From IMG/VR virus record IMGVR_UViG_3300044468_000011, positions 1 through 59,275 of that record: 59,275 nucleotides of DNA. The stretch is one strand, 5' to 3'. The position numbers were made by a program, and so were the translations under genes. Within the stretch, counting starts at the first letter, position 1, and every line of letters starts with the position of its first letter. Positions 1-59,275 of the stretch are shown piece by piece. The stretch is from a virus. Lineage: Duplodnaviria; Caudoviricetes. Below the pieces are notes generated by a model that saw only the letters and a program-made list of their open reading frames with translations, was not told the origin of the DNA and did not search any database.

Positions 1-813
1 GTGAGGAGGGCGCGGGAGGAGTCGGGACAGGCGCTGATCCTGGCGCTGGGAGGGTCGCTCGCCCTGCTCGCCGCCGCGCTTGCCCTGGTGGCGATCGCCG
101 GGGCGGTGACCGGCAAGGGCCGGGCCCAGCGAGCGGCCGACCTCGTCGCGATCTCGGCGGTCCGCTCACTGCGGGACGACCTGCCGCGGTTGCTCTCGCC
201 GCCTCGGCTCGCGGATGGCCGGCCGAACCCGGAGCACCTCGCGAAGGCGGCGTATCTGGCCCGCGCCCGGGCAGCGGGGCTGGCCGCGGCGAGGGCGAAC
301 GAGCTCGATCCTTCCCGCGTCCGGGTCCGCTTCCCGGACGCGGCGACGTTTGCCCCGGTGCGGGCCGAGGCGACGGTCGTCGCCGGCCTGCGGGAAGCGG
401 ACGGCCGGCGGGTGGAGGCCTCGGCGGTCGCCGAAGCCGCGGCTCCATACGGAGGCGCCGCGTCAGGGGGAGGGTCGTCGATGGCCAGCGGTGGCGGCTA
501 TGGCGGGCCGCTGGCGATGCGCGACGGCGAGGGCATGCGACCGGACGTCGCTTTTGCCTACGACCAGATGGCGGCGGCGGCGCGCGCCGACGGCCTGGTC
601 CTGGTCGTCGTCTCGGGCTTCCGCTCCGATGCCGAGCAGGCGGAGCTCTTCGCCGCCCACCCCGATCCGACCTGGGTGGCTCCGCCGGGGCAGTCGCTCC
701 ACCGCTGCGCGACCGAGCTCGACCTCGGTTCCTCCTCCGCATACGGCTGGCTCGCCGCCAACGCCGGCCGCTTCGGCTTCGTCCAGCGGTACAGCTGGGA
801 GGCGTGGCACTAG
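1..813 (+). pseudogene. Host Tad/TadG-like N-terminal domain plus M15B (VanY-like) D-Ala-D-Ala carboxypeptidase; probably 3'-truncated by the prophage
   Basis: ESGQALIL prepilin-like start, TM helix, AQRAADL Tad motif; M15 motifs SGFRS, SLHRCATELD, EAWH; TAG follows the last His directly. Confidence 0.75.
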
Positions 814-830
814 GAATGCACTTAGCGCAA
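795..830. other. Probable attL (prophage left junction)
   Basis: Host ORF ends at TGG CAC TAG where M15 domains normally continue WH[Y/F]; phage-type genes follow. attR is not in the window. Confidence 0.55.
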
Positions 831-892
831 GGGAACAGCCGAGCTGCCGAATTCAGCCTAGCCCCTCCGATTGAGCGGGTGGAGGTGGCGGG

Positions 893-1261
893 GTGAACGT
901 CCATCTGACGCTGACCCCACAAGAGGCCGAGGAGTTGGCGGCTGGTCGGGTGGCGGACTCGCTGAAGCCGAAGGTAACCGCGGCAATCGGCGAGGCCGAG
1001 CGGCTGGAGCAGGCGATGGAATCGGCTCGGAAGCTGGACCAGGAAGGCAAGCTAATCCCGGTTGACCTCAGCCAGCATCCCAGGCGCGACGACCAGTTGC
1101 GGGTGGTCTACCGGCAGCCCAGCGATGAGGAACTGCGCTGCACGACGTTCATCCCACTCCCCGACTCTCCTGACCTCCGCGCCGCGTTGGCAGCCGCGGT
1201 TCCCGCCTTCACCGCCTACACGTATCAGGAGGCCGAGCGATTGGTTCAGGGCGAGCGGTGA
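893..1261 (+). CDS. Phage hypothetical protein
   Basis: GGAGG upstream; GTGA overlap with next gene. Confidence 0.75.
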   Translation: MNVHLTLTPQEAEELAAGRVADSLKPKVTAAIGEAERLEQAMESARKLDQEGKLIPVDLSQHPRRDDQLRVVYRQPSDEELRCTTFIPLPDSPDLRAALAAAVPAFTAYTYQEAERLVQGER

Positions 1262-1419
1262 GGCTCCACATCGAACTCGGCGGCATGTCCGTAAGGCGCT
1301 TTGGCCTGTCGATCCCTGACGGCCTGCACGTCTGGGTTGGGAGCCGGGGCGTCCACCTCTACTGGCACAAGAGCCGCTACCAGCGTCGGGTCACTTTCGA
1401 CCGCTTGGAAGCGTCGTGA
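1258..1419 (+). CDS. Small hypothetical protein (53 aa, MRLHIELGG...)
   Basis: Read manually; GTGA overlaps at both ends. Confidence 0.65.
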   Translation: MRLHIELGGMSVRRFGLSIPDGLHVWVGSRGVHLYWHKSRYQRRVTFDRLEAS

Positions 1420-1706
1420 AACTCCGCCTCAAAGCCCTCCGCTCTCTCCGTTGGAACTACACCCGCAAGGGAGTCTGGTTCTGGTTGAAGGGGCGGAACT
1501 GCTGGGGGTGTGGCGGGAGTGGTGTGCAGGCGCTTGTCACCATCGCGCCCGGCCAAAGCGAGGTGCCGCCCAATCGTCCTGCGTCTCAGATCCGAACCTG
1601 CTCCCACTGCAAAGGCGATCCAAAGCGCGGCTACCGGCGCATCCTCTCCAAACCCCAGTCAGTACTAGACGAGCAGACGGCTATTGCTGAGGGGGTCATG
1701 GGGTGA
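1416..1706 (+). CDS. Zn-finger protein (CxxCxGxG...CxxCxG)
   Basis: CWGCGGSG and CSHCKG; coupled overlaps. Confidence 0.7.
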   Translation: MKLRLKALRSLRWNYTRKGVWFWLKGRNCWGCGGSGVQALVTIAPGQSEVPPNRPASQIRTCSHCKGDPKRGYRRILSKPQSVLDEQTAIAEGVMG

Positions 1707-2740
1707 TCGGGCAGTTCGATCGCGAGCGCCTCGATTCGATGGTCGCCGAGGGATGGCTGCGAAGCCAGCGACACCCGGAAGCCGACCTGTGGATCTACAA
1801 CTACACCGAGAAGACCCAGTTTGAGAACCACTGGACGCCGGAGACGCTGGCTTGCCGCGGACTGATCCTCGGCCCTGACGGTGGGATCGTCGCCCGCCCC
1901 TTCCCGAAGTTCTTCAACTACGGCGACCCTCAGGTCGGGCCGATCCCCAAGGGGGGCTACCGAATCACCGAGAAGATCGACGGGTCGCTCGGGATCATGT
2001 ACAGGCTCGGCGGTGAGGCGAGGCTGGCGACCCGAGGCAGCTTCACGAGCGAGCAGGCCCTCGAAGGAACGGCGATGCTCGCCGATTACGACTACTTCGC
2101 CTACGCGGGCAGCACTCCCTTGTTTGAGATCGTCTACCCGCAGAACCGGATCGTCGTCGACTACGGAAACCGCCGCGAGCTGGTCCTGCTGGCAGTACTC
2201 GACAACGCGACCGGGATGGAGGCGGAGATGCAGTGGCGCGGCCCGACGGTCGATCGGCACGACTATCTGGAAATCGCCGACCTGCCGAAGCAAAGCCGAG
2301 CTAACCACGAGGGCTATGTCGTCACGTTCCCGACCGGCCTGCGATTCAAGGTCAAGCACGCCGAGTATGTCCGCCTACACAGGATCATCACGGGTGTCAA
2401 CGCTCGGACCATCTGGGACGCACTTCGCAGTGGCGACGAGGTCGATGCCTTGCTCGACGGTGTGCCCGATGAGATCCACGACTGGATCAGCGCCGTCCGC
2501 CGTGAATTGAACGCCCGGTTCTTCGACGAGGACTCGCACTGCCGTGCGGTCTTCGGAGACAGGCCGGTTGATGCGGACCGCAAGGCTCTTGCCACCTACT
2601 TCCAGTCGAGCGAGGCCAACCCCGCGGTCCTCTTCCGGATGCTCGACGGGAAGCCGTACGACGACCTGATCTGGAAGGCGATCAAGCCTGAGCCGACAAC
2701 GCCGGACACGGTCTGGACCAGGGACGAGGTTGCGGCGTGA
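1703..2740 (+). CDS. RNA ligase, T4 Rnl1-like
   Basis: Motif I EKIDGSL, CRGLIL..ARPFPKFFN, FEIV, EGYVV, KVK. Confidence 0.92.
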   Translation: MIGQFDRERLDSMVAEGWLRSQRHPEADLWIYNYTEKTQFENHWTPETLACRGLILGPDGGIVARPFPKFFNYGDPQVGPIPKGGYRITEKIDGSLGIMYRLGGEARLATRGSFTSEQALEGTAMLADYDYFAYAGSTPLFEIVYPQNRIVVDYGNRRELVLLAVLDNATGMEAEMQWRGPTVDRHDYLEIADLPKQSRANHEGYVVTFPTGLRFKVKHAEYVRLHRIITGVNARTIWDALRSGDEVDALLDGVPDEIHDWISAVRRELNARFFDEDSHCRAVFGDRPVDADRKALATYFQSSEANPAVLFRMLDGKPYDDLIWKAIKPEPTTPDTVWTRDEVAA

Positions 2741-3393
2741 ACCTCGAGCAGAAGATCAACGATCTCCTCGGCCGCCTCGCCATCATCTCCGAGGCCCCCG
2801 CCGGCAACCTCGAAGCCCAGCTCTCCCGCTCGGCCCCGGAGTCCTCAGAGCCCAGCGGCGCCCTCAGTCTCGCCCACCACACCGACGCGAAGCGAGGATT
2901 GAGCCTCTTCGAGTGGTATCGAGACGAGTTCGCCAAGCGAATCGCCGAACCCGACCGGCTCCTCAGCCTCTACCTAGCCGGAGAGCGGGAGTATCTTCGC
3001 CGAACCGACCCCCGCATCCATGCCGCCACCGCCGAGAAGGGATCGATCGTTGCCTACTCCGAAGACGGGGCGACGGTGGAGGGAATCGCGGCCGAGCACG
3101 TGATCAAAGAGTTCGAGGGGGTCCATGCACTGGACGTGGCGATCATCGAAGGGAAGACCGAAGCCTGGGTTCTGAAGGTCCGCCGTCTGCACGGTCGCAA
3201 CCCCCACGACGGCCGGGCCCTAGCGGAGTTCCGCGAATGGGATGACGAGGAACGTCGGCGGCAGATCGAGCTCTATCTTGTGGAGGTCCGGAGCAGGGGA
3301 CAGCAAGCCGGGGCGAAGCGGATCGCCAACCACTTCGGCGTCTCCAAGCAGACGATCCAGCGCTACCTCGATTCGCCTGCGGTGGCGGCGTAG
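2737..3393 (+). CDS. HTH DNA-binding protein, candidate late-gene regulator
   Basis: C-terminal HTH GAKRIANHFGVSKQTIQRYL; last large gene before the tRNA/late region. Confidence 0.7.
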   Translation: MNLEQKINDLLGRLAIISEAPAGNLEAQLSRSAPESSEPSGALSLAHHTDAKRGLSLFEWYRDEFAKRIAEPDRLLSLYLAGEREYLRRTDPRIHAATAEKGSIVAYSEDGATVEGIAAEHVIKEFEGVHALDVAIIEGKTEAWVLKVRRLHGRNPHDGRALAEFREWDDEERRRQIELYLVEVRSRGQQAGAKRIANHFGVSKQTIQRYLDSPAVAA

Positions 3394-3403
3394 GGTTCCC
3401 GGC

Positions 3404-3646
3404 ATGGAAATCAGTTGGTTCGATCCGCCGGACTGGGTACGCAACGCGCCGCCGGTAACCAGCGCTGATCTACGACGCGCGATGAAAGAGGCGATGGTGA
3501 CCGGCACGCTGGTAGCCGCTCCGCGAAAGACCGGGCGCATGGCGGGGGAGCCGAGTTGCCGGCGAGCGGGTAACGAGCCCACGGTGCGCCCCTCTGCGCC
3601 CTTCGCGAACCCGACCGATGACCTTCCGTCCGTGGCTGACGTGTAA
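3404..3646 (+). CDS. Possible small hypothetical protein (MEISWFDPP...)
   Basis: ATG at 3404, 80 codons; weak RBS. Confidence 0.35.
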   Translation: MEISWFDPPDWVRNAPPVTSADLRRAMKEAMVTGTLVAAPRKTGRMAGEPSCRRAGNEPTVRPSAPFANPTDDLPSVADV

Positions 3647-3656
3647 TATCAGCCAC
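3632..3656 (+). promoter_or_regulatory. Palindrome GTGGCTGA-N9-TCAGCCAC around a TAATAT -10-like box; candidate late promoter/operator
   Basis: Perfect 8-bp inverted repeat upstream of the tRNA/late region. Confidence 0.45.
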
Positions 3657-3840
3657 CGATGGCCGTGGGACCAGTGCGTCCGCAAGCGGCCAACAGCCTC
3701 GCCGCTCCCGACGGCTAGAGGCACCTCAGCCGGATAGCAACGAGCCCCGCGAGAGCGTCCCCTGCCCGCCTTCGCGACTCACCGCTGTCCACCCCCGGCG
3801 CTTTCCTGTCAGAGGGACGGGCGCCGGGAGTCTTCACCGC

Positions 3841-3914
3841 CGCGGGGTAGAGCAGCCCGGTAGCTCGCTGGGTTCATGACCCGGAGGTCGCCGGTTCGAA
3901 TCCGGCCCCCGCTA
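3841..3914 (+). tRNA. tRNA-fMet (CAT), initiator type
   Basis: Cloverleaf; C1:T72 mismatch, GGG/CCC anticodon stem, loop TT-CAT-GA, T-loop TTCGAAT; CCA not encoded. Confidence 0.93.
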
Positions 3915-4410
3915 TGCCCGGTGTGGGCTTAAGCGCACCAACGCGAACCCGGGCGCGCAGAACCGGCAGGGTGGCCACCCTGTAGCGGCGGGCCTTCGGC
4001 GGCCGCCGCCTCGCCGGACGGGTACCGTCGCCAACCTTCATCACTGCCGTGGTGTAAATCGGAAGTCCCCGCCGGCAGCAACCAACTTCGAGCCGGACCA
4101 GCGATTCAGTTCATTGGGAAGGCCGATGCCAGTGGCAGGTAAAGCCCGCCGCGCCCGAGGGCGCTGACCGAGCGGACGCTGCCTGCCCGCTTCTTCCTGA
4201 AGCTACCGAGGAGGCGACCCAGCGTCGATCCAGTGGTAGCCACTCCCCCGCGCCCGTGCCGCCCGGGGTGAGGTATAGGCACGCGGAAGCCTCTGCGGGG
4301 GCGACCGTAATCAACACAGGCGAGAGGCCAGTCGCGCCCCTCAGGCGCTCGCCGTCCATACCTGACCGTCGCGGCGAAAGGGCGCCGCTCGCGACGGTGC
4401 CAACTTCGAA
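3915..4410 (+). ncRNA. Candidate structured ncRNA(s) between tRNA-fMet and tRNA-Arg
   Basis: No credible ORF; back-to-back nested helices (GCCCGG/CCGGGC, GGCAGGTA/TGCCTGCC, GCTACC/GGTAGC, CCCCCGC/GCGGGGG, ACCGTCGCG/CGCGACGGT). Confidence 0.5.
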
Positions 4411-4484
4411 ACGCCGGTAGCTCAGCACGGTAGAGCGGCTCCCTCCTAAGGAGCAGGGCGCGGGTTCGGATCCCGCCCGGCGTA
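4411..4484 (+). tRNA. tRNA-Arg (CCT)
   Basis: ACGCCGG/CCGGCGT acceptor, GCTC/GAGC D-stem, GCTCC-CTCCTAA-GGAGC, GCGGG-TTCGGAT-CCCGC. Confidence 0.93.
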
Positions 4485-4550
4485 CTGGACCCGCAGCCTC
4501 GTCACCTCGTGTATCCGGGGGCCATGCGGGTCTGCCCATTCGCATCCCCA

Positions 4551-4621
4551 GGGGGCGGGCGCCGGTCGAGTCGGCTGGTCTCCAAAGCCAAGCCGCCGAG
4601 GTTCGATTCCTCGCGCCCCCG
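4551..4621 (+). tRNA. tRNA-Trp (CCA), atypical D-arm
   Basis: GGGGGCG/CGCCCCC acceptor, G73, loop CT-CCA-AA, CGAGG-TTCGATT-CCTCG; weak anticodon stem. Confidence 0.75.
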
Positions 4622-4704
4622 TTGGACCACCGTGACCTCGCCCGCAGTCATGAGCCGCAAGGCGCTGATCGGGCAGGCCGGTGGCCGCTTCAACCAACTC
4701 ACCC

Positions 4705-4774
4705 CGCCGTAGCCAAGTGGCGCGGCGACTCACGACCCCGGCGAGCAAGTGCTGCGCCGAAGGAGGCAAGAGCC
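4705..4774 (+). promoter_or_regulatory. AAGN-tetraloop hairpin triplet 1
   Basis: GCC-AAGT-GGC, AGC-AAGT-GCT, GGC-AAGA-GCC around the AAGGAGG RBS. Confidence 0.55.
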
Positions 4775-4778
4775 CCCG

Positions 4779-4982
4779 ATGTCCCTCTTAATCGCCCTGA
4801 TCCTCGACATCTACTTCCTGGTGCAGAGCATCGGCCACAATGATCCCGGATGGGCGGCGGCCTTCGCCTTTGCTCCGGGGATCGCGATCGGCAAGGTGAT
4901 GACGGTCGCCTACCGTCGAGGAACCATCCTCCGCCTCGAACGTGAACTCGCTGCCCAGCGCGAGTGGGATGAGGAGGACTGA
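4779..4982 (+). CDS. Small membrane protein
   Basis: AAGGAGG upstream; two hydrophobic segments. Confidence 0.7.
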   Translation: MSLLIALILDIYFLVQSIGHNDPGWAAAFAFAPGIAIGKVMTVAYRRGTILRLERELAAQREWDEED

Positions 4983-5359
4983 TGAAACGCTGGCATCGGG
5001 AGCTAGCTGGAGTCGGCTTCGACCTGAGGCGGTTCTACGCGCGCAACCGTATCCTCCGCCTGTGGGTCGGATCGCTTGCGGTCTTCATCTGGCTGAGGGC
5101 AGGCGATATCAGCGGAGGAGTCGCCTCGCGCCGCGCATCCCTCAACTGGAATCTGCGCTGGAACGCCCAGTGGAGTCACCCTGGCGCGGGCGGGAAGCTC
5201 GTGCCCCAACCTCGATACATCCTCTGGCTCCGGCTCGGCGCGCTCTTGATGCCCGAATACGACCGTCGCACCCACCGCCACTGGAACTGGTCCAAGGGCA
5301 TCCGCGAGCTGATCGACATGCGCCCGTTCGGGTTCTTCCTTGAGGGGGCAGCGGTATGA
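4982..5359 (+). CDS. Hypothetical protein
   Basis: GGAGGA RBS; TGATG coupling. Confidence 0.65.
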   Translation: MKRWHRELAGVGFDLRRFYARNRILRLWVGSLAVFIWLRAGDISGGVASRRASLNWNLRWNAQWSHPGAGGKLVPQPRYILWLRLGALLMPEYDRRTHRHWNWSKGIRELIDMRPFGFFLEGAAV

Positions 5360-5709
5360 GCGCCGCGATCGTGCTTACCCCAGAGGAAGCTCTACGCGTC
5401 ATCAGCGAAGCCCCCGACGCTGCAGACAAGACCCCGGCGGACCTGATCGAGGCAGCAGAAGACTTCGAGCGCCAAGCCGACCGCAAGGACCGCCTCTCGC
5501 CACGGAACGCGGGCGGCACCCGCGCCAAGGCCCGAGCTAAGTCCAGGGAGCGCAAGGGAGACCGCTTACGCCTTCAGGCCCAGGTCTGCCGATCAGCAGC
5601 CTCAGAGATCGAAGCCCGCGACTGCCCGAACGTCGGGGAGGCGAGCAGGAGCGCCGTGGTGCGGGCGATGCGCCGGGCGCTCAGGCGGCAGGGGGGTGAG
5701 GCAGCGTGA
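5356..5709 (+). CDS. Hypothetical protein
   Basis: ATGA overlap; helical composition. Confidence 0.7.
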   Translation: MSAAIVLTPEEALRVISEAPDAADKTPADLIEAAEDFERQADRKDRLSPRNAGGTRAKARAKSRERKGDRLRLQAQVCRSAASEIEARDCPNVGEASRSAVVRAMRRALRRQGGEAA

Positions 5710-5918
5710 ACCGCATGCAGGTCAGCCTTGCCCGCAAGAAGGCCATCGAGTCGGTAGCCGAGGAAGAGTTCGACCTGCACCATGGGCGAGACATGTACGG
5801 GTCAGCTTGGGTGAGCGCCACGGACGCACAGCGCAAGGCAGCTATCGAAATCACCACCGAGACGTTGGAGCGCTTGGAGGCCGCCGTTGGCTGTCGTCTT
5901 GGGGAGGCTCTGCCATGA
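5706..5918 (+). CDS. Hypothetical protein
   Basis: Coupled overlaps at both ends. Confidence 0.65.
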   Translation: MNRMQVSLARKKAIESVAEEEFDLHHGRDMYGSAWVSATDAQRKAAIEITTETLERLEAAVGCRLGEALP

Positions 5919-6505
5919 GCCCGCCCCGCTGTACCGGGAAGCGCAAGGACGGCAAGCCCTGCACGGCCTTCCCTAAGAAGGGAACCGACCGATGCGGGCG
6001 CCATCCGCGCGATGACGCGCCTGACACTCCATCCCCCGCGCGTGAAGAGACGCCGCGCCCCGAGCGCTGGAACCGCGACCACTGGCTCGACACCTTCCGC
6101 TGGTGCGGGATGGTCTCGATGACCTGCGAGCTGATGGGGATCTCCCGCCAGACCGCCTACGCCGAGCGCCAGCGAAACGAAGACTTCGCCGTCGCCTGGG
6201 CCGACATCGAGGAAGAGACGACCGAGGCGATGGAGCGCGAGGCCTACCGCCGCGCCGTCGAGGGAGTTACCACCCCGATGGTCTCGGCGGGCAAGCACGT
6301 CACCGATGTGCAGAACTACAGCGATCGCCTCCTGGAGTTCATGCTGAAGTCCCGTCGCCCCGAGAAGTACCGCGACCGTGTCGATGTGAACCACTCCGGG
6401 AAGGTCGAGAAGAAGGTCAAGCTCGATCTCGGCAAGCTGAGTGAGGAGGAGCTGGAGAACCTTGGGCAGATCCTCGACAAGCTCGATGAGCCGACGACCG
6501 CCTAG
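5915..6505 (+). CDS. terS: Terminase small subunit
   Basis: CTGKRKDGKPC..CGRH Zn motif, HTH GISRQTAY, EAYRRAVEG..YSDRLLEFMLK..PEKY; precedes TerL. Confidence 0.88.
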   Translation: MSPPRCTGKRKDGKPCTAFPKKGTDRCGRHPRDDAPDTPSPAREETPRPERWNRDHWLDTFRWCGMVSMTCELMGISRQTAYAERQRNEDFAVAWADIEEETTEAMEREAYRRAVEGVTTPMVSAGKHVTDVQNYSDRLLEFMLKSRRPEKYRDRVDVNHSGKVEKKVKLDLGKLSEEELENLGQILDKLDEPTTA

Positions 6506-6508
6506 CGT

Positions 6509-8038
6509 GTGCTCACCCGGCTCCCCTCCCGCGACGAACTGACGGTCGAGCGCTGTAGGCGTCGGCTCTCCACCTACATCCGGGAGGCGTGGCCGATCGT
6601 CGAGCCCGCCACGCCCTTGGTCTACGGCTGGCACATCGACACGGTCTCCGAGCACCTGGAAGCGGTCGGTCGGGGGGAAATCAAGCGATTGATCATCAAC
6701 GTCCCGCCGCGGACCATGAAGAGCCTGACGAGCTGCGTCTTCTGGCCTTCCTGGGAATGGTTGAGAGCGCCGGAGACGCGCTGGCTCTTCGCGTCGTACG
6801 CAGAGAACTTCGCCCACCGCGACAGCCTCAAGATGCGCCGGGTCATCCGCAGCGCGGGGGGCAGCGAAGAGGGCACGATCTTCCAGCGGCTCGGCTACCA
6901 GGGCGTCCTCTCGCTGCTCTCAGACGAGCCCTGGGAGCTGACCAAGGACCAAGACGCGAAGTCCCGCTACGACAACACGGCGGCGGGGATGCGACTGGCG
7001 ACCGGTGTGCGCGGTCAGGCCACGGGCGAGGGCGGCGACCGAATCGTGGTCGACGACCCGCTCTCGGCCAAGCAGGCGCGCTCAGACGCCGACCGGGAGT
7101 TCGCGAACACGTGGTGGGACGAGACGATGTCCACCCGGTTCAACAACGACCGAGCGGCTGCGGTGATCGTGATGCAGCGCCTCCACGAGGAGGATCTGAC
7201 TGGGCACCTGCTGGAGAAGGGTGGCTGGCACCACCTCTGCCTCCCGGCCGAGTACGAGCCCTCGCACCCCTTCGTCTACCCCGAGCGCGCCGAGCTTCCC
7301 TCCGGGAAAGAGATCCCCGGGGACCCTCGCACCGAGGAGGGAGAGCTGCTCGACGCCGAGCGCCTCGGCACCAAGCGCCTCAACGAGCTTCTGCGGGACC
7401 TCGGCTCCTATGGCTATGCCGGGCAAATGCAGCAGCGCCCCGCACCCCTGGAGGGCGGGATGTTCAAGCGGAGCTCGTGGCAGCGCTGGGAAACCCATCC
7501 GCCCTTCGAGCGCGTCGTCGCCTCCTGGGACATGCGCTTTTCCGACAGTCAGGAGGCGGCTTCCAGCTATGTCGTCGGTCAGGTCTGGGGGGTCCACGGG
7601 GCCAACCACTTCCTTCTCGCGCAGATCCGGGCGCGCCTGAGCTTCACCGAGACGCTAAAGGCGGTGCAGGCTCTCGATGACTTCCGCCGAGCCCCGGCGA
7701 AGCTGATCGAGAAGAAGGCCAACGGGGCTGCGGTGATGGACACGCTGAAGGCGAAGATCCCAGGCCTGATCCCGATCGAGCCCGAGGGCGGCAAGGAGGT
7801 GCGCGCCGCAGCGGTGGAACCGACCGTCGAGGCCGGGAACGTCTACTTGCCAGAAACCGAGTACATCCCCGCGCCACCCGGCTACGAGATGACCCGCGTA
7901 GACGACTTCATTTCCGAGCATGCGGTCTTCCCTAACGGCGCCCATGACGACCAGGTCGACGCGATGAGCCAAGCGCTCAACTGGATCGCAAGCGCTCCGG
8001 GCCCCGCCTCCAGCACCAAGAACCACCCGTGGCGCTGA
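6509..8038 (+). CDS. terL: Terminase large subunit
   Basis: Walker A NVPPRTMKS, Walker B IVVDD, MQRLHEED, nuclease SWD and HDDQVDA. Confidence 0.96.
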   Translation: MLTRLPSRDELTVERCRRRLSTYIREAWPIVEPATPLVYGWHIDTVSEHLEAVGRGEIKRLIINVPPRTMKSLTSCVFWPSWEWLRAPETRWLFASYAENFAHRDSLKMRRVIRSAGGSEEGTIFQRLGYQGVLSLLSDEPWELTKDQDAKSRYDNTAAGMRLATGVRGQATGEGGDRIVVDDPLSAKQARSDADREFANTWWDETMSTRFNNDRAAAVIVMQRLHEEDLTGHLLEKGGWHHLCLPAEYEPSHPFVYPERAELPSGKEIPGDPRTEEGELLDAERLGTKRLNELLRDLGSYGYAGQMQQRPAPLEGGMFKRSSWQRWETHPPFERVVASWDMRFSDSQEAASSYVVGQVWGVHGANHFLLAQIRARLSFTETLKAVQALDDFRRAPAKLIEKKANGAAVMDTLKAKIPGLIPIEPEGGKEVRAAAVEPTVEAGNVYLPETEYIPAPPGYEMTRVDDFISEHAVFPNGAHDDQVDAMSQALNWIASAPGPASSTKNHPWR

Positions 8039-8064
8039 GCGCCTGATCCCTTTGAAGGAGAGCC

Positions 8065-9486
8065 TTGAAGCCCAACGCCTCGGCGACCCACATCGCTGAC
8101 CTCATCGCCGAAGACGAAAATCGCCGCTCGGGGGAGTACCAGCGGGCGTGGAACGCCTACGACGGGGAAGGGCCGACCTACCTCGAGGTTGAGGACGGGA
8201 TCGACGACAACATCCGCCTCGACTACCCGGCGCTCCTGGTCGACAAGGGCGTGTCGTTCCTCCTAGGCAAGGACGGCGGCGTAACGCTGCAGCCCAGAGC
8301 TCCTGACGCTGCCGATCCGGATGCAGCCGACGAGGAGGCCGAGGACAAGACCGATGGCGCCCCCGACGCCGAGCAGGCCGCCGAGGAAGAAGAGGAGCGC
8401 GCTACCGCCGAGCTCGACGCGGCCTGGCCCCCGATGCGCCGGCAGATCGACCTCCACAAACTTGCCACCAACGGAGGGGTCTGCGGCCACCTCTGGGCGC
8501 TGATTTACAAGGACGGCCGCGTCTCCATCCTCGACCCCGGGAACTGCACGGCGATCTGGAACGAGGACGACCACACCGTCATCGAGCGCTACATCGTCCA
8601 GTGGACCACGGTGGATGAGGACAGCGGCCTCGGCGTGGTTCGTAGGTGGCGCATCGAGCCCGACAACGCCCGGAAGCCCACCTCTTGGACCAAATGGCTT
8701 GAGGAGCACAACGAGGACGCGAACGAGTGGGTCGAGCTGGAAGAAGTCCCGTGGCCCTACGAGTTCGCGCCGATCATCGACGGTCAGAACCTGATCTCGC
8801 CGAACACCTTCTATGGCAAGGCCGACCTCTCGCCGGCGCTGCTTGACATGGTGGAGCAGCTTGAGTCCCTGGCCTCCGACATGCGGCGGATCGCCCGTCT
8901 CCACGGCCACCCGGTGCCGGTGTTCACGGGCACCGACGCCGACAAGCTGCAAAGCCTCGAAGTCTCGATCGGCTCGCTCGTTGCCGTCCCCGACAAAGAC
9001 GCGAAGCTCGGCCAGCTCGCGATCGCCGAACTGACCTCGCTGCTGGAACTCTTCAAAGAGCTGAAGTCCGCCCTCTTCGAGTCAGGGCACGTACCGAAGG
9101 TGGCATTGGGCGAGACCACGAACTCCGGGCCCACCAGCGGGGTGGCGCTGAAGGTGGAGTACGAACCCCTCGCCGAGCGCACGGGAACCAAGCACCTGAC
9201 CTACGGCTACGTCGTCTCGGAGATCGCCCGCCGCATCTTGGCGCTCAAGGGCTTCAAGAACTGGACGGTCACCCTGGGCTGGCCGGACTCCACCCCCTCT
9301 GATCCGAAGGCCGACGCTGAAGCCGACGAAGCCGAGCTGCGGATGGGGATCGTCTCCAAACGCACCGTCGCCGAAAAGCGCGGCTACGACTGGGATGTCG
9401 AGCAGCAGCGGATCGCCGAGGAGAAGACGGCCGATGCGGAGGCAGCAGCCAAAGCCTTCCGTGAAGGAAACGTCGAAGACGAATAG
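8065..9486 (+). CDS. Portal protein (SPP1-like)
   Basis: Follows TerL; LLVDKGVSFL, TSGVALK, GIVSKRT. Confidence 0.9.
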   Translation: MKPNASATHIADLIAEDENRRSGEYQRAWNAYDGEGPTYLEVEDGIDDNIRLDYPALLVDKGVSFLLGKDGGVTLQPRAPDAADPDAADEEAEDKTDGAPDAEQAAEEEEERATAELDAAWPPMRRQIDLHKLATNGGVCGHLWALIYKDGRVSILDPGNCTAIWNEDDHTVIERYIVQWTTVDEDSGLGVVRRWRIEPDNARKPTSWTKWLEEHNEDANEWVELEEVPWPYEFAPIIDGQNLISPNTFYGKADLSPALLDMVEQLESLASDMRRIARLHGHPVPVFTGTDADKLQSLEVSIGSLVAVPDKDAKLGQLAIAELTSLLELFKELKSALFESGHVPKVALGETTNSGPTSGVALKVEYEPLAERTGTKHLTYGYVVSEIARRILALKGFKNWTVTLGWPDSTPSDPKADAEADEAELRMGIVSKRTVAEKRGYDWDVEQQRIAEEKTADAEAAAKAFREGNVEDE

Positions 9487-9498
9487 CGAGGAGCGACC

Positions 9499-9726
9499 AT
9501 GTACTTCCCGATCCCCCTGCCGATCCACAATGCCGGAGAGCCCGAGACGCAGCTTCAAAGGGCCCTGCGCGAGTTCGCTTGGAACCTGCACACCCTGCTC
9601 AATTGGCGACTGCCGAAGGCGTTCGGCCTTGACCGTTGCTCCGAATGCGGTGCGAGGCCCTGCGGGACGCAGCTCGGCCGCAAGTGGCTATGTAGTGCCC
9701 ATTCCTGTTTCGAATCGAACTGGTAG
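9499..9726 (+). CDS. Small Cys-rich hypothetical protein
   Basis: GAGGAG RBS; CSECG..CSAHSC. Confidence 0.6.
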   Translation: MYFPIPLPIHNAGEPETQLQRALREFAWNLHTLLNWRLPKAFGLDRCSECGARPCGTQLGRKWLCSAHSCFESNW

Positions 9727-9768
9727 CACCATCAAACCGGGGCGCTGCCCCAGAGGGAGAGAACCACA

Positions 9769-10116
9769 ATGGCCGAAGTCGAACGTGCCCCGCAACAGCC
9801 CACCGCCGCCGGCGTGGAACCCGCCGTGATCGAAGGTATGAACGCTGCCGATACGCAGCTCGTGCCGAACAGGAACGGCGATGTGGTGCTGCGCGTCAAA
9901 AACGAAAGCGGCGAAGCGACCAAAGTCACCATCGTCACGCCGAACGAAGTGAACGGCAACGCGATCGCCGACAAGGAAGTCGAAGTCGCGGCGGGCAAAA
10001 CGAAGCTCATCGGCCCCTTCCCGCCCTCGACCTACAACACCAAAAAAGGCTTCCTGCAGGTCAAATTCACCAAAACCACCTCGGTCAAACTCGAGGTCAC
10101 GCGCGTCACGGCGTAG
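9769..10116 (+). CDS. Beta-rich virion-associated/hypothetical protein
   Basis: Good RBS; VLRVKNES..VAAGKTKLIGPFP. Confidence 0.8.
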   Translation: MAEVERAPQQPTAAGVEPAVIEGMNAADTQLVPNRNGDVVLRVKNESGEATKVTIVTPNEVNGNAIADKEVEVAAGKTKLIGPFPPSTYNTKKGFLQVKFTKTTSVKLEVTRVTA

Positions 10117-10119
10117 CGA

Positions 10120-10323
10120 ATGAGCCTGACTGCCACGCGCACCCGATCCGTCATCTTCGACCGTGATCTCGTTGCCGAGCTTGAGGAGACGGTGAACGCA
10201 ATCCGATCGGAGTGGAGGGAGCGGGAACCGCACGTTTCTGACCCGGAGGTTCGCGCCGCAGCCAATGCCCGCCTCGACATTGCTAGCGGTTTGGTTGAGG
10301 TGCTCAAGGACCCGGGCCGGTAG
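10120..10323 (+). CDS. Hypothetical protein
   Basis: Fills the gap in the operon. Confidence 0.6.
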   Translation: MSLTATRTRSVIFDRDLVAELEETVNAIRSEWREREPHVSDPEVRAAANARLDIASGLVEVLKDPGR

Positions 10324-11364
10324 ATGATCCGAGCCGAGCGCGAGATCGCCAAGCAGCGCAGGCGCCTGATGGCGATTGAGTCCAACGGCATGTCGGAGAT
10401 CGCCCGCTCCTATCAGGTGGTGCTGAAAAACCTCAACGCGCACCTGTCCGCGTTGGTGAAGCGGATCGATGAGGCCGAGGCGGCGGGCGTCGAGGTACGC
10501 CCGGGATGGCTGGCGGCCCAGGACCGCTACCGCTCCCTCATTGCCCAGCACGAGGCCAGCACGCTCGACTACCTGCAGTCCTGTATCACCACGATCCTCG
10601 ATACGAAGAAGGCGGCCGTCGAGCTGGCGAACGGCGACGTGCCGGCCCTGACGCGAGCGGTCCTCGGTCGGGCTCCGGCCGCTGCTGAAGCGTTCGTTGC
10701 CAACAGTTTCTCCCGCCTCCCTGCCGAGCAGATGGCGCGGCTGGTGCGAAACGCCGCGGACGGGCGCCCTCTTGGCTCCCTGCTCGCTGAGATCGCGCCT
10801 CAGGCCACCCGAGGGGTGAAGGACGCCCTGCTCTCCGGGGTCGCGCGCGGGGCTTCGATCCGCAACATCGCCGCCGATGTGCGCAAGGCCTCGGGGCTCG
10901 CCCAGAGCCGCGCCATGCTCATCACCCGCACCGAGACCATCCGCGCCTATCGGGAGACCGCCCTGGAGGGATATCGGGGCTCGGAAGTGGTTACCGGGTG
11001 GATCTGGATTGCCGAAGTGAACGCCTGCCCGGTGTGTACGGCCGAACACGGCTCAGAACACACGTTGGACGAAGACTTCGCCTCGCACCCGGGATGCAGG
11101 TGCACGCCGCTGCCGCAGACCCGTAGCTGGTCGGAACTCGGGTTCGACCTGCCGGATGCCCGACCGGAAATCGTGGCCGGCGCGGATCGGTTCGCCTCGC
11201 TGCCCGAGGCCGACCGCCTCGCCATCCTCGGGCGGTCGCGGTTCGACGCCTACGAGGGCGGGAAGATCACCCTGCACGACATGGTGCGCGACACGCACTC
11301 GCCGCGGTGGGGGGACGGTAAGCGGACCGCGACTCTCGTCGAGTTGGGGATCGCGGCAACCTGA
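10324..11364 (+). CDS. Minor head protein (SPP1 gp7/MuF family)
   Basis: RAMLITRTE, WIW, CPVC, HPGCRC. Confidence 0.92.
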   Translation: MIRAEREIAKQRRRLMAIESNGMSEIARSYQVVLKNLNAHLSALVKRIDEAEAAGVEVRPGWLAAQDRYRSLIAQHEASTLDYLQSCITTILDTKKAAVELANGDVPALTRAVLGRAPAAAEAFVANSFSRLPAEQMARLVRNAADGRPLGSLLAEIAPQATRGVKDALLSGVARGASIRNIAADVRKASGLAQSRAMLITRTETIRAYRETALEGYRGSEVVTGWIWIAEVNACPVCTAEHGSEHTLDEDFASHPGCRCTPLPQTRSWSELGFDLPDARPEIVAGADRFASLPEADRLAILGRSRFDAYEGGKITLHDMVRDTHSPRWGDGKRTATLVELGIAAT

Positions 11365-11434
11365 CGCGCGACAACGGAACACCTATCCCGGTCGAGCAGA
11401 TCCGCAGCGTCACGATGGAGAACAATCACTGCAT

Positions 11435-11521
11435 GGAGCGAGTCCGGCAGGACGAGGAGCGCGCCCGCTAAGCGCGTAGGGCGACCGTGTCGCCTTCGGG
11501 GTTCGAGTCCCTGTCGCTCCG
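11435..11521 (+). tRNA. tRNA-Ser (GCT), C at position 33
   Basis: GGAGCGA/TCGCTCC acceptor, G73, long variable arm GGGCGAC/GTCGCCT, CGCGC-CCGCTAA-GCGCG, T-loop TTCGAGT. Confidence 0.85.
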
Positions 11522-11700
11522 CTAGGCACGCGCCACTGTGTGCGCGGCCAGGGCAGGTGGAGCCTCGCCACGAGGCGCGGGGAGTCCGGACCCTCCACTT
11601 GCCCGACGTCTTCCAGCGCTATAGCTCGCTTGGATCGCGATCCGGCGTTGGTAGTCCGCATCGGCCCCTGCTCCCGGTGCGGAGAACTTCGAATACAGGC

Positions 11701-11753
11701 CCCCCACAAGGGTGGGGGCGCCGCAATGCCTAAGGAGGCACCCGCAAGTGCGG
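11701..11753 (+). promoter_or_regulatory. AAGN-tetraloop hairpin triplet 2 (scaffold leader)
   Basis: CCCCCAC-AAGG-GTGGGGG, TGCCT-AAGG-AGGCA, CCGC-AAGT-GCGG. Confidence 0.6.
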
Positions 11754-11771
11754 AGAGTCCGTCGTATCCGA

Positions 11772-12626
11772 ATGTCCCTGAAGTTCCTGCTGCTGGTTGT
11801 CGGATCGGTGATCCGCCAGCGGGCCTTCGCGCTGAAGCCCCTCGCCGGGGGCCTGAGCGGCGTCACCGTCACGCCGCAGGGTGAGTTCCTCCCCCAGATG
11901 TCAGGTGGAGCCGAGACGCCGGAGGAGAAAGCCGAGCGCGAGGCCAAAGAGGCTGAGGCGAAAGCCGAGGAAGAGCGCGAAGCTGCCGAAGAGGAGGCCG
12001 AGGCCGCCGAAGCGGCTGCCCGCAAAGCCGAGGAGGAGGCGGCCGGCACCGAATGGGAGGGCGCCCTCGATAAAGAGAAAGCCGAACGCGCCGTCCGCAA
12101 CGCTCGCCGCAAGGAACGGGAGGCCAAGGAGCGCGCGGAGGCCGCCGAGAAACGAGCCCGCGACCTCGAGCAGGCCCAGGAGACCGAGCACGAGACCGCG
12201 AAACGGCAGGCCGAGGAGCGCCGGGTAGAAAACGAGCGCCTGCAGGAGTCCAACCGCCGCCTGAAAGCCAACGAGGCCCTGCGGGACGCTGCCGCCGATG
12301 CAGACGTGCCGCCGACGAAAGTCCGACGCCTCCTGAAACTGGTTGATCGGGACACGATCACCTTCGACGCCGACGGCGAGGTTGATACTGAAACCGCCGA
12401 GGAAGCCGTCAAGGACGTGCTCGACGAGTTCCCCGAGTTCAAGGCCGAGGCCAAGCCCGCAAAGGACCCCGAGGAACAGGAAGAAACCCCCGGCGGCAAC
12501 CCGGACCGCAAACGCAAGCCGAAGAAGATCGACCGCGCTGAGGTCGAACGGCTTGCGAAGGAGGACCCCGACGAGCTCAACAGGCTCATCGACGAGAACA
12601 AGGTCCCGGCCTCCGCCCTCAGCTAG
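11772..12626 (+). CDS. Capsid scaffolding protein
   Basis: E/A/K-rich coiled coil immediately before the major capsid gene; start uncertain. Confidence 0.85.
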   Translation: MSLKFLLLVVGSVIRQRAFALKPLAGGLSGVTVTPQGEFLPQMSGGAETPEEKAEREAKEAEAKAEEEREAAEEEAEAAEAAARKAEEEAAGTEWEGALDKEKAERAVRNARRKEREAKERAEAAEKRARDLEQAQETEHETAKRQAEERRVENERLQESNRRLKANEALRDAAADADVPPTKVRRLLKLVDRDTITFDADGEVDTETAEEAVKDVLDEFPEFKAEAKPAKDPEEQEETPGGNPDRKRKPKKIDRAEVERLAKEDPDELNRLIDENKVPASALS

Positions 12627-12647
12627 CGACTTGTGAGGTGAGACGCG

Positions 12648-12732
12648 GCGGCAAGTGTCGCTCCCGACGCCTCCCCACAACCGACGTAGGCGGCAAGTGC
12701 CGCCTAACCCCGCGCTCCAAGTGGCGAGCGGG
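12648..12732 (+). promoter_or_regulatory. AAGN-tetraloop hairpin triplet 3 (capsid leader)
   Basis: GCGGC-AAGT-GTCGC, TAGGCGGC-AAGT-GCCGCCTA, CC-AAGT-GG within a longer stem. Confidence 0.6.
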
Positions 12733-12770
12733 CAGCCCCATACCTACAAGCTCGAAGGGAGGTAGCCCCC

Positions 12771-13652
12771 GTGGCTATCAGCAACTTCATCCCCGAGCTG
12801 TGGTCTGCCCGCCTGCAGAGGCACCTGGACCGCACGCTCGTCTACGCCCAGGAGTCGGTGTGCAACCGCGACTGGGAGGGGGAAATCAACGAAGCCGGCG
12901 ACACCGTCCACATCCAGAAGGTCGGTGACCCGGAAATCAAAACCTACGTCCCCGGCGTCGACATGGACTCGCCCGAAGAACCGGACGGGACCACGCTCGC
13001 GCTGATTATTGACGCGTTCCGCTACTTCAACGTGGCGATCGACGACGTCAACAAAGCGCAGGTCAACGTCAAACTGCTCGACTCCTTCGCGAAACGAGCG
13101 GGCGTCAAGATGTCCCAGGCGATCGATGCCTTCGTCGCCGCCAAGATGGTCGCAGCGGCTACCGTCAACAAAGTCGGCACCGACGCTGTACCTACCGTCG
13201 TCAAGGCCGACGGTAGCGGCGACTTCACCCCGTACGATTTCTTCGTCGAGCTCGCCGGACTCCTCGCCGACAACGACGCCCCCGACGAGAATCACTGGGC
13301 CGCCGTCAACCCGGCGCTCATGCGGGAGATCCGCAAGGACGACGCCTTCATCAAAGCGTCCGAGATGGGCGCGGAGATGGTCCGTAACGGCCGCATCGGC
13401 GAAATCGCCGGCATCGAACTCATCCAAACCACGGGGACCCCGTCCTCGGCGGGCTCGGGTGGCTCTCCGGTGGCGAGCTGGAAGATCCTGGCGGGCGCCG
13501 GGAACTACTCCACCACGTTTGCCTCGCAGATCGTCGAGACCGAGGCGTTCCGCCCGGAGCGTCGGTTCGGAGACGCGGTCAAGGGACTGAACGTCTTCGG
13601 CGCCAAGGTTCTGGAGCCCGAGACCCTCGTCATCGGCCACGTCGCGAAATAA
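12771..13652 (+). CDS. Major capsid protein
   Basis: MAISNFIPELWSA..NRDWEGEI..GDTVHI..FGDAVKGLNVFGAKV. Confidence 0.95.
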   Translation: MAISNFIPELWSARLQRHLDRTLVYAQESVCNRDWEGEINEAGDTVHIQKVGDPEIKTYVPGVDMDSPEEPDGTTLALIIDAFRYFNVAIDDVNKAQVNVKLLDSFAKRAGVKMSQAIDAFVAAKMVAAATVNKVGTDAVPTVVKADGSGDFTPYDFFVELAGLLADNDAPDENHWAAVNPALMREIRKDDAFIKASEMGAEMVRNGRIGEIAGIELIQTTGTPSSAGSGGSPVASWKILAGAGNYSTTFASQIVETEAFRPERRFGDAVKGLNVFGAKVLEPETLVIGHVAK

Positions 13653-13665
13653 GGAGGCGATCTAG

Positions 13666-14034
13666 ATGGCAAAGCAGAAGACCTCCACTGAGGTCAACGA
13701 ATACCGCCACACCGAGACCGAGGAGACGCTGAGCGCCTACGTCGGGTCCGAGCTGGACAAAGTCCTGCTCAAGGACCCCGACTACGAGGTGGTCGGCGAG
13801 CGGACCCCGGCTCCCGAGGAGACGACCCCGGAGGGCGAGCCCGAGCCGACCCCACAGAGCGGGAAGACCCGCTCCGACGGCGGCCGTGTCACGGCGGCCG
13901 ACCTGGAGGGCAAGAGCCGCGATGAGCTGAACGATATCGCGACCGAAGCCGGGGTCGAGAACCCCGACGGGTTCGCCAACAAGGGCGAGGTGACCAAGGC
14001 GATCCTCGAGGCCTCGGGCACCCCGGAGGGCTAG
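13666..14034 (+). CDS. Head-associated protein with C-terminal HeH/Rho-N-like domain
   Basis: LEGKSRDELNDIATEAGVE..NKGEVTKAI. Confidence 0.75.
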   Translation: MAKQKTSTEVNEYRHTETEETLSAYVGSELDKVLLKDPDYEVVGERTPAPEETTPEGEPEPTPQSGKTRSDGGRVTAADLEGKSRDELNDIATEAGVENPDGFANKGEVTKAILEASGTPEG

Positions 14035-14038
14035 GCCG

Positions 14039-14428
14039 ATGCCCGGCGCCTCCGAACGCGAAAAGGTCGCCCGCGTCACTTACAACTTCGCCCGCGACGG
14101 CGGAGCTGTAGGTGACATCGCCCTCTCGGGCGACGGCATTCCCAATGGAGCGATCATCCTCGATTCACTGATCAAGGTGGAGACGCCTCTGGATTCAGCC
14201 AATGACACCGCCACGGTGGCGCTGAAGATCCAGGGGGCAGGCGACCTACAGGCCGCCAAAGCCGTCTCCGAAGCGCCGTGGTCGACGGCCGGCGCCAAGC
14301 GCGGCGGTCTCGACGCCGACACGGCGCCGATCCTGCTTACCGCCCGTCGCCGGGTCACGGCGACGGTCGCGGTGCAGGCCCTCACGGCCGGGAAGTTCAC
14401 GGCCTACGTCCGCTACCTGGACGCCTAG
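14039..14428 (+). CDS. Capsid decoration/cement-like protein
   Basis: YNFARDGGAVG..IPNGAII..LTAGKF; position after capsid. Confidence 0.7.
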   Translation: MPGASEREKVARVTYNFARDGGAVGDIALSGDGIPNGAIILDSLIKVETPLDSANDTATVALKIQGAGDLQAAKAVSEAPWSTAGAKRGGLDADTAPILLTARRRVTATVAVQALTAGKFTAYVRYLDA

Positions 14429-14441
14429 CAGCACCTTTCAC

Positions 14442-14506
14442 GCCGCGCAGCATCGAGCGATGCACCCCGAGAGGGAAGAGCCCGGGATCGCACCCCGGGC
14501 GCGGCC
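14442..14506 (+). ncRNA. tRNA-like cloverleaf without an anticodon loop
   Basis: 7-bp GCCGCGC/GCGCGGC, GCATC-GAGC-GATGC, CCC-GAGA-GGG, CCGGG-ATCGCAC-CCCGG. Confidence 0.55.
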
Positions 14507-14535
14507 TTTCCTGATCCCTACCGCCGGGAGGCGCA

Positions 14536-15102
14536 GTGAGCCAGATCGTTGACGAGCTGCGCCGGATGTGCGCGGTCGAGAAAGACCAGTACACGATCGG
14601 TAGCACCGCCTACTGGACCGACGATCAGCTTGAAGGGGTCCTGGCAAACCACGTAGCCGAGCAGCTTCTTCAGGTGCCGGTGGTGGAGGTCGTCACCCGG
14701 TCTGAGGCCAACCAGCTGCAGGCGATGAACGCACATGTCACGTTCCCCGGCACTCTCGACATCGAGACGGCCACGGTTACCGATTCGGCCGGTGCTGCAG
14801 TCGAAGGGGTGACCTTCCACGCCGATGGAAGGCTCGACTTCGCGAGCGACCAGATCGGGCGGCCTCTCTACCTGACCGGCCTCGTCTATGACCTGAATGC
14901 CGCTGCAGCAGATGTCCTAACCGACTGGGCATCAGCGGTGAAGGGCGGCTACGACGTCACGGTCGACGGTCAGCAGTTGAAGCGAAGCCAGCGCCACGCC
15001 CAATTGCTTGCCCAGGCAGAGGAGTTCAAGCGCAAGCGGGTCATCCGTTCGGTTCGGATGCGTCGCGGCGATCAGCTTCCGCGTCGGAGGGCCCGCCGAT
15101 GA
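14536..15102 (+). CDS. Head-tail adaptor
   Basis: YDLNAAAADVL..YDVTVDGQQLKRSQ; synteny. Confidence 0.8.
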   Translation: MSQIVDELRRMCAVEKDQYTIGSTAYWTDDQLEGVLANHVAEQLLQVPVVEVVTRSEANQLQAMNAHVTFPGTLDIETATVTDSAGAAVEGVTFHADGRLDFASDQIGRPLYLTGLVYDLNAAAADVLTDWASAVKGGYDVTVDGQQLKRSQRHAQLLAQAEEFKRKRVIRSVRMRRGDQLPRRRARR

Positions 15103-15476
15103 GTGACGGGATCAACGCGGCAGAGCTTGCGGAGATCCGCAGAGACGCGGAGGCGCAGCTGTTCAGCGTCGGGCGCATCCTGCGCTACTCGAAAACCGCC
15201 GACGGAGCAGGCGGCTGGGACGAGGACTATAAACCCGGTCCGGCGCTCCCTTGCGCGATCGCCCCGGTGGGTCACATCGGCTCGGGCAGCAGCGCAGGCG
15301 AGCGCCTCGACGAGGGGAGCACGCACGTCACCACCTGGCCGGCCTCGACCGAAGTCAGCTCCGACGATCGCTGCGAGGTCGACGGCGTCAGCTATTCGAT
15401 CACCGCGCTCCGGGAGTTCGGGGCGCTTAACGCAACCCGACGTGTGGAGGTGAGAGCGCTTGGCGACGGTGCTTAA
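15099..15476 (+). CDS. Head closure/stopper protein
   Basis: DGAGGW..DRCEVDGVSYSI. Confidence 0.8.
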   Translation: MSDGINAAELAEIRRDAEAQLFSVGRILRYSKTADGAGGWDEDYKPGPALPCAIAPVGHIGSGSSAGERLDEGSTHVTTWPASTEVSSDDRCEVDGVSYSITALREFGALNATRRVEVRALGDGA

Positions 15477-15777
15477 GAGCCGCATCCCCCAGATCATCGC
15501 CGGAGCCGAGGCAAAGGCTCGTGCGGCGGTAGAGGTCACGGTCTTCAACATCGAGGCTGGCTGCAAGCTGCGCTCACGGGTGGACACCGGCCAGATGCGG
15601 AGTGCCTGGCACGGCGAGATGACCGGTGCGCTAGAGGGCGTTGTGGCCAACCCCGTAGAGCACACGATCTTCAACGAGCTGGGGACGGTGAACATGGCGG
15701 CCCAGCCGATGCTTGCGCCATCGGTCGAGCAAGAGCGCGGACCGTTCTATGCCGCGATGGCGGGGGTATACACGTGA
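15460..15777 (+). CDS. HK97 gp10-like tail completion protein
   Basis: VDTGQMRSAW..ELGTVNMAAQPMLAP. Confidence 0.88.
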   Translation: MATVLKSRIPQIIAGAEAKARAAVEVTVFNIEAGCKLRSRVDTGQMRSAWHGEMTGALEGVVANPVEHTIFNELGTVNMAAQPMLAPSVEQERGPFYAAMAGVYT

Positions 15778-16256
15778 GCGCGACCCTGACTGCGGCGGGG
15801 TGGCCCCGCCCGATCATTGACGGCTGGCCCGTCCCTTGGGTCTCCCCGGCCGAGAACCTCGGGACCACGAGCGGCGAGCGCATCCTTGCGACGAAGGAAG
15901 ACGCGCTTTGCCAGGTCTGCGGAATCCCCTTCGAAGATGACGACGAGGTCGTCGTCTTCGTTACCGCCGAGGCGCGGAGCCGACACGAGGAGGTCGACCT
16001 CCAGGAGGTGCTCTGCCGGGCCACCGATGACGCCGTAATGCACCCCCGCTGCGCCAAGCTCGCCGCCGGAAGGTGCCCGAAGCTGCGCCGTGTCCAAGCG
16101 GAAGGCCGCTTCATCGCCTTCATCGGCCCGATCAGCGCCGTGCAGGAGTACGAGGCACCCGAGGAGGAGCACGACCCGGAGCGGAAGGCGACCTACACCT
16201 TTCTGGCGATGCAGGGCGAAGCAGCCACCCGCTTTGAGATCGGGACCGAGCCGTGA
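15774..16256 (+). CDS. Hypothetical protein (LCQVCG..MHPRC..CP)
   Basis: Coupled overlaps; Cys/His motifs. Confidence 0.75.
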   Translation: MSATLTAAGWPRPIIDGWPVPWVSPAENLGTTSGERILATKEDALCQVCGIPFEDDDEVVVFVTAEARSRHEEVDLQEVLCRATDDAVMHPRCAKLAAGRCPKLRRVQAEGRFIAFIGPISAVQEYEAPEEEHDPERKATYTFLAMQGEAATRFEIGTEP

Positions 16257-16474
16257 GTGATGACACGTACCACGTGATCCCGGTCGACGATCTGATCGAG
16301 CACGACACCGAAAGCGACGACTGCCCCTGTGGCCCTGACATCGAGGCGGTGGAGCGCGACGACGGCTCGATGGGCTGGCTTGCGACGCACCACGCACTCG
16401 ACGGCCGCGAACACGATGAGGAGGGCCACGACAAGGCCGCCTGTCCCTCTTGTGCTGCAGGAGTGAATACGTGA
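16253..16474 (+). CDS. Small His/Cys-rich protein
   Basis: HVIPVDDLIEH..CPCGP..HHALDGRE. Confidence 0.75.
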   Translation: MSDDTYHVIPVDDLIEHDTESDDCPCGPDIEAVERDDGSMGWLATHHALDGREHDEEGHDKAACPSCAAGVNT

Positions 16475-16611
16475 TCGAAGACTCCGTCCCCACCCTCGAT
16501 CCGGACCTCCTCTACGAGGAATGCCCGGACTGCAACGGTGGCGAATATGAGGGCTGCCTCACCTGCTTCGACGAGGGTCTTGTACCCCACGCCTGCCAAG
16601 ACGAGGGCTGA
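16471..16611 (+). CDS. Small Zn-finger protein (46 aa)
   Basis: Read manually; CPDCNG..CLTC; GTGA overlap. Confidence 0.6.
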   Translation: MIEDSVPTLDPDLLYEECPDCNGGEYEGCLTCFDEGLVPHACQDEG

Positions 16612-16614
16612 GCG

Positions 16615-17031
16615 GTGCCGACGAACCCCGCCCCCGATCCGGTTCGCGCCGGGATCTACTCTGCGCTTCGAGAAGACGCCGAGCTGGGTGAACTGCTCTC
16701 AGCGCCGACCGAAATCCACCACCGCAAAGCGGCGAGCGGTTCAACCCCCCCGTACGTCGTCTTCAACCTTCAGGCGGGAACGGAGATCTGGACTTTCGGT
16801 AAGGGAGCCGAGCAGGCGCTCTGGCTGATCAAGGGAATTTGCCGCGGATTGAAGGCGGATGCGGCTGAGTCGATCGACCGCCGCGCCCAGGCCACCCTCC
16901 ACAAGCGTCGCCTAGAGATCGAAGGCGGCCGCCTCTCCATCCTTCGCGAGTCCGCCGTGGACTACTCCGAGGTCGAGAGCGGAGAGACCTGGCACCACGT
17001 CGGCTCCATCTACCGCATCTTCCACACCTAG
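16615..17031 (+). CDS. Tail terminator (DUF3168-like)
   Basis: IYSALREDAEL..PPYVVF..WHH..YRI. Confidence 0.8.
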   Translation: MPTNPAPDPVRAGIYSALREDAELGELLSAPTEIHHRKAASGSTPPYVVFNLQAGTEIWTFGKGAEQALWLIKGICRGLKADAAESIDRRAQATLHKRRLEIEGGRLSILRESAVDYSEVESGETWHHVGSIYRIFHT

Positions 17032-17049
17032 CTTCAGGAGGTATAGCCC

Positions 17050-17421
17050 TTGTCCCGACTCACCGAGATTCGTGAGGCGCTGCGCGACCTTCTACCAGAC
17101 GATGACGGGGAGACGTTCGCCGCAGAGGTGCTGACGGGCCGGCAAGCAGAGCAGGAGACCTTCAAGGGCCGGATGGGCCCGCCGCAGATGGTGATCCGCG
17201 TCTACGTTGGCGACCCCGCCGACAAAGAGGCGCAGGCACGGCTGGACCGCTTCCTCGACGACGAGGAGGAAGGCTCAGTCGCCGATCGGCTCTACCACGG
17301 CGACCAGAAGCTCGGTGGCCTCGTCAGGGGCCTTCGCATCGTCAGCGCAAGCGGCTGGCGCATCTACCCGACCAAGGACGGCCAACTGCTCGGTGCTGAG
17401 TGGGTCGTCCAAACCCGATAG
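17050..17421 (+). CDS. Tail-associated hypothetical protein
   Basis: AGGAGG RBS; DQKLGGLV. Confidence 0.7.
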   Translation: MSRLTEIREALRDLLPDDDGETFAAEVLTGRQAEQETFKGRMGPPQMVIRVYVGDPADKEAQARLDRFLDDEEEGSVADRLYHGDQKLGGLVRGLRIVSASGWRIYPTKDGQLLGAEWVVQTR

Positions 17422-17432
17422 GAGGGACGAAC

Positions 17433-17732
17433 GTGCCGAAGTACGTCGTCACCGGTACGCGGCCCCAGTTCGGCCACCGGCCGGGAGAAGAGTTTGAGGC
17501 GGACCTACCCGAGGCCATGGCGCAACGCGCCATCGACCGCGGCGGTATCGCTCTTGCAAAAGACGGAGACGGCCTCGATGCCAAGACCCGGGAGGAGCTG
17601 AACGAGCTCGCCGGGATCGCCGGCGTCGCGAGCCCCGAGAAGCTCGGCACGAAGGCCGAGGTCATCGAGGCAATCCATGCCGCCACCGAAGGGCCGGACC
17701 AATCCGGCAGCAACCAAAAGAAGGAGGAGTAG
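17433..17732 (+). CDS. Hypothetical protein with HeH-like domain
   Basis: GGAGG RBS; TREELNELA..TKAEVIEAI resembles 13666-14034. Confidence 0.7.
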   Translation: MPKYVVTGTRPQFGHRPGEEFEADLPEAMAQRAIDRGGIALAKDGDGLDAKTREELNELAGIAGVASPEKLGTKAEVIEAIHAATEGPDQSGSNQKKEE

Positions 17733-17735
17733 CAA

Positions 17736-18212
17736 ATGGCTGTTGGAGCCAAGGAGCCGCTGCTGGATGCAGACATCGCGTTCGACGGCACCGACTTCTC
17801 GAACACTTCGAACGAAGTGACCATCGAGGACAGTGCGGCCGAGCACGACGTCACCGGCTTTCAGGGCGGCGAGTACACCGAGGAGACCCCAGGCCTGAAG
17901 ACGGCGGTCATCAACATCAACGTCTTCCAGGACTACACCGGCGGGAGCGTCCACCAGACCGCCGCGCCGCTCTACCGCAACCGGACCAAATTCCTGGTGG
18001 TCGTGAAGCCCGACGCCGATGAAATCGCCGCCGACAACCCGGCCTTCGCGATGGTCGTGCGCCTCTTCAAATACACCTCCGTCGGCGCGAAAGTCGGCGA
18101 CCCGCAGACGATCCCGCTCGAATGCCGCAACGCGAGCCGTCACGGGCTCAAAGAATTCGACAAAAAAGCGGATCTCGAAGCCTTCGAAGCCGAAGTCGCC
18201 GCCGAACTGTAG
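17736..18212 (+). CDS. Major tail protein
   Basis: GTDFSN..DVTGF..PGLK; precedes the chaperone. Confidence 0.85.
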   Translation: MAVGAKEPLLDADIAFDGTDFSNTSNEVTIEDSAAEHDVTGFQGGEYTEETPGLKTAVININVFQDYTGGSVHQTAAPLYRNRTKFLVVVKPDADEIAADNPAFAMVVRLFKYTSVGAKVGDPQTIPLECRNASRHGLKEFDKKADLEAFEAEVAAEL

Positions 18213-18247
18213 GCGTCGGCCTACACATACCGAAAGGAAGTACCTAA

Positions 18248-18616
18248 GTGGGACGAATCACCGCGGAGCAGCTCAACGAGTCAGCGTCCGTCTTCACGTT
18301 CAAAGAGGAAGAGGTCACGATCGAGGAGCTGGGTGGCACCATCCTGGTCCGCGAGTTGGCGGCCGGGCGGCGCGCGAAGCTGCTCAAAGGGCTGCTGGAC
18401 GAGGATGGCAACGTCCGCGACGTGATGGAGTTCCAGTGCCGCATGTTCGCGGCGGCCTGCATCGATCCCCAGATGAAGACGGCGGAGGTCCGGAAGTTCC
18501 TGCCCAACTGGCCGTCCTCCAAGGCGGACCTGGTCCTCGACGTTGCCGGGAAGCTGGGCGGCAACAAGAAGGAGGAGGAGGCCAAGCGAGAGGCCGAGTT
18601 TCAGGACGAATCCTGA
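18248..18616 (+). CDS. Tail assembly chaperone (G-like)
   Basis: EEVTIEELGGTILVRELAAG; lies between major tail and tape measure genes. Confidence 0.85.
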   Translation: MGRITAEQLNESASVFTFKEEEVTIEELGGTILVRELAAGRRAKLLKGLLDEDGNVRDVMEFQCRMFAAACIDPQMKTAEVRKFLPNWPSSKADLVLDVAGKLGGNKKEEEAKREAEFQDES

Positions 18617-18776
18617 CCTCCGCTTCATGTTCGAACTCGCCGAGCAGTTGGGGAAGACGGTTGGCGAGCTCGAAGGCGTAGTTCCCGGTCTCGGCATGTC
18701 CGAGACCGAGCTTCTGTACTGGAAGGCACTCAACAACGTCCGGCGTCGTGAAGCCGCTCGTAGGCCTTCCATCTAG
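18600..18776 (+). CDS. Chaperone frameshift extension (T-like), +1 frame
   Basis: RFMFELAEQLGKTVGEL..MSETEL..W; GAG TTT C AGG site at 18596-18605. Confidence 0.7.
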   Translation, partial: FRTNPDLRFMFELAEQLGKTVGELEGVVPGLGMSETELLYWKALNNVRRREAARRPSI

Positions 18777-18807
18777 GTAATCCACTCCGATCCGAAGGGT
18801 GCTCGGC

Positions 18808-21800
18808 ATGAACGCCGTCCCGGCGGCGGTCCTGAGCGTCCTCGTCCAGGCGAGGGGCATCAACCAGACCAACGCCCAGCTCGCAAAAACCGAGGGCTTC
18901 CTCCAGGGAGCAGCGGGTGCCGCGGGCCGGATGGCCCGGCAGCTCGTGACGGGGCTCAAGTACGCCTCGCTCGCGGCTGCCGGCGCCATCGGAGTGGCCG
19001 TCAAGAAGGCCATCGACTTCGACAAGGAGATGCGCAACGTCAACTCGATTGCGCAGCTCAGCGAGAAAAAACTGGGGCGGGTCCGAGACAAGGTCCTCGA
19101 ATTGGCGGGCAAGACCGCCCAGGCCCCGGTCACCCTCGCCAAGGGCCTTTACGACCTCGTCTCCTCTGGCTTCAACGCCGACGAATCGCTTCGAATCCTC
19201 TCCAAATCGGCCCGGGCCGCCACGGCTGGGCTCACGACCACGGAGATCAGCACCAAAGCAGTAGCCGCCGTCCTCAACGCCTACCACCTGAAGGCGAAGA
19301 TGGCGGGAGACACCTCCGACGTTCTCTTCGAAATCGTCAACCGAGGTGTCATCAGCTTCGAGGAACTGGCTTCGCAGATCGGCGATGTACTGCCCTTCAG
19401 CGCCTCCCTCGACGTAAATCTTCGGGAGGTCGGCGCGTCGATCGCCACGATGACCAAAGCCGGTATCTCCGCCCCGGAGACCATGACCCGGATCAAGGCC
19501 GTCATGGTCACCCTGCTGAAGCCCGGCGAAGCGCTGAGCAAGGTCATAAAGCAGCAGGGATACGACTCCGGCGATGCGATGGTGAAGGCGCTCGGTTTCC
19601 AGGGCACCCTTGAAGCGCTCTCCCGCGCCACTGGTGGGTCGAAGTCCGCGCTCGCCGAGCTGTTCCCCAACGTCCGTGCCCTCGGTGGCGCCCTAGCCCT
19701 GACCGGCGACAACGCGAAGGTCGCCCAGGAAGACCTCGCGGGTATGCAGGACGCCTCTGGGGCCACCGCCCGGGCCCTGAAGGAGCAGTCGAAATCGATC
19801 TCCTACCAGTGGAACCAGCTCAAGGCCACCGCTGAAGCCCTGGGCATCCAGTTCGGGGAAAAGCTGCTGCCGGAAATCGGCCGGGTGATCAAGATCATCA
19901 CCAACCCGAACCTCTCCACCGAAGAGAAGTTCACCAAGGTCTTCGACCTGATCCTGCGTGGGGCGGAAAACGCCCTGAAGGGCGGGATCGACCTAGCGAA
20001 GGACTATGGGCCGAAGATCATCGGCGCTCTCGTTTCCTCGATGGCAGGTGCCTGGTGGGAGATGAACGGCCTCGGGAAGGTTCTCTCGCTGGCGGCGCTT
20101 GTGCGGCTGCTGGGGGGGAAGGGAGCGCTCACCGCGACGGGGCAGGCGATCGGCCGCTCGCTCGGACTGGGCGTCAGCCAGGGGATCGCGACGACCGTGG
20201 CCGCGACCGCCGGACCGGCAATGGCCGCCGCTGAGGCCTCAGCGGCTCGCGGGGTGGCAGGTCCCGGTGCGGTATTCCCCGTCGTCGCCTCCAAGGCCCC
20301 CTTTGGCTCGGGCGCGGCACAAGCGGCGGCCGCCAACGCACGCCTGCGCGAAGCCGGAACGGCAGCGATCGGCGAGGGAGGTCTGTTCTCGGTTCCCAAT
20401 CTCAAGCGGGAGATGCTGGCGCGCGGGCAGAGTGGAGGAAAAGCCTTCTGGCAGGGTTGGACGGCGAGCGTCCGCGGCGCTGTTCCGAAAGCGAGGGCCG
20501 CGTTTAGGGGTCTCGGTACCGGGCTGGCTCGAGGTGCGACGACCTGGGGACTGGGAGGTCTCCTCGTCGGCGGGATGACCAAGGAACTGGTCGGAGGCGA
20601 CACCGGCAAGCGGATCGGCTCGGCTCTCGAAGCCGCCGGCGTCGGCGCAGCGATCGGCTCGGCCATCGCTCCGGGGGTTGGGACCGCGCTAGGCGCAACC
20701 CTCGCCGTCGGGATTGAGAGCTTCATTTCCGGGTCGCACGACGACTGGGGCGATCAGCTTGCGCAGGACTACATGGCCAGCTTGAAACAGCGGATTCCGG
20801 AGATCAAGCAGATGGTTCGTACGATGGATCTCGGCAGGCAGGGGGATTTCGCGACTTCTCGCGCGGAAGTCGCCGGTGTTCAGGTATCCGCGCAGGAACG
20901 GGTCGGGCGCTCTGGGTTGCGCGGACTTCGCTCAGAACTTCAGGAGGAGCTGAAGAACCTGGAGGGCGTCGGCGCCAGCAGCGCGGCCCTCGACACGGTG
21001 CGCCAGAAGCTCGAACTGGTTAACCGCGTGGTGCGGGAGGGCGTCGAAACGGTCGCCACCTACAAGCGTGGGTTCGACCTCCTGCAGTCCGGGACCGTGA
21101 CCCGGATGAAGGACATTGCCGACGTCACCCAGCAGAACGTCGGGCGGATCAACGACGTCTGGGCCCACAACCCCGAGAGGTGGCGACAGGCGATGGCCGA
21201 AAGCATGGCCGCCAGCATCTCGGCGATCAAGGCGGGGATGCGGCAGGGGGTAATCGAGACCGACGTCGGGTTGAAGCGGATCAAGGAACTGACCCGCAAC
21301 CAGCGCCTCTTCGAAGGCCGCGACCCGCTGGGGCTCGCGAAAGGCTTCTCCGCCAGTTGGGTGGAGGTCGGGCGGGTCAACGACCAGCAGATCGACGGGC
21401 AGATCAAGACCCTGCAGAAGCTCCCGAAGGGCGCGCGGGAAACTGCGCAGACGGCGATGGTCGGGATGGCCCGCACCTTGGAGAAGGAAGGCAGGCTCGT
21501 CAAAGGGTCCGCTTCCCGTTTGCAGTCTGCCCTCGTCACCAAGTTCGGCAAGACGAACCAGCAGATCGTCACCGAGACGAAGAAGGGCGTGCGGGCGATC
21601 GGGCAGGCCTTCTCCAGCCTTGGGCCGATCGTGTCCGGCTTGGTCAACTCGGTCTCCGGCTACCTGCAGGACCTCGGTGTCAACGTTGACGCGATCCTCA
21701 AGGCGTTCGGGGTCAAGCAGACGGTCAACTTCTCGGTGAAGACGGTGAAGGCCGGCGCTGACGCCGTCGGCCGCGCCGTTTCGGGGATCTTCGGAGACAA

Positions 21801-24468
21801 CAAGAAACAGAGCGGCGGCTTCATCGTCCCCGGCACCGGTTCGGGGGACACCTTCCGCACGATGCTCCCGGTCGGGAGCTTCATTGAAAACCGGGAGGCG
21901 GTGAAAGCTCTGCCCTTCCAGAAGGGCGGGGTGACCCCGGTAGCGCTGGAGCCCGGCGAGCGTGTCTACCTGCCCCGGGAAGTGCGGATGTACGGGCAGC
22001 GAAACCTCGAAGCTCGGAACGCCGCGGTGCCTCGATTCCAGAGAGGCGGAACGCTCGGCAAGCCGCAGGTCATGGGTCCCGCAGGACCACTACGGGATCT
22101 CGGTCAGAGCGCCGCCGACAAGAGCTACAACGCCGCACAGGATTTCATCAAAGCCCACAAGCCGGCGGGCGGGTTCGAAGGCCTCGGCAACGCGCCTGCG
22201 GCCCTACGCGAAGCGATGGCGCTCGCCCGCTCCAAAGGGCTGGAAATCACGTCAACCATCGGCGGCGAGCACGCTCCCGGGTCCTGGCACTACAAAGGCC
22301 GAGCCTTCGACGCCTCCAACGGCGTCAACACCCCACAGGAGCGCGAATACGCGATCGCTGCCGCGAAGAAGTGGGGCCGCCACATCCTCGAGCTCTTCTT
22401 CGATCCCCTCGGCTGGTACATCAAGAACGGCCAGAAAATCTCAGGGGCGATCGGGGACCACTCCGACCACGTCCACACTGCGATGCAGCTGGGCGGCCTG
22501 CTTCAGAAGCTCGCCGGCGGCGGGTTCGTCGATGCGTCCTCATCTCAGAAGAACGTCGCCCTCGCAATCGGCCGCGAACTGCTCGGCAGGGGTCTCAACT
22601 ACAAGGGCGCCGCCGGAGTCATCGGCAACGCCTGGCGAGAGTCGCTGTGGAATCCGGCTTCGATCGGTACCGGCGGCCGGGGCCTGTGGGGCTTCGACTT
22701 CTACGAGCAGCAGCTTCTCGAACAGGCCCAGAAGCAGGGCGTGTCCTGGGCGAGCATTCCCTTCCAGACCGAATTCATGTGGTCCGGGCCGGAACCTGCC
22801 TCGAAGCTGAAGGGCGCCCTCAACTCCCAGCCCTCGGCAGCCGCCTCAGCAAAGCTCTTCGATTCCGAGTGGGAGCGCTCGGGGATCAAAGCGATGAGCG
22901 ATCGGATGAACGGTGCGCGCGAAGCGATGCGGCTGATGACGGGCTCGGATATGGAAGCTGTCGGGGGGCGCGCCGAAGGCAAGAACCGCAAGCACAACTA
23001 CCAACAGCGCCTCAAGGCGATCGAACAGGAAGTAGCTCAGGCCCACTCCGCTCCCGCCAAGCTCTCCAAACTCTGGCGCCTGATCAAGTTCTGGGGTCGG
23101 GTCGGGATGTTCGACAACGACGAGCACGCTCACATCATCGACGCCGTTCAGAGTGCGGCCGCCCAGACGAAACCGCAGGGAGCGGTAAGCATCCTCTCCA
23201 ATCTCGCCGACTACGCGAAAGGCCACGGCGAGATCACCGGGCAGGACCCCTCCAACTTCCAGAGCCTCGAGAAGGCGATCGAGCGCGCTCAGGAGCGTGG
23301 CCAGGAGCAGCGGAAGAAGGCCGTCGAGCGCCAGAAAAAGCACGTAGAAGCGGTGAAGGCCCGGGTGGCTTCGAAAATCGCCAAGCGCGCAGCCTTCCCC
23401 GAGCTGGTGACGCAGCTCTCAGGGCTCCGCCGCCAGGCCGACGTAGGGGAAGAATACGCCTCTCAACTCGTCTCCCTGGAGCCGGAAAACGTCACCGACT
23501 CCTACGTCGGGCTGGAGCGCGGCGCCTACGGTGAGGAGCTGAATCGCCTGCTCTCCTGGCGCAACATGACCGTGCGAGCGCAGGAAGCGGCGAGTCGGGA
23601 AATCGGCAACTTCGAATCGCAGATCGCGAATATCGAAGCATTGAACATCGGAGTGGGTCCGGGGATGGCTGCGCCGGCCGGGAGGAAAGGCAAACAGCTA
23701 GGCGGCCTGATCGAACTCTTCGCCAAAGGTGGCAAAAGCGGGTTGGGTGGCGCCCAGAACACGAAGCCCGACAAAGGCCGGGGCGTCCCCAGCGACACCT
23801 ACGCCCAGTACAAGAAAGTCGCCTACAAGATCCCGCTGCTCGAAGAAGCGATCGCCAACGCAAAGACGATGCGCGACGAAACCTGGGCGGGGGAACTGGA
23901 AGAGATCCAGGGCCTCTCGGGGCCGAAGGGCATCCTCGGCTCTCTGCCCTCTGAGCCGCAGGCCGGAGCCTTCGGCGGGCGCATCTTCGAGATTCAGAAC
24001 TCGATCCGCGAACTCGCCCTGAAGGTGGGCGATGCCACCTCGGGGATCTCCGAACTGAAGCAGCTCGAAGCCCAGTTGAACGTCGACTGGCACAAGCGAT
24101 TCCTCGTTTCGGAGGCCCAGCGCAACACGATCCGCGACTTCGAGAGCGCCTACGGCCCGGGCCGCTTCGCCGGCACCTTCGCCAAGGGCGGCTACATCGG
24201 TGCGGGCGAGTGGGGTGTGGCGGGTGAGACCGGCGAGGCCGAGATCGTCCAAGGCCCCGCCCGCGTCTACAGCCCCGCTGAGACCGAGGCGATGCTGAGT
24301 GGTGGCGGAGAGCCCCGGGTGATCATCAACGGGGACATCGTGCAGCAGCCCGGTGATACCCGCGATCCGGTCGAAGTACTGCTCGGCAGTCACAAGCTGA
24401 AAGCCCACATCGAGAAGACGGCCCGCGAGGCCCGCGGCACCGGAAGACGAACCCCTGGAGGGAGGTGA
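18808..24468 (+). CDS. Tape measure protein (TP901-type) with embedded M15-like peptidase and phage tail lysozyme domains
   Basis: AIDFDKEMRNV; SWHYKGRAFD..HSDHVH; AAGVIGNAWRES..GRGLWGF. Confidence 0.95.
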   Translation: MNAVPAAVLSVLVQARGINQTNAQLAKTEGFLQGAAGAAGRMARQLVTGLKYASLAAAGAIGVAVKKAIDFDKEMRNVNSIAQLSEKKLGRVRDKVLELAGKTAQAPVTLAKGLYDLVSSGFNADESLRILSKSARAATAGLTTTEISTKAVAAVLNAYHLKAKMAGDTSDVLFEIVNRGVISFEELASQIGDVLPFSASLDVNLREVGASIATMTKAGISAPETMTRIKAVMVTLLKPGEALSKVIKQQGYDSGDAMVKALGFQGTLEALSRATGGSKSALAELFPNVRALGGALALTGDNAKVAQEDLAGMQDASGATARALKEQSKSISYQWNQLKATAEALGIQFGEKLLPEIGRVIKIITNPNLSTEEKFTKVFDLILRGAENALKGGIDLAKDYGPKIIGALVSSMAGAWWEMNGLGKVLSLAALVRLLGGKGALTATGQAIGRSLGLGVSQGIATTVAATAGPAMAAAEASAARGVAGPGAVFPVVASKAPFGSGAAQAAAANARLREAGTAAIGEGGLFSVPNLKREMLARGQSGGKAFWQGWTASVRGAVPKARAAFRGLGTGLARGATTWGLGGLLVGGMTKELVGGDTGKRIGSALEAAGVGAAIGSAIAPGVGTALGATLAVGIESFISGSHDDWGDQLAQDYMASLKQRIPEIKQMVRTMDLGRQGDFATSRAEVAGVQVSAQERVGRSGLRGLRSELQEELKNLEGVGASSAALDTVRQKLELVNRVVREGVETVATYKRGFDLLQSGTVTRMKDIADVTQQNVGRINDVWAHNPERWRQAMAESMAASISAIKAGMRQGVIETDVGLKRIKELTRNQRLFEGRDPLGLAKGFSASWVEVGRVNDQQIDGQIKTLQKLPKGARETAQTAMVGMARTLEKEGRLVKGSASRLQSALVTKFGKTNQQIVTETKKGVRAIGQAFSSLGPIVSGLVNSVSGYLQDLGVNVDAILKAFGVKQTVNFSVKTVKAGADAVGRAVSGIFGDNKKQSGGFIVPGTGSGDTFRTMLPVGSFIENREAVKALPFQKGGVTPVALEPGERVYLPREVRMYGQRNLEARNAAVPRFQRGGTLGKPQVMGPAGPLRDLGQSAADKSYNAAQDFIKAHKPAGGFEGLGNAPAALREAMALARSKGLEITSTIGGEHAPGSWHYKGRAFDASNGVNTPQEREYAIAAAKKWGRHILELFFDPLGWYIKNGQKISGAIGDHSDHVHTAMQLGGLLQKLAGGGFVDASSSQKNVALAIGRELLGRGLNYKGAAGVIGNAWRESLWNPASIGTGGRGLWGFDFYEQQLLEQAQKQGVSWASIPFQTEFMWSGPEPASKLKGALNSQPSAAASAKLFDSEWERSGIKAMSDRMNGAREAMRLMTGSDMEAVGGRAEGKNRKHNYQQRLKAIEQEVAQAHSAPAKLSKLWRLIKFWGRVGMFDNDEHAHIIDAVQSAAAQTKPQGAVSILSNLADYAKGHGEITGQDPSNFQSLEKAIERAQERGQEQRKKAVERQKKHVEAVKARVASKIAKRAAFPELVTQLSGLRRQADVGEEYASQLVSLEPENVTDSYVGLERGAYGEELNRLLSWRNMTVRAQEAASREIGNFESQIANIEALNIGVGPGMAAPAGRKGKQLGGLIELFAKGGKSGLGGAQNTKPDKGRGVPSDTYAQYKKVAYKIPLLEEAIANAKTMRDETWAGELEEIQGLSGPKGILGSLPSEPQAGAFGGRIFEIQNSIRELALKVGDATSGISELKQLEAQLNVDWHKRFLVSEAQRNTIRDFESAYGPGRFAGTFAKGGYIGAGEWGVAGETGEAEIVQGPARVYSPAETEAMLSGGGEPRVIINGDIVQQPGDTRDPVEVLLGSHKLKAHIEKTAREARGTGRRTPGGR

Positions 24469-24474
24469 AGGTAG

Positions 24475-26385
24475 TTGACGGAAGAGACCTGCGTGCTCGA
24501 CCCGGTCGAGTTCATTCCCGAGCGAGTGGAGCTGGCGCTGGACCAACTGGGGCTCGAGATCCGCGCCGAGGGCGTCGACTGGGGGGAGAGCCAGATCACC
24601 CCGCAGATGGTCCGACAGGCCGAAGGCGAAGTCTCTTCCGACGGGCACCGTGAGGGTGTCCAGATCCGGATACCGATCCGGGTAAAGGAGGAGGGCGCAG
24701 TCTCCCTTGCCGAAGCCGCTCACAAGCTCCAGCAGAAGTGCGGGACGCTTCAGGAATTCGGAGGGTGGATTCGCCGGGACTTCGACGAAGCCGGAGGCTT
24801 TGCGGGCTCGGTCGGCTACAAGATCCTGCGGCACACGCTTTCGATCTCGGGACTCGACGGGTGGCTGTTTGCGCACAACCGCGATGCACCGGACGTGGTT
24901 ATCACGGCGACTCGCTGGCCGATCGGGTATCCGACTGAAGAGGTCGAAGAAGGCCCGTTCACGAACGCCGCGGGCGAGCGGCACCTGATCTTCACTGAGG
25001 ACGCAAGCCAGGGGTCCGCACCGGGCCTCTGGCGTGGGCGGATCAAGAACGAAGGGGTGGAAGACCTTCGAGGTTTGATCCTCTCTCGTGAATGCGAGAC
25101 GGCTCCATCCGACCTCGAAGATCCCACGGCCCAGCCACACTACTTGGCCAAGAACCTCACCCCGTTGGGGGGCGCTGAAGTCAAAACTGTGTCGGGAATC
25201 GAACTCGTACAGGCGGAACTGGTCGGGGGGCAACTGGCGATCCTGGGCTCGGAAATCGCCGGCGAGGGCCATGTGACCCATCAGGGGCCGCGTGCAGTCT
25301 GGATGCGCGTTTACGTCCCGAGCGAAACGACCGACGGAGTTCGACTCCAGCTCCTTGTACGCGCACTCGGGGCTGCTCGGTGGGACGAATCGCTGCCCAT
25401 TGTCACCATTCCCATCGTTGGTGGTTGGGTTCCTGTGTGTCTCGGCGTCGCGCGTCCGCAGGCTGCACTTCTCGGGGACGAGCGGTGGGAGTGGAAATTG
25501 ACGGCTTGGGCGCCAGCAGGATCAGGGACCCTTCGAATCCGCGATGTTTACCCTCTCGCTACGGAGCAATATGTGTTGCTACGACAGCCAGAAGAACATC
25601 AGATCGCCGAGGGATTCGCAACGAAACCCCCAGGAACTGTCGTCAGCGGTTCCGGAGGCAAAGAATGGAAATCCCCATCCAGCGCGACGATTTCCGATGA
25701 CAGTCGCGCCACGTGTACGCTTGGGCCAGGTGGAGAGTTCGGAGCCTATTTGGAAGCGAAGAATCTGGGCATCAAACTTCCTCCAGGCGCGATTCCGACG
25801 GGGGTGGAGTTCTCGTTTGAGCTGTCGGCAACCGTCGCTGCGGTGGCAAACAGTGCCAACGTCTACATTCTCAAGGCAGGCGCACTTCAAAAAGCAGTCA
25901 ACAGGGCAACGGCAGACAAGTGGCCGACCACCGACTCGGTATTTGTCTTCGGTGGAGCATCCGATCTCTGGGGAGTCACGCTAACCGCGGCAGATGTCGA
26001 AGATCCCGGTTTCGGTGTAGCCCTGAAACCTTTTGCGGCCTATGTAGGGACGGTCGATTTAGGCGTTGACGCAGTTAATGCGACTGTCTACTACGCCCAG
26101 GAAGCCGATGGGGAGGACCGGGTGTGCTTCTCCTCGCGCTCGGTCGAGATCCGATCGGATGGCATTATTCGTCAGCATCCCACTGACGATGTTTGGGGCT
26201 ACCTCACGCCGGATGGCTTTCCCCCAATTGCTCCCCAAGGAGGACTTGAGGGCCGCGCCGTTAGAACTGTTGTTATTCCATCGGCCGGGGACTTGGCAAC
26301 CCTTCCGGATGGATCTACCCCGCTTTTACGAGCGACCACCTACCGACGGGCCGGGCATCTGTTCGCCCAAGAGCAGGCCATCTAA
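24475..26385 (+). CDS. Distal tail/baseplate protein
   Basis: Follows tape measure; beta-rich; GGASDLWG insert. Confidence 0.8.
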   Translation: MTEETCVLDPVEFIPERVELALDQLGLEIRAEGVDWGESQITPQMVRQAEGEVSSDGHREGVQIRIPIRVKEEGAVSLAEAAHKLQQKCGTLQEFGGWIRRDFDEAGGFAGSVGYKILRHTLSISGLDGWLFAHNRDAPDVVITATRWPIGYPTEEVEEGPFTNAAGERHLIFTEDASQGSAPGLWRGRIKNEGVEDLRGLILSRECETAPSDLEDPTAQPHYLAKNLTPLGGAEVKTVSGIELVQAELVGGQLAILGSEIAGEGHVTHQGPRAVWMRVYVPSETTDGVRLQLLVRALGAARWDESLPIVTIPIVGGWVPVCLGVARPQAALLGDERWEWKLTAWAPAGSGTLRIRDVYPLATEQYVLLRQPEEHQIAEGFATKPPGTVVSGSGGKEWKSPSSATISDDSRATCTLGPGGEFGAYLEAKNLGIKLPPGAIPTGVEFSFELSATVAAVANSANVYILKAGALQKAVNRATADKWPTTDSVFVFGGASDLWGVTLTAADVEDPGFGVALKPFAAYVGTVDLGVDAVNATVYYAQEADGEDRVCFSSRSVEIRSDGIIRQHPTDDVWGYLTPDGFPPIAPQGGLEGRAVRTVVIPSAGDLATLPDGSTPLLRATTYRRAGHLFAQEQAI

Positions 26386-26394
26386 CTAGCTCGG

Positions 26395-27027
26395 TTACCG
26401 ATTAGCTTCGTAGACGACAGGAGCCAGGGAGAGGCTCGGCAGATACGGATCGATTAGGTAGGTTTTGAGCTGACTCCGGATACGGGCTTCTCTGAGCCGA
26501 CAAGCCGCGACCCGGCTCTTCGTCGCGTGGCGGTGACGTAGCGATACACATCGCTCGCGAGCCCGAGTGATCCGCCTGGCCGCGATCGCTCCGAAGCCAT
26601 CGAGGCGCGCATTCTCAATTTCGCAAAGGCGGACGGAGGGCGGACCACCTCCGTACATGACGTTATAGGGGTCCGAGGAATCCGCCAGTCCCATAAGGTG
26701 GCCAACGGCATGGACGACCGCGGGGCACATTTCGGAGAACGTCAGTCCGTCGGTGGTCAGCAGGAGACACCCTTCAGGCCGGATGTTCGCCACGGCTCGC
26801 CCCTGCTCGATGTCAGTGTATGCGGGGGGTCCAGGAGTGAGAATCCTGCGAACGGATGAGCACTCGGTCGGGATGCCAACGCCCCAGTAGGCGAGCGCAA
26901 CGCGGTATGAGATCTCTGCCTCGCGCGACCAAGGAACTTCGAATTCGTCTGCTGCTGCTCCCGAAGGGAAGACCGCGGGTAAAACGGCCACGCATACTAG
27001 AACGGCGGCTAGGATTCGCCTCGTCAT
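26395..27027 (-). CDS. Secreted matrixin/metzincin-like protein with degenerate active site (moron)
   Basis: Signal peptide; HAVGHLMGLADSSDPYNVMY; AGGAGG RBS. Confidence 0.75.
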   Translation of the reverse strand: MTRRILAAVLVCVAVLPAVFPSGAAADEFEVPWSREAEISYRVALAYWGVGIPTECSSVRRILTPGPPAYTDIEQGRAVANIRPEGCLLLTTDGLTFSEMCPAVVHAVGHLMGLADSSDPYNVMYGGGPPSVRLCEIENARLDGFGAIAARRITRARERCVSLRHRHATKSRVAACRLREARIRSQLKTYLIDPYLPSLSLAPVVYEANR

Positions 27028-27116
27028 CGGGACTTACCTCCTGGTGACCATGCCCCGGGACGTTTGCCGCGTCGCCGGGGCGCTTGATTGATGAGGGAAC
27101 GATAGCGCGTTCGGCG

Positions 27117-27521
27117 TCATCCCGCCAGACCTTCGATGCATCCCTCTTCTGCGTTTGCCTGTAGGCCTGAGCGATATTCGCTCGCATAGGCTCGGGCTAC
27201 GGCGCTCAGGTTGTTCGAGACGCCGTATTCGCTGGCGAGCTCGGCCTGCGAGAAGAGGGCGCAGAATTCGCGCGATTCCTTCTGGACCTTCGCGGCAAGA
27301 GGGTTGCCGGACGGTTCAGGCGCAGGTTCCGGGGCTGGTTCTGGTTCCGGAGCAGGCGCCGGCTTGGGCTCGGGATTAGGGGTGGAACTTGGCTTCGCTG
27401 CCGCTGGCTTCGCCGGCTCCTCTTCGCCGTTGAGCCACTCCTGGAACGTAGTGCCCTCGGCACACCCCGAGAGCACGAATAGCCCCAGCACCACCGCCGC
27501 GAGTCCCGCCCAACGCGCCAT
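27117..27521 (-). CDS. Lipoprotein with Pro/Glu-rich linker (moron)
   Basis: Lipobox LSGC; TACGAT -10 just before ATG (leaderless-type). Confidence 0.8.
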   Translation of the reverse strand: MARWAGLAAVVLGLFVLSGCAEGTTFQEWLNGEEEPAKPAAAKPSSTPNPEPKPAPAPEPEPAPEPAPEPSGNPLAAKVQKESREFCALFSQAELASEYGVSNNLSAVARAYASEYRSGLQANAEEGCIEGLAG

Positions 27522-27600
27522 AGCGGCGCATCGTACCCAAACCTGCCTCGTCCTGTCCCCATCCACCCTTCACCGACCTCCGAAAGGAAGCCGCTTCTTC

Positions 27601-30600
27601 ATGCCCGTCGCCTCGAAATTCCCCAAAGAACTCGATGCGCTGGCGGTCGATGCGGCCAACGAGACCGGCGCGGTCTCAGGCAAAGCGGACCCGAAATTCG
27701 AACCGACCGGCGAAGGCCACCACGCGAAAAACCACAACCTCGCCAACGCGGCGATCAACGCCGTCCAGGACCTGCTGAAGGATGGGCGCCCAGGGGATGT
27801 TCTGATCGGCGACGACGAAGGCATTCCCTTCTGGACCGCGGGCGCGCTGCCGGTCACCGCCTTCGGTGCAGTTGCGGACGAGTTCTACACCGACGGCAAA
27901 GTCGTCAACGGCTCAACGACCTTCACCAGCGCAAGCGCCAAATTCACCGTCTTCGACGTCGGCAAGACGGTGGTCATCGGCAAGGGCGGTCCGTCGAGCT
28001 CCCAAGACCACCACACGACGATCAAAGAAGTCAAAAGCGCGACGGAAGTGGTGCTCAACAACGCCGCCCAGCGCTCGCAGGAAAAATGCCGTTGGCTGAT
28101 CAGCCGCGCCGGTGACCAGACCGCGGCCATTCAAGCTGCGATCGACGAGGCCGAGAAACGAGGGGGCGCCAAAGTCTTCCTGAACGGGGTCGGCTTCCTC
28201 GCCTCGCAGATCAACCTCAAGAACCGCGTGGGGATCGTGGGGATGGGGCGGCGAGGAACCTGCCTGCACCAGGTCCACCAGTCGAACAAACCCCTCGTCA
28301 TCACCGACTACACCGAAAACGACTCGGCGGGATCGTGCGCGGTCGAACATATCTGGCTCGATGGCGCCCGGGCGCGGCAGTCAGATGTAACGACGACCCT
28401 CTCAGCCAAATATACGGCGGGCGACTCCACCCTGAAACTCACGAGCGCTGCGAACTTCCTCCCGGTCGGGATGGTGATCGTCGGCACCACCCGCATCCAC
28501 TACACGAAAAAGAACGGGAACACTCTCGAAGGTTTGACCGCGGGCCTCGAGGACACGACCGACGCAACCTCGGAATCGGGGACGACCGTCACGCAGAAAT
28601 CCAACTGCGCCATCTACATGATCCGCCAGCCCTTCAACACCGGGGGCACCTACGAGGAGGCCTTCGACTCCCACCACATCGTCCGCACGGTGCTGATGAA
28701 GAACTTCAAGGGGGACGGGCTCCACAACTGGGCACAGTCAGAGGTCCGCTGTGAGGACGTATGGGGGCGCAACTGCGACGAGTACAGCTTCCGGCCGAGC
28801 TTCGACACGTTCCTCGCGAATTGCATCTCCGATACCTCGGGTCGCTCCGGCTACTACACGTTCGGCGCATCCAGCGGTGGGTCCAACAACAAGGCGTTCT
28901 TCGCGGGCGGAGTCACCCCGGAAGCCGGCCACGGGTTCTTCTTCGAGGGAAAGCCCAACTTCGACAACGAGGGCTCGAAGGCCTGGATGGGCTGCATCGC
29001 CCAGGACAACAAGGCCTACGGCTTCTACGGGCGGAACGCCGACCTGATCAACGTCAGCGGAGCTGCCTCGTCCAACAGCACTTCCTCCAAAGGGACTTAC
29101 GCCGGCATCGGTCTCGACGGAGTGCGTCGCAGCATCCTCAGTGTCGTCTGCACCGAGCGCGAAGGCGCGACGTCCACCCAGCAGAACGCCCTCAACCTGC
29201 TTGCCACGACGCGGAAATGCGCCGGTAACACGATCGTGACCAAGCACTACCGGGCCGGTGGAACCGCCACGGTGGGCACGGCAATCAAGGCAGGGTCGGA
29301 TCTTACCGGCGGCAACGACATCCAGGTTAACGGCATGGGGGGCGTGGTAGCACCGGCTTATGCGGCCGAATACACCCCCGATCCCTACGAAGCGACGAAT
29401 CACATCGTCGGGGCCCTGACGGGCAACTGCACGATCAAAGCCCCGGCCAACGCCCATCTCGGGTGTCCCCTCACCTTCCTGCTGACCCAAGACTCTGTCG
29501 GTGGCAGGAAGGTGGCCTGGAACGCCGCCTTCTCCACCGGCGGCCTGGAAATCAACCCGCTCCCGGGCAGCGTCACGGTCGCTACCTTCATCTACAACGG
29601 GACCAGCTGGGTCTATCGATCCGCGGGCCCTCAGGTGGCATCGGGAGGGTTCGGGCGCCGGCTCCTGCGCATCCTCACGGAGGGGCTGCAGGACGCAACG
29701 GTGGTCATCGTCGGAGACTCCACCAGCGCCGGATATTCCTCAACCTGGGTCGGGGCAGTTGTCGACGGTCTCGCCGCTCGCTTCCCCGCCTACACCGTGA
29801 AATACCGGGACTGGACCGACGGGAACACCGACTACAACGCTGCGTCGACCAAACAGACCGGCTCGGGCTCCAAAACGCTCACGGTCTACAACTGCGCGGT
29901 TGCGGGCAAGGACGCCTTCTACCAGATGGCTCCGAACTTCGAGGCGATGATCGCCTCCAAGCAACCGGATTTGATCGTCTTCAGCCACGGCCACAATCAC
30001 GGGGGAGCGGGCACCCTGCCGGCCTTCTGGCGCCAAGGGCTCGTGATCTCCACCCAGTCGATCCTCAAGGCCTGCCCCACCTCCGAGGTAGTGCTGTTCG
30101 CGCAGAACCCACGCACGGATGCTGCCGCGACCGTGCAAGCCGAACGGCAGCACATCACCGAGCAGGTAGCCCACACCATGGGGGCGGGCTTCCTCAACGT
30201 CCACCGACTCTTCCTCGATACCGACCCCGCCGCTTCCTCGCTGCTCGCTGACACCGTTCACCCCAACTCGACCGGCTATGCGCTGATTTCGGCAGAGGTA
30301 CTCCGCCGGATGACCACGGCAGCTGGGCTTCCGTCGCAGCAGCGGCCGACGCTGACGGAGCTGGTGAGCGTGAACGGGCTGACGAACGGGGACTTCTCTT
30401 CGTTCGCCGTACCCCCGACGCTCACGGGTTGGAACGTGACCAACACCACGCTCTCCAAAGATGAAACCAACTTCGAGTCTCCAAACGGCTACGCGGTGAA
30501 AATGGTCTCGGCGTCTGCGGCCACGGCGTTCATGTCGCAGAAACTCGAAGGCAACGCACTCAAACGCTTCAAGGGCAACTGGGTAACGCTGCTTGTGCGG

Positions 30601-30867
30601 GTTCGGGTACCGAGCGGGCAAGCGGCTCGCTGCGGGGGGATCTCGCTTGTGGAGACCGGCGGCTCGCACGCCGGCACCGACTCCACCGGAGCTCTCAGCA
30701 CCAACGGCCAGGGTGACTGGCGCTGGCAGATGGTCTCCCGGCGGCTCGCCACCGACTGCACGAGCATCACCGTGCAGATCGTTCTCGCGGAATCCGCCGT
30801 TTCCCAGGAATGCAGCGTCGACCGCGCGATCCTGATCCCTGGGGTCTGGCCGCGGGACATCCGCTAG
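27601..30867 (+). CDS. Tail fibre/spike: beta-helix, SGNH hydrolase and CBM-like domains
   Basis: GAAAGGA RBS; VTAFGAVAD..DQTAAIQAAID; GDSTS..HGHN..DTVHPN; NGDF C-terminal module. Confidence 0.88.
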   Translation: MPVASKFPKELDALAVDAANETGAVSGKADPKFEPTGEGHHAKNHNLANAAINAVQDLLKDGRPGDVLIGDDEGIPFWTAGALPVTAFGAVADEFYTDGKVVNGSTTFTSASAKFTVFDVGKTVVIGKGGPSSSQDHHTTIKEVKSATEVVLNNAAQRSQEKCRWLISRAGDQTAAIQAAIDEAEKRGGAKVFLNGVGFLASQINLKNRVGIVGMGRRGTCLHQVHQSNKPLVITDYTENDSAGSCAVEHIWLDGARARQSDVTTTLSAKYTAGDSTLKLTSAANFLPVGMVIVGTTRIHYTKKNGNTLEGLTAGLEDTTDATSESGTTVTQKSNCAIYMIRQPFNTGGTYEEAFDSHHIVRTVLMKNFKGDGLHNWAQSEVRCEDVWGRNCDEYSFRPSFDTFLANCISDTSGRSGYYTFGASSGGSNNKAFFAGGVTPEAGHGFFFEGKPNFDNEGSKAWMGCIAQDNKAYGFYGRNADLINVSGAASSNSTSSKGTYAGIGLDGVRRSILSVVCTEREGATSTQQNALNLLATTRKCAGNTIVTKHYRAGGTATVGTAIKAGSDLTGGNDIQVNGMGGVVAPAYAAEYTPDPYEATNHIVGALTGNCTIKAPANAHLGCPLTFLLTQDSVGGRKVAWNAAFSTGGLEINPLPGSVTVATFIYNGTSWVYRSAGPQVASGGFGRRLLRILTEGLQDATVVIVGDSTSAGYSSTWVGAVVDGLAARFPAYTVKYRDWTDGNTDYNAASTKQTGSGSKTLTVYNCAVAGKDAFYQMAPNFEAMIASKQPDLIVFSHGHNHGGAGTLPAFWRQGLVISTQSILKACPTSEVVLFAQNPRTDAAATVQAERQHITEQVAHTMGAGFLNVHRLFLDTDPAASSLLADTVHPNSTGYALISAEVLRRMTTAAGLPSQQRPTLTELVSVNGLTNGDFSSFAVPPTLTGWNVTNTTLSKDETNFESPNGYAVKMVSASAATAFMSQKLEGNALKRFKGNWVTLLVRVRVPSGQAARCGGISLVETGGSHAGTDSTGALSTNGQGDWRWQMVSRRLATDCTSITVQIVLAESAVSQECSVDRAILIPGVWPRDIR

Positions 30868-30870
30868 CCG

Positions 30871-32631
30871 ATGCCCGCAACCCTCGGCTCGGGCACCTAC
30901 GGCTCGGGCACCTACGGAGGAGCCGACGGGAAAATCAAAGGCCCCCGGATCGCGATGGGGCGGGAGTACCCGCCCGACGATCTCGCTCTGCGGATCGACC
31001 CGCCGAAGGGCGCACCTGCTCGCTGGGCCGCCGATGAGCCTTTGGCGGAGAACGTCGCGAGCGATATCCGCCTGGTCGACGAGATGCCCGGTGGGGACAA
31101 GGAAGGCTCGACGGTCCTTGCCCGCGACCCCCGTCAGGACTACCCGGATCTGGCCCCCTTCAGCACGATCTCGGTCTACGGTCCTGGAGTAGAGGAGGTC
31201 GCGAACTACCGGCTCGACAAGACGCCGCAGTCAGACGGTGACCGGATCGCGATCACTTCCGAGGCGGTCGGCTGGTCGAAGGCTCTGGAAGACAACAAGG
31301 GGCTGATTGGGCCGGGCTTCATTGACGGCGACTTCTCCAAGTTCACCGACCCGCCTATCCAGCGCCGTATTCGCCTCATCGAACTTGGCCGCAAGCTCGT
31401 GGCGAGCTTTACGACCGGTTTCCAAGGGGGGGGCGAAAGCGATGCGGCGGCGCTCGTCTTCGAGTTCCTCGGCTCGGCATTGGCCGCCGGCAATGGCCTC
31501 GGCGAGGCCTGGCGACCCAGCGATGAGGTAGCGATCGGCCGAATCCTCTACGACTACAGGCAGCTCTCTTCCTGGGCGGCTCCCGACTCGAAATGGCGGA
31601 ACCGAATTTACGGGTCCAAGGACGCGGGCGGAGTGGAAGTGTCGGGCGGAACCGACCACCAGCACCAAGACGCGAGTTTCGCCAGTCTCGACATCGAAGG
31701 CGACGACTACTTCTACGCGTTTATCGAAAACATCCGCGAAGAAGCACTCGGCGGTGAATGGCAGAACGCCGACAGCTGGTCGAATATCAAGATCCTGGGG
31801 CGCCATGGTCTCGCCTTGCAGGGAGCGTGGCCCGAAGTCGGTTTCACCGTGGCGCAGATGCTCGCGTGGGCGATCCCGCGGTTCACCGTCCTCGAGGCCC
31901 GCCCCGAAGACCTTGAAGACACCGGATACATCGTGCAGCAGGCCTGGTTCTCAGATCCCGGTCCCATGTCCCAGGTAGTCCAAGAGCTCACCAAATACGA
32001 GCTGCTCGATTGGTTCGTCTTCGGCGACCGGCGCTTCAAGCTGAAGCGGCCCGGGACCTACGGGCGGCGCTGGCAGGCCTACTCGGGACCGTCGGGGCTT
32101 GAGGAAATCGGCTTCGACGCCGACCGCTGCTGGAAGGAAATCCTCGTCACCGGCCAGGACGTGGACGGCAGGCAGATCTCCGTCGGCCCGATCGGCTCGG
32201 GTGCGACGGTCGAATCCGACGCCCTTGAAATCACCGACCCCGACCACCCGGCAGTGCGGGCGGCCGAAGAGTACGGGCCGAATTTCCTGCGGCGCGACCG
32301 CCTCTCCCTGAGGGGGATCAGCACCCCGGCCCGGATGATCGAAGCAGGGGAAGTCTGGCTGCGGGAAGCCAACCAGCTCGACCGCTCCGGGCAATGCGCC
32401 CTCTCGGGGTATGCGATGGACGACCGGGGGATCATGCGCCCTGTCTCACAGATCCGCGCCGGGGACCAAGTCCGGTTCCCCGACGCAGGGGACACGAGCT
32501 ACAGGCGGATCGTCCGTCGCTCTTACGAGCACTCGGCCCGCACGGCGCAGCTCGACCTGGACGCGCCCCCTGAAGCGGTGCAAGCCCTGCTGGAGCGGCT
32601 TGATGCGTCGATCCAGTCCCTAGCCCTGTGA
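30871..32631 (+). CDS. Minor tail/hub protein
   Basis: Size and position; IRAGDQVRF near C-terminus. Confidence 0.8.
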   Translation: MPATLGSGTYGSGTYGGADGKIKGPRIAMGREYPPDDLALRIDPPKGAPARWAADEPLAENVASDIRLVDEMPGGDKEGSTVLARDPRQDYPDLAPFSTISVYGPGVEEVANYRLDKTPQSDGDRIAITSEAVGWSKALEDNKGLIGPGFIDGDFSKFTDPPIQRRIRLIELGRKLVASFTTGFQGGGESDAAALVFEFLGSALAAGNGLGEAWRPSDEVAIGRILYDYRQLSSWAAPDSKWRNRIYGSKDAGGVEVSGGTDHQHQDASFASLDIEGDDYFYAFIENIREEALGGEWQNADSWSNIKILGRHGLALQGAWPEVGFTVAQMLAWAIPRFTVLEARPEDLEDTGYIVQQAWFSDPGPMSQVVQELTKYELLDWFVFGDRRFKLKRPGTYGRRWQAYSGPSGLEEIGFDADRCWKEILVTGQDVDGRQISVGPIGSGATVESDALEITDPDHPAVRAAEEYGPNFLRRDRLSLRGISTPARMIEAGEVWLREANQLDRSGQCALSGYAMDDRGIMRPVSQIRAGDQVRFPDAGDTSYRRIVRRSYEHSARTAQLDLDAPPEAVQALLERLDASIQSLAL

Positions 32632-32695
32632 CCCGACCGGAGGAAGCGAGACGTGCCCTCGATCTGCGAATTACCCACCAATACCGGAGAGCGTG

Positions 32696-32884
32696 ATGTC
32701 CGATGAGACCCGGATTGGCAAGGTCGAGGACCGAGTCACCGAGATCGAAAAACGAGAGGCGGGCCGAGACGTGAAAGTCGAAATCGCCACGGGAGCGATG
32801 AACAGGTTGACCGGACTGGTCGGCGCTGCGGGGGTAGTGATCCTCGGCGCAGTGGTCACCTTCATCCTGACCGGGAGCAACTGA
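32696..32884 (+). CDS. Small membrane protein (coiled coil plus C-terminal TM), holin/XhlA-like
   Basis: RIGKVEDRVTEIE followed by a hydrophobic tail. Confidence 0.7.
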   Translation: MSDETRIGKVEDRVTEIEKREAGRDVKVEIATGAMNRLTGLVGAAGVVILGAVVTFILTGSN

Positions 32885-33606
32885 TGACCTTTCGAGAGAA
32901 GCTCGCGCATGTGGCCAAAGACGATCCTGACTTCGCTCGCTCCGCCAAACGCTGGCGAATCGCATCGTGGCTCTTCGGGATCGCCGTCGTGGTCGCCCTC
33001 GCCTTCGGCGCCTGGTCGCTCAAGATCGGCTTCAGCAACAGCACGAAGATCACGAAGATCGAATCCCCGTGCCTGAAGTACGGGGCAAGGTCAGAGCAGT
33101 GCAAGGAAGCCTTCGAACAGGCGGTCCTCACGATTACCCATGCGCAGGCTTGCGCGATCCTGCGAAAAGCAGGACTCGAGATCCAACCGTGCGCCCATGC
33201 TCGCCTTCGGCAGGAAACTGCTCGGCGACGGGAACGAAGCGCTAGCGAGCAGCGTGCGGGTGGTGATGCCTCGCCGGACACCACCGGCTCCTTTCCATCG
33301 GGATCTCAGGATGGGGGTTCTGTGGGGGATGGGAAAGGGCGGGGTGGAGGCGAGGGCGGTTCCGGCGGCGGTGGTGGGCCCGCGGCGCCGAGTCCCTCCG
33401 ATCCTGATCCCGTGCCTGCTTCATCTCCACCAGGCCGCAGCTCTGACGCGCCCGGGAACCCAGAACCTCCAGCCGATCCTCCCCGAGCGCTGCCCTCCAC
33501 CCTGGAAGCCACCGGTGAGGCTGTGAAAGAAGCTGGGGAGGGTGCGGGGTCGGCGGTTGAAGGTGTTGGGAAAGGGCTGGATTGTGCTCTGCGGGGTGGG
33601 TGCTGA
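32884..33606 (+). CDS. Membrane-anchored protein with Gly/Pro-rich tail (lysis accessory?)
   Basis: TM helix, Cys pairs, low-complexity tail; TGATG coupling. Confidence 0.7.
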   Translation: MTFREKLAHVAKDDPDFARSAKRWRIASWLFGIAVVVALAFGAWSLKIGFSNSTKITKIESPCLKYGARSEQCKEAFEQAVLTITHAQACAILRKAGLEIQPCAHARLRQETARRRERSASEQRAGGDASPDTTGSFPSGSQDGGSVGDGKGRGGGEGGSGGGGGPAAPSPSDPDPVPASSPPGRSSDAPGNPEPPADPPRALPSTLEATGEAVKEAGEGAGSAVEGVGKGLDCALRGGC

Positions 33607-33679
33607 ACGCAAACGACCCGCCAGGAAGCGGGCCGGATGCGCAGAACGGGCAGGTTGTGAGACAGGCCCGCTAAGTCTC
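33605..33679 (-). terminator. Cassette A 3' element: stop hairpin plus terminator; direct repeat of 37396-37470
   Basis: 41-bp and 15-bp blocks identical to copy B; GGCCCGC-TTCCTG-GCGGGTC-GTTTGCGTT on minus strand. Confidence 0.8.
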
Positions 33680-34012
33680 TTGGACCGGAACGCCCGCTAC
33701 CCGTTTGATCGGGCCGGTCAGGTTGAGCATTGAGAGGGGGGCCTCCTCGGTTAGGAGGTCGCGCCAGTCTTCCGGGTGGATGAGGATTTCAAGCAGTCGC
33801 TCGTTGTCCGGGTCGCTGACCACCGCCGAATCGCCCTCTCCAAACGGGACCGCGAGCAGCCTGCCGAGCACTCGGGCTCGCTCGGGCGTCAGTGGCGCGG
33901 TCGTGATCGAACCTCGGATCGCGTCGGCCGTCACACGAATCTGAGCCACCGGCCTGTCCTCAGTCGCAGCCGAGTTGATCTCTCGCAAAATCGTTGCGTA
34001 CATCTGGTCCAT
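33671..34012 (-). CDS. Cassette A cargo, hypothetical (113 aa, ends QET)
   Basis: TAGAAT -10, GGAGG RBS, ATG at 34012. Confidence 0.8.
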   Translation of the reverse strand: MDQMYATILREINSAATEDRPVAQIRVTADAIRGSITTAPLTPERARVLGRLLAVPFGEGDSAVVSDPDNERLLEILIHPEDWRDLLTEEAPLSMLNLTGPIKRVAGVPVQET

Positions 34013-34133
34013 CTCGGGTCTCACCTCCGAGTAGTGGATTTACACCGCGCATTCTATCCCTTGACTTCACCCAGCCCAGACACCATCGTCTACAGATAAC
34101 GAGAGGGAGGCGCCGGAGAGGAGAGCCGTCGCC

Positions 34134-34358
34134 TTGCCCTCAGATCCTCCTCAGCATGTCTGGGTGGTCCACAAGAAGGGCGGAAAGCTCGATCCAATCC
34201 CGGTTGTCGATCCGGAGATCGCCGACCTCTTCCGAGACCAAGGCTGGCAGGTGACAGAAGTTCCGATTGCAGCCTTCAAAGAGGACGAGAGGGCGCTGCG
34301 GTGCTTGGGGATCGAGCCTCAGCGGCGGTGCGGCGGCGGCTGCACGAACGTCACCTGA
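34134..34358 (+). CDS. Hypothetical protein
   Basis: GGAG RBS; TTG start; overlaps the convergent gene. Confidence 0.45.
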   Translation: MPSDPPQHVWVVHKKGGKLDPIPVVDPEIADLFRDQGWQVTEVPIAAFKEDERALRCLGIEPQRRCGGGCTNVT

Positions 34359-34525
34359 CCGTCCTCGACGATCTGGTCTCCGGTCTCCAGTCCGTCCGCC
34401 TTGACCGAGCCGTCCCGCTGGAGGTTGAACATCACGAGAGGCCGCTCTGCTGGTTTCCCTGAGGCGTCAAGGACCTTGAAGGTCGTCGCCTCCGGTCCCT
34501 TCGCGATGACGGCAGTTCGCTCCAT
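34319..34525 (-). CDS. Hypothetical protein (leaderless-type moron)
   Basis: TAGGCT -10 shortly before ATG. Confidence 0.6.
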   Translation of the reverse strand: MERTAVIAKGPEATTFKVLDASGKPAERPLVMFNLQRDGSVKADGLETGDQIVEDGQVTFVQPPPHRR

Positions 34526-34571
34526 CGGCACCGAGCCTACACCCAGCTTCCCCCTGATCCTCGCCGTGAAG

Positions 34572-34901
34572 CTAGCCCTGTGCTTGACGCGCGACGATGC
34601 CCTGATTACGGAACGTGCGGGCCAGACGGCTGCGCTTCAGCGCGATCCGCCGCATCTCCGGTTCGACAAGCCGTTGCAGAATCTCCTCGGAGAAGAGTTG
34701 CTCGCGTCCACAGTGCGGAACGGTGCAGCGCAGGGTGACCATCCCGCGCTCGTGGTGGCGAATCCGCTCGGTGACCGGCGGGCCGTCATGCAGGCAGCGA
34801 GAGCGGCGGGCCTCACGGTCAAGAACCACCGCGTCAGCCTCGTCTCGGTACTCGTCGCCGATCAGGGCGATGGCCGAATCGAAAGCGTCCATCCGCTCCA
34901 C
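34572..34901 (-). CDS. Hypothetical protein (CxH..CxxxxC)
   Basis: GAGGTG upstream; start uncertain. Confidence 0.5.
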   Translation of the reverse strand: MERMDAFDSAIALIGDEYRDEADAVVLDREARRSRCLHDGPPVTERIRHHERGMVTLRCTVPHCGREQLFSEEILQRLVEPEMRRIALKRSRLARTFRNQGIVARQAQG

Positions 34902-34977
34902 CGTACCACCCACCTCTTCCTGAATTCCCTCGCCGCCTGAGCGCGGCCTCCATATCCAACCCGAAAGGAGGTCCGCT

Positions 34978-36606
34978 ATGCGGCGGACTCCGGCTGCGTT
35001 CCTCGTGGCCTTCCTCATCATGCTCGGCCTGGGCACCTCGCACGCGAGCGCCTGGGAGAACGGCAAAGCCCCGGCATCGGCAATGTCGCCGATCGCGACC
35101 ACCGTGAAGTGCGACCCGCTTCAGGGCCAGCTCGCCAACGAGGCGGCGGCGGGGTGGAACACGATGGCGCTCGCTGCCGGCGAACGTCTGGCGATCAACG
35201 GCTGCGACTCGGCCTACCGGCCCTATGACCGCCAGGTCTACATGAAGAACTACTGGTGCGCGCTGGGCGCGTGTCAGAACGCGGCCACCCCCGGCTACTC
35301 AAACCACGGCTGGGGCCTCGCCACCGACAACCCGACTACGACCCTCGGCTACATCGCCCTTCACGGCAAGCGGTTCGGCTGGTGCAAGTGCTGGTCGGAT
35401 GCGCCGTGGGAGAGCTGGCATGTCACCTACCGCGACGTCTTCAACCGGCCGAACCCCGGCCCCAATCTCCACTCGCCGACGCTGCGCCAGCACTCCGGCG
35501 GCCCTGGCCAGAACGTCTACGTCCGCAAGGTGCAGAAGCTCCTTCGCGGCCACGGCGACAAGACCGTCACGGTCGATGGCTCTTTCGGCTGGCAGACCCG
35601 CAAGGCGGTCGAACGCTTCCAGCGGGCCCAGCGGCTGAAGGTCAACGGCGTCGTCTCCAAGCGGGTGTGGAAGCGTCTGCGCCGCCCGATCTCCAAGCCG
35701 GTGAAGACGACCCCCGTCCACGTCGCGCCCGCCGGCACCGCTCCACCTCCGGCCAAGCCCCACCACAAAAAGAAGCACCACCAGGCTCCGAAGAACCGCA
35801 AGGCGTGGGGGATCGACATCAGCTCGAACAACGGGTGCCCGGCGACCGGGAATCCGGCGATCAACTTCAGGAAGGTCCGCCGCGACGGCGCCACCTTCGC
35901 GATCACGAAGTCGACTGAGAGCACCACCTACGTCAACCCGTGCTTCGGCCGCGCTCAGGTGCGGGCGATCGGTTCGGCCGGCCTGGTCCCCGGCGTCTAC
36001 CACTGGCTTACCCCGGGCGGCGCATCGGGCAAGGCCGAGGCCGCCTTCTTCGCCAACACGATCGGCCACGCCGGTTACGGCAAGGGGTTCCTGCAGCCCT
36101 TCGTCGATGTGGAGGAGCACAGCGGGATCTCCAGCGCGGCCTACTGCCGGGAGCTCGGCGAATTCGTCCACACCCTGAAGCGGGTCCTGGGCGAGAAGCC
36201 GATCATCTACTCGACGCCCAGCTTCGTCACCGACGAACTCGGCGGGGCCGCCTGCGGCTACCTCGACCACTACCGCCTCTGGATCGCCCACCTCGGCGTG
36301 AGGCACCCCGACGTGCCTGCGCCGTTCGGGAGCTGGGCGCTCTGGCAGTACACCTGGACCGCCCACGTCGCCGGGGTTCCAGGTGAGGTCGATGTCAGCA
36401 AGGTCTACGGGGGGACCAGGGCGCTCGCAACGCTCCGCGTTCGCGACCTCCCGCGCCGGGTTCGCAAAGCGCCGCGGGCGAAGCTCGAGTTGCCGCTTGC
36501 GGCTGAGTCCCGGGGGCGGTTGCTGAAGGCGGCGCCCGATAACCCGCATCCCCCGGCGGCAGATGCCACGCCGCCGGGGTCCACCGCCGATGAAGGGGGG
36601 TCCTGA
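34978..36606 (+). CDS. Endolysin: signal peptide, M15 peptidase, PG_binding_1 and GH25 muramidase
   Basis: SHASA/W cleavage site; SNHGWGLATD..ESWH; VDGSFGWQTRKAVERFQ; GIDISS..DVEE..WQYT. Confidence 0.93.
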   Translation: MRRTPAAFLVAFLIMLGLGTSHASAWENGKAPASAMSPIATTVKCDPLQGQLANEAAAGWNTMALAAGERLAINGCDSAYRPYDRQVYMKNYWCALGACQNAATPGYSNHGWGLATDNPTTTLGYIALHGKRFGWCKCWSDAPWESWHVTYRDVFNRPNPGPNLHSPTLRQHSGGPGQNVYVRKVQKLLRGHGDKTVTVDGSFGWQTRKAVERFQRAQRLKVNGVVSKRVWKRLRRPISKPVKTTPVHVAPAGTAPPPAKPHHKKKHHQAPKNRKAWGIDISSNNGCPATGNPAINFRKVRRDGATFAITKSTESTTYVNPCFGRAQVRAIGSAGLVPGVYHWLTPGGASGKAEAAFFANTIGHAGYGKGFLQPFVDVEEHSGISSAAYCRELGEFVHTLKRVLGEKPIIYSTPSFVTDELGGAACGYLDHYRLWIAHLGVRHPDVPAPFGSWALWQYTWTAHVAGVPGEVDVSKVYGGTRALATLRVRDLPRRVRKAPRAKLELPLAAESRGRLLKAAPDNPHPPAADATPPGSTADEGGS

Positions 36607-36851
36607 TGCCTGAGGTGCCCGAGCGCGTGCGCGCGTTCCTCGACCGCCTGCTCCCGAAGGAGCTGAGGGCCTACGTCCCCGGAGGCAAGCTCGTTGCCGG
36701 GGTGATCCTCGCCGTGCTGGCCTCCGTGTTCGGCATCGGCGGAGAGACCGTCGTCACGATCCCCGGCGTCGGGGATCTCACCGTCGCTGCCCTCGCCCTG
36801 GTGGTCGGGGTCTACCTCTACCCGGAAAAGGAAGACTCAGTGGACCGATAG
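36606..36851 (+). CDS. Holin
   Basis: Two TM segments; coupled to the endolysin. Confidence 0.75.
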   Translation: MPEVPERVRAFLDRLLPKELRAYVPGGKLVAGVILAVLASVFGIGGETVVTIPGVGDLTVAALALVVGVYLYPEKEDSVDR

Positions 36852-36904
36852 GCCTGTAGCCGCTACAACATCCCCGACCGATTCGAAAGACCCGGTCGCT
36901 CAGC

Positions 36905-36940
36905 GAGCCCTCGTCCCTCTCCCGGGACGGGGGCTTTTTG
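36905..36940 (+). terminator. Intrinsic terminator after the lysis genes
   Basis: GAGCCCTCGTCCC/GGGACGGGGGCTT stem followed by T-tract. Confidence 0.85.
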
Positions 36941-36967
36941 CGTTCCAGGGAACTAACCTCCGAGGCG

Positions 36968-37243
36968 ATGGAGAAATCCGAGATCGCGAAGCTGACCGCC
37001 GCCGTCGAACGGGTCGGCGACCTGATCGAAGACCAGAACAGGCCATCCCCGCTGATGGGCCCGGAGGCCCAAGCCTTGACGCTCCTCGGGAAAGACCCCG
37101 ACAAATTCGCCGAGGCCCGGCACCGGCGGGAGATGCAGGATCTGGCCGAGGAAGAAGCCAGGTCGGCGAAGCTCGCGGCCCGGTGGAGCGCGGTTGCCGC
37201 ACTGGCTGCCCTCGCAACCGCCGGGGTGAGTGCCTTCCGGTAG
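36968..37243 (+). CDS. Small protein with C-terminal TM
   Basis: MEKSEIAKL..WSAVAALAALATAGV. Confidence 0.65.
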   Translation: MEKSEIAKLTAAVERVGDLIEDQNRPSPLMGPEAQALTLLGKDPDKFAEARHRREMQDLAEEEARSAKLAARWSAVAALAALATAGVSAFR

Positions 37244-37395
37244 TGCGTTACGCCGTCTTCGTGATCATCAGCAGCGGGGCGGCTGAGGGGGCCGGGGCAA
37301 TGGTCATCTCAGCCGCCCTTGCCGGTGCTGGCCAGGGGGAACTGCTGGTGGGTGGAGGAGAGCCGCACCGGGAGAGCGTAGGCGCCTTGGGGCTC

Positions 37396-37470
37396 GAACG
37401 CAAACGACCCGCCAGGAAGCGGGCCGGATGCGCAGAGCGGGCGAAGCGGGAAGCTGGCCCGCTAAGTCTC
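37396..37470 (-). terminator. Cassette B 3' element; direct repeat of 33605-33679
   Basis: Same identical blocks as copy A. Confidence 0.8.
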
Positions 37471-37725
37471 CTGCCGATCTTGAATGCGGGCGAACAGGTC
37501 GGCCCCGTTGAGCTTCTCGGTGCGTTCATTGCCCTCTTCGGCTTCGATCGCCCGCATGGCGGCGACTTCTGCGTTTTCCTTCTTCGCATAAATGCCGGGG
37601 TCGAGCGGGTTGACAGGGCCCGCCTCGCGGCCGTCGCTGTGCGTCGCCCCCCAACTCCACCCAATTGCCGTGCGGTTGAACTCAATAGTCCAAGCAGACA
37701 GATCAAGCGTCTTCGTCTCAGTCAT
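37462..37725 (-). CDS. Cassette B cargo, hypothetical (87 aa, ends QET)
   Basis: TAAGAT -10, GGAGG RBS, ATG at 37725. Confidence 0.8.
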   Translation of the reverse strand: MTETKTLDLSAWTIEFNRTAIGWSWGATHSDGREAGPVNPLDPGIYAKKENAEVAAMRAIEAEEGNERTEKLNGADLFARIQDRQET

Positions 37726-37869
37726 CCCGGGCTTCCCCTCCGAGTTAGTGGATTTGCGTTCAAGCATCTTATCCCCTGGCCGGATGCCTTATGCAACCCA
37801 TCCGATTCACGGTACGAGCGTGGCTTCGTCTTGACAATCGATGATTGGTTGAGCATTCTTCCCGGCCGC

Positions 37870-38697
37870 ATGTCTCAAGTCCAACCTTCGGATGCCCGCG
37901 TCGCCTACGACGCGATGGCCCCGATCTACGACGAGTTCAACGCGGGGAACAACTACGAGCTCTGGCTTGGTGAGGTGCTGCTGCCGGAGTTGGAGAAGTA
38001 CGGTCTCCGCCGGCCCGGCCGGGCGTTGGATCTCGGCTGCGGCACCGGGAGAGCCTTCGAGCCCCTGCTTCGCCGGCGGTGGTCGGTATGGGGGGTAGAT
38101 GCCTCCGAGCGGATGCTGGAGCAGGCGAGGGAGAAGCTGCCGGATGCCTGGGGCTACATCGGGGAGGTCGAGCTGCGCCAGCATGATGCCCGGGATTTGC
38201 CCACGTTCGAGCGGCCCTCGAAACTCGGCGGGCCCCATCGGGTTCGCTTCGATCTCATCATCGCTTTGAACGACGTCGTCAACTACCTGACCGAGGACGG
38301 CGATCTCGAGCGGGTCTTCTCCGGCATGAAGGCGAACCTTTGGGAGGACGGGCTGGTCTGCTTCGACGCAACCTCCCTCGCCGTCTTCCACGGCTCCTAC
38401 ACACATTCTGGCGGGAGTTCGTCCCTGAGCGATCGGGGCTGGCAGTGGTTGGGGCTAACGGATCGGGCTGAACCCGGGGGTCTCTTCGAGGCCGAACTAT
38501 CCGGGGTCGACGTCGAGCCCCACGTGCATCGCCTACGTCATTGGCCGCGGGAGCAGATAGAAGCCGCTATGGGGGCGGCCGGGCTCCAGTGTCTCGCCGC
38601 CTTGGGCCAACGTGAGGAGGGGCGGAGCCTGATCCTGGAGGAGCCCGACGAGTCGGTCCATGAACGGACGATCTACATCGGGGGGCATCGTGGGTAG
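37870..38697 (+). CDS. Class I SAM-dependent methyltransferase (small-molecule/peptide type)
   Basis: YDAMAPIYD, LDLGCGTG, GVDASERML, FDLI..DVVNY; TTGACA-N17-CATTCT promoter at 37831-37859. Confidence 0.92.
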   Translation: MSQVQPSDARVAYDAMAPIYDEFNAGNNYELWLGEVLLPELEKYGLRRPGRALDLGCGTGRAFEPLLRRRWSVWGVDASERMLEQAREKLPDAWGYIGEVELRQHDARDLPTFERPSKLGGPHRVRFDLIIALNDVVNYLTEDGDLERVFSGMKANLWEDGLVCFDATSLAVFHGSYTHSGGSSSLSDRGWQWLGLTDRAEPGGLFEAELSGVDVEPHVHRLRHWPREQIEAAMGAAGLQCLAALGQREEGRSLILEEPDESVHERTIYIGGHRG

Positions 38698-38728
38698 CCG
38701 GGCCGACCTCGTTGACGGTCGGCCCGGC
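38697..38728. terminator. Hairpin between the convergent methyltransferase and peptide genes
   Basis: Perfect 12-bp inverted repeat GCCGGGCCGACC/GGTCGGCCCGGC. Confidence 0.75.
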
Positions 38729-38736
38729 CAAGAGGC

Positions 38737-38796
38737 TCAGGTCCCCTTGGAAGTGCTGAGGGCCGGGTACTGGCTCGGCGCAGTCGCGATCTTCAA
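38737..38796 (-). CDS. 19-aa peptide MKIATAPSQYPALSTSKGT
   Basis: AAGGGAGGTGA SD with 8 nt from GGAGG to TTG; TGA followed directly by the hairpin; fills the intergenic space. Confidence 0.65.
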   Translation of the reverse strand: MKIATAPSQYPALSTSKGT

Positions 38797-38837
38797 ATCG
38801 GTCACCTCCCTTCCCAGGCAGTCGGATCGGGTCAAGC

Positions 38838-39452
38838 ATGGGCGCTGAGGCGGACGGCAAGATCACGCCGAGGAGTGCGGCGCCCTACCTCCCGCCGGCC
38901 CTCCACGGTGTACTCGCCAACGAGCTCCGGCACGAGATTCTCATGCGCTGCGGCGAACGACCCTGGAGCGCGACGGAATTGGCGGAGGCTTTAGAACAAC
39001 CTCGCCGGAGAATCACCGACCAGATCGAAGAACTAAAGAAGCTTGACCCGCCCTTGCTGGAGTGCGTCGGCAAGAAGCCCAGCCCGAAAGGCGGGTCGAT
39101 GTTCATGTACAAGGCCGCGCGCTTTATCTTCAACACGGAGGAGTGGGACCAGCTCTCGCCGGTCGAACAGGCTGTCTCTTCCGCCAACATTGTGAAGCTG
39201 GTCACGGAAGAGTTGGCACGCGGGATTCGGGATGGCACCCTCTACAACACCAGCGATCACTACCTGCTTCGGGATCGCCAGATGGTCGATCGACAAGCAA
39301 TGGCCGAAATCAGGGAACTTCTCGACGAAGCGCATGATCGTTTCGTCGGCATCGCCACCACCGCCACCCAGCGGCTGGAGTCCTCCGGGGAGCGGCCGAT
39401 CCCCATCACGCTGGCCCTGGTATCCGGCGAGGTCGCCCCCAAAGGGCGCTGA
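38838..39452 (+). CDS. ArsR-like winged-HTH regulator with C-terminal domain
   Basis: LANELRHEILMRCGERPWSATELAEAL..LLECV; ~100-aa C-terminal domain. Confidence 0.85.
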   Translation: MGAEADGKITPRSAAPYLPPALHGVLANELRHEILMRCGERPWSATELAEALEQPRRRITDQIEELKKLDPPLLECVGKKPSPKGGSMFMYKAARFIFNTEEWDQLSPVEQAVSSANIVKLVTEELARGIRDGTLYNTSDHYLLRDRQMVDRQAMAEIRELLDEAHDRFVGIATTATQRLESSGERPIPITLALVSGEVAPKGR

Positions 39453-39784
39453 GGAGTACACCGAAAAAATCCGGGTCTTGACGGACCCCACTCAGTGCCG
39501 TTGACTGCACGAAAAGGTCGTCGTAATGGAGCGACGCCGACTATGAACGCGGGGGTACTGAGAGGTGCGCGACGTCAGGGGGGAAGGTGCTGGGCGAGTC
39601 GATGGAAGCGGGGCCGAACGTGGAGCGCGTGGTGATCTGGCCGATGATCACGATTCCTCCCCTAGAGCGCTTGGCCCCGCTTCGATCGAGCAGCCTACCC
39701 CTGAGCCTGACGAATTCGACCGCGCTAAGCGCATCGCCGACTACCTGCACCGGCAGGCGGCGATGATGCCACTCGACTCCCCCC

Positions 39785-40275
39785 TTAGGGCTTTGGCCCT
39801 TCGGGAGTCAGATCGATGGGCGACCATTTCGGGGACCCGCCCACTTCGTCTTCGTTCATTGCCTGGATCGCGTACTTCCGCATCTGGTCAGACAGGAAGT
39901 TCAGGCGATCCTCAACCTGCTGCCAGCGAGCCTCTTCGTCCAGTGATTTAGCAAGGGAATCCACCAGCTGGCTGATTCGGTCGACCCGGCTTTCTAGGGC
40001 ACGTAGGCCATCGAGGAAGTCGCCTTCGGCTGCGAGCATCTCGCCTTCCCCCGAGATGATCCACTCCGGGTTGGCGCCGTAGACGCGGGCGAGGGCATGC
40101 ACCGACGGCAGGCCGATCACGTCGCCCTTCTCCCAGTTCCGAAGGGCCGCTGCGCTTTTGCCGGCGGCCTCCGCTGCCTGCGTTTTACCGAGCCTCGCGA
40201 CCTCTTCGCGAAGGCGTACCAGGCGCTTGCCGCGCTCGCTATCGGGGGGAAGTCCTTCGGGTGGAATGGCGCCAC
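39785..40275 (-). CDS. XRE/CI-like immunity repressor (start problematic)
   Basis: Frame of 39785-40120 stays open upstream to 40276 and encodes RGKRLVRLREE..KTQAAEAAGKSAAALRNWEKG..LARVYGANPEWIISGEG. Confidence 0.8.
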
Positions 40276-40331
40276 TTTAAATGGTTGAACAAGGCTAAGT
40301 GCCCAGCATGCGTAAACAATACGCGTCGTTC

Positions 40332-40359
40332 TTGACATGCGCAAGAATTGCGCTACAGT
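40332..40359 (+). promoter_or_regulatory. Early rightward promoter, leaderless-type
   Basis: TTGACA-N16-TACAGT-N6-ATG. Confidence 0.75.
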
Positions 40360-40365
40360 TGCGCT

Positions 40366-40545
40366 ATGCAAGCAACCGAGAAGGCAATTACCTTCCGCGT
40401 CCCGGGCGATCTGAAAGAGAAGTTCCGGGCCGCCGCTGAAGCTGAGAACCGGAGCATCGCCGGGTCGCTCCGCAACCTCATGGAGAAACGAGTGGCCGAG
40501 TTCGAGGGCGAGGAGCATCTCCCCGCCGCCGGAAAGGCGGCATAG
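40366..40545 (+). CDS. Arc/ribbon-helix-helix regulator in the Cro position
   Basis: ITFRVPGDLKEKFRAAAEAENRSIAGSLRNLM. Confidence 0.88.
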   Translation: MQATEKAITFRVPGDLKEKFRAAAEAENRSIAGSLRNLMEKRVAEFEGEEHLPAAGKAA

Positions 40546-40549
40546 AGCG

Positions 40550-40978
40550 ATGGCGACCGCGACCGCCGTCAAGAGTTTCGCCGAGCTCCCACTGCTCTTC
40601 GGGCAGGACGCCCCGGTTATGCGCGAGATACGAGCACAGCGGAGCGTCGACGCTTTTCTCGAAGTGGGGCGCAACGAGCCCTTCCGCGACGTGCTTCGCC
40701 GCGACCCCTGCGCCTACTGCGGTGCGCCGATCGGTGGCACGCTGGATCACATCGAGGCTCGGGCCACCGGTGGCCGCGACGAACTCGCCAACCTCACCGG
40801 CTCCTGCGCGAACTGCAACACCCGAAAGGGGATGCGGTCCCTCCTGGCATTTCTTGCCGGCTCCTTCCGGTTCGCCGGGACGCCGCAGCGGCGGGTGGAC
40901 CAGATGGTCTACAGCGCCGCCTTTCGCAACGGCCGGATCGTCAGCACGCAGTTCAAGTCGACCCGGAGGACGCTCTAA
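40550..40978 (+). CDS. HNH endonuclease
   Basis: CAYCG..DHI..NLTGSCANCNTRKG. Confidence 0.9.
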   Translation: MATATAVKSFAELPLLFGQDAPVMREIRAQRSVDAFLEVGRNEPFRDVLRRDPCAYCGAPIGGTLDHIEARATGGRDELANLTGSCANCNTRKGMRSLLAFLAGSFRFAGTPQRRVDQMVYSAAFRNGRIVSTQFKSTRRTL

Positions 40979-41218
40979 ATGTTCGCCGTCGAAGTCACCT
41001 ACGACCGCGACCTCTACGGGAACCGCTCCATCTTGAAGGAGTTCGAGGAGCCCGAGATCGCGGCCCAGTTCTTCGAAAGCGAGACCGAACCGCCCCGCCA
41101 AGAACTCGCCCTGCTGATCGAAGAACTGGTCACCGAGGGGAAGATCGAGGACTTCAACGATGAGACGGGCAAGCGAGTGGTTGCCCGGGAAATCGCTCCG
41201 GCCGGGGTCCCGGCATGA
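40979..41218 (+). CDS. Hypothetical protein
   Basis: GGAGG RBS; operon position. Confidence 0.7.
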   Translation: MFAVEVTYDRDLYGNRSILKEFEEPEIAAQFFESETEPPRQELALLIEELVTEGKIEDFNDETGKRVVAREIAPAGVPA

Positions 41219-41502
41219 ACAAGCGCGACCTCGTCGGGATCGCCATCGGCCTGCTCCTCGCAGCCTGTCTCTGGTACCTGCTCTCTCTCCTCTTCGGTCT
41301 CTTCCTGATCGTCCTCGCCACCCTCCCCTGGCACGGCTGGTTCGGGTTCGGGCTCTTCGGTCTCACCACGGTGAAGTGCCTTGGTGAGTCGGAGGTCCCG
41401 ACCCGCCGGCGGTGTCGGCTGCCGGTCTCGGCTCGGCCCAAGCTCCGGGTCATCGGAGGCTGCCGTGAGACCGCCGAGGAGCGGTGGGGGAGGGCTGCCT
41501 GA
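41215..41502 (+). CDS. Membrane protein
   Basis: Hydrophobic N-terminal half; overlaps. Confidence 0.65.
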   Translation: MNKRDLVGIAIGLLLAACLWYLLSLLFGLFLIVLATLPWHGWFGFGLFGLTTVKCLGESEVPTRRRCRLPVSARPKLRVIGGCRETAEERWGRAA

Positions 41503-41609
41503 TGCTGATCGCCCTACTCGCCCTTGCCGTCGGTGGTTTTGTCGCGGTGCTCACAGACTTCCTCGTGCAGGCAGGCCGTCGCCGCCAGCGGACCTGGGGG
41601 CGGCGATGA
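41502..41609 (+). CDS. Small TM peptide (35 aa)
   Basis: Read manually; MLIALLALAVGG.. with basic tail; coupled at both ends. Confidence 0.55.
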   Translation: MLIALLALAVGGFVAVLTDFLVQAGRRRQRTWGRR

Positions 41610-41764
41610 GCGACCAGCTGCGAGAAGCGAAGCAGGAAGCGCGCGAGCACATGAACGACCTTCGCTCGGCGATCAAAGCCGAGGAGTGGTGGGCCGCCCA
41701 TGCAGCGGCCCAGGTGCTCTCCGAACGCCTCGCCGAGGTCGCCTCTCTGGAGGCGCAGGGATGA
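41606..41764 (+). CDS. Hypothetical protein (52 aa)
   Basis: ATGA overlaps. Confidence 0.65.
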   Translation: MSDQLREAKQEAREHMNDLRSAIKAEEWWAAHAAAQVLSERLAEVASLEAQG

Positions 41765-42231
41765 CCCACCGAGACTTCCAACAAAAACGCGCCCGCGACG
41801 GTGGAACGTCCGGGCGCCTGAGCCAAGGAGACGAGTCCATGGCTGTACGGAGTGTAAGAGACGAACCGACGATCGAGGAGTTGATCGAGGCACGGGAGCG
41901 CGCCGAGGTTCTCGAGGCCGCCGATGACGGGCGACTGGTTGACCTCGCCATGTACAGGGCGCTCCGTGGCCCGGCCCGGGAGATCGACCACGACGACGAC
42001 GAGAACCCGCCGATCGATGCCGTCGCTCGGGAGCGGGCAGAAGACGAGGTCGCCGAGCTGCACGGGCGGATCTCCGAGGCAGAATCGGTCTTGAACTGGC
42101 TGGCCGGATTCGTCGGCGAGGAGGGGCCCGGATCTGCCGCCGTCAACTCGGCGGGGATCAAGCTCGGGGAAGTGCGCGAGCAGCTCCCTGTGATCCGTCA
42201 GGCGGTTCGAGATATGGAGCAGGACTCGTGA
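41761..42231 (+). CDS. Hypothetical protein
   Basis: ATGA overlap; acidic helical. Confidence 0.65.
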   Translation: MTHRDFQQKRARDGGTSGRLSQGDESMAVRSVRDEPTIEELIEARERAEVLEAADDGRLVDLAMYRALRGPAREIDHDDDENPPIDAVARERAEDEVAELHGRISEAESVLNWLAGFVGEEGPGSAAVNSAGIKLGEVREQLPVIRQAVRDMEQDS

Positions 42232-43088
42232 GCGCGAAGAACGGCACGGAGGTCATTAAGCCGCCGGACCGGACTCCGCTTATGCGGCGAGACCCGGTGC
42301 AGCTTGCCCAGCACTTCCTCGCGTCGGGCTTCTTTGCCGATGTGACGGACCTGAGCAAAGCGGTGGTGAAGATCGTCGCCGGCGAAGAGCTGGGCCTTGG
42401 GCCGATGGCCGCGATGCGCGGGATCTACATCATCGAAGGCAAGCCCAGCCTCTCGTCAAACCTCATGGCCGCACTGGTCAAACGGTCTCCGGCCTACGAC
42501 TACCGCGTAACCGAGCACACCGGTGAGAAGTGCGTGATCTCCTTTCTTCAGGACGGAAAGGAGGTTGGGACCTCGGAATTCACGATTGCCCAAGCCCGCG
42601 AGATCAAGACGAAGGAGGGGGGCAAGTGGATTCCGCTGGCAGACACCGCTCGCTGGAAGCAGTACCCCAAAGCGATGCTGTTCGCCCGTGCCCTCTCGCA
42701 GGGCGTCCGCTGGTACTGCCCGGACCTGATGTCGGGCGCCCCCGCCTACACGCCGGAGGAGTTGGGGGCGATGGTCAACGCACAGGGGGAAGTAGTCCAT
42801 GTTCCCGCTGAAGTTGAAGTCGAGAAGCCGACCAAGCTCGACGACGCCCGGGTCGCCCACCTGGTCGAAGGCATCGAGATCGTCAAACCCGCCCTCGCCG
42901 AAAACGGGGCCGATTGGATCGACGGCTTCAACGTGATGCTCGGCTCACTGGGAATCGACGGCTTCGAGCCCGCCGATGACCTCACCGCTCAACTGTCCAA
43001 TTTGAGTGAGGACGACGCCGACAAGATCGACCAGGCCCTTCAGGCCCTCGCCGACGAGGAGGCCGAGAAGGCGGAGGCGGCCTCCTGA
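42228..43088 (+). CDS. RecT/Redbeta-like ssDNA-annealing recombinase
   Basis: GEELGLGPMAAMRGIYIIEGKP..WKQYPKAMLFARA..YTPEE. Confidence 0.85.
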   Translation: MSAKNGTEVIKPPDRTPLMRRDPVQLAQHFLASGFFADVTDLSKAVVKIVAGEELGLGPMAAMRGIYIIEGKPSLSSNLMAALVKRSPAYDYRVTEHTGEKCVISFLQDGKEVGTSEFTIAQAREIKTKEGGKWIPLADTARWKQYPKAMLFARALSQGVRWYCPDLMSGAPAYTPEELGAMVNAQGEVVHVPAEVEVEKPTKLDDARVAHLVEGIEIVKPALAENGADWIDGFNVMLGSLGIDGFEPADDLTAQLSNLSEDDADKIDQALQALADEEAEKAEAAS

Positions 43089-43918
43089 TGGCGACGAAGC
43101 AGAAGACGCCGCCGACCTCAGTCGAGATCCTCCCCAACGGGACCAAGATCGAATTTTGGGACAAAGTCGACGCCGAGGGCAACGAGCAGAAACGCCGATA
43201 CATGGTGGACGGTGCCCGGTTCGTCAACGTCACCACGGTCCTCGACGTGCTCGCGAAGGAGGCACTGCTCGACTGGGCGGCGCGGCTCGCTCGCGAAGGC
43301 AAGAACTGGCGAGTGGTCCGCGCTGAAGCGGGCGAGCGAGGAAGTGTCTCCCACCATCTGCTGCTGCAACTGCTGACCGGGCAGGGCGCGACCCTCGCCG
43401 ACCTCGCCCCCGAGCATCGTCCCTACGGGCAGGCCGGGTTCAAATTCGTCCACGGTCGAAAGCCGAAGGTCATCGAGTGCGAGCGGATGGTCGCTTCGCC
43501 CGAGCACGGCTACGCCGGCCGCCTTGATCTCTTCACCGAGCTCGACGAAACCCTCACCCTCGTCGACTTCAAGACCGTCACCGCCTGGGCCTACGAAAAG
43601 GACCAGGACGGCAACGAGACCGACAAGGTCTACCCACCCTTCACCGAGAACCTGCTCCAGCTCGACCTCTACCAGGGCGCCCGGTTGGAGTGCGGGTTGC
43701 CCCCGGCAGAGCGCGGGCTGATCGTTCGTCTCGGCCCCGACGCCGAAGTTCTGGAGACGCCGGTGCCCCTCGACCCCGAACGAGGTGTGGCGATCCTCAA
43801 GGCATATCGCGCCAAGGCGGACGCGCGGAAGGTGCTCAAGGCCGCCGCGTCCGCCGAGTACAGCCGTCTGAAGCTCGACCGCGAGATCGAGCAGCAGTGT
43901 CAGGCGGTGGGTCTCTGA
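43088..43918 (+). CDS. PD-(D/E)xK exonuclease
   Basis: VTTVL..G...H..YAGRLDL..LVDFKT..QLDLY. Confidence 0.88.
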   Translation: MATKQKTPPTSVEILPNGTKIEFWDKVDAEGNEQKRRYMVDGARFVNVTTVLDVLAKEALLDWAARLAREGKNWRVVRAEAGERGSVSHHLLLQLLTGQGATLADLAPEHRPYGQAGFKFVHGRKPKVIECERMVASPEHGYAGRLDLFTELDETLTLVDFKTVTAWAYEKDQDGNETDKVYPPFTENLLQLDLYQGARLECGLPPAERGLIVRLGPDAEVLETPVPLDPERGVAILKAYRAKADARKVLKAAASAEYSRLKLDREIEQQCQAVGL

Positions 43919-44205
43919 TGGCGGGGGAGATCGACCGCGCCCTGGCCCGCTACGGCGAGCGCATCGACGCCGCCACGGCCAACCGCAGCGCGAGTCGCGA
44001 CGAAAGCTTCGCCGCCGTCCGCATGAGCCTCACCGGCTTCGACTTGGATTTCCAGGAAGTAGAGGCCTGGCTTAGCCGAGGCATCATCTCGGCCACCATC
44101 GTGGGCGGCTCCCCGGCTGACTTCTTCGCCAGCGGGGCCATCGGCGGACTTGCCATCGGCCTCCTCATAGCCGAGGAGCGCCAGAAGGCAGAGGCGTCCT
44201 CGTGA
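43918..44205 (+). CDS. Hypothetical protein
   Basis: TGATG coupling. Confidence 0.65.
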   Translation: MAGEIDRALARYGERIDAATANRSASRDESFAAVRMSLTGFDLDFQEVEAWLSRGIISATIVGGSPADFFASGAIGGLAIGLLIAEERQKAEASS

Positions 44206-44438
44206 TCAAGCTCACCCACAAGCAGGAAGAGGCGCTCAAAGGCGACCACCGCAAGGCGGTCTTCGACTACCTGAACGAACGCGGGCGCAAGCGGCCCGCG
44301 GCACTTGGTGAGATCTCCCGGGGGATTGATCTCCGAGACCTGGCCAAGGTCCACTACCACCTTGACGTCCTGGTTGACGTGGAGCTCGTAGAGAAGGTTC
44401 GTGGCACGAATCGGTACCGGTTGGTGGAGGGCGAGTGA
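44202..44438 (+). CDS. Winged-HTH protein
   Basis: ALGEISRGI..KVHYHLDVLVDVELVEK. Confidence 0.8.
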   Translation: MIKLTHKQEEALKGDHRKAVFDYLNERGRKRPAALGEISRGIDLRDLAKVHYHLDVLVDVELVEKVRGTNRYRLVEGE

Positions 44439-44689
44439 ACGTCGAAGTCGTCAAGCGCCAGTACCCGTGTCGCTGGTTCGCGTCCGACCCGACCCCGACG
44501 GCTTGTCGCTCCTGTGTGCTGGCGACGCATGTCCGCCTCGAGGGCACCGACCGCACTCTTTGCGGCCACGACTGCATGGACGAAGCGGGGTGGATGCCGC
44601 TCCTCGACACCCACCCTGAGGACATTGACAATCTCGATCGCTGCACGGTTTGTTACTCGCGCCTTCCACAGAGGGTGTTGGTTCTGTGA
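44435..44689 (+). CDS. Cys-rich hypothetical protein
   Basis: RTLCGHDC..CTVC; overlaps. Confidence 0.65.
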   Translation: MNVEVVKRQYPCRWFASDPTPTACRSCVLATHVRLEGTDRTLCGHDCMDEAGWMPLLDTHPEDIDNLDRCTVCYSRLPQRVLVL

Positions 44690-44859
44690 AGGGCGAGCTG
44701 AATCGTCTCTCCGCCGAGCTGAAGAGCCGGCTCCCCGAGCACACCTACACCGCCGTCCTTCGCCGGGCGAAAGCACTCGGGTCAGATCGCGCGCGCCGCG
44801 ACCTGCTCGCGGGAATACTTGAGCGACGCGAACTCGCCGAGAAGGCGGAAGCATCATGA
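44686..44859 (+). CDS. Hypothetical protein
   Basis: Coupled overlaps. Confidence 0.6.
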   Translation: MKGELNRLSAELKSRLPEHTYTAVLRRAKALGSDRARRDLLAGILERRELAEKAEAS

Positions 44860-45317
44860 GCGAGTCCCGCGCCTGTGACCAGTGCGGCAAGCACCTGATT
44901 ACCCAGCGCGCGGGCGCCCGGTTTTGTAACAAGGACTGCAGCAACGCCTGGCACAACAAACAGCGCCGCCGCGACAGGGCTACGGATAAGCACTTAACGC
45001 CCGGGAGCGGCCCGCAAAACACCTCCATGGGCGAAGTCAGGAGCATTGCCGGGGCCCGCAAACGCGCCGCCGTCAAGGCACCCACCGACTGCCAGCTGAT
45101 CGCACTCGCTCTGGAAGTAGCCGGCCCCAAGGGCCTTCACTCCCACACGATCCGCAAGCGCGGCCTCTCGGGTCACCCCTCCGAGCGCATCAGAGAACTG
45201 CAGGCCCGGGGCTACCAGATCGACCACATACAGGAGTTCAAGGGCCACCGCCCAGGGGTCCGCTACGTACTGATCTCTTCACCGGGTTCCTCTGTCAACG
45301 AGGCCAAGGCCGCGTAG
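44856..45317 (+). CDS. Zn-finger plus HTH protein
   Basis: CDQCG..FCNKDC; SERIRELQARGYQI. Confidence 0.75.
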   Translation: MSESRACDQCGKHLITQRAGARFCNKDCSNAWHNKQRRRDRATDKHLTPGSGPQNTSMGEVRSIAGARKRAAVKAPTDCQLIALALEVAGPKGLHSHTIRKRGLSGHPSERIRELQARGYQIDHIQEFKGHRPGVRYVLISSPGSSVNEAKAA

Positions 45318-45403
45318 TGGGGCATGCCGTGCCGACGCCCGTCAGAAACCGTGTTCGCCCGCGGCGGCGCAAACGGGTCCGCGGATGCCCGGGACGGCGG
45401 CCG

Positions 45404-46111
45404 ATGAGCCTCGACCTCCAGAAGCAGATATGGGACGACCCCGAGCCTCGGGGCAATGCGAAGTACGTCCTGGTCCACCTGGCGAGCTACGTGAAGCACG
45501 ACGCTTGGAGGAATGGCGACGACCTTCTGGCCTGGCCGTCTCAGAACACCGTGGCGGCGAAGTGCTGCATCGCCCGCAGCACTGTCGAAAAGGCCTTCGC
45601 CGACCTCGAGGCCCTCGGGAAGATCCGTGACACCGGCCGCCGGAAAGGCCGCCGCACCGTGGTCTGGGAGCTTTACCCGTCCACGGCGCCGGAGGTTCAG
45701 TCGGGCGCCGATCTCGCTGCCGACCTGCCCGCCTACCGGGCAAGTGGACTCGGTGACTTGCCCGGCAGCGAGGCAAGTAACGGTGACTTGCCCGAAGGCC
45801 GGGCAGGTGAGTTATCCACAGGCCCCGACTTGCCCGGCTCCCGGCAGGACTTGCCCGGTTCGCACGGGGACTTGCCCGGCAGCGAGGCAAGTACTTGCCC
45901 GCCTACCGGGCACGAACAGAGAAGGGAAAGCAGAACTACCAACACCGAAGGAGAGATGCGGGCGCGCGCAGGCGCGCGCAATCAAGGTGAGGGTGAGGAT
46001 CTCTCGGAAGAGTTGGCGGAGGTCGAAGAGCTTCTCGGCCGTCGTCCCGCCGACCGCCTGTTGAACGAACGCCGCGACGAAATCCTCGCCGCTACGGGAG
46101 GTGCCGCATAG
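45404..46111 (+). CDS. Replication initiator (N-terminal wHTH, internal iterons)
   Basis: AKYVLVHLA..AWPSQNTVAAKC..STVEKAFADLEALGKI. Confidence 0.85.
   Translation: MSLDLQKQIWDDPEPRGNAKYVLVHLASYVKHDAWRNGDDLLAWPSQNTVAAKCCIARSTVEKAFADLEALGKIRDTGRRKGRRTVVWELYPSTAPEVQSGADLAADLPAYRASGLGDLPGSEASNGDLPEGRAGELSTGPDLPGSRQDLPGSHGDLPGSEASTCPPTGHEQRRESRTTNTEGEMRARAGARNQGEGEDLSEELAEVEELLGRRPADRLLNERRDEILAATGGAA
45722..45914. repeat. Phage origin: seven ACYTGCCCG iterons plus DnaA box
   Basis: Units at about 45722, 45755, 45785, 45827, 45848, 45869, 45892, most with an inverted GGCA(A/G)GT-like half; TTATCCACA at 45812-45820. Confidence 0.8.
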
Positions 46112-46515
46112 TGGCCCAACACCTCGAAGCCTTGGAGCGCGCCAACGAAGTCCGCCTTGCCCGGGCCGCGCTAAAACGCGAAATCAAGGCTGGCCAGGTC
46201 GCGCTCGGCGATTACCTGGCCGAGCCGGACCTACCGGACTGGCTCGACGGGATGCCCCTCGAAGAGCTGCTCGGGGCCCTCCCGGGGCTACGGAGATCCC
46301 GGATCGGCGAGTGGATGCACGAGGTGCCAATCAACCGCGGCGCTCTGATTCGCGCCCTGACCTACCGCAAGCGCCGCATCCTCGCCGCCCAGGTGCAGGG
46401 GTGGGAAAGGCACGCCGCCGATCGAGCCCAGCGCCGCGCCCGAGCCTCCATCGGCAACGAGCGCCACCCCGGTAATAGCCGCAACTCCTTCCGGGTCGCA
46501 CGGAGGGTTGCCTGA
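46111..46515 (+). CDS. Actinobacterial IHF (mIHF)-like H2TH protein
   Basis: QHLEALERANEVRLARAALKREIKAG..LLGALPG..IRALT.R.R. Confidence 0.75.
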   Translation: MAQHLEALERANEVRLARAALKREIKAGQVALGDYLAEPDLPDWLDGMPLEELLGALPGLRRSRIGEWMHEVPINRGALIRALTYRKRRILAAQVQGWERHAADRAQRRARASIGNERHPGNSRNSFRVARRVA

Positions 46516-46583
46516 TGACCCTCCCCACCTGGAAGACCGACTGCACCAAGCACACCTTTTCCCATCCACGAGAGGAGCACTGA

Positions 46584-47504
46584 ATGACCCCCGCAGCAAC
46601 CGAAGAGCTTCGCGCCTACCACGGCGACGAGGCGCTGAAGGAAGAGACCGTCGCCAAAGCGCGGATGCACAAAGAGGCCAGCGAGTTCGTCAAGGACCAG
46701 TACTTCTCCAAGAACGGGAAGACCAAAGTCTGCGCGGTCGGGTGCATCACCGAAGACCCGAACGGAGGCCACCATCTCTACCCGATTCGGTGGGGGATAC
46801 CAGAGTGGCTCGCTTACCTAGAGGAGAGGATCTTCACGGGGTTGCCCGACGAGAAGATGGCTGCCTGGCCGGAGCGTTTTCTTGACGCGATTCCCGTTGG
46901 CGCGGACTTCAGTGGTCTAGCGGACAGGCTCGCCATCCGCCGCTTGAAGGAGGAGTGCCTCCCGCTGAGCGGTCACTGGCCGGAGTCCGTGAGGGCGCAG
47001 GTAGTGGCATCTATCGAGCAGGCGATCGCCGCGCTCGAAGGAAAAGGTGACCGCGAAGCGGCGGCGCGGTCGGCGGCGTGGTCGGCGCGGTCGGCGGCGT
47101 GGTCGGCGCGGTCGGCGGCGTGGTCGGCGCGGTCGGCGGCGTGGTCGGCGGAGTCGGCGGCGTGGTCGGCGGAGTCGGCGGCGTGGTCGGCGCGGTCGGC
47201 GGCGTGGTCGGCGCGGTCGGCGGCGTGGTCGGCGCGGTCGGCGGCGTGGTCGGCGGAGTCGGCGGCGTGGTCGGCGGAGTCGGCGGCGGGGTCGGCGCGG
47301 TCGGCGGCGTGGTCGGCGCGGTCGGCGGCGTGGTCGGCGCGGTCGGCGGCGTGGTCGGCGGAGTCGGCGGCGTGGTCGGCGTGGTCGGCGTGGTCGGCGT
47401 GGTCGGCGCGGTCGGCGGCGTGGTCGGCGGCGTTCGAGCGTGAAGCTGATCGCCTCATCGCCGAGCTCGAAGCTCTTCCTGTTACCGGGATTGAGGCTGA
47501 GTGA
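46584..47504 (+). CDS. Hypothetical protein with SA(R/E)SAAW repeats
   Basis: GAGGAG RBS; CAVGC..GIPEWLA N-terminal domain. Confidence 0.85.
   Translation: MTPAATEELRAYHGDEALKEETVAKARMHKEASEFVKDQYFSKNGKTKVCAVGCITEDPNGGHHLYPIRWGIPEWLAYLEERIFTGLPDEKMAAWPERFLDAIPVGADFSGLADRLAIRRLKEECLPLSGHWPESVRAQVVASIEQAIAALEGKGDREAAARSAAWSARSAAWSARSAAWSARSAAWSAESAAWSAESAAWSARSAAWSARSAAWSARSAAWSAESAAWSAESAAGSARSAAWSARSAAWSARSAAWSAESAAWSAWSAWSAWSARSAAWSAAFEREADRLIAELEALPVTGIEAE
47061..47432 (+). repeat. 21-bp coding tandem repeat
   Basis: TCGGCG(CG/GA)GTCGGCGGCGTGG units. Confidence 0.95.
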
Positions 47505-47704
47505 CCTCAGGCGCTTTCAGGAGGGCTGACCGTCGCCGGCAGAAGTATCGGCCGGTCACCGCCTCGCAAACACGGACACTGGCCCGCCTTTGCGAGATGG
47601 GTGGTATCGAGATGCCCGTGTGCCGCTGGTCCCACCAGGCCAGCGATGCGATCGACCGTGCCCTGAAAGCAATTCGTGAACCGACCTTGGGGCCGATGGG
47701 CTGA
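47501..47704 (+). CDS. Hypothetical protein
   Basis: Coupled overlaps. Confidence 0.6.
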   Translation: MTSGAFRRADRRRQKYRPVTASQTRTLARLCEMGGIEMPVCRWSHQASDAIDRALKAIREPTLGPMG

Positions 47705-48252
47705 TGCGCTACATCTGCCCCCAAGGCTGCGTAGAGGAGCGCGGCATGACGAAAGGCCACCCCGGAGAGTGCCCGGAGGGCCACGGCCGCTTCCGCTACG
47801 AGAAAGAACTACAGCGGGGTAAGCCCCTCTCTCGGGTCAGCCCTAAGAGAGCCGAGAAGGTGCGCCGGCAGGGCTCGACGGTCAACCGAAGCCGCGGCTT
47901 CGCCGTCCACCCGAGCCAGCGGGCGAAGGTGAAGGGCCGCCCCTGCGTCAACTGTGGGGCGGGCCCCTACGAGGGGGCGACGATCGACCCGGCCCACCTG
48001 ATCCCCCGGCACTGGGTCTCGTGCGACCACCCAGACGGCGTGATCCCACTCTGCCGGAAATGCCACGACGAGTACGACGTGCCGAGTGGCGGACTGGACC
48101 TCCTCTCCCGCCTTGAGGAACGGGGCTTCCACAAAGAGATGGCGCACTTCATCGGCGAGCACCAGGTGAATCCGCTGACCCTGCTGCGGTACGTGACCGG
48201 GGTCGAGTACGTGCCGAAATCAGAGTCCCCGGAGAAGGAGGGGGCGAGGTGA
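47704..48252 (+). CDS. HNH-like nuclease
   Basis: CVNCG..DPAHL..VIPLCRKCHDEYD. Confidence 0.8.
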   Translation: MRYICPQGCVEERGMTKGHPGECPEGHGRFRYEKELQRGKPLSRVSPKRAEKVRRQGSTVNRSRGFAVHPSQRAKVKGRPCVNCGAGPYEGATIDPAHLIPRHWVSCDHPDGVIPLCRKCHDEYDVPSGGLDLLSRLEERGFHKEMAHFIGEHQVNPLTLLRYVTGVEYVPKSESPEKEGAR

Positions 48253-48905
48253 GCGATCGCGCTGCAACTTCCGTGCGCGGTCAGCGAGGTCGCGGTATGG
48301 GCGGGCACTCGGTGCCAGGCGGCGGGCTCAGCAACGAGTGGTACACCCCGCCGGAGATCTTCGACGCGCTCAAGCTCTACTTTGACCTGGACCCCGCCCA
48401 CCCGCTCGATCGACTCTTCTGGATCCCGGCGAAACGGACCTACTCCAAGGCCGACGACGGGCTCTCTCAGCCGTGGGAGGGGAAGGTCTGGCTCAATCCG
48501 CCCTACGGGCGCGAGACCGACCCTTGGCTCGAGCGCTTCGTCGAGCACGGCAACGGGATCGCCCTCGTCTTCGCCAGAACCGAGACGGAGTGGTTCCACC
48601 GCCACGCGCTAGCGGTCGACGCCTGGTGCTTCATTCGCGGCCGGCTCACCTTCGTCCACGCGGATGGCCAGCCTTCGCACTTCAACGCCGGCGCCCCCTC
48701 GGTCCTACTTGCCTGCGGTTCGGAGTGCGTTGACGCCCTGATCCGGTCGAAGCTCGGGATTACGGTCGGCGTCAACGAGGCAGCCGCACACACTCAGGCT
48801 TCGATCTTCGCCGACCTCGCACCGACTCCTGAGATCTCAGGGGGGGGGGGCTCTAACCAGATGACCGTCGACCAGGTGATCGCGGATATAGAGGGGGCGG
48901 TGTAG
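48249..48905 (+). CDS. Phage DNA N6-adenine methyltransferase (Dam family), copy 1
   Basis: EWYTP, FDLDP, WLNPPY, ARTET.WF, FIRGRL. Confidence 0.9.
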   Translation: MSDRAATSVRGQRGRGMGGHSVPGGGLSNEWYTPPEIFDALKLYFDLDPAHPLDRLFWIPAKRTYSKADDGLSQPWEGKVWLNPPYGRETDPWLERFVEHGNGIALVFARTETEWFHRHALAVDAWCFIRGRLTFVHADGQPSHFNAGAPSVLLACGSECVDALIRSKLGITVGVNEAAAHTQASIFADLAPTPEISGGGGSNQMTVDQVIADIEGAV

Positions 48906-49349
48906 GTGGACCGCTTGATCCTCGACTCGCTGGCGAGCTGGGTAGAGGCAGCCGAGCTTGGTCCTGGGACGGGCGTCCTCCTGGAGTTGACGATCGACCG
49001 CCCCTGCCCGCTGTGCGGAGGGACCACCTTCTGCCCGCGGGGCTGCCCGATGGCGGTGTGCCTGCTCGACTACTCCCTCAGAGCTCACCGGCGGATGCAG
49101 CCGGTCCACCCCCCGGAAGGATGCGAAGCCTGCAACGTCTTCGGCCAGTGCTCGTCGTGCTGGCCGGCAGGGGGTCGCGAACGAAGGCGCGCCCAGCGAA
49201 ACGGAAGCATCTTCCTGGTCGACAGCGTGCCGCTCTACTCGCGCCCCGACCATGAGCTGACCGACCCGATCCGCATCACCGCTTCTCAGGTTCAGAAAGC
49301 GCGTAAGGCCCAGCGCGACCCGCAACTACAGCTACTCGGGGCAGCCTGA
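48906..49349 (+). CDS. Cys-rich hypothetical protein
   Basis: Several CxxC motifs. Confidence 0.6.
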   Translation: MDRLILDSLASWVEAAELGPGTGVLLELTIDRPCPLCGGTTFCPRGCPMAVCLLDYSLRAHRRMQPVHPPEGCEACNVFGQCSSCWPAGGRERRRAQRNGSIFLVDSVPLYSRPDHELTDPIRITASQVQKARKAQRDPQLQLLGAA

Positions 49350-49368
49350 AGTGACCCCCTCTAAGGGA

Positions 49369-49524
49369 CTACTTCGGCAGTTTGAAGTTCGAGCCGCCTG
49401 CAAGCAGTTCGACCATGACCTGATTCAGGCTGCGCCCCTGCTTCTCAGCAAGGGCAGCGAGGTGGGCGTGCAGCGCCGGGCTGATGCGGAGGTTCGGGTT
49501 GCCGCTGTAGGTCTGCTTGGCCAC
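49369..49524 (-). CDS. HicB/Arc-like RHH protein (51 aa; not in ORF track)
   Basis: MAKQTYSGNPNLRISPALHAHLAALAEKQGRSLNQVMVELL; TACCAT-N7-GTG leaderless-type start. Confidence 0.85.
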   Translation of the reverse strand: MAKQTYSGNPNLRISPALHAHLAALAEKQGRSLNQVMVELLAGGSNFKLPK

Positions 49525-49532
49525 GTCGGAGA

Positions 49533-49578
49533 TGGTAGCGCATTTGGTAGCGAATCTGTGGTAGTGTATGCGCTACCA
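49533..49578. promoter_or_regulatory. Operator array for the RHH protein over divergent promoters
   Basis: TGGTAG(C/T)G x3 plus an inverted copy; TGGTAGCGCAT/ATGCGCTACCA. Confidence 0.7.
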
Positions 49579-49637
49579 AGCAAACAGGGCTCGCGGGACG
49601 GCAATCCCCAGCCCTCCTACTCAAGGAGTTGCGTCCT

Positions 49638-49862
49638 ATGAGCAGCAGCGACCAGCGTATCGCCGAGAAGCGAGCGCACGAACTTCAGGTAGGGGACCGC
49701 GTCCTCCAGTTGCACGAGGACGGCGAGCGCCGCCCAGCGAAGATCACCGACGTCTTCCCAAGCGAGGAGGGCGACATGGTCGACGTTCTTTACGACAACG
49801 GCCGCGGTTCGTGCTTTGGCCGCAACGATCGCGTACGGGTTCTCCGGGGCGGTGAGTCCTGA
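49638..49862 (+). CDS. Small beta-rich protein (ELQVGD)
   Basis: AAGGAG RBS. Confidence 0.75.
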   Translation: MSSSDQRIAEKRAHELQVGDRVLQLHEDGERRPAKITDVFPSEEGDMVDVLYDNGRGSCFGRNDRVRVLRGGES

Positions 49863-49863
49863 C

Positions 49864-50073
49864 ATGCAGGCAGAGGCTCGCATCCACGGCTGGGATCACT
49901 ACGCGGAGCAGGTTTTCGACCGCATGGGCGAAGGTCTTCGGGAAGCAGTCGATCGCGCCCTGCGCCACTGGCACGGGTTCCACCTGGAGCACGCTGGCCA
50001 ACTGCCTTTCCCCGGCCTCGAGCGCCCGGTCGAGCCCATCGACGTTGGTGCTTCCCTGGGAGCCATCCGATGA
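49864..50073 (+). CDS. Hypothetical protein
   Basis: Operon position. Confidence 0.6.
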   Translation: MQAEARIHGWDHYAEQVFDRMGEGLREAVDRALRHWHGFHLEHAGQLPFPGLERPVEPIDVGASLGAIR

Positions 50074-50240
50074 AGGTTCAGGCCAAGCCGTTGGACGAGG
50101 CTCTCGCTGCGGTATATCGGGATAACCCCCCGCTCATCGCTCGCCTCTGCGACCACCACCTTGACCCGACCGGAGCGCTGCTGGGCCGCGTTCGCGCTCT
50201 CGTCCGAACTGAGCGGGTCAACGACGAGGCCCAACAGTGA
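50070..50240 (+). CDS. Hypothetical protein (56 aa)
   Basis: Read manually; overlaps at both ends. Confidence 0.55.
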   Translation: MKVQAKPLDEALAAVYRDNPPLIARLCDHHLDPTGALLGRVRALVRTERVNDEAQQ

Positions 50241-50551
50241 CCCCCTCTAGTAACCCACAGGTAGGCCGGGAGATGCCTGACGTTCTGATTGACGAACCGG
50301 CGTTTCTCGGCTGGGTAGGTGGCGAGCGAACGCGGGGCCAAGCGGTCGCGCGGTTCATGGAGGGACTGACGGAGGCCGGGTACGCCGTCCGCTTCACCGA
50401 CTTCTGCGCGCATCGCGTCTTCGGTCGCCTGGTGCCTCGGAGCGACTCAACGAAGGGCTGGGAGGTCGCCGACCTGCCGGACCACTACATCGAACGCTGC
50501 GAGCGGTCCGACGACGGAGCCGTCCCGTACTGGGAGGTGACCTTCGCATGA
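50237..50551 (+). CDS. Hypothetical protein
   Basis: C-terminal C...GAVPYW resembles 51939-52232. Confidence 0.7.
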   Translation: MTPSSNPQVGREMPDVLIDEPAFLGWVGGERTRGQAVARFMEGLTEAGYAVRFTDFCAHRVFGRLVPRSDSTKGWEVADLPDHYIERCERSDDGAVPYWEVTFA

Positions 50552-50883
50552 GCCAGGTAGGCCGGGAGCCCAAGGTGGTGGAGCCGTATCCGAAAGGAAC
50601 GCGGGTTCACCACACGGGCGCGATCTACTCGCTCGGCCGCCCGGACGACGGTGAAAACCGGCTGAATGGCGGCTGGGGCCGAGTGCTGCGGGCTGTCAAG
50701 CAGCGGGATAACACCTACGAGTACGAGGTCGAGCAGGAACGGACTTTCGGCGGCAGGCTCATTTCGCTAATCCCCGGTCGGTCACGGACGACTTGGTGGG
50801 GCTCCCACCACATAGACGAAGCACTCGACCACAACGAAAAGGAGGCGGCGTCTAGCTGCCCCGGGAAAGGCAGTGATGATTGA
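50548..50883 (+). CDS. Hypothetical protein
   Basis: GGAGG RBS; overlap. Confidence 0.7.
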   Translation: MSQVGREPKVVEPYPKGTRVHHTGAIYSLGRPDDGENRLNGGWGRVLRAVKQRDNTYEYEVEQERTFGGRLISLIPGRSRTTWWGSHHIDEALDHNEKEAASSCPGKGSDD

Positions 50884-51673
50884 GATCAAGAGCCGCTGGG
50901 ACGGCAAGGTGCTGTACACGGCGGAGAACGCGCAGGACGTGCGAGCGGCGCTGGTTGAGGCAGCCGGTAAGCGCGCGTACCTCCAGGGCGCGTACCTCCA
51001 GGGCGCGGACCTCCAGGGCGCGGACCTCCAGGGCGCGGACCTCCAGGGCGCGGACCTCCAGGGCGCGTACCTCCAGGGCGCGTACCTCCAGGGCGCGGAC
51101 CTCCAGGGCGCGTACCTCCAGGGCGCGTACCTCCAGGGCGCGGACCTCCAGGGCGCGGACCTCCAGGGCGCGGACCTCCAGGGCGCGGACCTCCAGGGCG
51201 CGTACCTCCAGGGCGCGTACCTCCAGGGCGCGGACCTCCAGGGCGACGTCAACTCACCCAGCTACCCGCTCCACTTCTTCCGCGCCGATTACTGGTCGAT
51301 CCTGGACCAGGCGCCCGGCGATGTCGACTTCCTCCGCACGGCGCTGATTGAGGGCCGCGTCAACGGCAGCGTCTACAGAGACGATTCGGGTTGCGGCTGC
51401 CTCACGGGGACGATCGCAATTCACCACGGCTGCGATATCCGAGACCTCGCCAAGGAGACCGGCGTAGTACCCGACGCTGGCAGGCCGGCCGAGCAGTGGT
51501 TCATCGACATCGCCAAGGGTGACAAGCCGCTCCCCATCGACACGAAGGAGTGGCCCAACGAGTCGGTCTTCCGCCTCTCCTACGCGCTGGCCTGGCTTGA
51601 CGAATGGGTTGAGTCGCGGACGGCGATCGCGAAGGCCTTCAACGATAAGGAGGCGGCGAGAGGTGGCTGCTGA
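50873..51673 (+). CDS. Pentapeptide-repeat protein
   Basis: IEIKSRW N-terminus, 18 x A(Y/D)LQG, C-terminal CGCLTGT..PAEQWF domain. Confidence 0.92.
   Translation: MMIEIKSRWDGKVLYTAENAQDVRAALVEAAGKRAYLQGAYLQGADLQGADLQGADLQGADLQGAYLQGAYLQGADLQGAYLQGAYLQGADLQGADLQGADLQGADLQGAYLQGAYLQGADLQGDVNSPSYPLHFFRADYWSILDQAPGDVDFLRTALIEGRVNGSVYRDDSGCGCLTGTIAIHHGCDIRDLAKETGVVPDAGRPAEQWFIDIAKGDKPLPIDTKEWPNESVFRLSYALAWLDEWVESRTAIAKAFNDKEAARGGC
50975..51244 (+). repeat. 15-bp tandem repeat x18 (2 x 135 bp)
   Basis: GCG(T/G)ACCTCCAGGGC; pattern YYDDDDYYD twice. Confidence 0.95.
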
Positions 51674-51939
51674 GACGAAGGCGAAGCAGAAGATCACCGA
51701 ATGGAAGGGTGATCCACTGGAGCCGAAGATGGCCTTTGAGGGCGAAGAAGAGGTCTTCGATGCGGTGCTGCACGCCGAATGCCCGGACGGCGGCGAGGTC
51801 GCGCTGCACTTCCGACGGTGCCGACGGCCCAACCTCGTCCTCCTACCTGACCCCCGCGCAGGCGTACCTCTATGCCGAGCGAATCCGCACCGCCGCCTGG
51901 ATCGCCGAGCAACTGAGCAAGCCCGAGGACGACGACTAA
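51663..51939 (+). pseudogene. Hypothetical gene with a one-base frameshift near 51810
   Basis: MAAETKAK..VALHF joins DGADGPTSSSYLTPAQAYLYAERIRTAA..DDD* in the next frame; 277 nt. Confidence 0.55.
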
Positions 51940-52232
51940 TGCCCACCGAGACCAACCAACCAGACCTGCACGGAATCGAAAAGCAGCCCTTCCCGAGCTT
52001 CGGTGAGGACTGGAGCTACCTGGAGCGGGTGACGGTGAAGACGGTGGACGCGGCTCGCACGATCCTCGCCGCCGAATCGGGGATGAACCCCGAGGAACAC
52101 GATCCGCAGCCGATCTTCATGCGCTGGACCCGAGGCGAGCAGATCGCCGAGATCTCTGCCTTCGATGAAGGCTGGCTGGAGTGCGAAGCCGACCACCCGA
52201 ACGCGGTGCCCTTCTGGAAGGACGCACCATGA
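51939..52232 (+). CDS. Hypothetical protein
   Basis: TAATG coupling; WLECEADHPNAVPFW. Confidence 0.75.
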   Translation: MPTETNQPDLHGIEKQPFPSFGEDWSYLERVTVKTVDAARTILAAESGMNPEEHDPQPIFMRWTRGEQIAEISAFDEGWLECEADHPNAVPFWKDAP

Positions 52233-52498
52233 CCACCGAGACCAGCGGCGAGGTACGAATCGCGCTAGCCGATCCCGAGCGGGTCCTGATGGAAGAGATC
52301 GCGGACAAGCGCATGAAGCGCGAAGACGTGGCGCTCACCTACGCGCTGGCTATCGCATCCGGCGAGGAGATCGACTGGCCGAAGGTCAACCGGGCGATCA
52401 TGGACCGCTGGTCGGCCTCGGCGATGCGCTGGATTAAGGAGTTCGCCTGGAGGCAGATCCGCCGCTCTACCCAGTCCGACCCGGAAGGGGGCCAGTAA
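52229..52498 (+). CDS. Hypothetical protein
   Basis: VALTYALAI..DWPKVNRAIMDRWS. Confidence 0.8.
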   Translation: MTTETSGEVRIALADPERVLMEEIADKRMKREDVALTYALAIASGEEIDWPKVNRAIMDRWSASAMRWIKEFAWRQIRRSTQSDPEGGQ

Positions 52499-52857
52499 TG
52501 GTCGAGCTACCTGATGGGGTGAAGACGGTGACCCTGTTTCGCCCGTCCGCGATGAACGGCCCGGAACGGCGCGTGGGTGAGTGGACGACCGATCAGCGAG
52601 AGGTCTGCCACCTCGGCGAGGAAGTGCAGACGGAGGAGTTCGTCGCCGTGTCCAACGTGCCTGCCATCGAAGCAGCAGCGGTGGAGAGGGTCAGGGAGGA
52701 ACTGCTTTCCGACGCGGCGAAAGGCGCGCTCTACGACGCCGACCGCCGGTACCAAAACGTCGATCCCCGCGAGCAGAGCGAGGACGGCTGGGCCACTGCG
52801 CTACTCGAAGCGGCCCTTACCCAGCTAGCCCAGAAAGGGGACGGGGACCGTGGCTGA
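52498..52857 (+). CDS. Hypothetical protein
   Basis: Coupled array. Confidence 0.7.
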   Translation: MVELPDGVKTVTLFRPSAMNGPERRVGEWTTDQREVCHLGEEVQTEEFVAVSNVPAIEAAAVERVREELLSDAAKGALYDADRRYQNVDPREQSEDGWATALLEAALTQLAQKGDGDRG

Positions 52858-53326
52858 GAGCTACCTGGATGTTCTGCTGGCGAGGGTGATGCCTGAGGGC
52901 GGTTCAGACTTCGACGGTGACAACGCTCAGGCGGGGGCCGCGCTTCTGGTCGGTCAGGCCGTACGCGACCTCTGCTGGAAGTCGATGCTCTACCGCTGCG
53001 AGAAGTGCGAGTTTGTATGGCGGATCTGGCTCGCCCTCGGCGTCGAAGGCCCTGAGCCGTTGCGGACCAGCGGCCTCTACGTGCCCTGCTCCTTTAGCGT
53101 CTCCTGCCCAGCGTGGCCGAGCATGCAGACCTGCGACGGACTGATGAGCCATATCGACTGGGCGGGGGATCAGGACTTCGCGCCGACGCTCCCGCCCGAC
53201 TCGGTTCCTCGGTTCGTCCTGCCGGATAGCGGCGGCACTTGCGCCCGCCTTCACATCCCGGAGCTGGCGCTGGTCGAAGCCCGCCGCGCTCTCAACGAGC
53301 CGCCCGAAGGAGACCCCCATGCCTAG
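52850..53326 (+). CDS. Hypothetical Zn-binding protein
   Basis: YRCEKC..LGVEGP..CP..C.GLMSH.DW. Confidence 0.75.
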   Translation: MAESYLDVLLARVMPEGGSDFDGDNAQAGAALLVGQAVRDLCWKSMLYRCEKCEFVWRIWLALGVEGPEPLRTSGLYVPCSFSVSCPAWPSMQTCDGLMSHIDWAGDQDFAPTLPPDSVPRFVLPDSGGTCARLHIPELALVEARRALNEPPEGDPHA

Positions 53327-54281
53327 CCCCTCCATCCCACAGGAGAAGATCGAGGAGCTGGCGAAGGTCCGGTACGAACGCAAGCAGGCGTCGGTTCACG
53401 GTCACCGGACGCCCTGGCGAGAAGCGCCCGACGAAATCAAAGCCCGGTGGCTGAAGACTGCCGCCGAAGACCTCACCGCCATCGGCTATGGGGAGCTTGT
53501 AGGGGAACGGGATCGGCTCAGCGAGGAAGCCCAGCGCACCCGGGACCTTCTCGCTACCCGGCTGGAGGTGGCCACCAACCTCTTCGGGGCCGCGCAAGCC
53601 CTGCTGGACCGCGCCGAGAAAGCCGAGCAGGAGCTAGGGCAGGTAAGGAGGCTGGAGGCTCGCGTGCGGACGGAGCGCAGCGAGCCCGATGACTCTCCCG
53701 ATCCCTTGGGACGGCTCTTCACCGACTACAAAACGCTCCTTTGGAGCGCCGCCGAACAAGAAGAACGAAGGAAAGCAGCGGAAGGCCAGCTCTCCCAGGT
53801 ACGGGAGGAGGTCGAGAAGATCGATCGCAGGGTCTCGTACGACTTCGGGCTCGACGCGATCCGGGCCATCCTCGACTCCGCACCATCCCTATTGGGGGAG
53901 CCGCTGGAGATAGAGCACGAGTTCGAGCTTCCTCCGAACCCTTGGCTGTACGTCTCGGGCCACCTCCTGACCGACGAGGCGATCCGCGAGCTGACCGGGC
54001 AGATCGTCCACGGCTCAGACGGCGAAGTCATTTCGCTTCCCTACCAAGTGGTCAAAGACGCTCTGGCCGATGTTCTTCGCCAGCTTGCCCGCAGCACCAA
54101 TCAGCCATCAGGGGAAGAGGAGAACAGCAGCGGGGTAGGGGCGGAGGTCTACCTAGTCCAGTGCGGCGAGTGCGGATTCATCGGCGGGCCGGAGCTTGGG
54201 CACTGCGCGAAGTGTGGCTACGACGGAATCGACCCACGGAGCGACGGGCGATTCTGGGTGCCCGTGGAGGGAGCAGCCTGA
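53319..54281 (+). CDS. Mosaic hypothetical protein (coiled coil plus C-terminal Zn ribbon)
   Basis: CGECG..CAKCG. Confidence 0.75.
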   Translation: MPSPSIPQEKIEELAKVRYERKQASVHGHRTPWREAPDEIKARWLKTAAEDLTAIGYGELVGERDRLSEEAQRTRDLLATRLEVATNLFGAAQALLDRAEKAEQELGQVRRLEARVRTERSEPDDSPDPLGRLFTDYKTLLWSAAEQEERRKAAEGQLSQVREEVEKIDRRVSYDFGLDAIRAILDSAPSLLGEPLEIEHEFELPPNPWLYVSGHLLTDEAIRELTGQIVHGSDGEVISLPYQVVKDALADVLRQLARSTNQPSGEEENSSGVGAEVYLVQCGECGFIGGPELGHCAKCGYDGIDPRSDGRFWVPVEGAA

Positions 54282-54688
54282 TGCTCTTGTACACCTGTCA
54301 AGCCTGCGTTCACGGCCAGCACGATCTCTGCGCTGGGAAGCAGGCTCCACCGCAGGGGATGCTGGGTGGTAGCGAATGTGACTGCGACGGTAACTGCGCC
54401 AGCCGAGCGAAGCCCGATCCTCAGATAGACGCCCTTGCCCAGCAGCAGCACACCACCCCCGTATCTGGAGAGCCGGGGGATCGGGAGCGGCTGAATCGGA
54501 TCGCCGCCAGCTTCGACTACAAGGCCGCCGCGAACCCCTCCCAGTACGCCCGCGAGGCCGACGAAAAGAACGCCGCCTTCCTACGTGACCTCGCTTCCCG
54601 CCTATCAGTACAGGACGGGGGCGGGGAGTTCGGCCTGAGCGAGGACGACAAGCTCGCGGTCCAAGAGGAGACGGAACCCAATGGCTGA
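54281..54688 (+). CDS. Mosaic hypothetical protein
   Basis: CQACVHGQH..CDC; DRERLN module. Confidence 0.7.
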   Translation: MLLYTCQACVHGQHDLCAGKQAPPQGMLGGSECDCDGNCASRAKPDPQIDALAQQQHTTPVSGEPGDRERLNRIAASFDYKAAANPSQYAREADEKNAAFLRDLASRLSVQDGGGEFGLSEDDKLAVQEETEPNG

Positions 54689-54748
54689 TCAACACGCTCC
54701 CGGCTCCTGGGAAGTCGATCAGTCCGGCTGGCCCGAGCAGAGCAACCA

Positions 54749-55054
54749 ATGGCCAGGGGGAAGCAGGTGAAGGCGGAGTGGCCCCCGATCAAGGTGATGC
54801 GCGACCCCCAGGAGGAGACCTACGAGGTCGTCTTAGGAGGTCTCGAGTCGGCGCCCTACGAGTCGGTGGGCTTGGAGTTCAGAACCTATGTCCCGGCTCG
54901 GCAGCTCCTGGAAGAGCTCAAAGGTGAGGTAGAGGAACTGCGCCTCGCAGCGATTCAAGCCGTCCAGCCGGAGGGCTACCGGCTCACCGAGGCTGCCGCC
55001 AACCGCCTCACCCAGATCATCGACAAGTACACGGAGGCCCTGGCCAATGAGTGA
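54749..55054 (+). CDS. Hypothetical protein (start possibly GTG 54767)
   Basis: Coupled array. Confidence 0.65.
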   Translation: MARGKQVKAEWPPIKVMRDPQEETYEVVLGGLESAPYESVGLEFRTYVPARQLLEELKGEVEELRLAAIQAVQPEGYRLTEAAANRLTQIIDKYTEALANE

Positions 55055-55409
55055 CCAGCAGGTAGAGAGGATCGCACCAGAGCACACCGGGGTAGAGGAC
55101 TGCCGGCGGGTAAGCGACGAGGAGATTGCGAAGATGGCCGTGGACGCGGCCCGAGCGGCGGCGCTCGTCTTCGCGGCGAACGGCTGGACCTACGGTCGAG
55201 GAGTCGAGCGGTTCACGCCGAGCGAGGCTCACCTCAGGAACACCATCCACCGTCTGCTCGTCAACGCCCGGGCGGGCGGTCGTGACACGTCGGTCGGAAC
55301 CGGCCGCTTCAACGTCCATCGCTTCATTCAGGACGGCGAGGAAGTGCTCCAGGTCGACCTTGGCCTGAGTGACAGCGATGAGGAGGTGGTCCGAAATGTC
55401 CGGCCCTGA
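55047..55409 (+). CDS. Hypothetical protein
   Basis: FAANGWTY..GTGRF. Confidence 0.75.
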   Translation: MSDQQVERIAPEHTGVEDCRRVSDEEIAKMAVDAARAAALVFAANGWTYGRGVERFTPSEAHLRNTIHRLLVNARAGGRDTSVGTGRFNVHRFIQDGEEVLQVDLGLSDSDEEVVRNVRP

Positions 55410-56196
55410 CACCGGAGTAGAGGAGGCGGTTGAGGGACTTCAGCGGTTTGTCCCCGGCATGGCCGACGTGGGACACCAGGACGGCAGCGAATACCCGACG
55501 ATCAAGCCGCACGACGAAGGGGATCTTCTGCGACGAGCGGACGTGCTCGCCGCCATCCAGCCCTTCCTTACCCAGCCCTCTCTCGCCACGATCCGCGCGA
55601 CCCTGCTCCGTGACGAGGTGGTCGATGCGGTCGCCGAAGAAAACGCGATCCAGGAGCTGTACGGCCACTGGGAGGACATCCCGAGCCGCGAGAACAAGGG
55701 AGCCCGCCAACGCCAGCGCTACGCGCAACTCGCCAAGAAACGCGGCGTGCAGGAGTCGTGGAAAGAGGGCGCCCGGCGCGACATCGAGCGCTTTCTTGAT
55801 CTTCTCGCCGCGCATCTTCCCCAGCCCGAGAAGAACAGCGGCGGGGTAGAGGAGGCGAAGTGGCCGGACGGTCAGCGCGGCGAGAGATCCATCGCCGTTT
55901 GCCCCGAGCACGGATTCATCGACCAGGACCACCTCCAGTGGGACGGCAAGGAGTTCCACAACCTCTGCTTCTGCGGTGAGACCTGCGAGTTCGTCTCGGT
56001 GTTGCCCGCCCCCTCCCAGCCCCAGCTCTCCGATGAGGACCGGGAGCGGCTCAACCTGACCGCGCAGATGTGCGAGCTGCGAGTTGCCGACCTTGAGGCG
56101 GATGACTCACCCGTCTCGGCGGCTCACTGGCGAGAGGCGGCGAAGCACCTCCGCAAGCTCGCCTCCCAGCAAGGAGAGGGCGGTGATCGCTCGTGA
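55396..56196 (+). CDS. Mosaic hypothetical protein
   Basis: GGAGGT RBS; internal linker motifs; CPEHG..CFCG; DRERLN module. Confidence 0.75.
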   Translation: MSGPDTGVEEAVEGLQRFVPGMADVGHQDGSEYPTIKPHDEGDLLRRADVLAAIQPFLTQPSLATIRATLLRDEVVDAVAEENAIQELYGHWEDIPSRENKGARQRQRYAQLAKKRGVQESWKEGARRDIERFLDLLAAHLPQPEKNSGGVEEAKWPDGQRGERSIAVCPEHGFIDQDHLQWDGKEFHNLCFCGETCEFVSVLPAPSQPQLSDEDRERLNLTAQMCELRVADLEADDSPVSAAHWREAAKHLRKLASQQGEGGDRS

Positions 56197-56462
56197 GCGC
56201 CGCGACCGGGCGGATCAACCCGCGAGCCATCGACCGGGTGATGGCGGTGGTCGAGGCCGAGAGTGACGGCGACCACCTGACCTCGCACTGGATTCTCGCC
56301 CGCAAGGTGCTCGGCGAGTCCAAGCAGTTCGCCTTCGAAGTCGCGACCGCCTTCCGCCACCACCGCCTTACCCGCGCTGAGTGCGAGGGCATGGTCTCGG
56401 ACTGGCTGACCGACGAGAGCGAGTGCCAGCACCACGTATCCACCAAAGGCCAGGAGGAGTGA
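56193..56462 (+). CDS. Hypothetical protein
   Basis: Coupled array. Confidence 0.65.
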   Translation: MSAATGRINPRAIDRVMAVVEAESDGDHLTSHWILARKVLGESKQFAFEVATAFRHHRLTRAECEGMVSDWLTDESECQHHVSTKGQEE

Positions 56463-56463
56463 G

Positions 56464-56958
56464 ATGGAAGCGATTGAGCAGCTCACGCATCGGACGCCCG
56501 ACGAAGAGCGCCAGAGGTCAAACGAAGCGGCGGGCCACACCCCCTGCGGTCACTGCGAAGGGACCGGAAACGAGCTGTACGCGATGTACCGGTGCTGCCC
56601 GGAGTGCGGCGGATCAGGGATCGAGGTCGAGTACGGCGAGCTTTCACCGCTCGGTCGCTGGTGGGCGGAACGTCGCGAGCAGCGGGAGCGCAAGCGCCTC
56701 GCCCGCAAGTACGCGCCGCCCCGCGACTGGAGGCTCGAAATCGCTTGGCGCGCCTCGCGCTGGTTCGGCATCGGCCAGTGTTTCGGCGGCGCAGAGACGT
56801 GCCATCGGTGCGGTGCTCCAGCCGGAGACATCGACTACGAAGTCCGCCGGGTCCGCCCGTTCCGGGTCGAGTGCCTAGACCGCGCCATGTGCGACGACGC
56901 TCGCGCCGAACTCGCCGCGTCCACCCAGCCCCGAGTCCAGGAGAGAGATCGTGGCTAG
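56464..56958 (+). CDS. Zn-finger protein (CxxCxGxG)
   Basis: CGHCEGTG..CPECGGSG..CHRCG. Confidence 0.75.
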   Translation: MEAIEQLTHRTPDEERQRSNEAAGHTPCGHCEGTGNELYAMYRCCPECGGSGIEVEYGELSPLGRWWAERREQRERKRLARKYAPPRDWRLEIAWRASRWFGIGQCFGGAETCHRCGAPAGDIDYEVRRVRPFRVECLDRAMCDDARAELAASTQPRVQERDRG

Positions 56959-57250
56959 GGAGGGGCAGAAGCAGGGCGGTTTCGCTCATGAAACCGTCGA
57001 GGAACGGTTTGGCTTCGCCAGCTTCGAGGACGCGCTGACGGCTTACCGCAACCAGACCTACACCGAACTGGTTCCCGGCGAGGAAGCGGAGGTCATCGCC
57101 CATGCGGCCCGGTGCGCCCGTGACCTCCAGTACGAGGTCGAAAACATCGTCCGCGATCTAGAGCGCGCCGCCGAGAAAGCCGCCGCGCAGGAGCCTGCCG
57201 CCTCCACCCCACAACCAGCAGACCAGCAGGAAGGAGAGCAGCGTGACTGA
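56951..57250 (+). CDS. Hypothetical protein
   Basis: Coupled array. Confidence 0.7.
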   Translation: MAREGQKQGGFAHETVEERFGFASFEDALTAYRNQTYTELVPGEEAEVIAHAARCARDLQYEVENIVRDLERAAEKAAAQEPAASTPQPADQQEGEQRD

Positions 57251-57479
57251 TTTGCCGAAAAAGGCTTACTGCGTCCGACGCCGGGTCCACGCGATAGACG
57301 AGATGTTGGTCTATGCCGACTCGGTCGAGCACGCGAAGGAACGGGCGAAGGCGGGCGAGTGGGTCTACACCGAGCGGCTGGAACGGCTGGAGATCCTCGA
57401 CACGCGCGCTGAACTAATCGAGGTCGCCTCAAAACGGCCATCTACCCAGCCCACCGGTAAGAAGCGAGGTGAGCAGTGA
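57243..57479 (+). CDS. Hypothetical protein
   Basis: VYADSVEHAKERA. Confidence 0.7.
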   Translation: MTDLPKKAYCVRRRVHAIDEMLVYADSVEHAKERAKAGEWVYTERLERLEILDTRAELIEVASKRPSTQPTGKKRGEQ

Positions 57480-58033
57480 ACGAGACCGCGACGATCGGAA
57501 TGGGCGGTCGCCTCCACGCCGGCGGCTCGAACGAGTGGTGGACGCCGCCCTTTATCTTCGAAGGTCTAGGCCTCGACTTCGATCTTGACCCCTGCGCGCC
57601 GATCGGCGGCCCCGCCCACGTCCCAGCCGCCACCTACTACACCGTCCTCGATGACGGCCTGCGCCGGCCCTGGGAGGGAAGGGTGTTTCTGAACCCCCCG
57701 TACGGCTCTGAGGCAAAGAGATGGGTGGCGAAGCTCATGGAGCACGGCAACGGGATCGCCCTCGTCTTCACGCGGACCGATGCGAAATGGGGACAGGCCG
57801 CCCTCCGGGCAGCCGATGCGGTCTGCTTCATCAAAGGTCGCCTCGCCTTCGAGGAGGGCTACCGGGAGGAGCGCGAAGAACGGGAACGCGCCGAAGGCAA
57901 GGAACCCAAGCGACCCGGCCACAACGCTGCCAACGGCTCGATGCTCCTCGCCTACGGGCCCGAGTGCGCCCGAGCGGTCCTCGACTGCGGCCTTGGAGTC
58001 TGCCTGGTTCCTGACCGGCGGGGTGAGCAGTGA
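57476..58033 (+). CDS. Phage DNA N6-adenine methyltransferase, copy 2
   Basis: EWWTPP, FDLDPC, FLNPPY, RTDAKW, FIKGRL. Confidence 0.9.
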   Translation: MNETATIGMGGRLHAGGSNEWWTPPFIFEGLGLDFDLDPCAPIGGPAHVPAATYYTVLDDGLRRPWEGRVFLNPPYGSEAKRWVAKLMEHGNGIALVFTRTDAKWGQAALRAADAVCFIKGRLAFEEGYREEREERERAEGKEPKRPGHNAANGSMLLAYGPECARAVLDCGLGVCLVPDRRGEQ

Positions 58034-58101
58034 GCCCCATAACGACGAACGCCCCCGAAGGGGCGCCATCGCTTACGGGACTCGTCGGGAAACTGGTCCC
58101 G

Positions 58102-58428
58102 TCAAGTCTGGGGCGCGGGGTCGTGGCTGCCGGACCGCTGGGCGTCCAAAGCCGCAACCTCTGCGTCGGTGGCCGGCCGAATTCCTTCGATCTTCGGCGA
58201 GCGCCAGGAGCGGTGCGCCGCAAGAATTGCCTCCGCCTTGTCACGGTCATAGCGGGACGCCTCCGCCGGATTCTCGGTCGAGGAGAACACGGCGCCTGCG
58301 TGTCCGTGCCCGTGCCCGTCGCCAAAGTGCGGGCCGGTTACGAAGACCCTGTCGGCCGGGTTGAACGGGACTCCGTTAAGCGAGCCCTCGCCCTTCATGC
58401 GAGTGATTACTACTTGCTTCGTGTCCAT
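58102..58428 (-). CDS. Cassette C cargo, hypothetical (108 aa, ends QT)
   Basis: GATAGAATGC -10, GAGGGG RBS, 3' hairpin plus GGCGCCCC-TTCG-GGGGCGTT terminator. Confidence 0.75.
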   Translation of the reverse strand: MDTKQVVITRMKGEGSLNGVPFNPADRVFVTGPHFGDGHGHGHAGAVFSSTENPAEASRYDRDKAEAILAAHRSWRSPKIEGIRPATDAEVAALDAQRSGSHDPAPQT

Positions 58429-58517
58429 CCGAGGTTTCCCCTCTCAGATCGGATTGCAGATACCTGCATTCTATCGGAGCGGTCAACCCCTACCCAGCAG
58501 GAACGGGGGGTGAGGGG

Positions 58518-59006
58518 GTGAGCATTTCGCTTGAAGATTTCGTTCGCGAATCGAACCGCATCGAGGGCATCCACCGCGAGCCGACCAAGCAGGAGGTCGC
58601 GGCGCATAGGCACTTCCTCGAAATCGAGGGGATGGTCCGCCCGTGGCACCTGCGCGATTTCGTTCTAGAGGTCGCCAACGCCCCCATGCGCTTAGAGCCG
58701 GGGATGAACGTCATCGTCGGCGGGCACCGGCCGATGGAGGGCGGGCCAATGGTCGGCTGGGAGCTGGACAACCTCTGCGACTACGCCGGAACTGAATTGC
58801 CCTCGCCCTACGAGCTTCACGTCCGCTACGAGCGCCTGCACCCGTTCATGGATGGCAACGGGCGGAGCGGGCGCGTGTGGTGGCTCTGGTACATGGAACG
58901 ACTCGGGATCTACGGGCTCGCTCTCCCGTTCCTCCACCGCTTCTACTACCAAGCGCTCGAAGCCTCCCGCGGTCCCTTCCAGCCACCTAAAGGAGAGAAG
59001 GGCTGA
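58518..59006 (+). CDS. Fic-domain protein (class II-type)
   Basis: HPFMDGNGRSGR; N-terminal SNRIEG inhibitory motif. Confidence 0.92.
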   Translation: MSISLEDFVRESNRIEGIHREPTKQEVAAHRHFLEIEGMVRPWHLRDFVLEVANAPMRLEPGMNVIVGGHRPMEGGPMVGWELDNLCDYAGTELPSPYELHVRYERLHPFMDGNGRSGRVWWLWYMERLGIYGLALPFLHRFYYQALEASRGPFQPPKGEKG

Positions 59007-59275
59007 TGGGGGTGGGCGGTCAGCGATTCGGGCGACTTCGCTTCTGGCTCGATGGTGGTTACGACCGCGATCAGGTCGAAGACTGCGAGTACCACCCCGA
59101 CCACAACTGGACGATCATCCGAATCCGGGACATCTACCCCGAGCACACTCCGGCCGACGAGCGCATGGCGATCTGCAAGGGCTGCTTTGTCCCCCGCTGC
59201 GGCTACACCACCGAACCGAATCCCTGCCTGCTACCTCGCCACCACGAAGGCGAGCACGAGCCCTCAGATGGCTGA
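59006..59275 (+). CDS. Cys/His-rich hypothetical protein
   Basis: ICKGCFVPRCG..CLLPRHH. Confidence 0.7.
   Translation: MGVGGQRFGRLRFWLDGGYDRDQVEDCEYHPDHNWTIIRIRDIYPEHTPADERMAICKGCFVPRCGYTTEPNPCLLPRHHEGEHEPSDG

Follow-up and report, generated by a model that had tools for sequence, protein, structure and literature searches.

Conserved AAGN-tetraloop hairpins in three late-gene leaders of an uncultivated actinobacterial prophage

Nine hairpins in three late-gene leaders

The window, by which we mean the whole 59,275-nucleotide (nt) stretch of DNA analysed here, comes from an uncultivated actinobacterial prophage, a siphovirus with a tape-measure protein. PHROGs assignments place the small terminase at 5696–6505, the large terminase at 6509–8038, the portal at 8065–9486, a MuF-like gene at 10324–11364, the scaffold at 11748–12626 and the major head protein at 12771–13652; the capsid is of the P22-coat / N4-gp56 family (PF25209). 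A sequence-only reading had described nine hairpins with AAGN loops and different stems, grouped in triplets ahead of the first late open reading frame (ORF) and of the genes for the scaffold and the major capsid protein. All nine were found where it had placed them, three in each of three leaders in the head-gene region and all on the plus strand, and the PHROGs identities agree with the genes that it named. Leader 1 heads the whole packaging and late block, not a head gene, and tRNA genes lie upstream of leaders 1 and 2 (4551–4621 and 11435–11522, respectively).

The loops read AAGU in six hairpins (AAGT in the DNA), AAGG in two and AAGA in one, and eight of the nine are closed by C–G, as had been claimed, with U–A in hairpin 2b as the exception. 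Below the closing pair there is usually a G–C or C–G pair. The stems span 4–10 base pairs (bp), most of them 4–8 bp, and differ in sequence among the nine copies; five have an uninterrupted stem of at least 4 bp, and a mismatch or bulge is required in 1a, 1b, 1c and 3c. RNAalifold, run on three alignments of orthologous leaders, predicted all nine hairpins independently, although folding energy separates the leaders little from shuffled sequence (z = −2.35, −2.45 and −0.54). In a nearest-neighbour model the AAGN loops are thermodynamically ordinary (ranks 70–145 of 256), so stability does not explain why the loop is constant.

In leader 1, where ranges were taken from constrained folds, hairpin 1a (4705–4727) carries a C–G-closed AAGT loop at 4715–4718 above 3 bp, an internal loop and a further 4–6 bp, and hairpin 1b (4739–4759) a C–G-closed AAGT loop at 4747–4750. 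Hairpin 1c (4762–4777) has its AAGA loop at 4768–4771, and its 5′ arm, GGAGGC, is the Shine–Dalgarno core of the AAGGAGG at 4760–4766; the ATG of the first late ORF follows at 4779, two bases past the 3′ arm.

Leader 2 begins with hairpin 2a (11698–11722; loop AAGG, 11708–11711), in which a perfect 7-bp core (11701–11718) is extended by GGC/GCC. Hairpin 2b (11727–11740; loop AAGG, 11732–11735) forms the scaffold AAGGAGG (11732–11738) from its loop and 3′ arm, so that two triplets incorporate this sequence, as the earlier reading had noticed. Hairpin 2c (11742–11753) has a C–G-closed AAGT loop at 11746–11749, and the scaffold start is probably the GTG at 11748–11750, which straddles the loop/stem boundary of 2c, lies 9 nt downstream of AAGGAGG and is in frame with the scaffold ORF. 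RNAfold and RNAalifold predict a closing helix between 11688–11696 and 11764–11772, the 3′ half falling within scaffold codons 6–9, which would make the scaffold triplet a four-way junction enclosing both the Shine–Dalgarno sequence and the GTG start. At two of the three genes, Shine–Dalgarno and start sequences are thus accommodated in hairpins (1c, 2b and 2c).

The third leader is arranged differently. Hairpin 3a (inner part 12647–12662, extended 12635–12673; loop AAGT, 12653–12656) starts 9 nt past the scaffold stop codon and is prolonged, beyond an internal loop, by an outer GAGGTG/CGCCTC helix; with about 16 pairs, interrupted by internal loops, it is the sole AAGN hairpin of that length. 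Hairpin 3b (12687–12706; loop AAGT, 12695–12698) has a perfect 8-bp stem. Hairpin 3c (12709–12732; loop AAGT, 12719–12722) has an apical stem of 2 bp above internal loops, and RNAalifold gives it an alternative register with a 6-nt loop. The capsid-gene ribosome-binding site (12755–12773, plus strand; AAGGGAGG at 12755–12762, GTG start at 12771) lies outside any AAGN hairpin, and the triplet sits 23–120 nt upstream of it without overlap. A conserved CGCCTCCCC at 12667–12675 is complementary to this ribosome-binding site and is a candidate pairing alternative.

Enrichment and conservation

With a relaxed descriptor (C–G closure, AAGN loop, at least three adjacent pairs and ΔG of −7 or below), we found 14 hairpins on the plus strand and one on the minus strand. 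Half of the plus-strand matches (7/14) fall within the 539 nt of the leaders, which make up 0.9% of the window, against a Poisson expectation of 0.064 derived from the rest of the plus strand (P ~8e-13 for seven). A strict descriptor gave 14 plus-strand and two minus-strand matches, versus 3.9 ± 2.0 in 200 dinucleotide shuffles, none of which reached 14; only four of these matches lie inside leaders, however, and the largest cluster, two per 100 nt, was equalled in 6 of the 200 shuffles. Overall, the hairpins exceed chance expectation. The CAAGNG sequence is more frequent on the coding strand (92 versus 48), so the strand excess is partly codon bias. This preference, the matched clusters in shuffles and the abundance of hairpins in the G+C-rich background, where the relaxed filter admits 719 plus-strand tetraloop hairpins, all lean towards chance. 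Against that, flank pairing is stronger at the 8 leader CAAGNG sites than at the 84 other plus-strand sites (Mann–Whitney P 6e-4), and 22 other candidate non-coding gaps yielded a single minimum-free-energy hairpin with a C–G-closed AAGN tetraloop (54662–54667).

The close relatives found were only the prophages L002, L082, L163/L164 and a partial L162, representing three to four independent genomes, and all three leaders recur in them. AAG is kept in 34 of 34 orthologous loops (four to five genomes), and the fourth base varies at five of the nine positions, being U, C, G or A across all instances. Leader cores are 84–92% identical to those of L082 and L002, whereas the adjacent spacer is 35–42% and capsid third-codon positions are 62–74% identical; the capsids among these prophages have diverged to 64% identity. 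Paired cells amount to 96.7, 97.1 and 98.3%, versus 30–56% with the partners slid. Changes on both sides of a pair occur in 5 of 77 pairs, and covariation is unremarkable in leaders 3 and 1 (column shuffles as high in 72/500 and 168/500) and modest in leader 2 (11/500). Because A·C mismatches in stems are about as frequent as G·U pairs, wobble pairs do not settle the functional strand. Leaders 1 and 3 contain single-base indels, which speaks against a coding role, and conservation of leader 1 persists even though the three genomes have different ORFs after it.

Among the individual hairpins, the 1a loop is AAGA in both L002 and L082, with one compensatory pair (C–G to G–C); the 1b loop is AAGC in L002 and AAGT in L082, and the 1c loop AAGA and AAGT, respectively. 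Three of the two-sided changes are in hairpin 2a, which retains pairing among four genomes. The closing pair of 2b is lost (C·A) in L082 and L164, 2c is invariant in four genomes, and both may be conserved simply as Shine–Dalgarno sequence and start codon. All 8 of 8 pairs of the leader-2 closing helix are invariant in four sequences, which leaves covariation uninformative for it; over its first 30 nt the scaffold gene is 93–100% identical to L082 and L002, versus 62–73% over the remainder. Hairpin 3a has AAGC in L002, L163 and L082; 3b has the loops AAGC, AAGG and AAGC, one compensatory pair and several G·U changes; and 3c shows no change of 5′ arm or loop in five sequences, including L162, while its 3′ arm varies with pairing kept. 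With AAG constant in every orthologue, the leaders conserved and loop stability ordinary, the proposal that a constant loop on varying stems reflects structure-specific recognition gains support.

Across the whole window, Rfam 15 at gathering thresholds recovered only two tRNAs, and permissive scans of 11360–12800 and 3390–4800 left the hairpin regions unmatched, the best unrelated hits (E 0.03–10) being far below gathering. The pattern thus appears to match no described RNA family. Dispersed host palindromes (REP-like) were rejected as a source: in the 2.7-Mb chromosome that holds L002, GGCAAGNGCC occurs 111 times versus 77 for a reversed control, with no dispersed excess, and among the 100 of 111 places listed the only close pair is the prophage leader itself.

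Candidate functions

The nine AAGN hairpins are most likely a conserved family of cis-acting RNA elements of the late transcript. We tentatively prefer, as the best single account and one to which we give a little less than even weight, that they are RNA operators read by a loop-specific factor and acting on translation or mRNA stability. A trans-acting factor specific for loop and shape, most likely a phage or host protein, would bind the AAGN hairpins. For the first late ORF and for the scaffold, binding would stabilise the weak hairpins that hold Shine–Dalgarno sequence and start, blocking ribosome entry and so repressing translation; in the scaffold leader these hairpins would sit in the predicted four-way junction, its closing helix reaching into the coding region. 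For the capsid, action would be indirect, through mRNA stability or the partner choice of the conserved anti-Shine–Dalgarno-like CCUCCC segment. Since the leader-3 triplet stands apart from its ribosome-binding site, a single mechanism may not account for all three leaders. Overall, the late block, scaffold and capsid would be dosed post-transcriptionally in a coordinated way. Of the two regulators first envisaged, a translational one is accordingly plausible, given the starts held in hairpins at two of three genes, and an RNA-binding antiterminator finds no support, as no plus-strand U-tract terminator lies within the leaders or beyond them. Such a regulator may set head-protein stoichiometry, as the earlier reading had proposed, although leader 1 stands before the packaging and late block as a whole.

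A Pfam scan of 50 ORFs returned no recognised RNA-binding domain. A sub-threshold Rho_N match in 13666–14034 is the only hint of a partner. Arginine-rich stretches (at least five R in ten residues) occur in nine ORFs, an unspecific property in a G+C-rich phage.

Determinants of mRNA processing or stability that need no dedicated regulator, either protecting segment ends from host exonucleases or marking cuts by a host RNase, are a possible but distinctly less probable account. Such elements would raise the steady-state level of the most-needed messages (scaffold and capsid) and of the operon 5′ end. Upstream of leaders 1 and 2 are tRNA genes, whose excision must create new RNA ends, and the tRNA-Ser keeps its position in L082; the start of 3a just past the scaffold stop codon and the retention of leader 1 regardless of the following ORF also fit. 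There is precedent, in yeast Rnt1p, for an RNase that reads an AAGU-type loop (PMC1868780). For protection, however, any loop would do, whereas AAG is invariant here and not specially stable; an unconserved spacer of ~165 nt separates the tRNA-Ser from 2a; and the Shine–Dalgarno or start sequences inside three hairpins fit translation better. Most stems, at 4–8 bp, are also short for substrates of bacterial RNase III.

It is improbable that the hairpins act like nut sites, recruiting a processive antitermination factor that accompanies RNA polymerase along the late operon. A constant loop on short hairpins, oriented with transcription on the nascent transcript, would suit such a role, as would a set at the start of the late block that is independent of the first ORF; strong hairpins without U-tracts before leader 2, such as a 10-bp stem near 11664, could be unconventional terminators. 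But a terminator scan of 3300–13000 gave 8 sites versus 6.8 expected, with no consensus intrinsic terminator on the plus strand either within the three leaders or beyond them, the sole plus-strand site (3783–3800) lying upstream of the tRNA cluster. No antiterminator family was recognised among 50 ORFs searched with Pfam and 20 searched with PHROGs, and repeats placed right before the scaffold and capsid starts, embedding Shine–Dalgarno sequence and start, are unexpected of nut sites.

Slightly more doubtful still is an assembly-coupled feedback in which free scaffold protein would bind the hairpins through its arginine-rich N-terminus, shutting off its own translation and co-tuning the capsid message and late block. 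The scaffold N-terminus has five R in its first eight residues, conserved in four genomes, and would be encoded by the very RNA that forms the closing helix of its own operator. If true, this would be an arginine-rich-peptide/hairpin recognition like that of N and boxB, matching head-protein supply to procapsid assembly, and the hairpins would be the missing cis element of P22-type scaffold autoregulation.

Action as DNA, through sites for a GCAAG-reading DNA-binding protein or extruded hairpins serving as promoters or origins, is very unlikely. An iteron-like array in the window has a core, GGGCAAGT, that overlaps the hairpin core (nine copies versus 1.7 expected, seven within 45738–45900), and the frequency of A·C mismatches keeps the minus strand in consideration. 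However, G002, the 73%-complete record of L082, keeps three AAGN leaders with a single GGGCAAGT, and varying stems around a constant, asymmetric loop, always in sense orientation, are the opposite of the pattern expected from a duplex-DNA site. Neither a sigma-70-like nor a consensus promoter fits the leaders, and no giant virion RNA polymerase was seen in this siphovirus. Chance in G+C-rich sequence, or conservation reflecting recent common ancestry alone, is the least credible and already disfavoured by the Poisson estimate, the excess of leader identity over spacer and capsid third positions, and the invariance of AAG beside a variable N.

Were the hairpins operators for a loop-specific factor, as we prefer, they would offer a testable handle on scaffold and capsid dosing in a tailed phage and add a candidate loop-specific RNA–protein recognition pair beyond the GNRA-like and ANYA-type examples already known. 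Little is understood of how actinobacterial phages control their late genes, and repeated start-associated motifs are a recognised mycobacteriophage puzzle. Nine copies with an invariant loop trinucleotide and free stems make a compact, unusually clean case. The clade is small and uncultivated, which limits the immediate reach.

Comparison with known systems

Lambdoid nut sites, in which N recognises boxB, share with the AAGN elements small hairpins in leaders of phage transcripts, oriented with transcription and recognised, putatively so here, by their loops; the arginine-rich start of the scaffold protein is a further likeness. The boxB loop is a five-base, GNRA-like one with a boxA element nearby and is bound by the arginine-rich peptide of N. 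Identity with boxB was rejected on the four-base AAGN loops in 34/34 instances. Here, by contrast, the sites are at late structural genes and embed ribosome-binding sites. No N-like protein was recognised among the 50 Pfam-scanned and 20 PHROG-scanned ORFs, though unspecific arginine-rich stretches are present in nine.

In substrates of the yeast RNase III Rnt1p, NGNN/AGNN or AAGU tetraloops are reportedly recognised as a fold with the stem sequence free, and cleavage is measured 14–16 nt from the loop (PMC1868780). Six of the nine loops here are AAGU. Rnt1p is a eukaryotic enzyme, though; the fourth base here is free, and the helices, with stems of 4–10 bp and only the interrupted 3a reaching about 16, are too short for cleavage at that distance. 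We know of no Rnt1p-like enzyme in bacteria.

The start-associated sequences (SAS) of Cluster K mycobacteriophages are 13-bp sequence repeats at the start site, and the extended form (ESAS) consists of two 17-bp inverted repeats upstream, conserved in sequence; they have 11–19 copies per genome, are confined to the non-structural half and are of unknown function (PMC3203893). Like the AAGN hairpins, they are repeated actinobacteriophage motifs at translation starts that include the Shine–Dalgarno sequence, are nearly all in sense orientation and are conserved across relatives (PMC3203893). The nine copies here are all in the structural-gene region, and the loop, not the stem, is conserved. Membership of the SAS/ESAS class was rejected because stems differ among the nine copies, which have no common 13-mer beyond AAGGAGG.

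In translational operators of T4 and of RNA phages, where the coat protein acts on the replicase start, a weak hairpin holding a Shine–Dalgarno sequence or start codon is bound at its loop by a protein, which turns translation off. This is the anatomy of 1c, 2b and 2c; those systems differ in having other loops, a single hairpin per gene and known binders, whereas triplets occur here, one of them clear of the ribosome-binding site. For the P22 scaffolding protein gene, post-transcriptional autoregulation was reportedly described in two papers of 1985, in which, to our knowledge, neither a cis element nor a link to AAGN hairpins is given. The capsid here is of the P22-coat / N4-gp56 family, and mRNA-level feedback on the scaffold is a known need of such heads.

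Hairpins with a constant loop in three late-gene leaders

The window, an IMG/VR provirus record of 59,275 bp and 65.7% G+C, carries 18 AAGGAGG sites, all on the plus strand. PHROGs matches place the small terminase (5696-6505), large terminase (6509-8038), portal (8065-9486), MuF-like head-morphogenesis protein (10324-11364), scaffold (11748-12626), major head protein (12771-13652) and tape-measure protein (a 1889-aa ORF, 18799-24468), the last of which identifies the phage as a siphovirus. ARAGORN calls tRNA-Met (3841-3914), tRNA-Arg(CCT) (4411-4485) and tRNA-Glu(CTC) (4551-4621) shortly before leader 1, the untranslated region preceding the first late ORF, and tRNA-Ser(GCT) (11435-11522) between the MuF-like and scaffold genes, inside the head-gene block. 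The tRNA-Ser place is retained, at 8686-8774, in L082, a related IMG/VR provirus; the homologous stretch of L002, a related chromosomal prophage, is 85% identical, yet no tRNA is called there. These four tRNA genes belong to an RNA-repair or tRNA-related set (1703-2740, 3841-4621, 11435-11522 and 37183-38697), whose other members encode an RNA ligase of T4 Rnl1-like type (Pfam PF09511, E 7e-11) and a SAM methyltransferase of 504 aa that has the PHROG match 'tRNA methyltransferase'. The early region holds accessory genes at 50873-51673, 58518-59006, 48249-48905, 57476-58033 and 40550-40978, whose products are a pentapeptide-repeat protein (E 9e-39), a Fic/DOC-family protein, two Dam-like adenine methyltransferases and an HNH endonuclease.

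The sequence-only reading had described nine AAGN-loop hairpins, three each in leader 1 (1a-1c, 4705-4774), leader 2 before the scaffold gene (2a-2c, 11701-11753) and leader 3 before the major capsid gene (3a-3c, 12648-12732). Sequence reading and folding recovered all nine in place. The loops, described as AAG(U/G/A), are AAGT in six hairpins, AAGG in two and AAGA in one, and the closing pair is C-G in eight, as had been seen, with U-A in 2b. Stems of 4-8 bp are uninterrupted in five of the nine and need a mismatch or bulge in the other four; RNAalifold prefers a six-base-loop register for 3c.

The AAGGAGG sequence lies within two of the triplets, again as described. At 4760-4766 it forms the 5′ arm of 1c, with ATG 4779 two bases past the 3′ arm; at 11732-11738 it makes up the loop and 3′ arm of 2b. 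The GTG at 11748, 9 nt 3′ of the latter Shine-Dalgarno (SD) sequence and in frame with the scaffold ORF, occupies the loop/stem boundary of 2c. We favour this GTG over the next ATG as the scaffold start because the protein is conserved from residue 1 and the change upstream of that ATG in L164, a soil metagenome contig, is synonymous (n = 1). Hairpins 1c, 2b and 2c are individually weak, at about -7 to -10 kcal/mol with flanks.

Leader 2 is predicted to form a four-way junction, in the single-sequence and alignment folds alike, closed by a helix between 11688-11696 and 11764-11772 (scaffold codons 6-9) that would enclose 2a, 2b and 2c and hence the SD and start. All eight pairs of this predicted helix are invariant and so lie beyond the reach of covariation; the helix would account for how little the first 30 scaffold coding bases vary. 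In leader 3, the alignment fold prolongs 3a by an outer helix pairing GAGGYG with CGCCTC, and a conserved CGCCTCCCC on the 3′ side of 3a is complementary to the capsid SD, making an alternative pairing possible. The minimum-free-energy (MFE) fold of the window also closes leader 3 with a long-range helix, which was rejected because relatives do not keep it. The spacer between tRNA-Ser and 2a (11523-11686) contains several strong hairpins without U-tracts, one with a 10-bp stem and a loop near 11664-11674, which may act as terminators of an unconventional kind or mark a promoter region.

Excess over background and conservation among relatives

Because the background is rich in hairpins, several controls were applied. 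With a relaxed descriptor (C-G closure, AAGN loop, at least three adjacent pairs, dG <= -7 kcal/mol), we found 14 hairpins on the plus strand vs 1 on the minus; of the plus-strand hairpins, 7 fall within the 539 nt of the three leaders, where the rest of the plus strand predicts 0.064 (Poisson P about 8e-13). A strict ungapped descriptor gives 14 plus-strand and 2 minus-strand matches, against 3.9 +/- 2.0 in 200 dinucleotide shuffles, none of which reaches 14. The strict test is weaker for the leaders, which hold just four of its matches. Their largest cluster, two matches in 100 nt, recurs in 6 of 200 shuffles. CAAGNG is commoner on the coding strand generally (92 v 48); the flanks of the eight leader sites pair better than those of the other 84 plus-strand sites (P 6e-4), and MFE folds of 22 other candidate non-coding gaps gave one further C-G-closed AAGN tetraloop. 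Equal frequency in coding regions or on the reverse strand, a prospect that the reading had raised against itself, is not what we observe, and chance is a scarcely credible source of the pattern.

Isolated phages offer no close relative: 4400-13700 had no megablast match among 50,697 phage records, and tblastn with the capsid gave none above 38% identity. Capsid relatives are many among uncultivated genomes as proteins, some of them 60-82% identical, and DNA was examined for a small number: L002 (95% capsid identity), carried on an uncultured Actinomycetes MAG chromosome; the soil contigs L163/L164 and L162 (72%); L082, also collected as L165, L241 and L307 (64%); and L003-L005 (48-51%), from Solirubrobacteraceae and Patulibacter. 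Profile scans of genomes, IMG/VR and metagenomes yielded only the first three groups above 51% identity. A single-protein capsid scan of IMG/VR and a portal scan returned no relatives, and both a scaffold scan and an exact 24-mer of leader 2 matched only the L082 record. A 15-mer of 3c occurs at 66 loci; among those numbered up to L300, which were scanned with the leader-3 covariance model R1, L241, again that record, is alone in scoring strongly. Run on L002-L300 and the window, R1 found family members only, plus weak unrelated matches; it also matched the paralogous leader 1 of L002 weakly (14.4 bits, E 0.37).

L002 and L082 carry the full set of three leaders, L164 has leaders 2 and 3, and L162 retains a portion of leader 3; the capsid leader of L003-L005 is of another type and lacks AAGN hairpins. 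In a ranking of the loci collected to that point by how densely strict C(AAGN)G hairpins occur, L164, L163 and L002 came 1st, 2nd and 4th and L082/L165 11th-12th, the other places going to short loci with one or two hits. Contigs compared with two soil DNA runs pointed to one probable source run and to fragments of a relative, none of which spans leader 3. C(AAGN)G matches within the MuF-like gene of L002 and L082, absent from the window, were set aside as coding coincidence. An unrelated IMG/VR contig, L258, contains one long hairpin (1927-1965) whose AAGA loop is closed by C-G and which leads into a T-rich tail; it looks like a terminator, so single AAGN-capped hairpins exist elsewhere without the triplet pattern.

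Unconstrained RNAalifold predicts all nine hairpins from the three leader alignments. AAG begins the loop in 34 of 34 orthologous instances, whereas the fourth base varies among genomes at 1a, 1b, 1c, 3a and 3b and is constant at 2a, 2b (SD), 2c (start codon) and 3c. Standard pairs fill 96.7, 97.1 and 98.3% of cells, vs 30-56% when 3′ partners are slid by 1-3 columns. Both sides change in 5 of 77 pairs (three of these in 2a). The sequences are few, and column shuffling lends the covariation little weight: its observed score is reached in 72, 11 and 168 of 500 shuffles. Relative conservation is the stronger argument: identity to L082 and L002 is 84-92% in the hairpin cores and 93-100% in the first 30 nt of the scaffold gene, compared with 35-42% in the tRNA-Ser-to-2a spacer, 62-74% at capsid third-codon positions and 62-73% in the rest of the scaffold gene. 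Indels of one base rule out coding as the explanation for leaders 1 and 3, and leader 1 persists in three genomes that differ in the ORF following it.

Possible roles of the hairpins

The loop trinucleotide and closing pair are constant, the stems vary, and the orientation is always sense on the transcript. This is what a loop- and shape-specific RNA-binding factor would impose, and neither thermodynamic stability nor a duplex-DNA site would do so; in the energy model, AAGN loops on C-G closure are not favoured (ranks 70-145 of 256). A factor reading a constant loop is well supported. The sequence-only reading had proposed an RNA-binding antiterminator or translational regulator; the loop-reading factor survives, and antitermination at nut-like sites we rate as improbable.

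Our leading reading, held tentatively, is that the hairpins are operators. A loop-specific factor would bind those of the late transcript, and its occupancy of 1c, 2b and 2c, which are weak and contain an SD or start as a translational operator should, would shut the ribosome out. Leader 3 lacks this direct fit, so a second effect must be assumed, either on stability or on the partner choice of its anti-SD-like segment. Searches of 50 ORFs against Pfam and 20 against PHROGs found no recognised RNA-binding domain. The arginine-rich, conserved scaffold N-terminus is suggestive as a binder but was rejected as not distinctive within this phage. Directly after the capsid gene, 13666-14034 encodes an acidic 122-aa protein whose match to the Rho N-terminal (helix-extended-helix) domain stays below threshold (E 0.0017). 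A 218-aa protein (2737-3393) has no PHROG match and, at its C-terminus, a weak helix-turn-helix match that falls short of the Pfam cut-offs; its ORF is the final one ahead of the tRNA cluster and late block, making it a candidate late-gene regulator.

Rather less probable than operators are determinants of RNA processing or stability that a host RNase would recognise, a reading strengthened by the tRNA genes upstream of two leaders and by a published precedent, the recognition of AAGU-capped hairpins by a eukaryotic RNase III (PMC1868780). As for transcription signals, we found no U-tract terminator within the leaders and no sigma-70-like promoter in 3300-13000. Action at the DNA level, at odds with the constant-loop pattern, is very improbable; N4-type DNA hairpin promoters were rejected, the 1889-aa ORF being no virion RNA polymerase, as was a host dispersed palindrome. 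The window also has an iteron-like array of about nine copies of ACTTGCCCGG / CCGGGCAAGT in both orientations (45718-45916), probably a replication origin, in a gene (45317-46111) with HTH_36 and replication-protein-C N-terminal matches. Its core GGGCAAGT (9 in the window vs 1.7 expected) has six bases in common with the hairpin core; a link was rejected, since a relative keeping all three leaders has one GGGCAAGT copy (in a 73%-complete record).

Comparison with known systems

Hairpins read through their loops include the boxB sites of N proteins and the coat-protein operators of RNA phages. These are closest in mechanism to the operators proposed here; the loop class differs, and the ORFs scanned yielded no defining protein of either system. 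Substrates of Rnt1p share the AAGU loop and differ in stem length and organism. The autoregulation described for the P22 scaffold would be a parallel in function alone. The closest phenomenon in kind described for actinobacteriophages is that of the start-associated sequences (SAS/ESAS) of Cluster K mycobacteriophages. These likewise accompany translation starts in the sense orientation and are conserved and unexplained; they differ in being repeats of sequence, located in the genome's non-structural half (PMC3203893).

No Rfam 15 family matches the hairpins, and we found no AAGN-loop motif of phages or bacteria there or in the literature searched. Among the matches listed, papers on the AAGU tetraloop deal with RNase III of yeast, a group of tick viruses and methods, with no phage or bacterium among their subjects, and those for AAGN all treat a kidney disease; papers found for phage stem-loops were unrelated. 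The hairpins belong to a known kind, loop-specified hairpins in phage mRNA leaders, and their AAGN form has so far been seen in one narrow clade of actinobacterial prophages, all uncultivated.

Follow-up and report, generated by a model that had tools for sequence, protein, structure and literature searches.

Examination of a 59-kb provirus record (IMGVR_UViG_3300044468_000011; the 59,275 nucleotides analysed are referred to here as the window) revealed three minus-strand ORF cassettes, A, B and C, each enclosed by similar 5' and 3' untranslated regions (UTRs). This UTR pair behaves as a portable module: the 15 non-redundant complete cassettes, drawn from phages in IMG/VR, contigs of metagenomes and three MAGs of the soil actinobacterial order Solirubrobacterales, hold 13 cargo families that are unrelated as judged by BLASTP. 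In all 15, 6-8 nt of the loop that carries the Shine-Dalgarno (SD) sequence in the 5' UTR is the exact complement of the first hairpin loop of the 3' UTR, and the two sides covary between cassettes; this 5'-3' loop complementarity is new here and was absent from the preliminary description of the cassettes. The shared, loop-complementary leader and trailer suggest a reusable expression module with built-in self-control.

Architecture and cargo of the cassettes

Cassettes A, B and C have in common a -10-like box, a 5' leader whose SD sits in a hairpin immediately before the ATG, and a 3' trailer in which a hairpin directly at the stop codon is followed by a terminator (Table 1). Cassette A is located between the tail genes and the endolysin and B after the lysis genes; the three are dispersed, 3.4 and 20 kb apart, and form no array. 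The flank sequences quoted in the preliminary description are present at A, B and C where it had placed them on the minus strand, the ORF lengths it gave are correct, and the 3' hairpin arms it had quoted do pair.

Table 1. Positions of the cassette elements in the window
Cassette	Element	Position	Strand	Remarks
A	-10-like box GATAGAATGC	34049..34058	-	exact pattern match
A	5' UTR	34013..34046	-	single-stranded leader, then hairpin
A	AATCC in leader	34036-34040	-	
A	5' hairpin CTCGG/CCGAG	34013-34031	-	SD in loop
A	5' loop core GUGAGAC	34018-34024	-	
A	cargo, 113 aa	33671..34012	-	C-terminus QET, stop TAG
A	3' hairpin 1	33647..33670	-	directly 3' of stop
A	3' loop core GUCUCAC	33657-33663	-	complement of 34018-34024
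A	intrinsic terminator	33605..33646	-	stem 33614-33635, tail TTTGCGTTC; terminator scan and folding
B	-10-like box GATAAGATGC	37764..37773	-	exact pattern match
B	5' UTR	37726..37761	-	hairpin CTCGG/CCGGG 37726-37744
B	5' loop core GGGAAGC	37731-37737	-	
B	cargo, 87 aa	37462..37725	-	C-terminus QET, stop TAG
B	3' hairpin 1	37438..37461	-	
B	3' loop core GCUUCCC	37448-37454	-	complement of 37731-37737
B	intrinsic terminator	37396..37437	-	stem 37405-37426; terminator scan and folding
C	-10-like box GATAGAATGC	58466..58475	-	exact pattern match
C	5' UTR (type II)	58429..58463	-	hairpin CTGAG/CTCGG 58429-58447
C	5' loop core GGGAAAC	58434-58440	-	
C	cargo, 108 aa	58102..58428	-	C-terminus QT, stop TGA
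C	3' hairpin 1	58076..58101	-	
C	3' core GUUUCCC	58087-58093	-	complement of 58434-58440
C	second hairpin, probable terminator	58041..58075	-	weak T tract; fold z -5.8

Pattern searches of the window returned three exact matches to GATARRATGC, each at one of the three cassettes; with up to one mismatch there were 6 matches against 4.67 expected, so that only the exact matches stand out. The sequence AGACTTRRCGGG likewise has three exact matches, each at a cassette stop codon, and 15 matches against 16.8 expected when up to two mismatches are allowed. The combined pattern GATARRATGC-N(6-16)-AATCC matched three times on the reverse strand and never on the forward strand, and a reversed-pattern control gave no match. 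Across the family, 14 of 15 cassettes have a TANNNT box, with G before it, at a constant spacing from the leader. A sigma-70 scan found no -35/-10 promoter at A, B or C, and the -10-like box is therefore the sole basis of the promoter call. As for the terminator proposed earlier to follow each hairpin, those of A and B were called by a terminator scan; that of C was not, its T tract being too weak for the scan's rule. The folded 3' UTRs of A, B and C gave z values of -4.6, -5.0 and -5.8, with none of 200 shuffles as good, and the stability of the 5' hairpins was not above that of shuffles (z -1.2, +0.4 and -0.5). At the gathering score, Rfam covariance models reported only tRNAs and no family for the cassettes; two chance-level matches (E about 0.9) lie elsewhere in the loci.

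Flanks of this kind recur elsewhere. Both were present in three of seven viral matches, 11 of 86 metagenome matches and three of 12 genome matches, and each of these three genomes is a MAG of Solirubrobacterales. When only the invariant stretches of the 3' flank were scanned for, four matches resulted, of which three are real; all three have an in-frame 5' module, and one of them, L137, is a new cassette. Many different ORFs between the same flanks, which had been put forward as a test of the cassette idea, were indeed found; the survey found no empty or hybrid cassettes. The nearest called neighbours are on the opposite strand in 11 of 14 cassettes. The flanks are absent from the loci (7.6-13.5 kb, with up to 6 kb on each side, contig permitting) of five relatives with a 58-68% identical endolysin.

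The cargo proteins of A, B and C had been described as unrelated, and BLASTP agrees, with no match at E<=100 for A-B and A-C and a 6-residue match (E 0.34) for B-C. Among all 15 cargos, the only relationships at E<1e-3 are those of W_A (cassette A of the window) with L046 and of L023 with L096. Seven metagenome homologues were found for cargo A and three for cargo C, and a search of 5.8 billion proteins returned none for cargo B except the window's own gene call. The predicted models of A and C have pLDDT values of 79.5 and 67.5, respectively, and no fold match was found for that of A. The 15 cargos range from 49 to 235 aa, 13 of them are net acidic, and none has a hydrophobic segment (maximum 19-residue hydropathy, KD19, 1.39). 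PADLOC gave a meaningful match for none of ten cargos and no cargo reaches a Pfam cut-off, which leaves the earlier guess that they are defence or exclusion effectors unsupported.

Similarity between cassettes begins near the predicted transcription start and stops at the terminator; conservation thus covers only the two UTRs, which are 74-100% identical between cassettes, while CDS and promoter regions align at 40-62%. In L023 and L096, all 34 bases of the 5' UTR are identical and the CDS dS is 1.07. The dN/dS values of the two homologous cargo pairs are 0.11 and 0.23, the latter for cargo A and its L046 homologue. At the tail-to-lysis position, with the homologue of ORF 30871-32631 on one side and the lysin on the other, the cargo differs in the window, L096, L023 and L064. 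Exchange by recombination is plausible, since a RecT-like protein and an exonuclease are encoded by the phage. Of the earlier idea that genes are swapped between fixed flanks, the unrelated cargos within the same flanks and the different cargos at one position are observed; recombination itself we infer.

Covariation of the two loops

The complementary cores fall into four covarying classes (GGGAAGC/GCUUCCC, GUGAGAC/GUCUCAC, GGGAAAC/GUUUCCC and GGAGAC/GUCUCC), and non-cognate loop pairs within the window share a complement of only 3-5 nt. In the alignment (A5), 97% of cells are paired and seven pairs change on both sides, a level reached by none of 500 shuffles in a control that ignores relatedness; sliding the partner by 1-3 columns left 31-56% paired. 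The homologous cargos of W_A and L046 are accompanied by different loop classes, and in L137 both sides have lost 1 nt relative to the GUGAGAC class. Outside the core, the loop bases vary freely between cassettes, the stems of the two hairpins differ, with complementarity confined to the loops, and the G-U pairs in the stems are compatible with the sense RNA only. As few as about five compensated events among related sequences might account for the four classes.

Cognate loop-loop duplexes are predicted at -9.7 to -16.3 kcal/mol, with the exception of L047, which has a shortened hairpin. The 5' loop of B and the 3' loop of C also pair through G-U (-10.7 kcal/mol), and the classes are therefore not strictly orthogonal. 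Nested thermodynamic folding, a model that cannot represent loop-loop pairing, gave a 5'-3' pairing probability near 0 in 13 of 15 mRNAs (0.17 and 0.57 in the others), and adding the 3' UTR hardly altered the predicted accessibility of the SD.

One might propose that the flanks are ordinary expression signals (a -10 box, a strong SD and a terminator), copied in recent duplications of a single moron whose ORF was replaced afterwards, and that the loop complementarity is functionless. Indeed, the -10 box (of actinobacterial type) and the SD are near consensus, the pairing is not predicted by nested folding, and in this GC-rich genome a complement of at least 7 nt occurs in 2.1% of 6806 non-cognate gene pairs (14-nt SD window against the 30 nt after a stop). 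The 3' flanks of A and B form a 78-nt repeat that is 86% identical, and their terminators, identical over 41 nt, suggest recent copying. However, the UTRs keep their identity across phages when synonymous sites of homologous cargo are saturated, and the complement is retained in every cassette and all four classes, each change being compensated, including the paired deletion. The free variation of loop bases outside the core and the collapse of the slid controls also argue against functionless complementarity, and we regard this explanation as quite improbable.

Small RNAs derived from 3' UTRs are usually built of a hairpin plus a terminator, as is the cassette 3' UTR. The 3' hairpin and terminator might accordingly be released by cleavage, or arise independently, to give a ~70-nt small RNA that acts in trans on the SD loops of all cassettes of its class, which implies class-specific cross-regulation and not purely intramolecular control. 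A conserved GA-CUU stands ahead of the hairpin in 13 of 15 cassettes, and mycobacterial RNase E is reported to cleave just 5' of cytidines (PMC10641625, PMC6448022). Furthermore, the sole phage with three cassettes has three different classes, but this is not unlikely by chance (rough estimate about 0.15). Cleavage at that motif would leave the mRNA with no stop codon, G-U allows cross-pairing between the B and C classes, and we know of no RNase E specificity established for Solirubrobacterales. A trans-acting small RNA of this kind seems unlikely.

Relation to known systems

Like the morons of temperate phages (PMC3594210), the cassettes would be independent transcription units in a prophage; they have a promoter-like box and a terminator of their own and are located in the interval from tail to lysis genes or in the early region. 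Morons are not known to have standard UTRs in common; unrelated cassettes in different phages, in contrast, share both UTRs nearly base for base, and these UTRs are complementary to each other.

In the PeSL, mobile regulatory cassettes of T4-type phages (PMC2839356, PMC4122927), unrelated ORFans are bordered by short conserved motifs, a promoter and a stem-loop terminator, much as promoter-like and stem-loop motifs surround the unrelated ORFs here. Homologous recombination at the PeSL motifs is proposed to shuffle modules, and would give indels and mini-circles; we know of no mini-circles for the present cassettes. PeSL are composite terminator/promoter units that separate co-oriented genes in the hyperplastic regions of lytic myoviruses, whose hosts are Gram-negative. 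In the actinobacterial proviruses, by contrast, a promoter/leader and a trailer/terminator enclose one gene, which is usually antiparallel, and the conserved part is UTR RNA with covarying 5'-3' complementarity.

In the icaR mRNA of Staphylococcus aureus, the 3' UTR motif UCCCCUG pairs with the SD region, blocking initiation and creating an RNase III substrate (PMC3868564). The cassettes likewise have a C-rich 3' UTR motif complementary to the SD region of their own mRNA; icaR, however, is a single gene on the chromosome and its 3' UTR is long, and here a short UTR pair with several putative pairing classes serves 13 unrelated genes. In the type I toxin-antitoxin mRNA hok, the tac/fbi fold-back brings 5' and 3' ends into contact, closes the full-length mRNA and sequesters the SD until 3'-end processing (PMC9841398). 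A comparable long-distance interaction is predicted for the cassettes from their loop complementarity, but in size, hydropathy and mostly acidic charge their cargo is unlike a small hydrophobic toxin, and we know of no antisense RNA gene for these cassettes. Finally, the SAS/ESAS motifs of Cluster K mycobacteriophages place a G/C-clamped SD motif a few bases before the ATG of different gene families, with a suspected role in translation initiation (PMC3203893). Both are conserved SD-bearing motifs upstream of unrelated actinobacteriophage genes, yet SAS accompany many co-oriented non-structural genes and are not known to have a paired 3' element, which the cassettes have. The 13-bp SAS consensus GGGATAGGAGCCC has no match in the window with up to two mismatches.

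The hairpins at both ends, the precise boundaries at ATG and ACT-stop and the many unrelated cargos would also suit DNA recombination sites of a mobile gene cassette, which a recombinase would recognise as folded single strands in the manner of integron attC or IS200/IS605-type ends. Integron cassettes resemble those described here in that unrelated ORFs are bounded by a structured recombination element; they are mostly promoterless, form arrays beside an integrase and have attC at the 3' end. However, a search of the record (77% complete) found no tyrosine recombinase (PF00589), while 14 of 14 controls gave matches, and the cassettes are dispersed. Their 3' element is a hairpin plus terminator. 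Conservation passes both hairpins, to the predicted transcription start and through the terminator, the T tract of which is on the sense strand only. The hairpins are complementary only in their loops, and the G-U pairs would be mismatches on the other strand. Recombination at folded DNA is very improbable.

Proposed mechanism and implications

The cassettes are probably moron-type units built on a portable UTR pair, in which 5'-3' pairing controls translation or stability and homology allows cargo exchange. Each element would be transcribed as a unit of its own, of moron type, in a temperate tailed phage of Solirubrobacterales (class Thermoleophilia), with the accessory ORF placed exactly between the conserved 5' and 3' UTRs. 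In the full-length mRNA the two loops would pair, as a kissing or 5'-3' UTR interaction, and may mask the ribosome-binding site or alter mRNA stability whatever the cargo; that the effect is repression is a guess. As the foot of the 3' hairpin contains the stop codon, a terminating ribosome would open that hairpin. The conserved UTRs, of ~35 and ~65 nt, could act as homology arms for cargo exchange between phages and between sites, perhaps aided by the RecT-like/exonuclease pair.

A bolder reading, conceivable but doubtful, makes the UTR pair a natural, programmable expression chassis: phages of this lineage would capture new genes precisely between a leader and a trailer that communicate by a kissing loop of several specificity classes, and the trailer may also be freed as a small RNA acting in trans on every cassette of its class. 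If true, one prophage could run several separately controlled accessory-gene channels, possibly of anti-defence genes.

The flanks offer a search handle for recovering accessory genes of an almost unstudied phage group without protein homology, and a short UTR pair with interchangeable loop classes might find use as a compact regulatory part in Actinomycetota. Should the pairing prove functional, it would represent communication between 5' and 3' UTRs throughout a family of bacterial-type mRNAs, backed by covariation among unrelated genes as opposed to the single gene of icaR or hok, and these phages would give newly acquired genes a ready-made, cargo-independent control circuit.

Cassettes A, B and C in the window

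The record is an IMG/VR provirus of 59,275 bp with an estimated completeness of 77%, a G+C content of ~65% and nearly all of its genes on the plus strand. The preliminary description had reported three minus-strand ORFs with conserved flanks and unrelated cargo, and this observation was confirmed: the motifs and ORFs that it quoted were all found where it had placed them, and the three proteins (113, 87 and 108 aa) exhibit no BLASTP similarity to one another and belong to neither a Pfam nor a PHROG family. Each ORF lies antiparallel to its neighbouring genes. The motif GATARRATGC has three exact matches in the window, solely upstream of ORFs A, B and C, while AGACTTRRCGGG also has three, solely at their stops; since copies with mismatches are not above shuffles, meaning is confined to the exact copies.

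The 3' flanks of A and B constitute a 78-nt repeat of 86% identity, and their terminators are identical in sequence. A terminator scan called the terminators of A and B and did not call that of C; in each of the three cassettes, however, the 3' UTR folds much more stably than shuffles. No -35/-10 promoter was called at A, B or C, where the sole basis for placing one is a G-N-TANNNT box, which resembles actinobacterial extended -10 elements, with transcription predicted to start at the A of ACUGCAAUCC. Public gene calling places the starts of B and C elsewhere than at the ATG behind the SD hairpin, and on account of the conserved flanks we favour the 87 aa and 108 aa products. The TTTGCGTTC tail of the cassette terminators recurs in a plus-strand terminator after the putative holin gene.

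Other features of the window include a T4 Rnl1-like RNA ligase ORF adjoining phage tRNA genes, a combination that may serve to repair or replace tRNAs in defence against anticodon nucleases. Two ORFs carry long in-frame tandem repeats, with 9- and 12-nt steps in one and a 15-nt unit in the other. Two of the three methyltransferase ORFs (48249-48905 and 57476-58033) have a 56-nt stretch in common at 82% identity, and VanY-type peptidase domains are present in two ORFs.

Coordinates of the cassettes and other features of the window
Feature	Position	Strand	Remarks
ORF of cassette A	33671-34012	minus	Flanked by tail genes and the three-domain endolysin
ORF of cassette B	37462-37725	minus	Downstream of small post-endolysin genes, ahead of a methyltransferase ORF
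ORF of cassette C	58102-58428	minus	Flanked by a Dam-like methyltransferase gene and the next plus-strand gene
Public gene call, B	37462-37767	minus	101 aa
Public gene call, C	58102-58398	minus	98 aa
MDTK codons of C	58417-58428	minus	In L017 at 2523-2534
Tail fibre gene beside A	27211-30867
Tail gene ORF beside A	30871-32631
VanY-type ORF	1-813
Endolysin	34978-36606		VanY-like, PG_binding_1 and GH25 domains
Terminator with the cassette tail	36905-36936	plus
Methyltransferase ORFs	37900-38697; 48249-48905; 57476-58033
Common 56-nt stretch	48538-48593; 57735-57790
RecT-like single-strand annealing protein and exonuclease	42228-43918		Adjacent, co-oriented
Tandem repeats, first ORF	46978-47462	plus
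Tandem repeats, second ORF	50895-51314	plus	ORF matches PHROGs of unknown function
RNA ligase and tRNA genes	1703-2740; 3841-4621; 11435-11522		tRNA-Met, -Arg and -Glu adjoining, tRNA-Ser farther

Relatives of the cassettes and their cargo

Cargo A has a homologue in another IMG/VR phage (protein identity 63%), where both flanks are kept. Scanning with a leader pattern recovered real cassettes in three of seven viral matches, in 11 of 86 metagenome matches (eight with a typical end, two with a shortened hairpin and one cut at the contig end) and in three of 12 matches among species-representative genomes. These three genomes are all titled Solirubrobacterales bacterium, an order within Thermoleophilia, which agrees with the earlier guess that the latter class would be the place to look. 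A scan restricted to the invariant portions of the 3' flank returned four loci, of which three were real, each with an in-frame 5' module; one, L137, is a new cassette beyond the reach of the 5' pattern. After duplicate removal (L013 and L046, reached via the related-locus search and the metagenome pattern scan, are one contig), 15 complete cassettes were available, with one per related record or genome and three in the window.

Several candidates were rejected. Locus L136 is without a 5' module and without a terminator, and extra pattern matches in the related records L015, L138 and L139 are due to chance. When the 5' hairpin pattern was relaxed, 12 of 401 Thermoleophilia genomes had a match, of which only that in G006 is a true cassette and the other 11 fall within coding sequence; four matches were obtained with the reversed-pattern control. 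Including the -10 box in the 5' pattern produced a single chance match in IMG/VR, in low-GC coding sequence; the box is too weakly conserved for searching. Protein queries against viral contigs gave no match for cargo A or C, and for cargo B one spurious partial match inside another gene. Contigs from four sequencing runs were short fragments, and the parts covered held no joint removing or replacing a cassette.

The search for different ORFs between the same flanks, as proposed in the preliminary description, was fruitful: the 15 cargo ORFs (49-235 aa) form 13 families by the BLASTP criterion, remote or fold-level kinship being possible, and the only related pairs are cargo A with that of L046 and the cargos of L023 and L096. 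The dN/dS values of these pairs (0.23 and 0.11, respectively) indicate that their cargos are real genes. Among cassettes with unrelated cargo, identity is 74-89% over the 34 nt preceding the ATG and 79-89% over the 65 nt following the stop, compared with 40-62%, a level taken to be about background, in the CDS and upstream of the leader. Hence, there is little conservation outside the two UTRs of the predicted transcript. Between L023 and L096, the 5' UTR is identical at 34 of 34 positions, while the synonymous sites of the CDS are saturated (dS 1.07). The two cassettes with a type II 5' UTR, C and L017, have the first four codons (MDTK) in common, the remaining protein being unrelated.

At the level of sequence, the UTR pair is portable and accompanies unrelated cargo, which supports the core of the original cassette reading. 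The accompanying guess that the cargos serve in defence is unsupported, with none of them reaching the cut-off against Pfam, PHROGs or PADLOC. A hydrophobic segment is absent from all 15 cargos, 13 are net acidic, and several possess paired CxxC motifs; the last codon before the stop is Thr ACT in 13 ORFs and a Ser codon in the other two. Fold searches rest on the fair model of cargo A (pLDDT 79.5), the cargo C model being too weak, and gave no Foldseek match at E<=0.001 in PDB or BFVD, with a best VIA Z of 3.4.

Covarying complementarity of the 5' and 3' loops

In the 5' hairpin, a 5-bp stem abuts the ATG and the SD lies within the loop; the first of the 3' hairpins directly adjoins the stop codon. 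All 15 cassettes have a 5' loop in which a core of 6-8 nt is perfectly complementary to a core within the 3' loop. Variation is seen in the loop bases flanking the core and not in the core itself. Nine cassettes, B among them, pair GGGAAGC with GCUUCCC (5' and 3' core, respectively); A, L083 and L117 pair GUGAGAC with GUCUCAC; C and L017 pair GGGAAAC with GUUUCCC; and L137 pairs GGAGAC with GUCUCC, which differs from the class of A by a single base deleted on each side. Furthermore, cassette A and L046 have homologous cargo and different loop classes.

When 14 whole cassettes are aligned, pairing in the three helices amounts to 97%, with seven pairs changed on both sides, and most of the unpaired cells stem from two rows misaligned in the 3' loop. 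None of 500 shuffles, a control that ignores relatedness, reached the observed pairing values, and control structures whose partner was shifted by 1-3 columns were 31-56% paired. The stem G-U pairs are compatible with the sense RNA only. Complements of at least 7 nt occur in 2.1% of non-cognate gene pairs from the same genome. Covarying complementarity between the SD-bearing loop and the 3' loop of the predicted transcript is the main addition to what had been observed before; roughly five compensated events may account for the loop classes.

Nested folding, which cannot represent loop-loop pairing, predicted no long-range 5'-3' pairing in 13 of the 15 mRNAs; duplex folding of entire UTRs without constraints yielded GC-rich pairings that were uninformative, and the 5' hairpins do not exceed shuffles in stability. 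The B and C classes cross-pair via a G-U pair, for which reason orthogonality of the three classes of the window was dropped.

Possible mechanism and cargo exchange

In the favoured reading, the loops would pair within the full-length mRNA and so mask the ribosome-binding site or alter decay. The stop lies within the hairpin foot, where a terminating ribosome would open the 3' hairpin. A live alternative, prompted by the conserved GA-CUU ahead of the 3' hairpin and by the cleavage preference of mycobacterial RNase E (5' of C; PMC10641625, PMC6448022), is that a 3' fragment of ~70 nt from the cassette transcript acts in trans.

The cassettes correspond, as predicted transcription units, to the description of morons (PMC3594210), and they resemble in principle the PeSL regulatory cassettes of T4-type phages (PMC2839356, PMC4122927), which differ in build and host. 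They are also alike, by sequence complementarity, to the icaR (PMC3868564) and hok (PMC9841398) mRNAs, in which a 3' element pairs with the SD region, and are reminiscent of the SAS motifs of Cluster K mycobacteriophages (PMC3203893), the SAS consensus being absent here. No Rfam family matches the cassettes, and no description of the module was found in print outside subscription journals, including by full-text search for the 19-nt hairpin string; literature on 'Solirubrobacterales' with 'prophage' concerned unrelated matter only.

No tyrosine recombinase was found in the record, which is 77% complete. The UTRs may act as homology arms for the exchange of cargo. Such exchange would fit two findings: the window, L096, L023 and L064 carry different cargo in a shared syntenic slot bounded by the lysin and the homologue of ORF 30871-32631, and the phage of the window encodes a RecT-like protein and an exonuclease, a pair relevant to short-homology recombination.

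Follow-up and report, generated by a model that had tools for sequence, protein, structure and literature searches.

The question raised by this locus is whether the 140-bp gap (38698-38837) between a methyltransferase (MTase) gene, whose TAG stop occupies 38695-38697, and a regulator gene, whose ATG begins at 38838, holds a functional peptide gene, and what such a peptide would do. The gap lies in a viral stretch of 59,275 nucleotides (Caudoviricetes; IMG/VR record IMGVR_UViG_3300044468_000011), the whole of which is called the window here. A preliminary description, made from this DNA alone, had proposed that a hidden 19-residue peptide, the MTase and a winged-helix-turn-helix (wHTH) regulator form a peptide-signalling module. 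The locus has the following features:

37870..38697, plus strand: class I SAM-dependent methyltransferase, 275 aa (Methyltransf_25)
38697..38728, strand not applicable: perfect GC-rich hairpin of 12 bp without a T-run, between the convergent MTase and peptide genes
38737..38796, minus strand: peptide gene, 19 codons, TTG start, TGA stop, product (M)KIATAPSQYPALSTSKGT
38802..38812, minus strand: extended Shine-Dalgarno sequence AAGGGAGGTGA, 5 nt from the TTG
38797..38837, strand not applicable: divergent control region from peptide start to wHTH start, 41 bp
38838..39452, plus strand: predicted ArsR-type winged-helix regulator, 204 aa, whose helical C-terminal half may resemble that of Phr/PH1932

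A small open reading frame conserved beyond chance

On the minus strand, a TTG at 38796-38794 opens the small open reading frame (ORF) and a TGA at 38739-38737 closes it, giving a product that reads KIATAPSQYPALSTSKGT after the initiator; the longer mechanical frame on the same strand in the ORF listing runs from 38835 to 38737 (32 aa). The ORF lies where it had been placed, with the Shine-Dalgarno (SD) sequence AAGGGAGGTGA and the perfect 12-bp hairpin attributed to it. Its coordinates therefore stand, while the initial M of the peptide as first written represents a TTG codon. The sequence of the 19-residue window peptide contains no hydrophobic signal stretch.

The window DNA is 65% GC, and in 7.5 kb the ORF listing has 102 ORFs that reach 20 aa or more. 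A length of 19 codons is by itself within chance expectation; the conservation is beyond it. The preliminary description had pointed to the DNA upstream of regulator homologues as the place where a conserved small ORF should recur, and all five distinct related loci with upstream DNA do carry a 19-codon, TTG-initiated ORF with the same SD (besides the window, ORFs of this length occur in L002/L003, L004, L006 and L007). The conserved half varies synonymously at these loci (TCC/TCG/TCA, ACT/ACC, CTC/CTA). It is the C-terminal part, including the 'SKGT end' singled out earlier, that is conserved, as P-x-h-S-h-x-K-x-x-stop. A DNA pattern built from the five copies matched the window once and matched none of 100 shuffles. 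The ORF 38796-38737 has the character of a coding sequence and would be translated in vivo.

A strong hairpin follows the gene. In the window its arms (38697-38708 and 38717-38728) are 12 nt long, 100% complementary and separated by an 8-nt loop; the folding energy of the RNA is -32.8 kcal/mol (z = -5.4), a value that none of 200 shuffles attains. Across 106 copies of the family, the 70 nt past the small ORF average -34.8 kcal/mol, compared with -23.4 kcal/mol in control stretches 400 nt further on (n=94), and -25 kcal/mol or lower is reached by 90% of the post-ORF stretches and 37% of the controls. The hairpin at 38697..38728 is likely a bidirectional terminator. A search of positions 38400-39100 against Rfam gave no match at E<=1.

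Members and distribution of the peptide family

When the five-copy DNA pattern was run on two sequence collections, it matched 98 stretches in genome_contigs, nearly all of them from MAGs of Solirubrobacterales, and six (3 + 3) in viral_contigs. Among the 80 titled genome rows, 67 are labelled Solirubrobacterales and 11 carry other actinobacterial labels, with one Chloroflexota and one archaeal entry. Neither collection yielded a relative when scanned with a protein pattern based on alignment A1. The family comprises 107 unique members of 17-22 residues, and this recovery in reference genomes, together with conservation at the protein level, establishes the small ORF as a genuine conserved gene, as had been supposed.

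Positions that the pattern had left free are conserved as well. Ser14 is present in 66 of the 107 members, encoded by TCC (22), TCG (21), AGC (8), TCA (8) or TCT (6); position 15 is I, V or T in 96/107, and Gly19 occurs in 54/107. Within the SD, the pattern demanded GGAGGTGA and left the three preceding bases free, and these are enriched as A-A-G. A scan for the SD only, with no peptide motif imposed, returned 10 family-like ORFs of 17-20 aa, all ending in K-x-x-stop. TAA closes 41 of the 107 peptide genes, compared with 18 of the 123 TGA and TAA stops of long ORFs at the same loci. The N-terminal halves of paralogues are variable and the C-terminal motif is constant; the last residue itself is G in 54 members, R in 20, A in 9, S in 7, T in 6 and N in 3.

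The strict pattern was found in none of 200 other genomes sampled at class level and in 4 of 120 others sampled at family level, which, these being samples and not a census, indicates that the family is confined to a subgroup. The majority of copies lie on chromosomes, each of two closely examined complete genomes having about 10 or more, and the module is not specific to phages. The small ORF is one member of a large unannotated family of genes for ~19-residue peptides in a subgroup of Solirubrobacterales and their phages.

Pairing with a predicted ArsR-type regulator

A homologue of the wHTH gene lies divergently within 600 nt in 83 of 109 copies, and this frequency bears out the earlier view that the peptide is specifically paired with this regulator family. 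Seven further copies have a homologue within 3 kb; among the remainder, six lack the sequence room for one and 13 have no wHTH gene. Seen from the side of the regulator, a small family ORF stands beside 14 of the 26 wHTH domains in two complete genomes.

The window protein had been described as ArsR-like with an extra C-terminal domain, a call that is weak on Pfam alone (HTH_20, E 1.8e-4, 21.9 bits, under the 27-bit cut-off) and is confirmed by the predicted fold. In the AF2 model (pLDDT 83.5), residues 20-93 form the wHTH, and residues 108-132 and 152-183 each form a long helix. Its best Foldseek matches in the PDB are 2p4w (E 4.3e-5), 2cwe, 1uly and 4g6q, and it also matches SmtB, CzrA, CadC and HlyU chains. 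Like Phr, the heat-shock regulator of Pyrococcus furiosus (2p4w), PH1932 (2cwe, 1uly) and Kfla_6221 (4g6q), the modelled protein combines a wHTH with long helices in ~190-200 aa; TM-scores to these structures are only 0.32-0.43 (0.32-0.36 for Phr and PH1932, in which the helical region serves dimerisation) and sequence identities 13-20%. We know of no small ORF partner described for any of the three. At E<=0.01, 32 of 34 family members fall under the NCBIfam ArsR/SmtB model (NF033788) and 11 under Phr_regulator, for which the window protein gave no listed match. The family as a whole comprises 830 representative clusters at E<=1e-3. ArsR/SmtB regulators may sense metals or thiols through ligand residues at alpha3N or alpha5 sites; in the 34-sequence alignment R31, L66, Y91, D151 and R179 are invariant, and there is no invariant Cys or His. 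By model and sequence, the window regulator is an ArsR-type wHTH protein with a helical tail that is tentatively Phr/PH1932-like, a fold in which Foldseek indicates no known peptide-binding domain. A role as a RiPP recognition element in place of DNA binding was also considered and set aside, since its relatives in both sequence and fold are ArsR-type DNA binders.

In the clade that includes the window, 41-57 bp separate the two start codons, so that the promoters must overlap. The wHTH gene lacks an SD, and a conserved TCAAG precedes its ATG. The 41 bp at 38797..38837 contain no inverted repeat of at least 8 nt and no sigma-70-like site, and no motif at a fixed distance upstream of the SD was found across 103 copies. 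Other members of the family have subfamily-specific upstream motifs, which the window clade does not share.

Two enzyme families near the peptide modules

The MTase contains a SAM-binding domain (Methyltransf_25, E 3.1e-15, 57.1 bits, cut-off 27), and its best PDB sequence match is 3d2l, an uncharacterised SAM methyltransferase (E 6e-12). Its best NCBIfam match is the daptide-type RiPP methyltransferase model NF041820, at E 7.6e-11 and 41.9 bits against a cut-off of 175. It is 52% identical to the MTases that neighbour modules in L002 and L006, and it is absent from two of the five close loci and from related proviruses. Members of the MTase family stand beside 13 of 107 modules, their orientation varying, and five complete genomes contain 10 copies, of which six have a wHTH-family gene no more than 2 kb away. 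The link between MTase and peptide in the preliminary description is thus non-random, but the MTase is no constant part of the module, and most modules lack it. An assignment as a phage DNA or tRNA methyltransferase had as its sole support a PHROG match (2.3e-7), which is outweighed by the linkage to chromosomal modules.

A second enzyme, which the preliminary description missed when it named the MTase as partner, is linked to the peptide modules more tightly than the MTase. This ThiF-like protein of ~355 aa consists of an N-terminal extension and a ThiF domain; its best PDB sequence matches are MccB (8e-34) and PaaA (2.4e-29), followed by ThiF (6e-27), and TIGR03882, the model for TOMM leader-peptide binding, scores above its cut-off in the C-terminal part. 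By tblastn the window contains no such gene. The family neighbours seven of the 107 modules, and in five complete genomes five of six ThiF-like loci lie at most 2 kb from a peptide/wHTH module. Its arrangement varies: the peptide gene directly precedes the enzyme gene in L130 and L133, and in L129, L131 and L132 a wHTH paralogue forms a divergent pair with the ThiF-like gene. MTase, peptide and ThiF-like genes form a single cluster in L016, L019, L099, L081 and L050, with the peptide gene between the two enzyme genes in the first three. An orthologue is present in 23 of 121 sampled genomes of the same GTDB family, and all five genomes with strict pattern matches are among these 23. With a relaxed pattern, matches judged by eye to be family-like occurred in 11 of the 23 genomes with a ThiF-like gene and in none of the 98 without.

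Neither enzyme lies within 3.5 kb of 87 of the 107 modules. No exporter, importer, protease or immunity gene recurs among the module neighbours, and no transporter or acetyltransferase family is recurrent around the 107 modules.

The module in related proviruses

The module of the window provirus stands at the junction of lysis and early genes. From the wHTH stop it is 332 bp to position 39785, where the next minus-strand gene ends, in agreement with the ~330 bp first estimated. Three related proviruses (G000, G008 and G006) share a location for the peptide-wHTH pair, with lysis genes on one side and early genes on the other, and three further viral stretches also have such pairs. The tail proteins of the related proviruses are 47% and 36% identical, while their wHTH alleles are only 27-32% identical and their peptides differ. 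In the two relatives, the loci L106-L108 contain no MTase homologue, and the 15-17 kb around the module encode no enzyme homologous to a window gene. Neither tblastn with the wHTH protein nor megablast with 15 kb gave a match in the phage database. The nearby XRE gene was considered as a further component and dropped: an XRE family does recur, near 14 modules, but this gene has no relationship to it.

A candidate modified peptide, and its alternatives

Taken together, the peptide system looks like a new modified-peptide, possibly signalling, system. We put somewhat better than an even chance on the interpretation that the provirus encodes a RiPP-type precursor together with a regulator for it, and that a host ThiF-like enzyme and the MTase are the modifiers. 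Each copy would be a stand-alone mini-gene consisting of an extended SD, ~19 codons and a strong terminator hairpin, and the intergenic region between the two genes is most likely under the control of the divergent ArsR/Phr-type wHTH protein. A RiPP-type substrate is the most likely identity of the peptide. Host genomes encode one or two copies of the MccB/PaaA-like ThiF-type enzyme, whose part would be carboxylate activation. The most evident candidate for a nucleophile or recognition residue is the invariant Lys, third from the C-terminal end, and the class I MTase (37870-38697) would methylate the peptide. The provirus brings precursor, MTase and regulator, and would depend on the host for the adenylyltransferase. 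The proposed enzyme action, the chemistry and the ligand that the regulator may sense are deduced from sequence and gene arrangement. Several observations run against a RiPP precursor: one regulator per precursor is atypical of RiPP clusters and fits a signal and its receptor at least equally well; the window lacks a ThiF-like gene, and most modules (87/107) have neither enzyme within 3.5 kb; the MTase matches the RiPP model far below its cut-off; the C-termini are varied; no gene for export, proteolysis or immunity recurs; and the relaxed-pattern matches were sorted into real and noise by eye.

As a tentative second choice, the peptide, linear or modified, would be the ligand of the adjacent wHTH protein in an auto-inducing circuit like shp/rgg or prgQ/prgX; in a provirus, as in arbitrium, the choice between lysis and lysogeny would then be informed by the density of phage or host. 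Such a role overlaps with that of a RiPP precursor and differs in the purpose of the peptide. It would suit the one-to-one divergent pairing, the multiplicity of paralogous pairs in a genome, whose peptides keep the C-terminal motif while their N-terminal halves vary, the divergent alleles kept at one place in the three related proviruses, two of them relatives with no MTase homologue at the loci searched, and the pairs in three further viral stretches. It is harder to reconcile with a regulator fold that has no known peptide-binding domain, a peptide with no signal sequence and the lack of a recurring exporter or importer, and adjacency alone would make peptide and regulator co-diverge whether or not they interact. 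A rather improbable variant makes the peptide an unmodified intracellular micro-protein, a co- or anti-repressor with the wHTH protein or directed at another cellular target, and the enzymes regulated cargo. Most modules do have no enzyme nearby, the neighbours downstream of the peptide are very diverse, and the three ThiF-like genes divergent from a wHTH paralogue are placed as a regulated target would be. Yet family-like peptides are found only in genomes with the ThiF-like gene (11/23 against 0/98), the peptide gene precedes the enzyme gene or sits between it and the MTase gene at five loci, and the nearest solved relatives of the enzyme modify short peptides.

It is very unlikely that the small ORF acts only in cis, with a functionless peptide, as a leader, a uORF or part of a small RNA that, for example, interferes with the wHTH promoter 41 bp away. 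The overlapping promoters implied by the 41-57 bp spacing in the window clade, the terminator directly behind the ORF and, in one subfamily, a conserved 5' segment that would form a stem with the SD are compatible with such an element. It is at odds with conservation at the amino-acid level, where serine is kept through both codon families and Pro and Lys are invariant, and with the K-x-x-stop spacing, which is constant across variants of 17-22 aa; moreover, nothing downstream is constant enough to be attenuated, and Rfam gave no match. Short ORFs are plentiful in the window, but a chance ORF in GC-rich intergenic DNA has a negligible probability, being refuted by conservation at five of five loci, by the pattern test against shuffles, by the 98 genomic stretches and by the wHTH pairing.

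Returning to the modified peptide, a bolder extension that we regard as doubtful joins it to signalling: temperate phages of Solirubrobacterales would carry their own allele of a host-wide system of peptides and ArsR-type receptors, the host ThiF-like enzyme and the phage MTase would mature the 19-mer, and the phage wHTH protein would detect it and so decide between lysis and lysogeny or the outcome of superinfection. If so, this would be arbitrium-like communication in Actinomycetota with an entirely different peptide chemistry and receptor fold, and the chromosomal pairs, dozens in number, would make up a peptide-signalling network not seen before. Related phages with divergent alleles of the pair at a fixed position beside their regulatory region also make peptide signalling between phage and host, or among phages, directly testable outside Firmicutes. 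More generally, gene callers miss this family of ~19-codon genes, present in about ten or more copies in each of two complete genomes of common, little-studied soil actinobacteria. Short ribosomal peptides tied to an MccB/PaaA-like adenylyltransferase and an MTase suggest new chemistry around a Lys-x-x-COOH end, and an ArsR/Phr-type regulator for each precursor may represent either a new wiring of RiPP production or a new class of peptide-sensing receptor.

Comparison with known systems

In the Rgg/SHP and PrgX/PrgQ systems of Firmicutes, a peptide gene of ~20 codons is divergent from the regulator that it is thought to affect, numerous paralogous pairs occur per genome, and RiPP enzymes are sometimes attached. 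The present family shares these traits, among them the short peptide gene adjoining and divergent from a regulator gene (83/109). It differs in phylum, in a peptide that is not strongly hydrophobic, in the absence of visible PptAB/Opp-type partners and in the regulator, which is predicted to be an ArsR wHTH with a helical tail where Rgg-type regulators combine HTH-XRE with TPR-like repeats; the window wHTH protein shows no HTH-XRE plus helical repeat architecture. The arbitrium system of SPbeta-like and other Bacillus phages consists of AimP, ~43 aa with a signal peptide, and AimR, a TPR protein. Common to both are a phage-borne short peptide gene beside a regulator near the lysis-lysogeny region and divergent alleles. 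Here, however, the module is mainly chromosomal, the modelled regulator is a wHTH with two long helices in place of a TPR-type peptide-binding domain of the RRNPP/arbitrium kind, and the 19 residues of the peptide include no hydrophobic stretch that would serve as the secretion signal of such a propeptide, which is processed to a short mature peptide from its C-terminus.

Daptides are RiPPs with a C-terminal Thr on the precursor and a methyltransferase, MpaM. The window MTase has its best NCBIfam match in this group and the window peptide ends in Thr, but a Thr end is found in only 6/107 members and no aminotransferase, decarboxylase or reductase genes stand beside the modules. Membership was rejected on the score (41.9 bits against 175) and on the absence of the partner enzymes among the neighbours.

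The closest parallels are found among the ThiF-type RiPPs: microcin C (MccA/MccB/MccD), enterofaecin (EnfA/EnfB) and pantocin (PaaP/PaaA). A literature search returned no such RiPP described in Actinomycetota among the searchable papers. The family described here differs from the known examples in belonging to Actinomycetota, in having at least 10 dispersed precursors per genome for one or two enzymes, in the predicted ArsR-type regulator that accompanies each precursor and in the lack of recurring exporter or immunity genes, which in microcin C are MccC and MccE/MccF. Microcin C membership was rejected because the window has no ThiF-like gene and its peptide no terminal Asn, the residue that becomes the aspartamide-nucleotide in these peptide-nucleotide RiPPs. 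Thr is the last residue here, and Asn ends only 3 of 107 family members; with C-termini so varied, a chemistry of the microcin-C type, dependent on that Asn, is not applicable. The placement of the enzyme gene beside its precursor is likewise seen only in relatives of the window module (7/107 modules; 5/6 loci). The enterofaecin precursor of ~21 aa has a C-terminal WW(I/V) and a leader (V/I)RKA (PMC12250964), and neither motif occurs in the 107 peptides, so this assignment was rejected too. Regulator genes lie close to EnfA/EnfB (PMC12250964; PMC12596934). The same papers also supply a precedent for precursors of 19 to 21 aa with ThiF-like enzymes and methyltransferase or methyltransferase-like partners, including a Bacillus amyloliquefaciens variant with a 19-aa MccA and an MccB that bears a methyltransferase-like domain (PMC12250964; PMC12596934). 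The ThiF-type RiPPs and the present family have in common a very short precursor (7-30 aa) with its own SD, a hairpin between precursor and enzyme gene, an enzyme of ~355 aa in which an N-terminal extension precedes the ThiF domain, and a partner of the class I methyltransferase fold, and the best solved relatives of the ThiF-like enzyme linked to these modules are MccB and PaaA.

The peptide locus in the provirus

Plus-strand genes predominate in the 59,275-bp IMG/VR provirus (GC ~65%), and the small ORF lies among the following features.

Features around the peptide locus
34978-36606, +, three-domain endolysin
36606-36851, +, small holin-like ORF
37870-38697, +, class I SAM methyltransferase
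38698-38837, 140-bp gap between the methyltransferase and wHTH genes
38838-39452, +, winged-helix (wHTH) gene, 204 aa
39453-39784, 332-bp gap between the wHTH and XRE-type genes
39785-40276, -, XRE-type HTH gene
40348-40545, +, Arc/RHH gene
40550-40978, +, HNH gene
42228-43088, +, RecT
43088-43918, +, exonuclease

The preliminary description had placed a Shine-Dalgarno (SD) sequence, a small ORF and a hairpin in the 140-bp gap, and a reading of the sequence located all three exactly there. On the minus strand, the SD AAGGGAGGTGA (38812-38802) is followed, 5 bases on, by a TTG start at 38796, 19 codons and a TGA stop at 38737. The hairpin is a perfect 12-bp inverted repeat (38697-38708 / 38717-38728) that shares bases with the methyltransferase stop codon, and its predicted RNA fold reaches -32.8 kcal/mol (z = -5.4). 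An Rfam search of the peptide-locus region matched no family, and no SD was read before the methyltransferase or wHTH start in the window.

The endolysin combines VanY-like, PG_binding_1 and GH25 domains within one 542-aa protein. A perfect TTGACA (37832-37837) lies 32 nt upstream of the methyltransferase ATG, with CATTCT 17 nt beyond it; this pair, absent from the results of a sigma-70-like site scan, would leave the methyltransferase a leader of few bases. The XRE-type ('CI-like') gene scores above the HTH_3 cut-off (E 3.1e-6) only when read from the preceding stop at ~40276. Because its first in-frame ATG/GTG/TTG, at 40120, falls past most of the HTH_3 domain, the gene probably uses a non-canonical start codon (in-frame ATT, CTG) or else is 5'-truncated. 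Four tRNA genes (Met-CAT, Arg-CCT, Glu-CTC, Ser-GCT) lie at 3841-4621 and 11435-11522.

Conservation of the small ORF

Taken alone, the small ORF is not beyond chance, with 102 mechanical ORFs in 7.5 kb, so the question was decided by conservation. Only 8 close relatives of the wHTH protein occur in a set of 5.8 billion proteins, and 6 metagenome loci encode one. Five distinct loci, the window included, were counted: L002 equals L003 over the compared stretch, and L005, which carries foreign upstream sequence, was excluded. The 1,275-bp L005 contig looks chimeric or rearranged: in its region 1-370 the wHTH match starts at residue 26, and the DNA before it encodes an unrelated periplasmic-binding-like ORF.

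The homologue check proposed in the preliminary description came out in favour of the small ORF: on the strand opposite the wHTH gene, and 41-107 nt ahead of its start codon, all five loci carry a 19-codon ORF that opens with TTG behind a GGAGGTGA SD and closes with TGA. One of the five is L007, whose wHTH protein is only 33% identical. Variation in the conserved C-terminal half (P-x-L/I-S-x-S/T-K) consists of synonymous changes; the N-terminal half varies freely.

A strict DNA pattern derived from the five copies, fixing the SD, start, Pro11, Lys17, stop and three partial codons, matches the window once and 100 shuffles not at all. It matches 98 stretches in one-genome-per-species reference contigs; the 80 titled rows comprise Solirubrobacterales (67), other actinobacterial labels (11: Thermoleophilaceae, Conexibacteraceae, 'Actinomycetes', 'Actinomycetota'), Chloroflexota (1) and an archaeon (1). 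Three IMG/VR stretches match, and a TAG-stop version adds three. The genome scan with the strict pattern excluded TAG stops, and the pattern recovers ~2 of ~14 modules (peptide gene plus divergent wHTH-family gene) in closely checked genomes.

The 107 unique copies give the consensus M-K/T-[IVL]-x6-[VLAI]-P-x-[LVI]-S-[IVT]-x-K-x-G. Positions left free by the pattern are nonetheless constrained: V/L/A/I at position 10 (89/107), Ser14 (66/107, using both serine codon families), I/V/T at position 15 (96/107) and Gly19 (54/107). The spacing from Lys to the C-terminus is not a pattern artefact, since a scan of the DNA upstream of wHTH paralogues for nothing more than GGAGG and a short ORF yielded 10 family-like ORFs, each 17-20 residues long and terminating in K-x-x-stop. 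TAA is enriched among peptide stops (41/107, versus 18/123 when the TGA and TAA stops of long ORFs from these same loci are counted). The 70 nt past the stop fold at a mean of -34.8 kcal/mol, against -23.4 in control stretches 400 nt further on, and 90% versus 37% reach -25 kcal/mol or lower. DNA beyond the hairpin is diverse between copies, so each copy stands as its own mini-gene and not as the leader of a constant operon. Judged from these sequence features, the small ORF is a translated-looking mini-gene conserved at the protein level.

One genome carries three tandem family-like peptide genes in ~420 bp (G001:C1:132698-133120), adjoining a wHTH gene (133502-134083). In the 'MT[IV]KP...KQ[RH]' subfamily (L038, L047, L055, L064, L067, L088, L105), a conserved 5' stretch, CCTCCTTCCCGTCCCGGC ... 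GCCGGGGTGACGAC...GGGAGGGAGG, lies ~30-75 nt ahead of the peptide start and is predicted to mask the SD by base pairing; further upstream, at ~123-137 nt, there is an AGCATA box. In the 'MK[LI]AA...' subfamily (L009, L023, L033, L048, L073, L097 and others) the ~80-105 nt preceding the peptide start contain an inverted repeat: AGTCTA, ~10 nt, (T/G)AGAC, then GAAACC. This repeat, absent from the window clade, is a candidate operator for the wHTH protein of that subfamily.

Pairing with an ArsR/Phr-type regulator

The peptide gene is paired one-to-one and divergently with an ArsR/Phr-type regulator. Of the 109 pattern matches, 83 have a divergent wHTH-family gene no more than 600 nt away, as detected by an HMM built from 34 family members. 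The other 26 comprise 7 with a wHTH gene within 3 kb, often with a methyltransferase in between, 6 lacking sequence on that side and 13 with none, among them the archaeal match, which is a chance hit. Five complete genomes of 2.6-2.9 Mb hold 16-33 HMM matches apiece, and in two of the five a family-like small ORF lies upstream of 14/26 wHTH domains (one case read by hand).

The wHTH model (pLDDT 83.5) consists of a winged helix at residues 20-93 and two long helices. Among solved structures it matches best the Pyrococcus heat-shock regulator Phr, PH1932 and Kfla_6221, with SmtB/CzrA/CadC-type ArsR proteins next, and NCBIfam is consistent with this assignment. Tandem-duplicated forms of ~420 aa are common, as seen in many two-stretch matches and a 412-aa ORF in L002. 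Paralogues also cluster (L002 2404-3642 and 3789-4367; G001-G005). In the 242-kb contig L006, ATC stands at the wHTH start-codon position (5001-5003), where the reading frame is unbroken and the N-terminal motif xRVEPDGK is preserved; in gene calls (P0007, P0008) this protein has a 70-residue upstream extension.

Linkage to putative modification enzymes

Both gene neighbourhoods and genome content link the peptide genes significantly to an MccB/PaaA-like (ThiF-like) adenylyltransferase and a class I methyltransferase. Neighbours within 3.5 kb were clustered, with L003 and L107 dropped as duplicates.

Neighbour families among the 107 modules (gene calls depend on a GC3 filter, which missed the L002 methyltransferase, found otherwise)
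wHTH family (by BLAST cluster), 59/107
small XRE family, 14/107
methyltransferase family of the window, 13/107
ThiF-like family, 7/107

Methyltransferase, peptide and ThiF-like genes form one cluster in L016, L019, L099, L081 and L050; in L099 all are on the plus strand (4656-5450, 5450-5509 and 5570-6640, respectively). The window order of methyltransferase, hairpin, reversed peptide and wHTH recurs in L002/L003, L006 and L109. When coordinates were compared, 6 of the 10 full-length methyltransferases of this family in the five complete genomes had a wHTH-family match no more than 2 kb away, where ~4% would be expected from the genome fraction covered.

The ThiF-like protein (~355 aa) carries an N-terminal extension of 95 residues. 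Its best solved sequence relatives are MccB (8e-34) and PaaA (2.4e-29; alignment starting at residue 3), ahead of ThiF and MoeB, and its C-terminal part scores above the cut-off of a TOMM leader-peptide-binding model. Close orthologues number 1-2 per genome in the five complete genomes, and 5/6 loci have a peptide/wHTH module no more than 2 kb away. The peptide gene is immediately 5' of the enzyme in L130 and L133, the latter with a methyltransferase after it.

A ThiF-like orthologue is present in 23 of 121 genomes sampled from the same GTDB family, including all 5 with a strict-pattern match. A relaxed pattern matches 16 genomes; sorted by eye, 11 contain family-like ORFs, all 11 with the enzyme. 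Matches in the 5 enzyme-less genomes end in TGG, lie in a conserved glycerol-kinase-like frame or have early stops. In a class-level sample the strict pattern occurs in 0/200 other genomes, so the system belongs to a subgroup.

Phage and chromosomal settings

Two related IMG/VR proviruses, G006 and G008, carry the pair at the place equivalent to that in the window, with lysis genes on one side and early/recombination genes on the other. Identity to the window is 47% for the G008 tail protein (compared with 30871-32631), 37% for the G008 exonuclease and 36% for the G006 tail protein. The wHTH alleles of the two proviruses share only 27-32% identity with that of the window, and the peptides differ. 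No methyltransferase homologue was found in these two loci, and tblastn found no ThiF-like gene in the window. Three further viral stretches bear such pairs. The closest chromosomal relatives lie amid housekeeping and not phage genes (L006 with G6PD, SUF and IspH; L002 by a sugar nucleotidyltransferase).

Proposed role and comparison with known systems

We consider it somewhat probable that the small ORF encodes a RiPP-type precursor under its own regulator, a peptide that would be the substrate of the ThiF-like enzyme and the methyltransferase. Solved relatives of the former activate a carboxylate on a short ribosomal peptide. In enterofaecin, as described in section 18 of PMC12250964, the C-terminal carboxylate of a 21-aa precursor is adenylated before ring closure, and an excerpt of PMC12596934 reports a 19-aa MccA with an MccB bearing a methyltransferase-like domain. 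The invariant Lys at -3 from the free C-terminus might, speculatively, be a nucleophile or recognition point. The wHTH protein probably binds the shared control region; with start codons only 41-57 bp apart in the window clade, a single dimer bound there would act on both promoters.

The stronger reading, that the peptide is a cognate signal and the wHTH protein its receptor, is favoured by the pattern of phage alleles, and we hold it to be unlikely overall. The remaining probability falls jointly to a micro-protein that stays unmodified or to an element acting purely in cis.

The open-access literature searched yielded no such Solirubrobacterales system and no ArsR-type regulator paired with a small ORF. 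A precursor role would make the peptides like ThiF-dependent RiPPs in working, but they are not members of that group, whose terminal Asn and WW motif are absent here. In wiring the modules resemble shp/rgg and prgQ/prgX, again without being members, and the wHTH protein, as a putative receptor, belongs to neither the TPR nor the Rgg class. If the regulator is indeed a peptide receptor, especially in phages, this would be a new kind of system.
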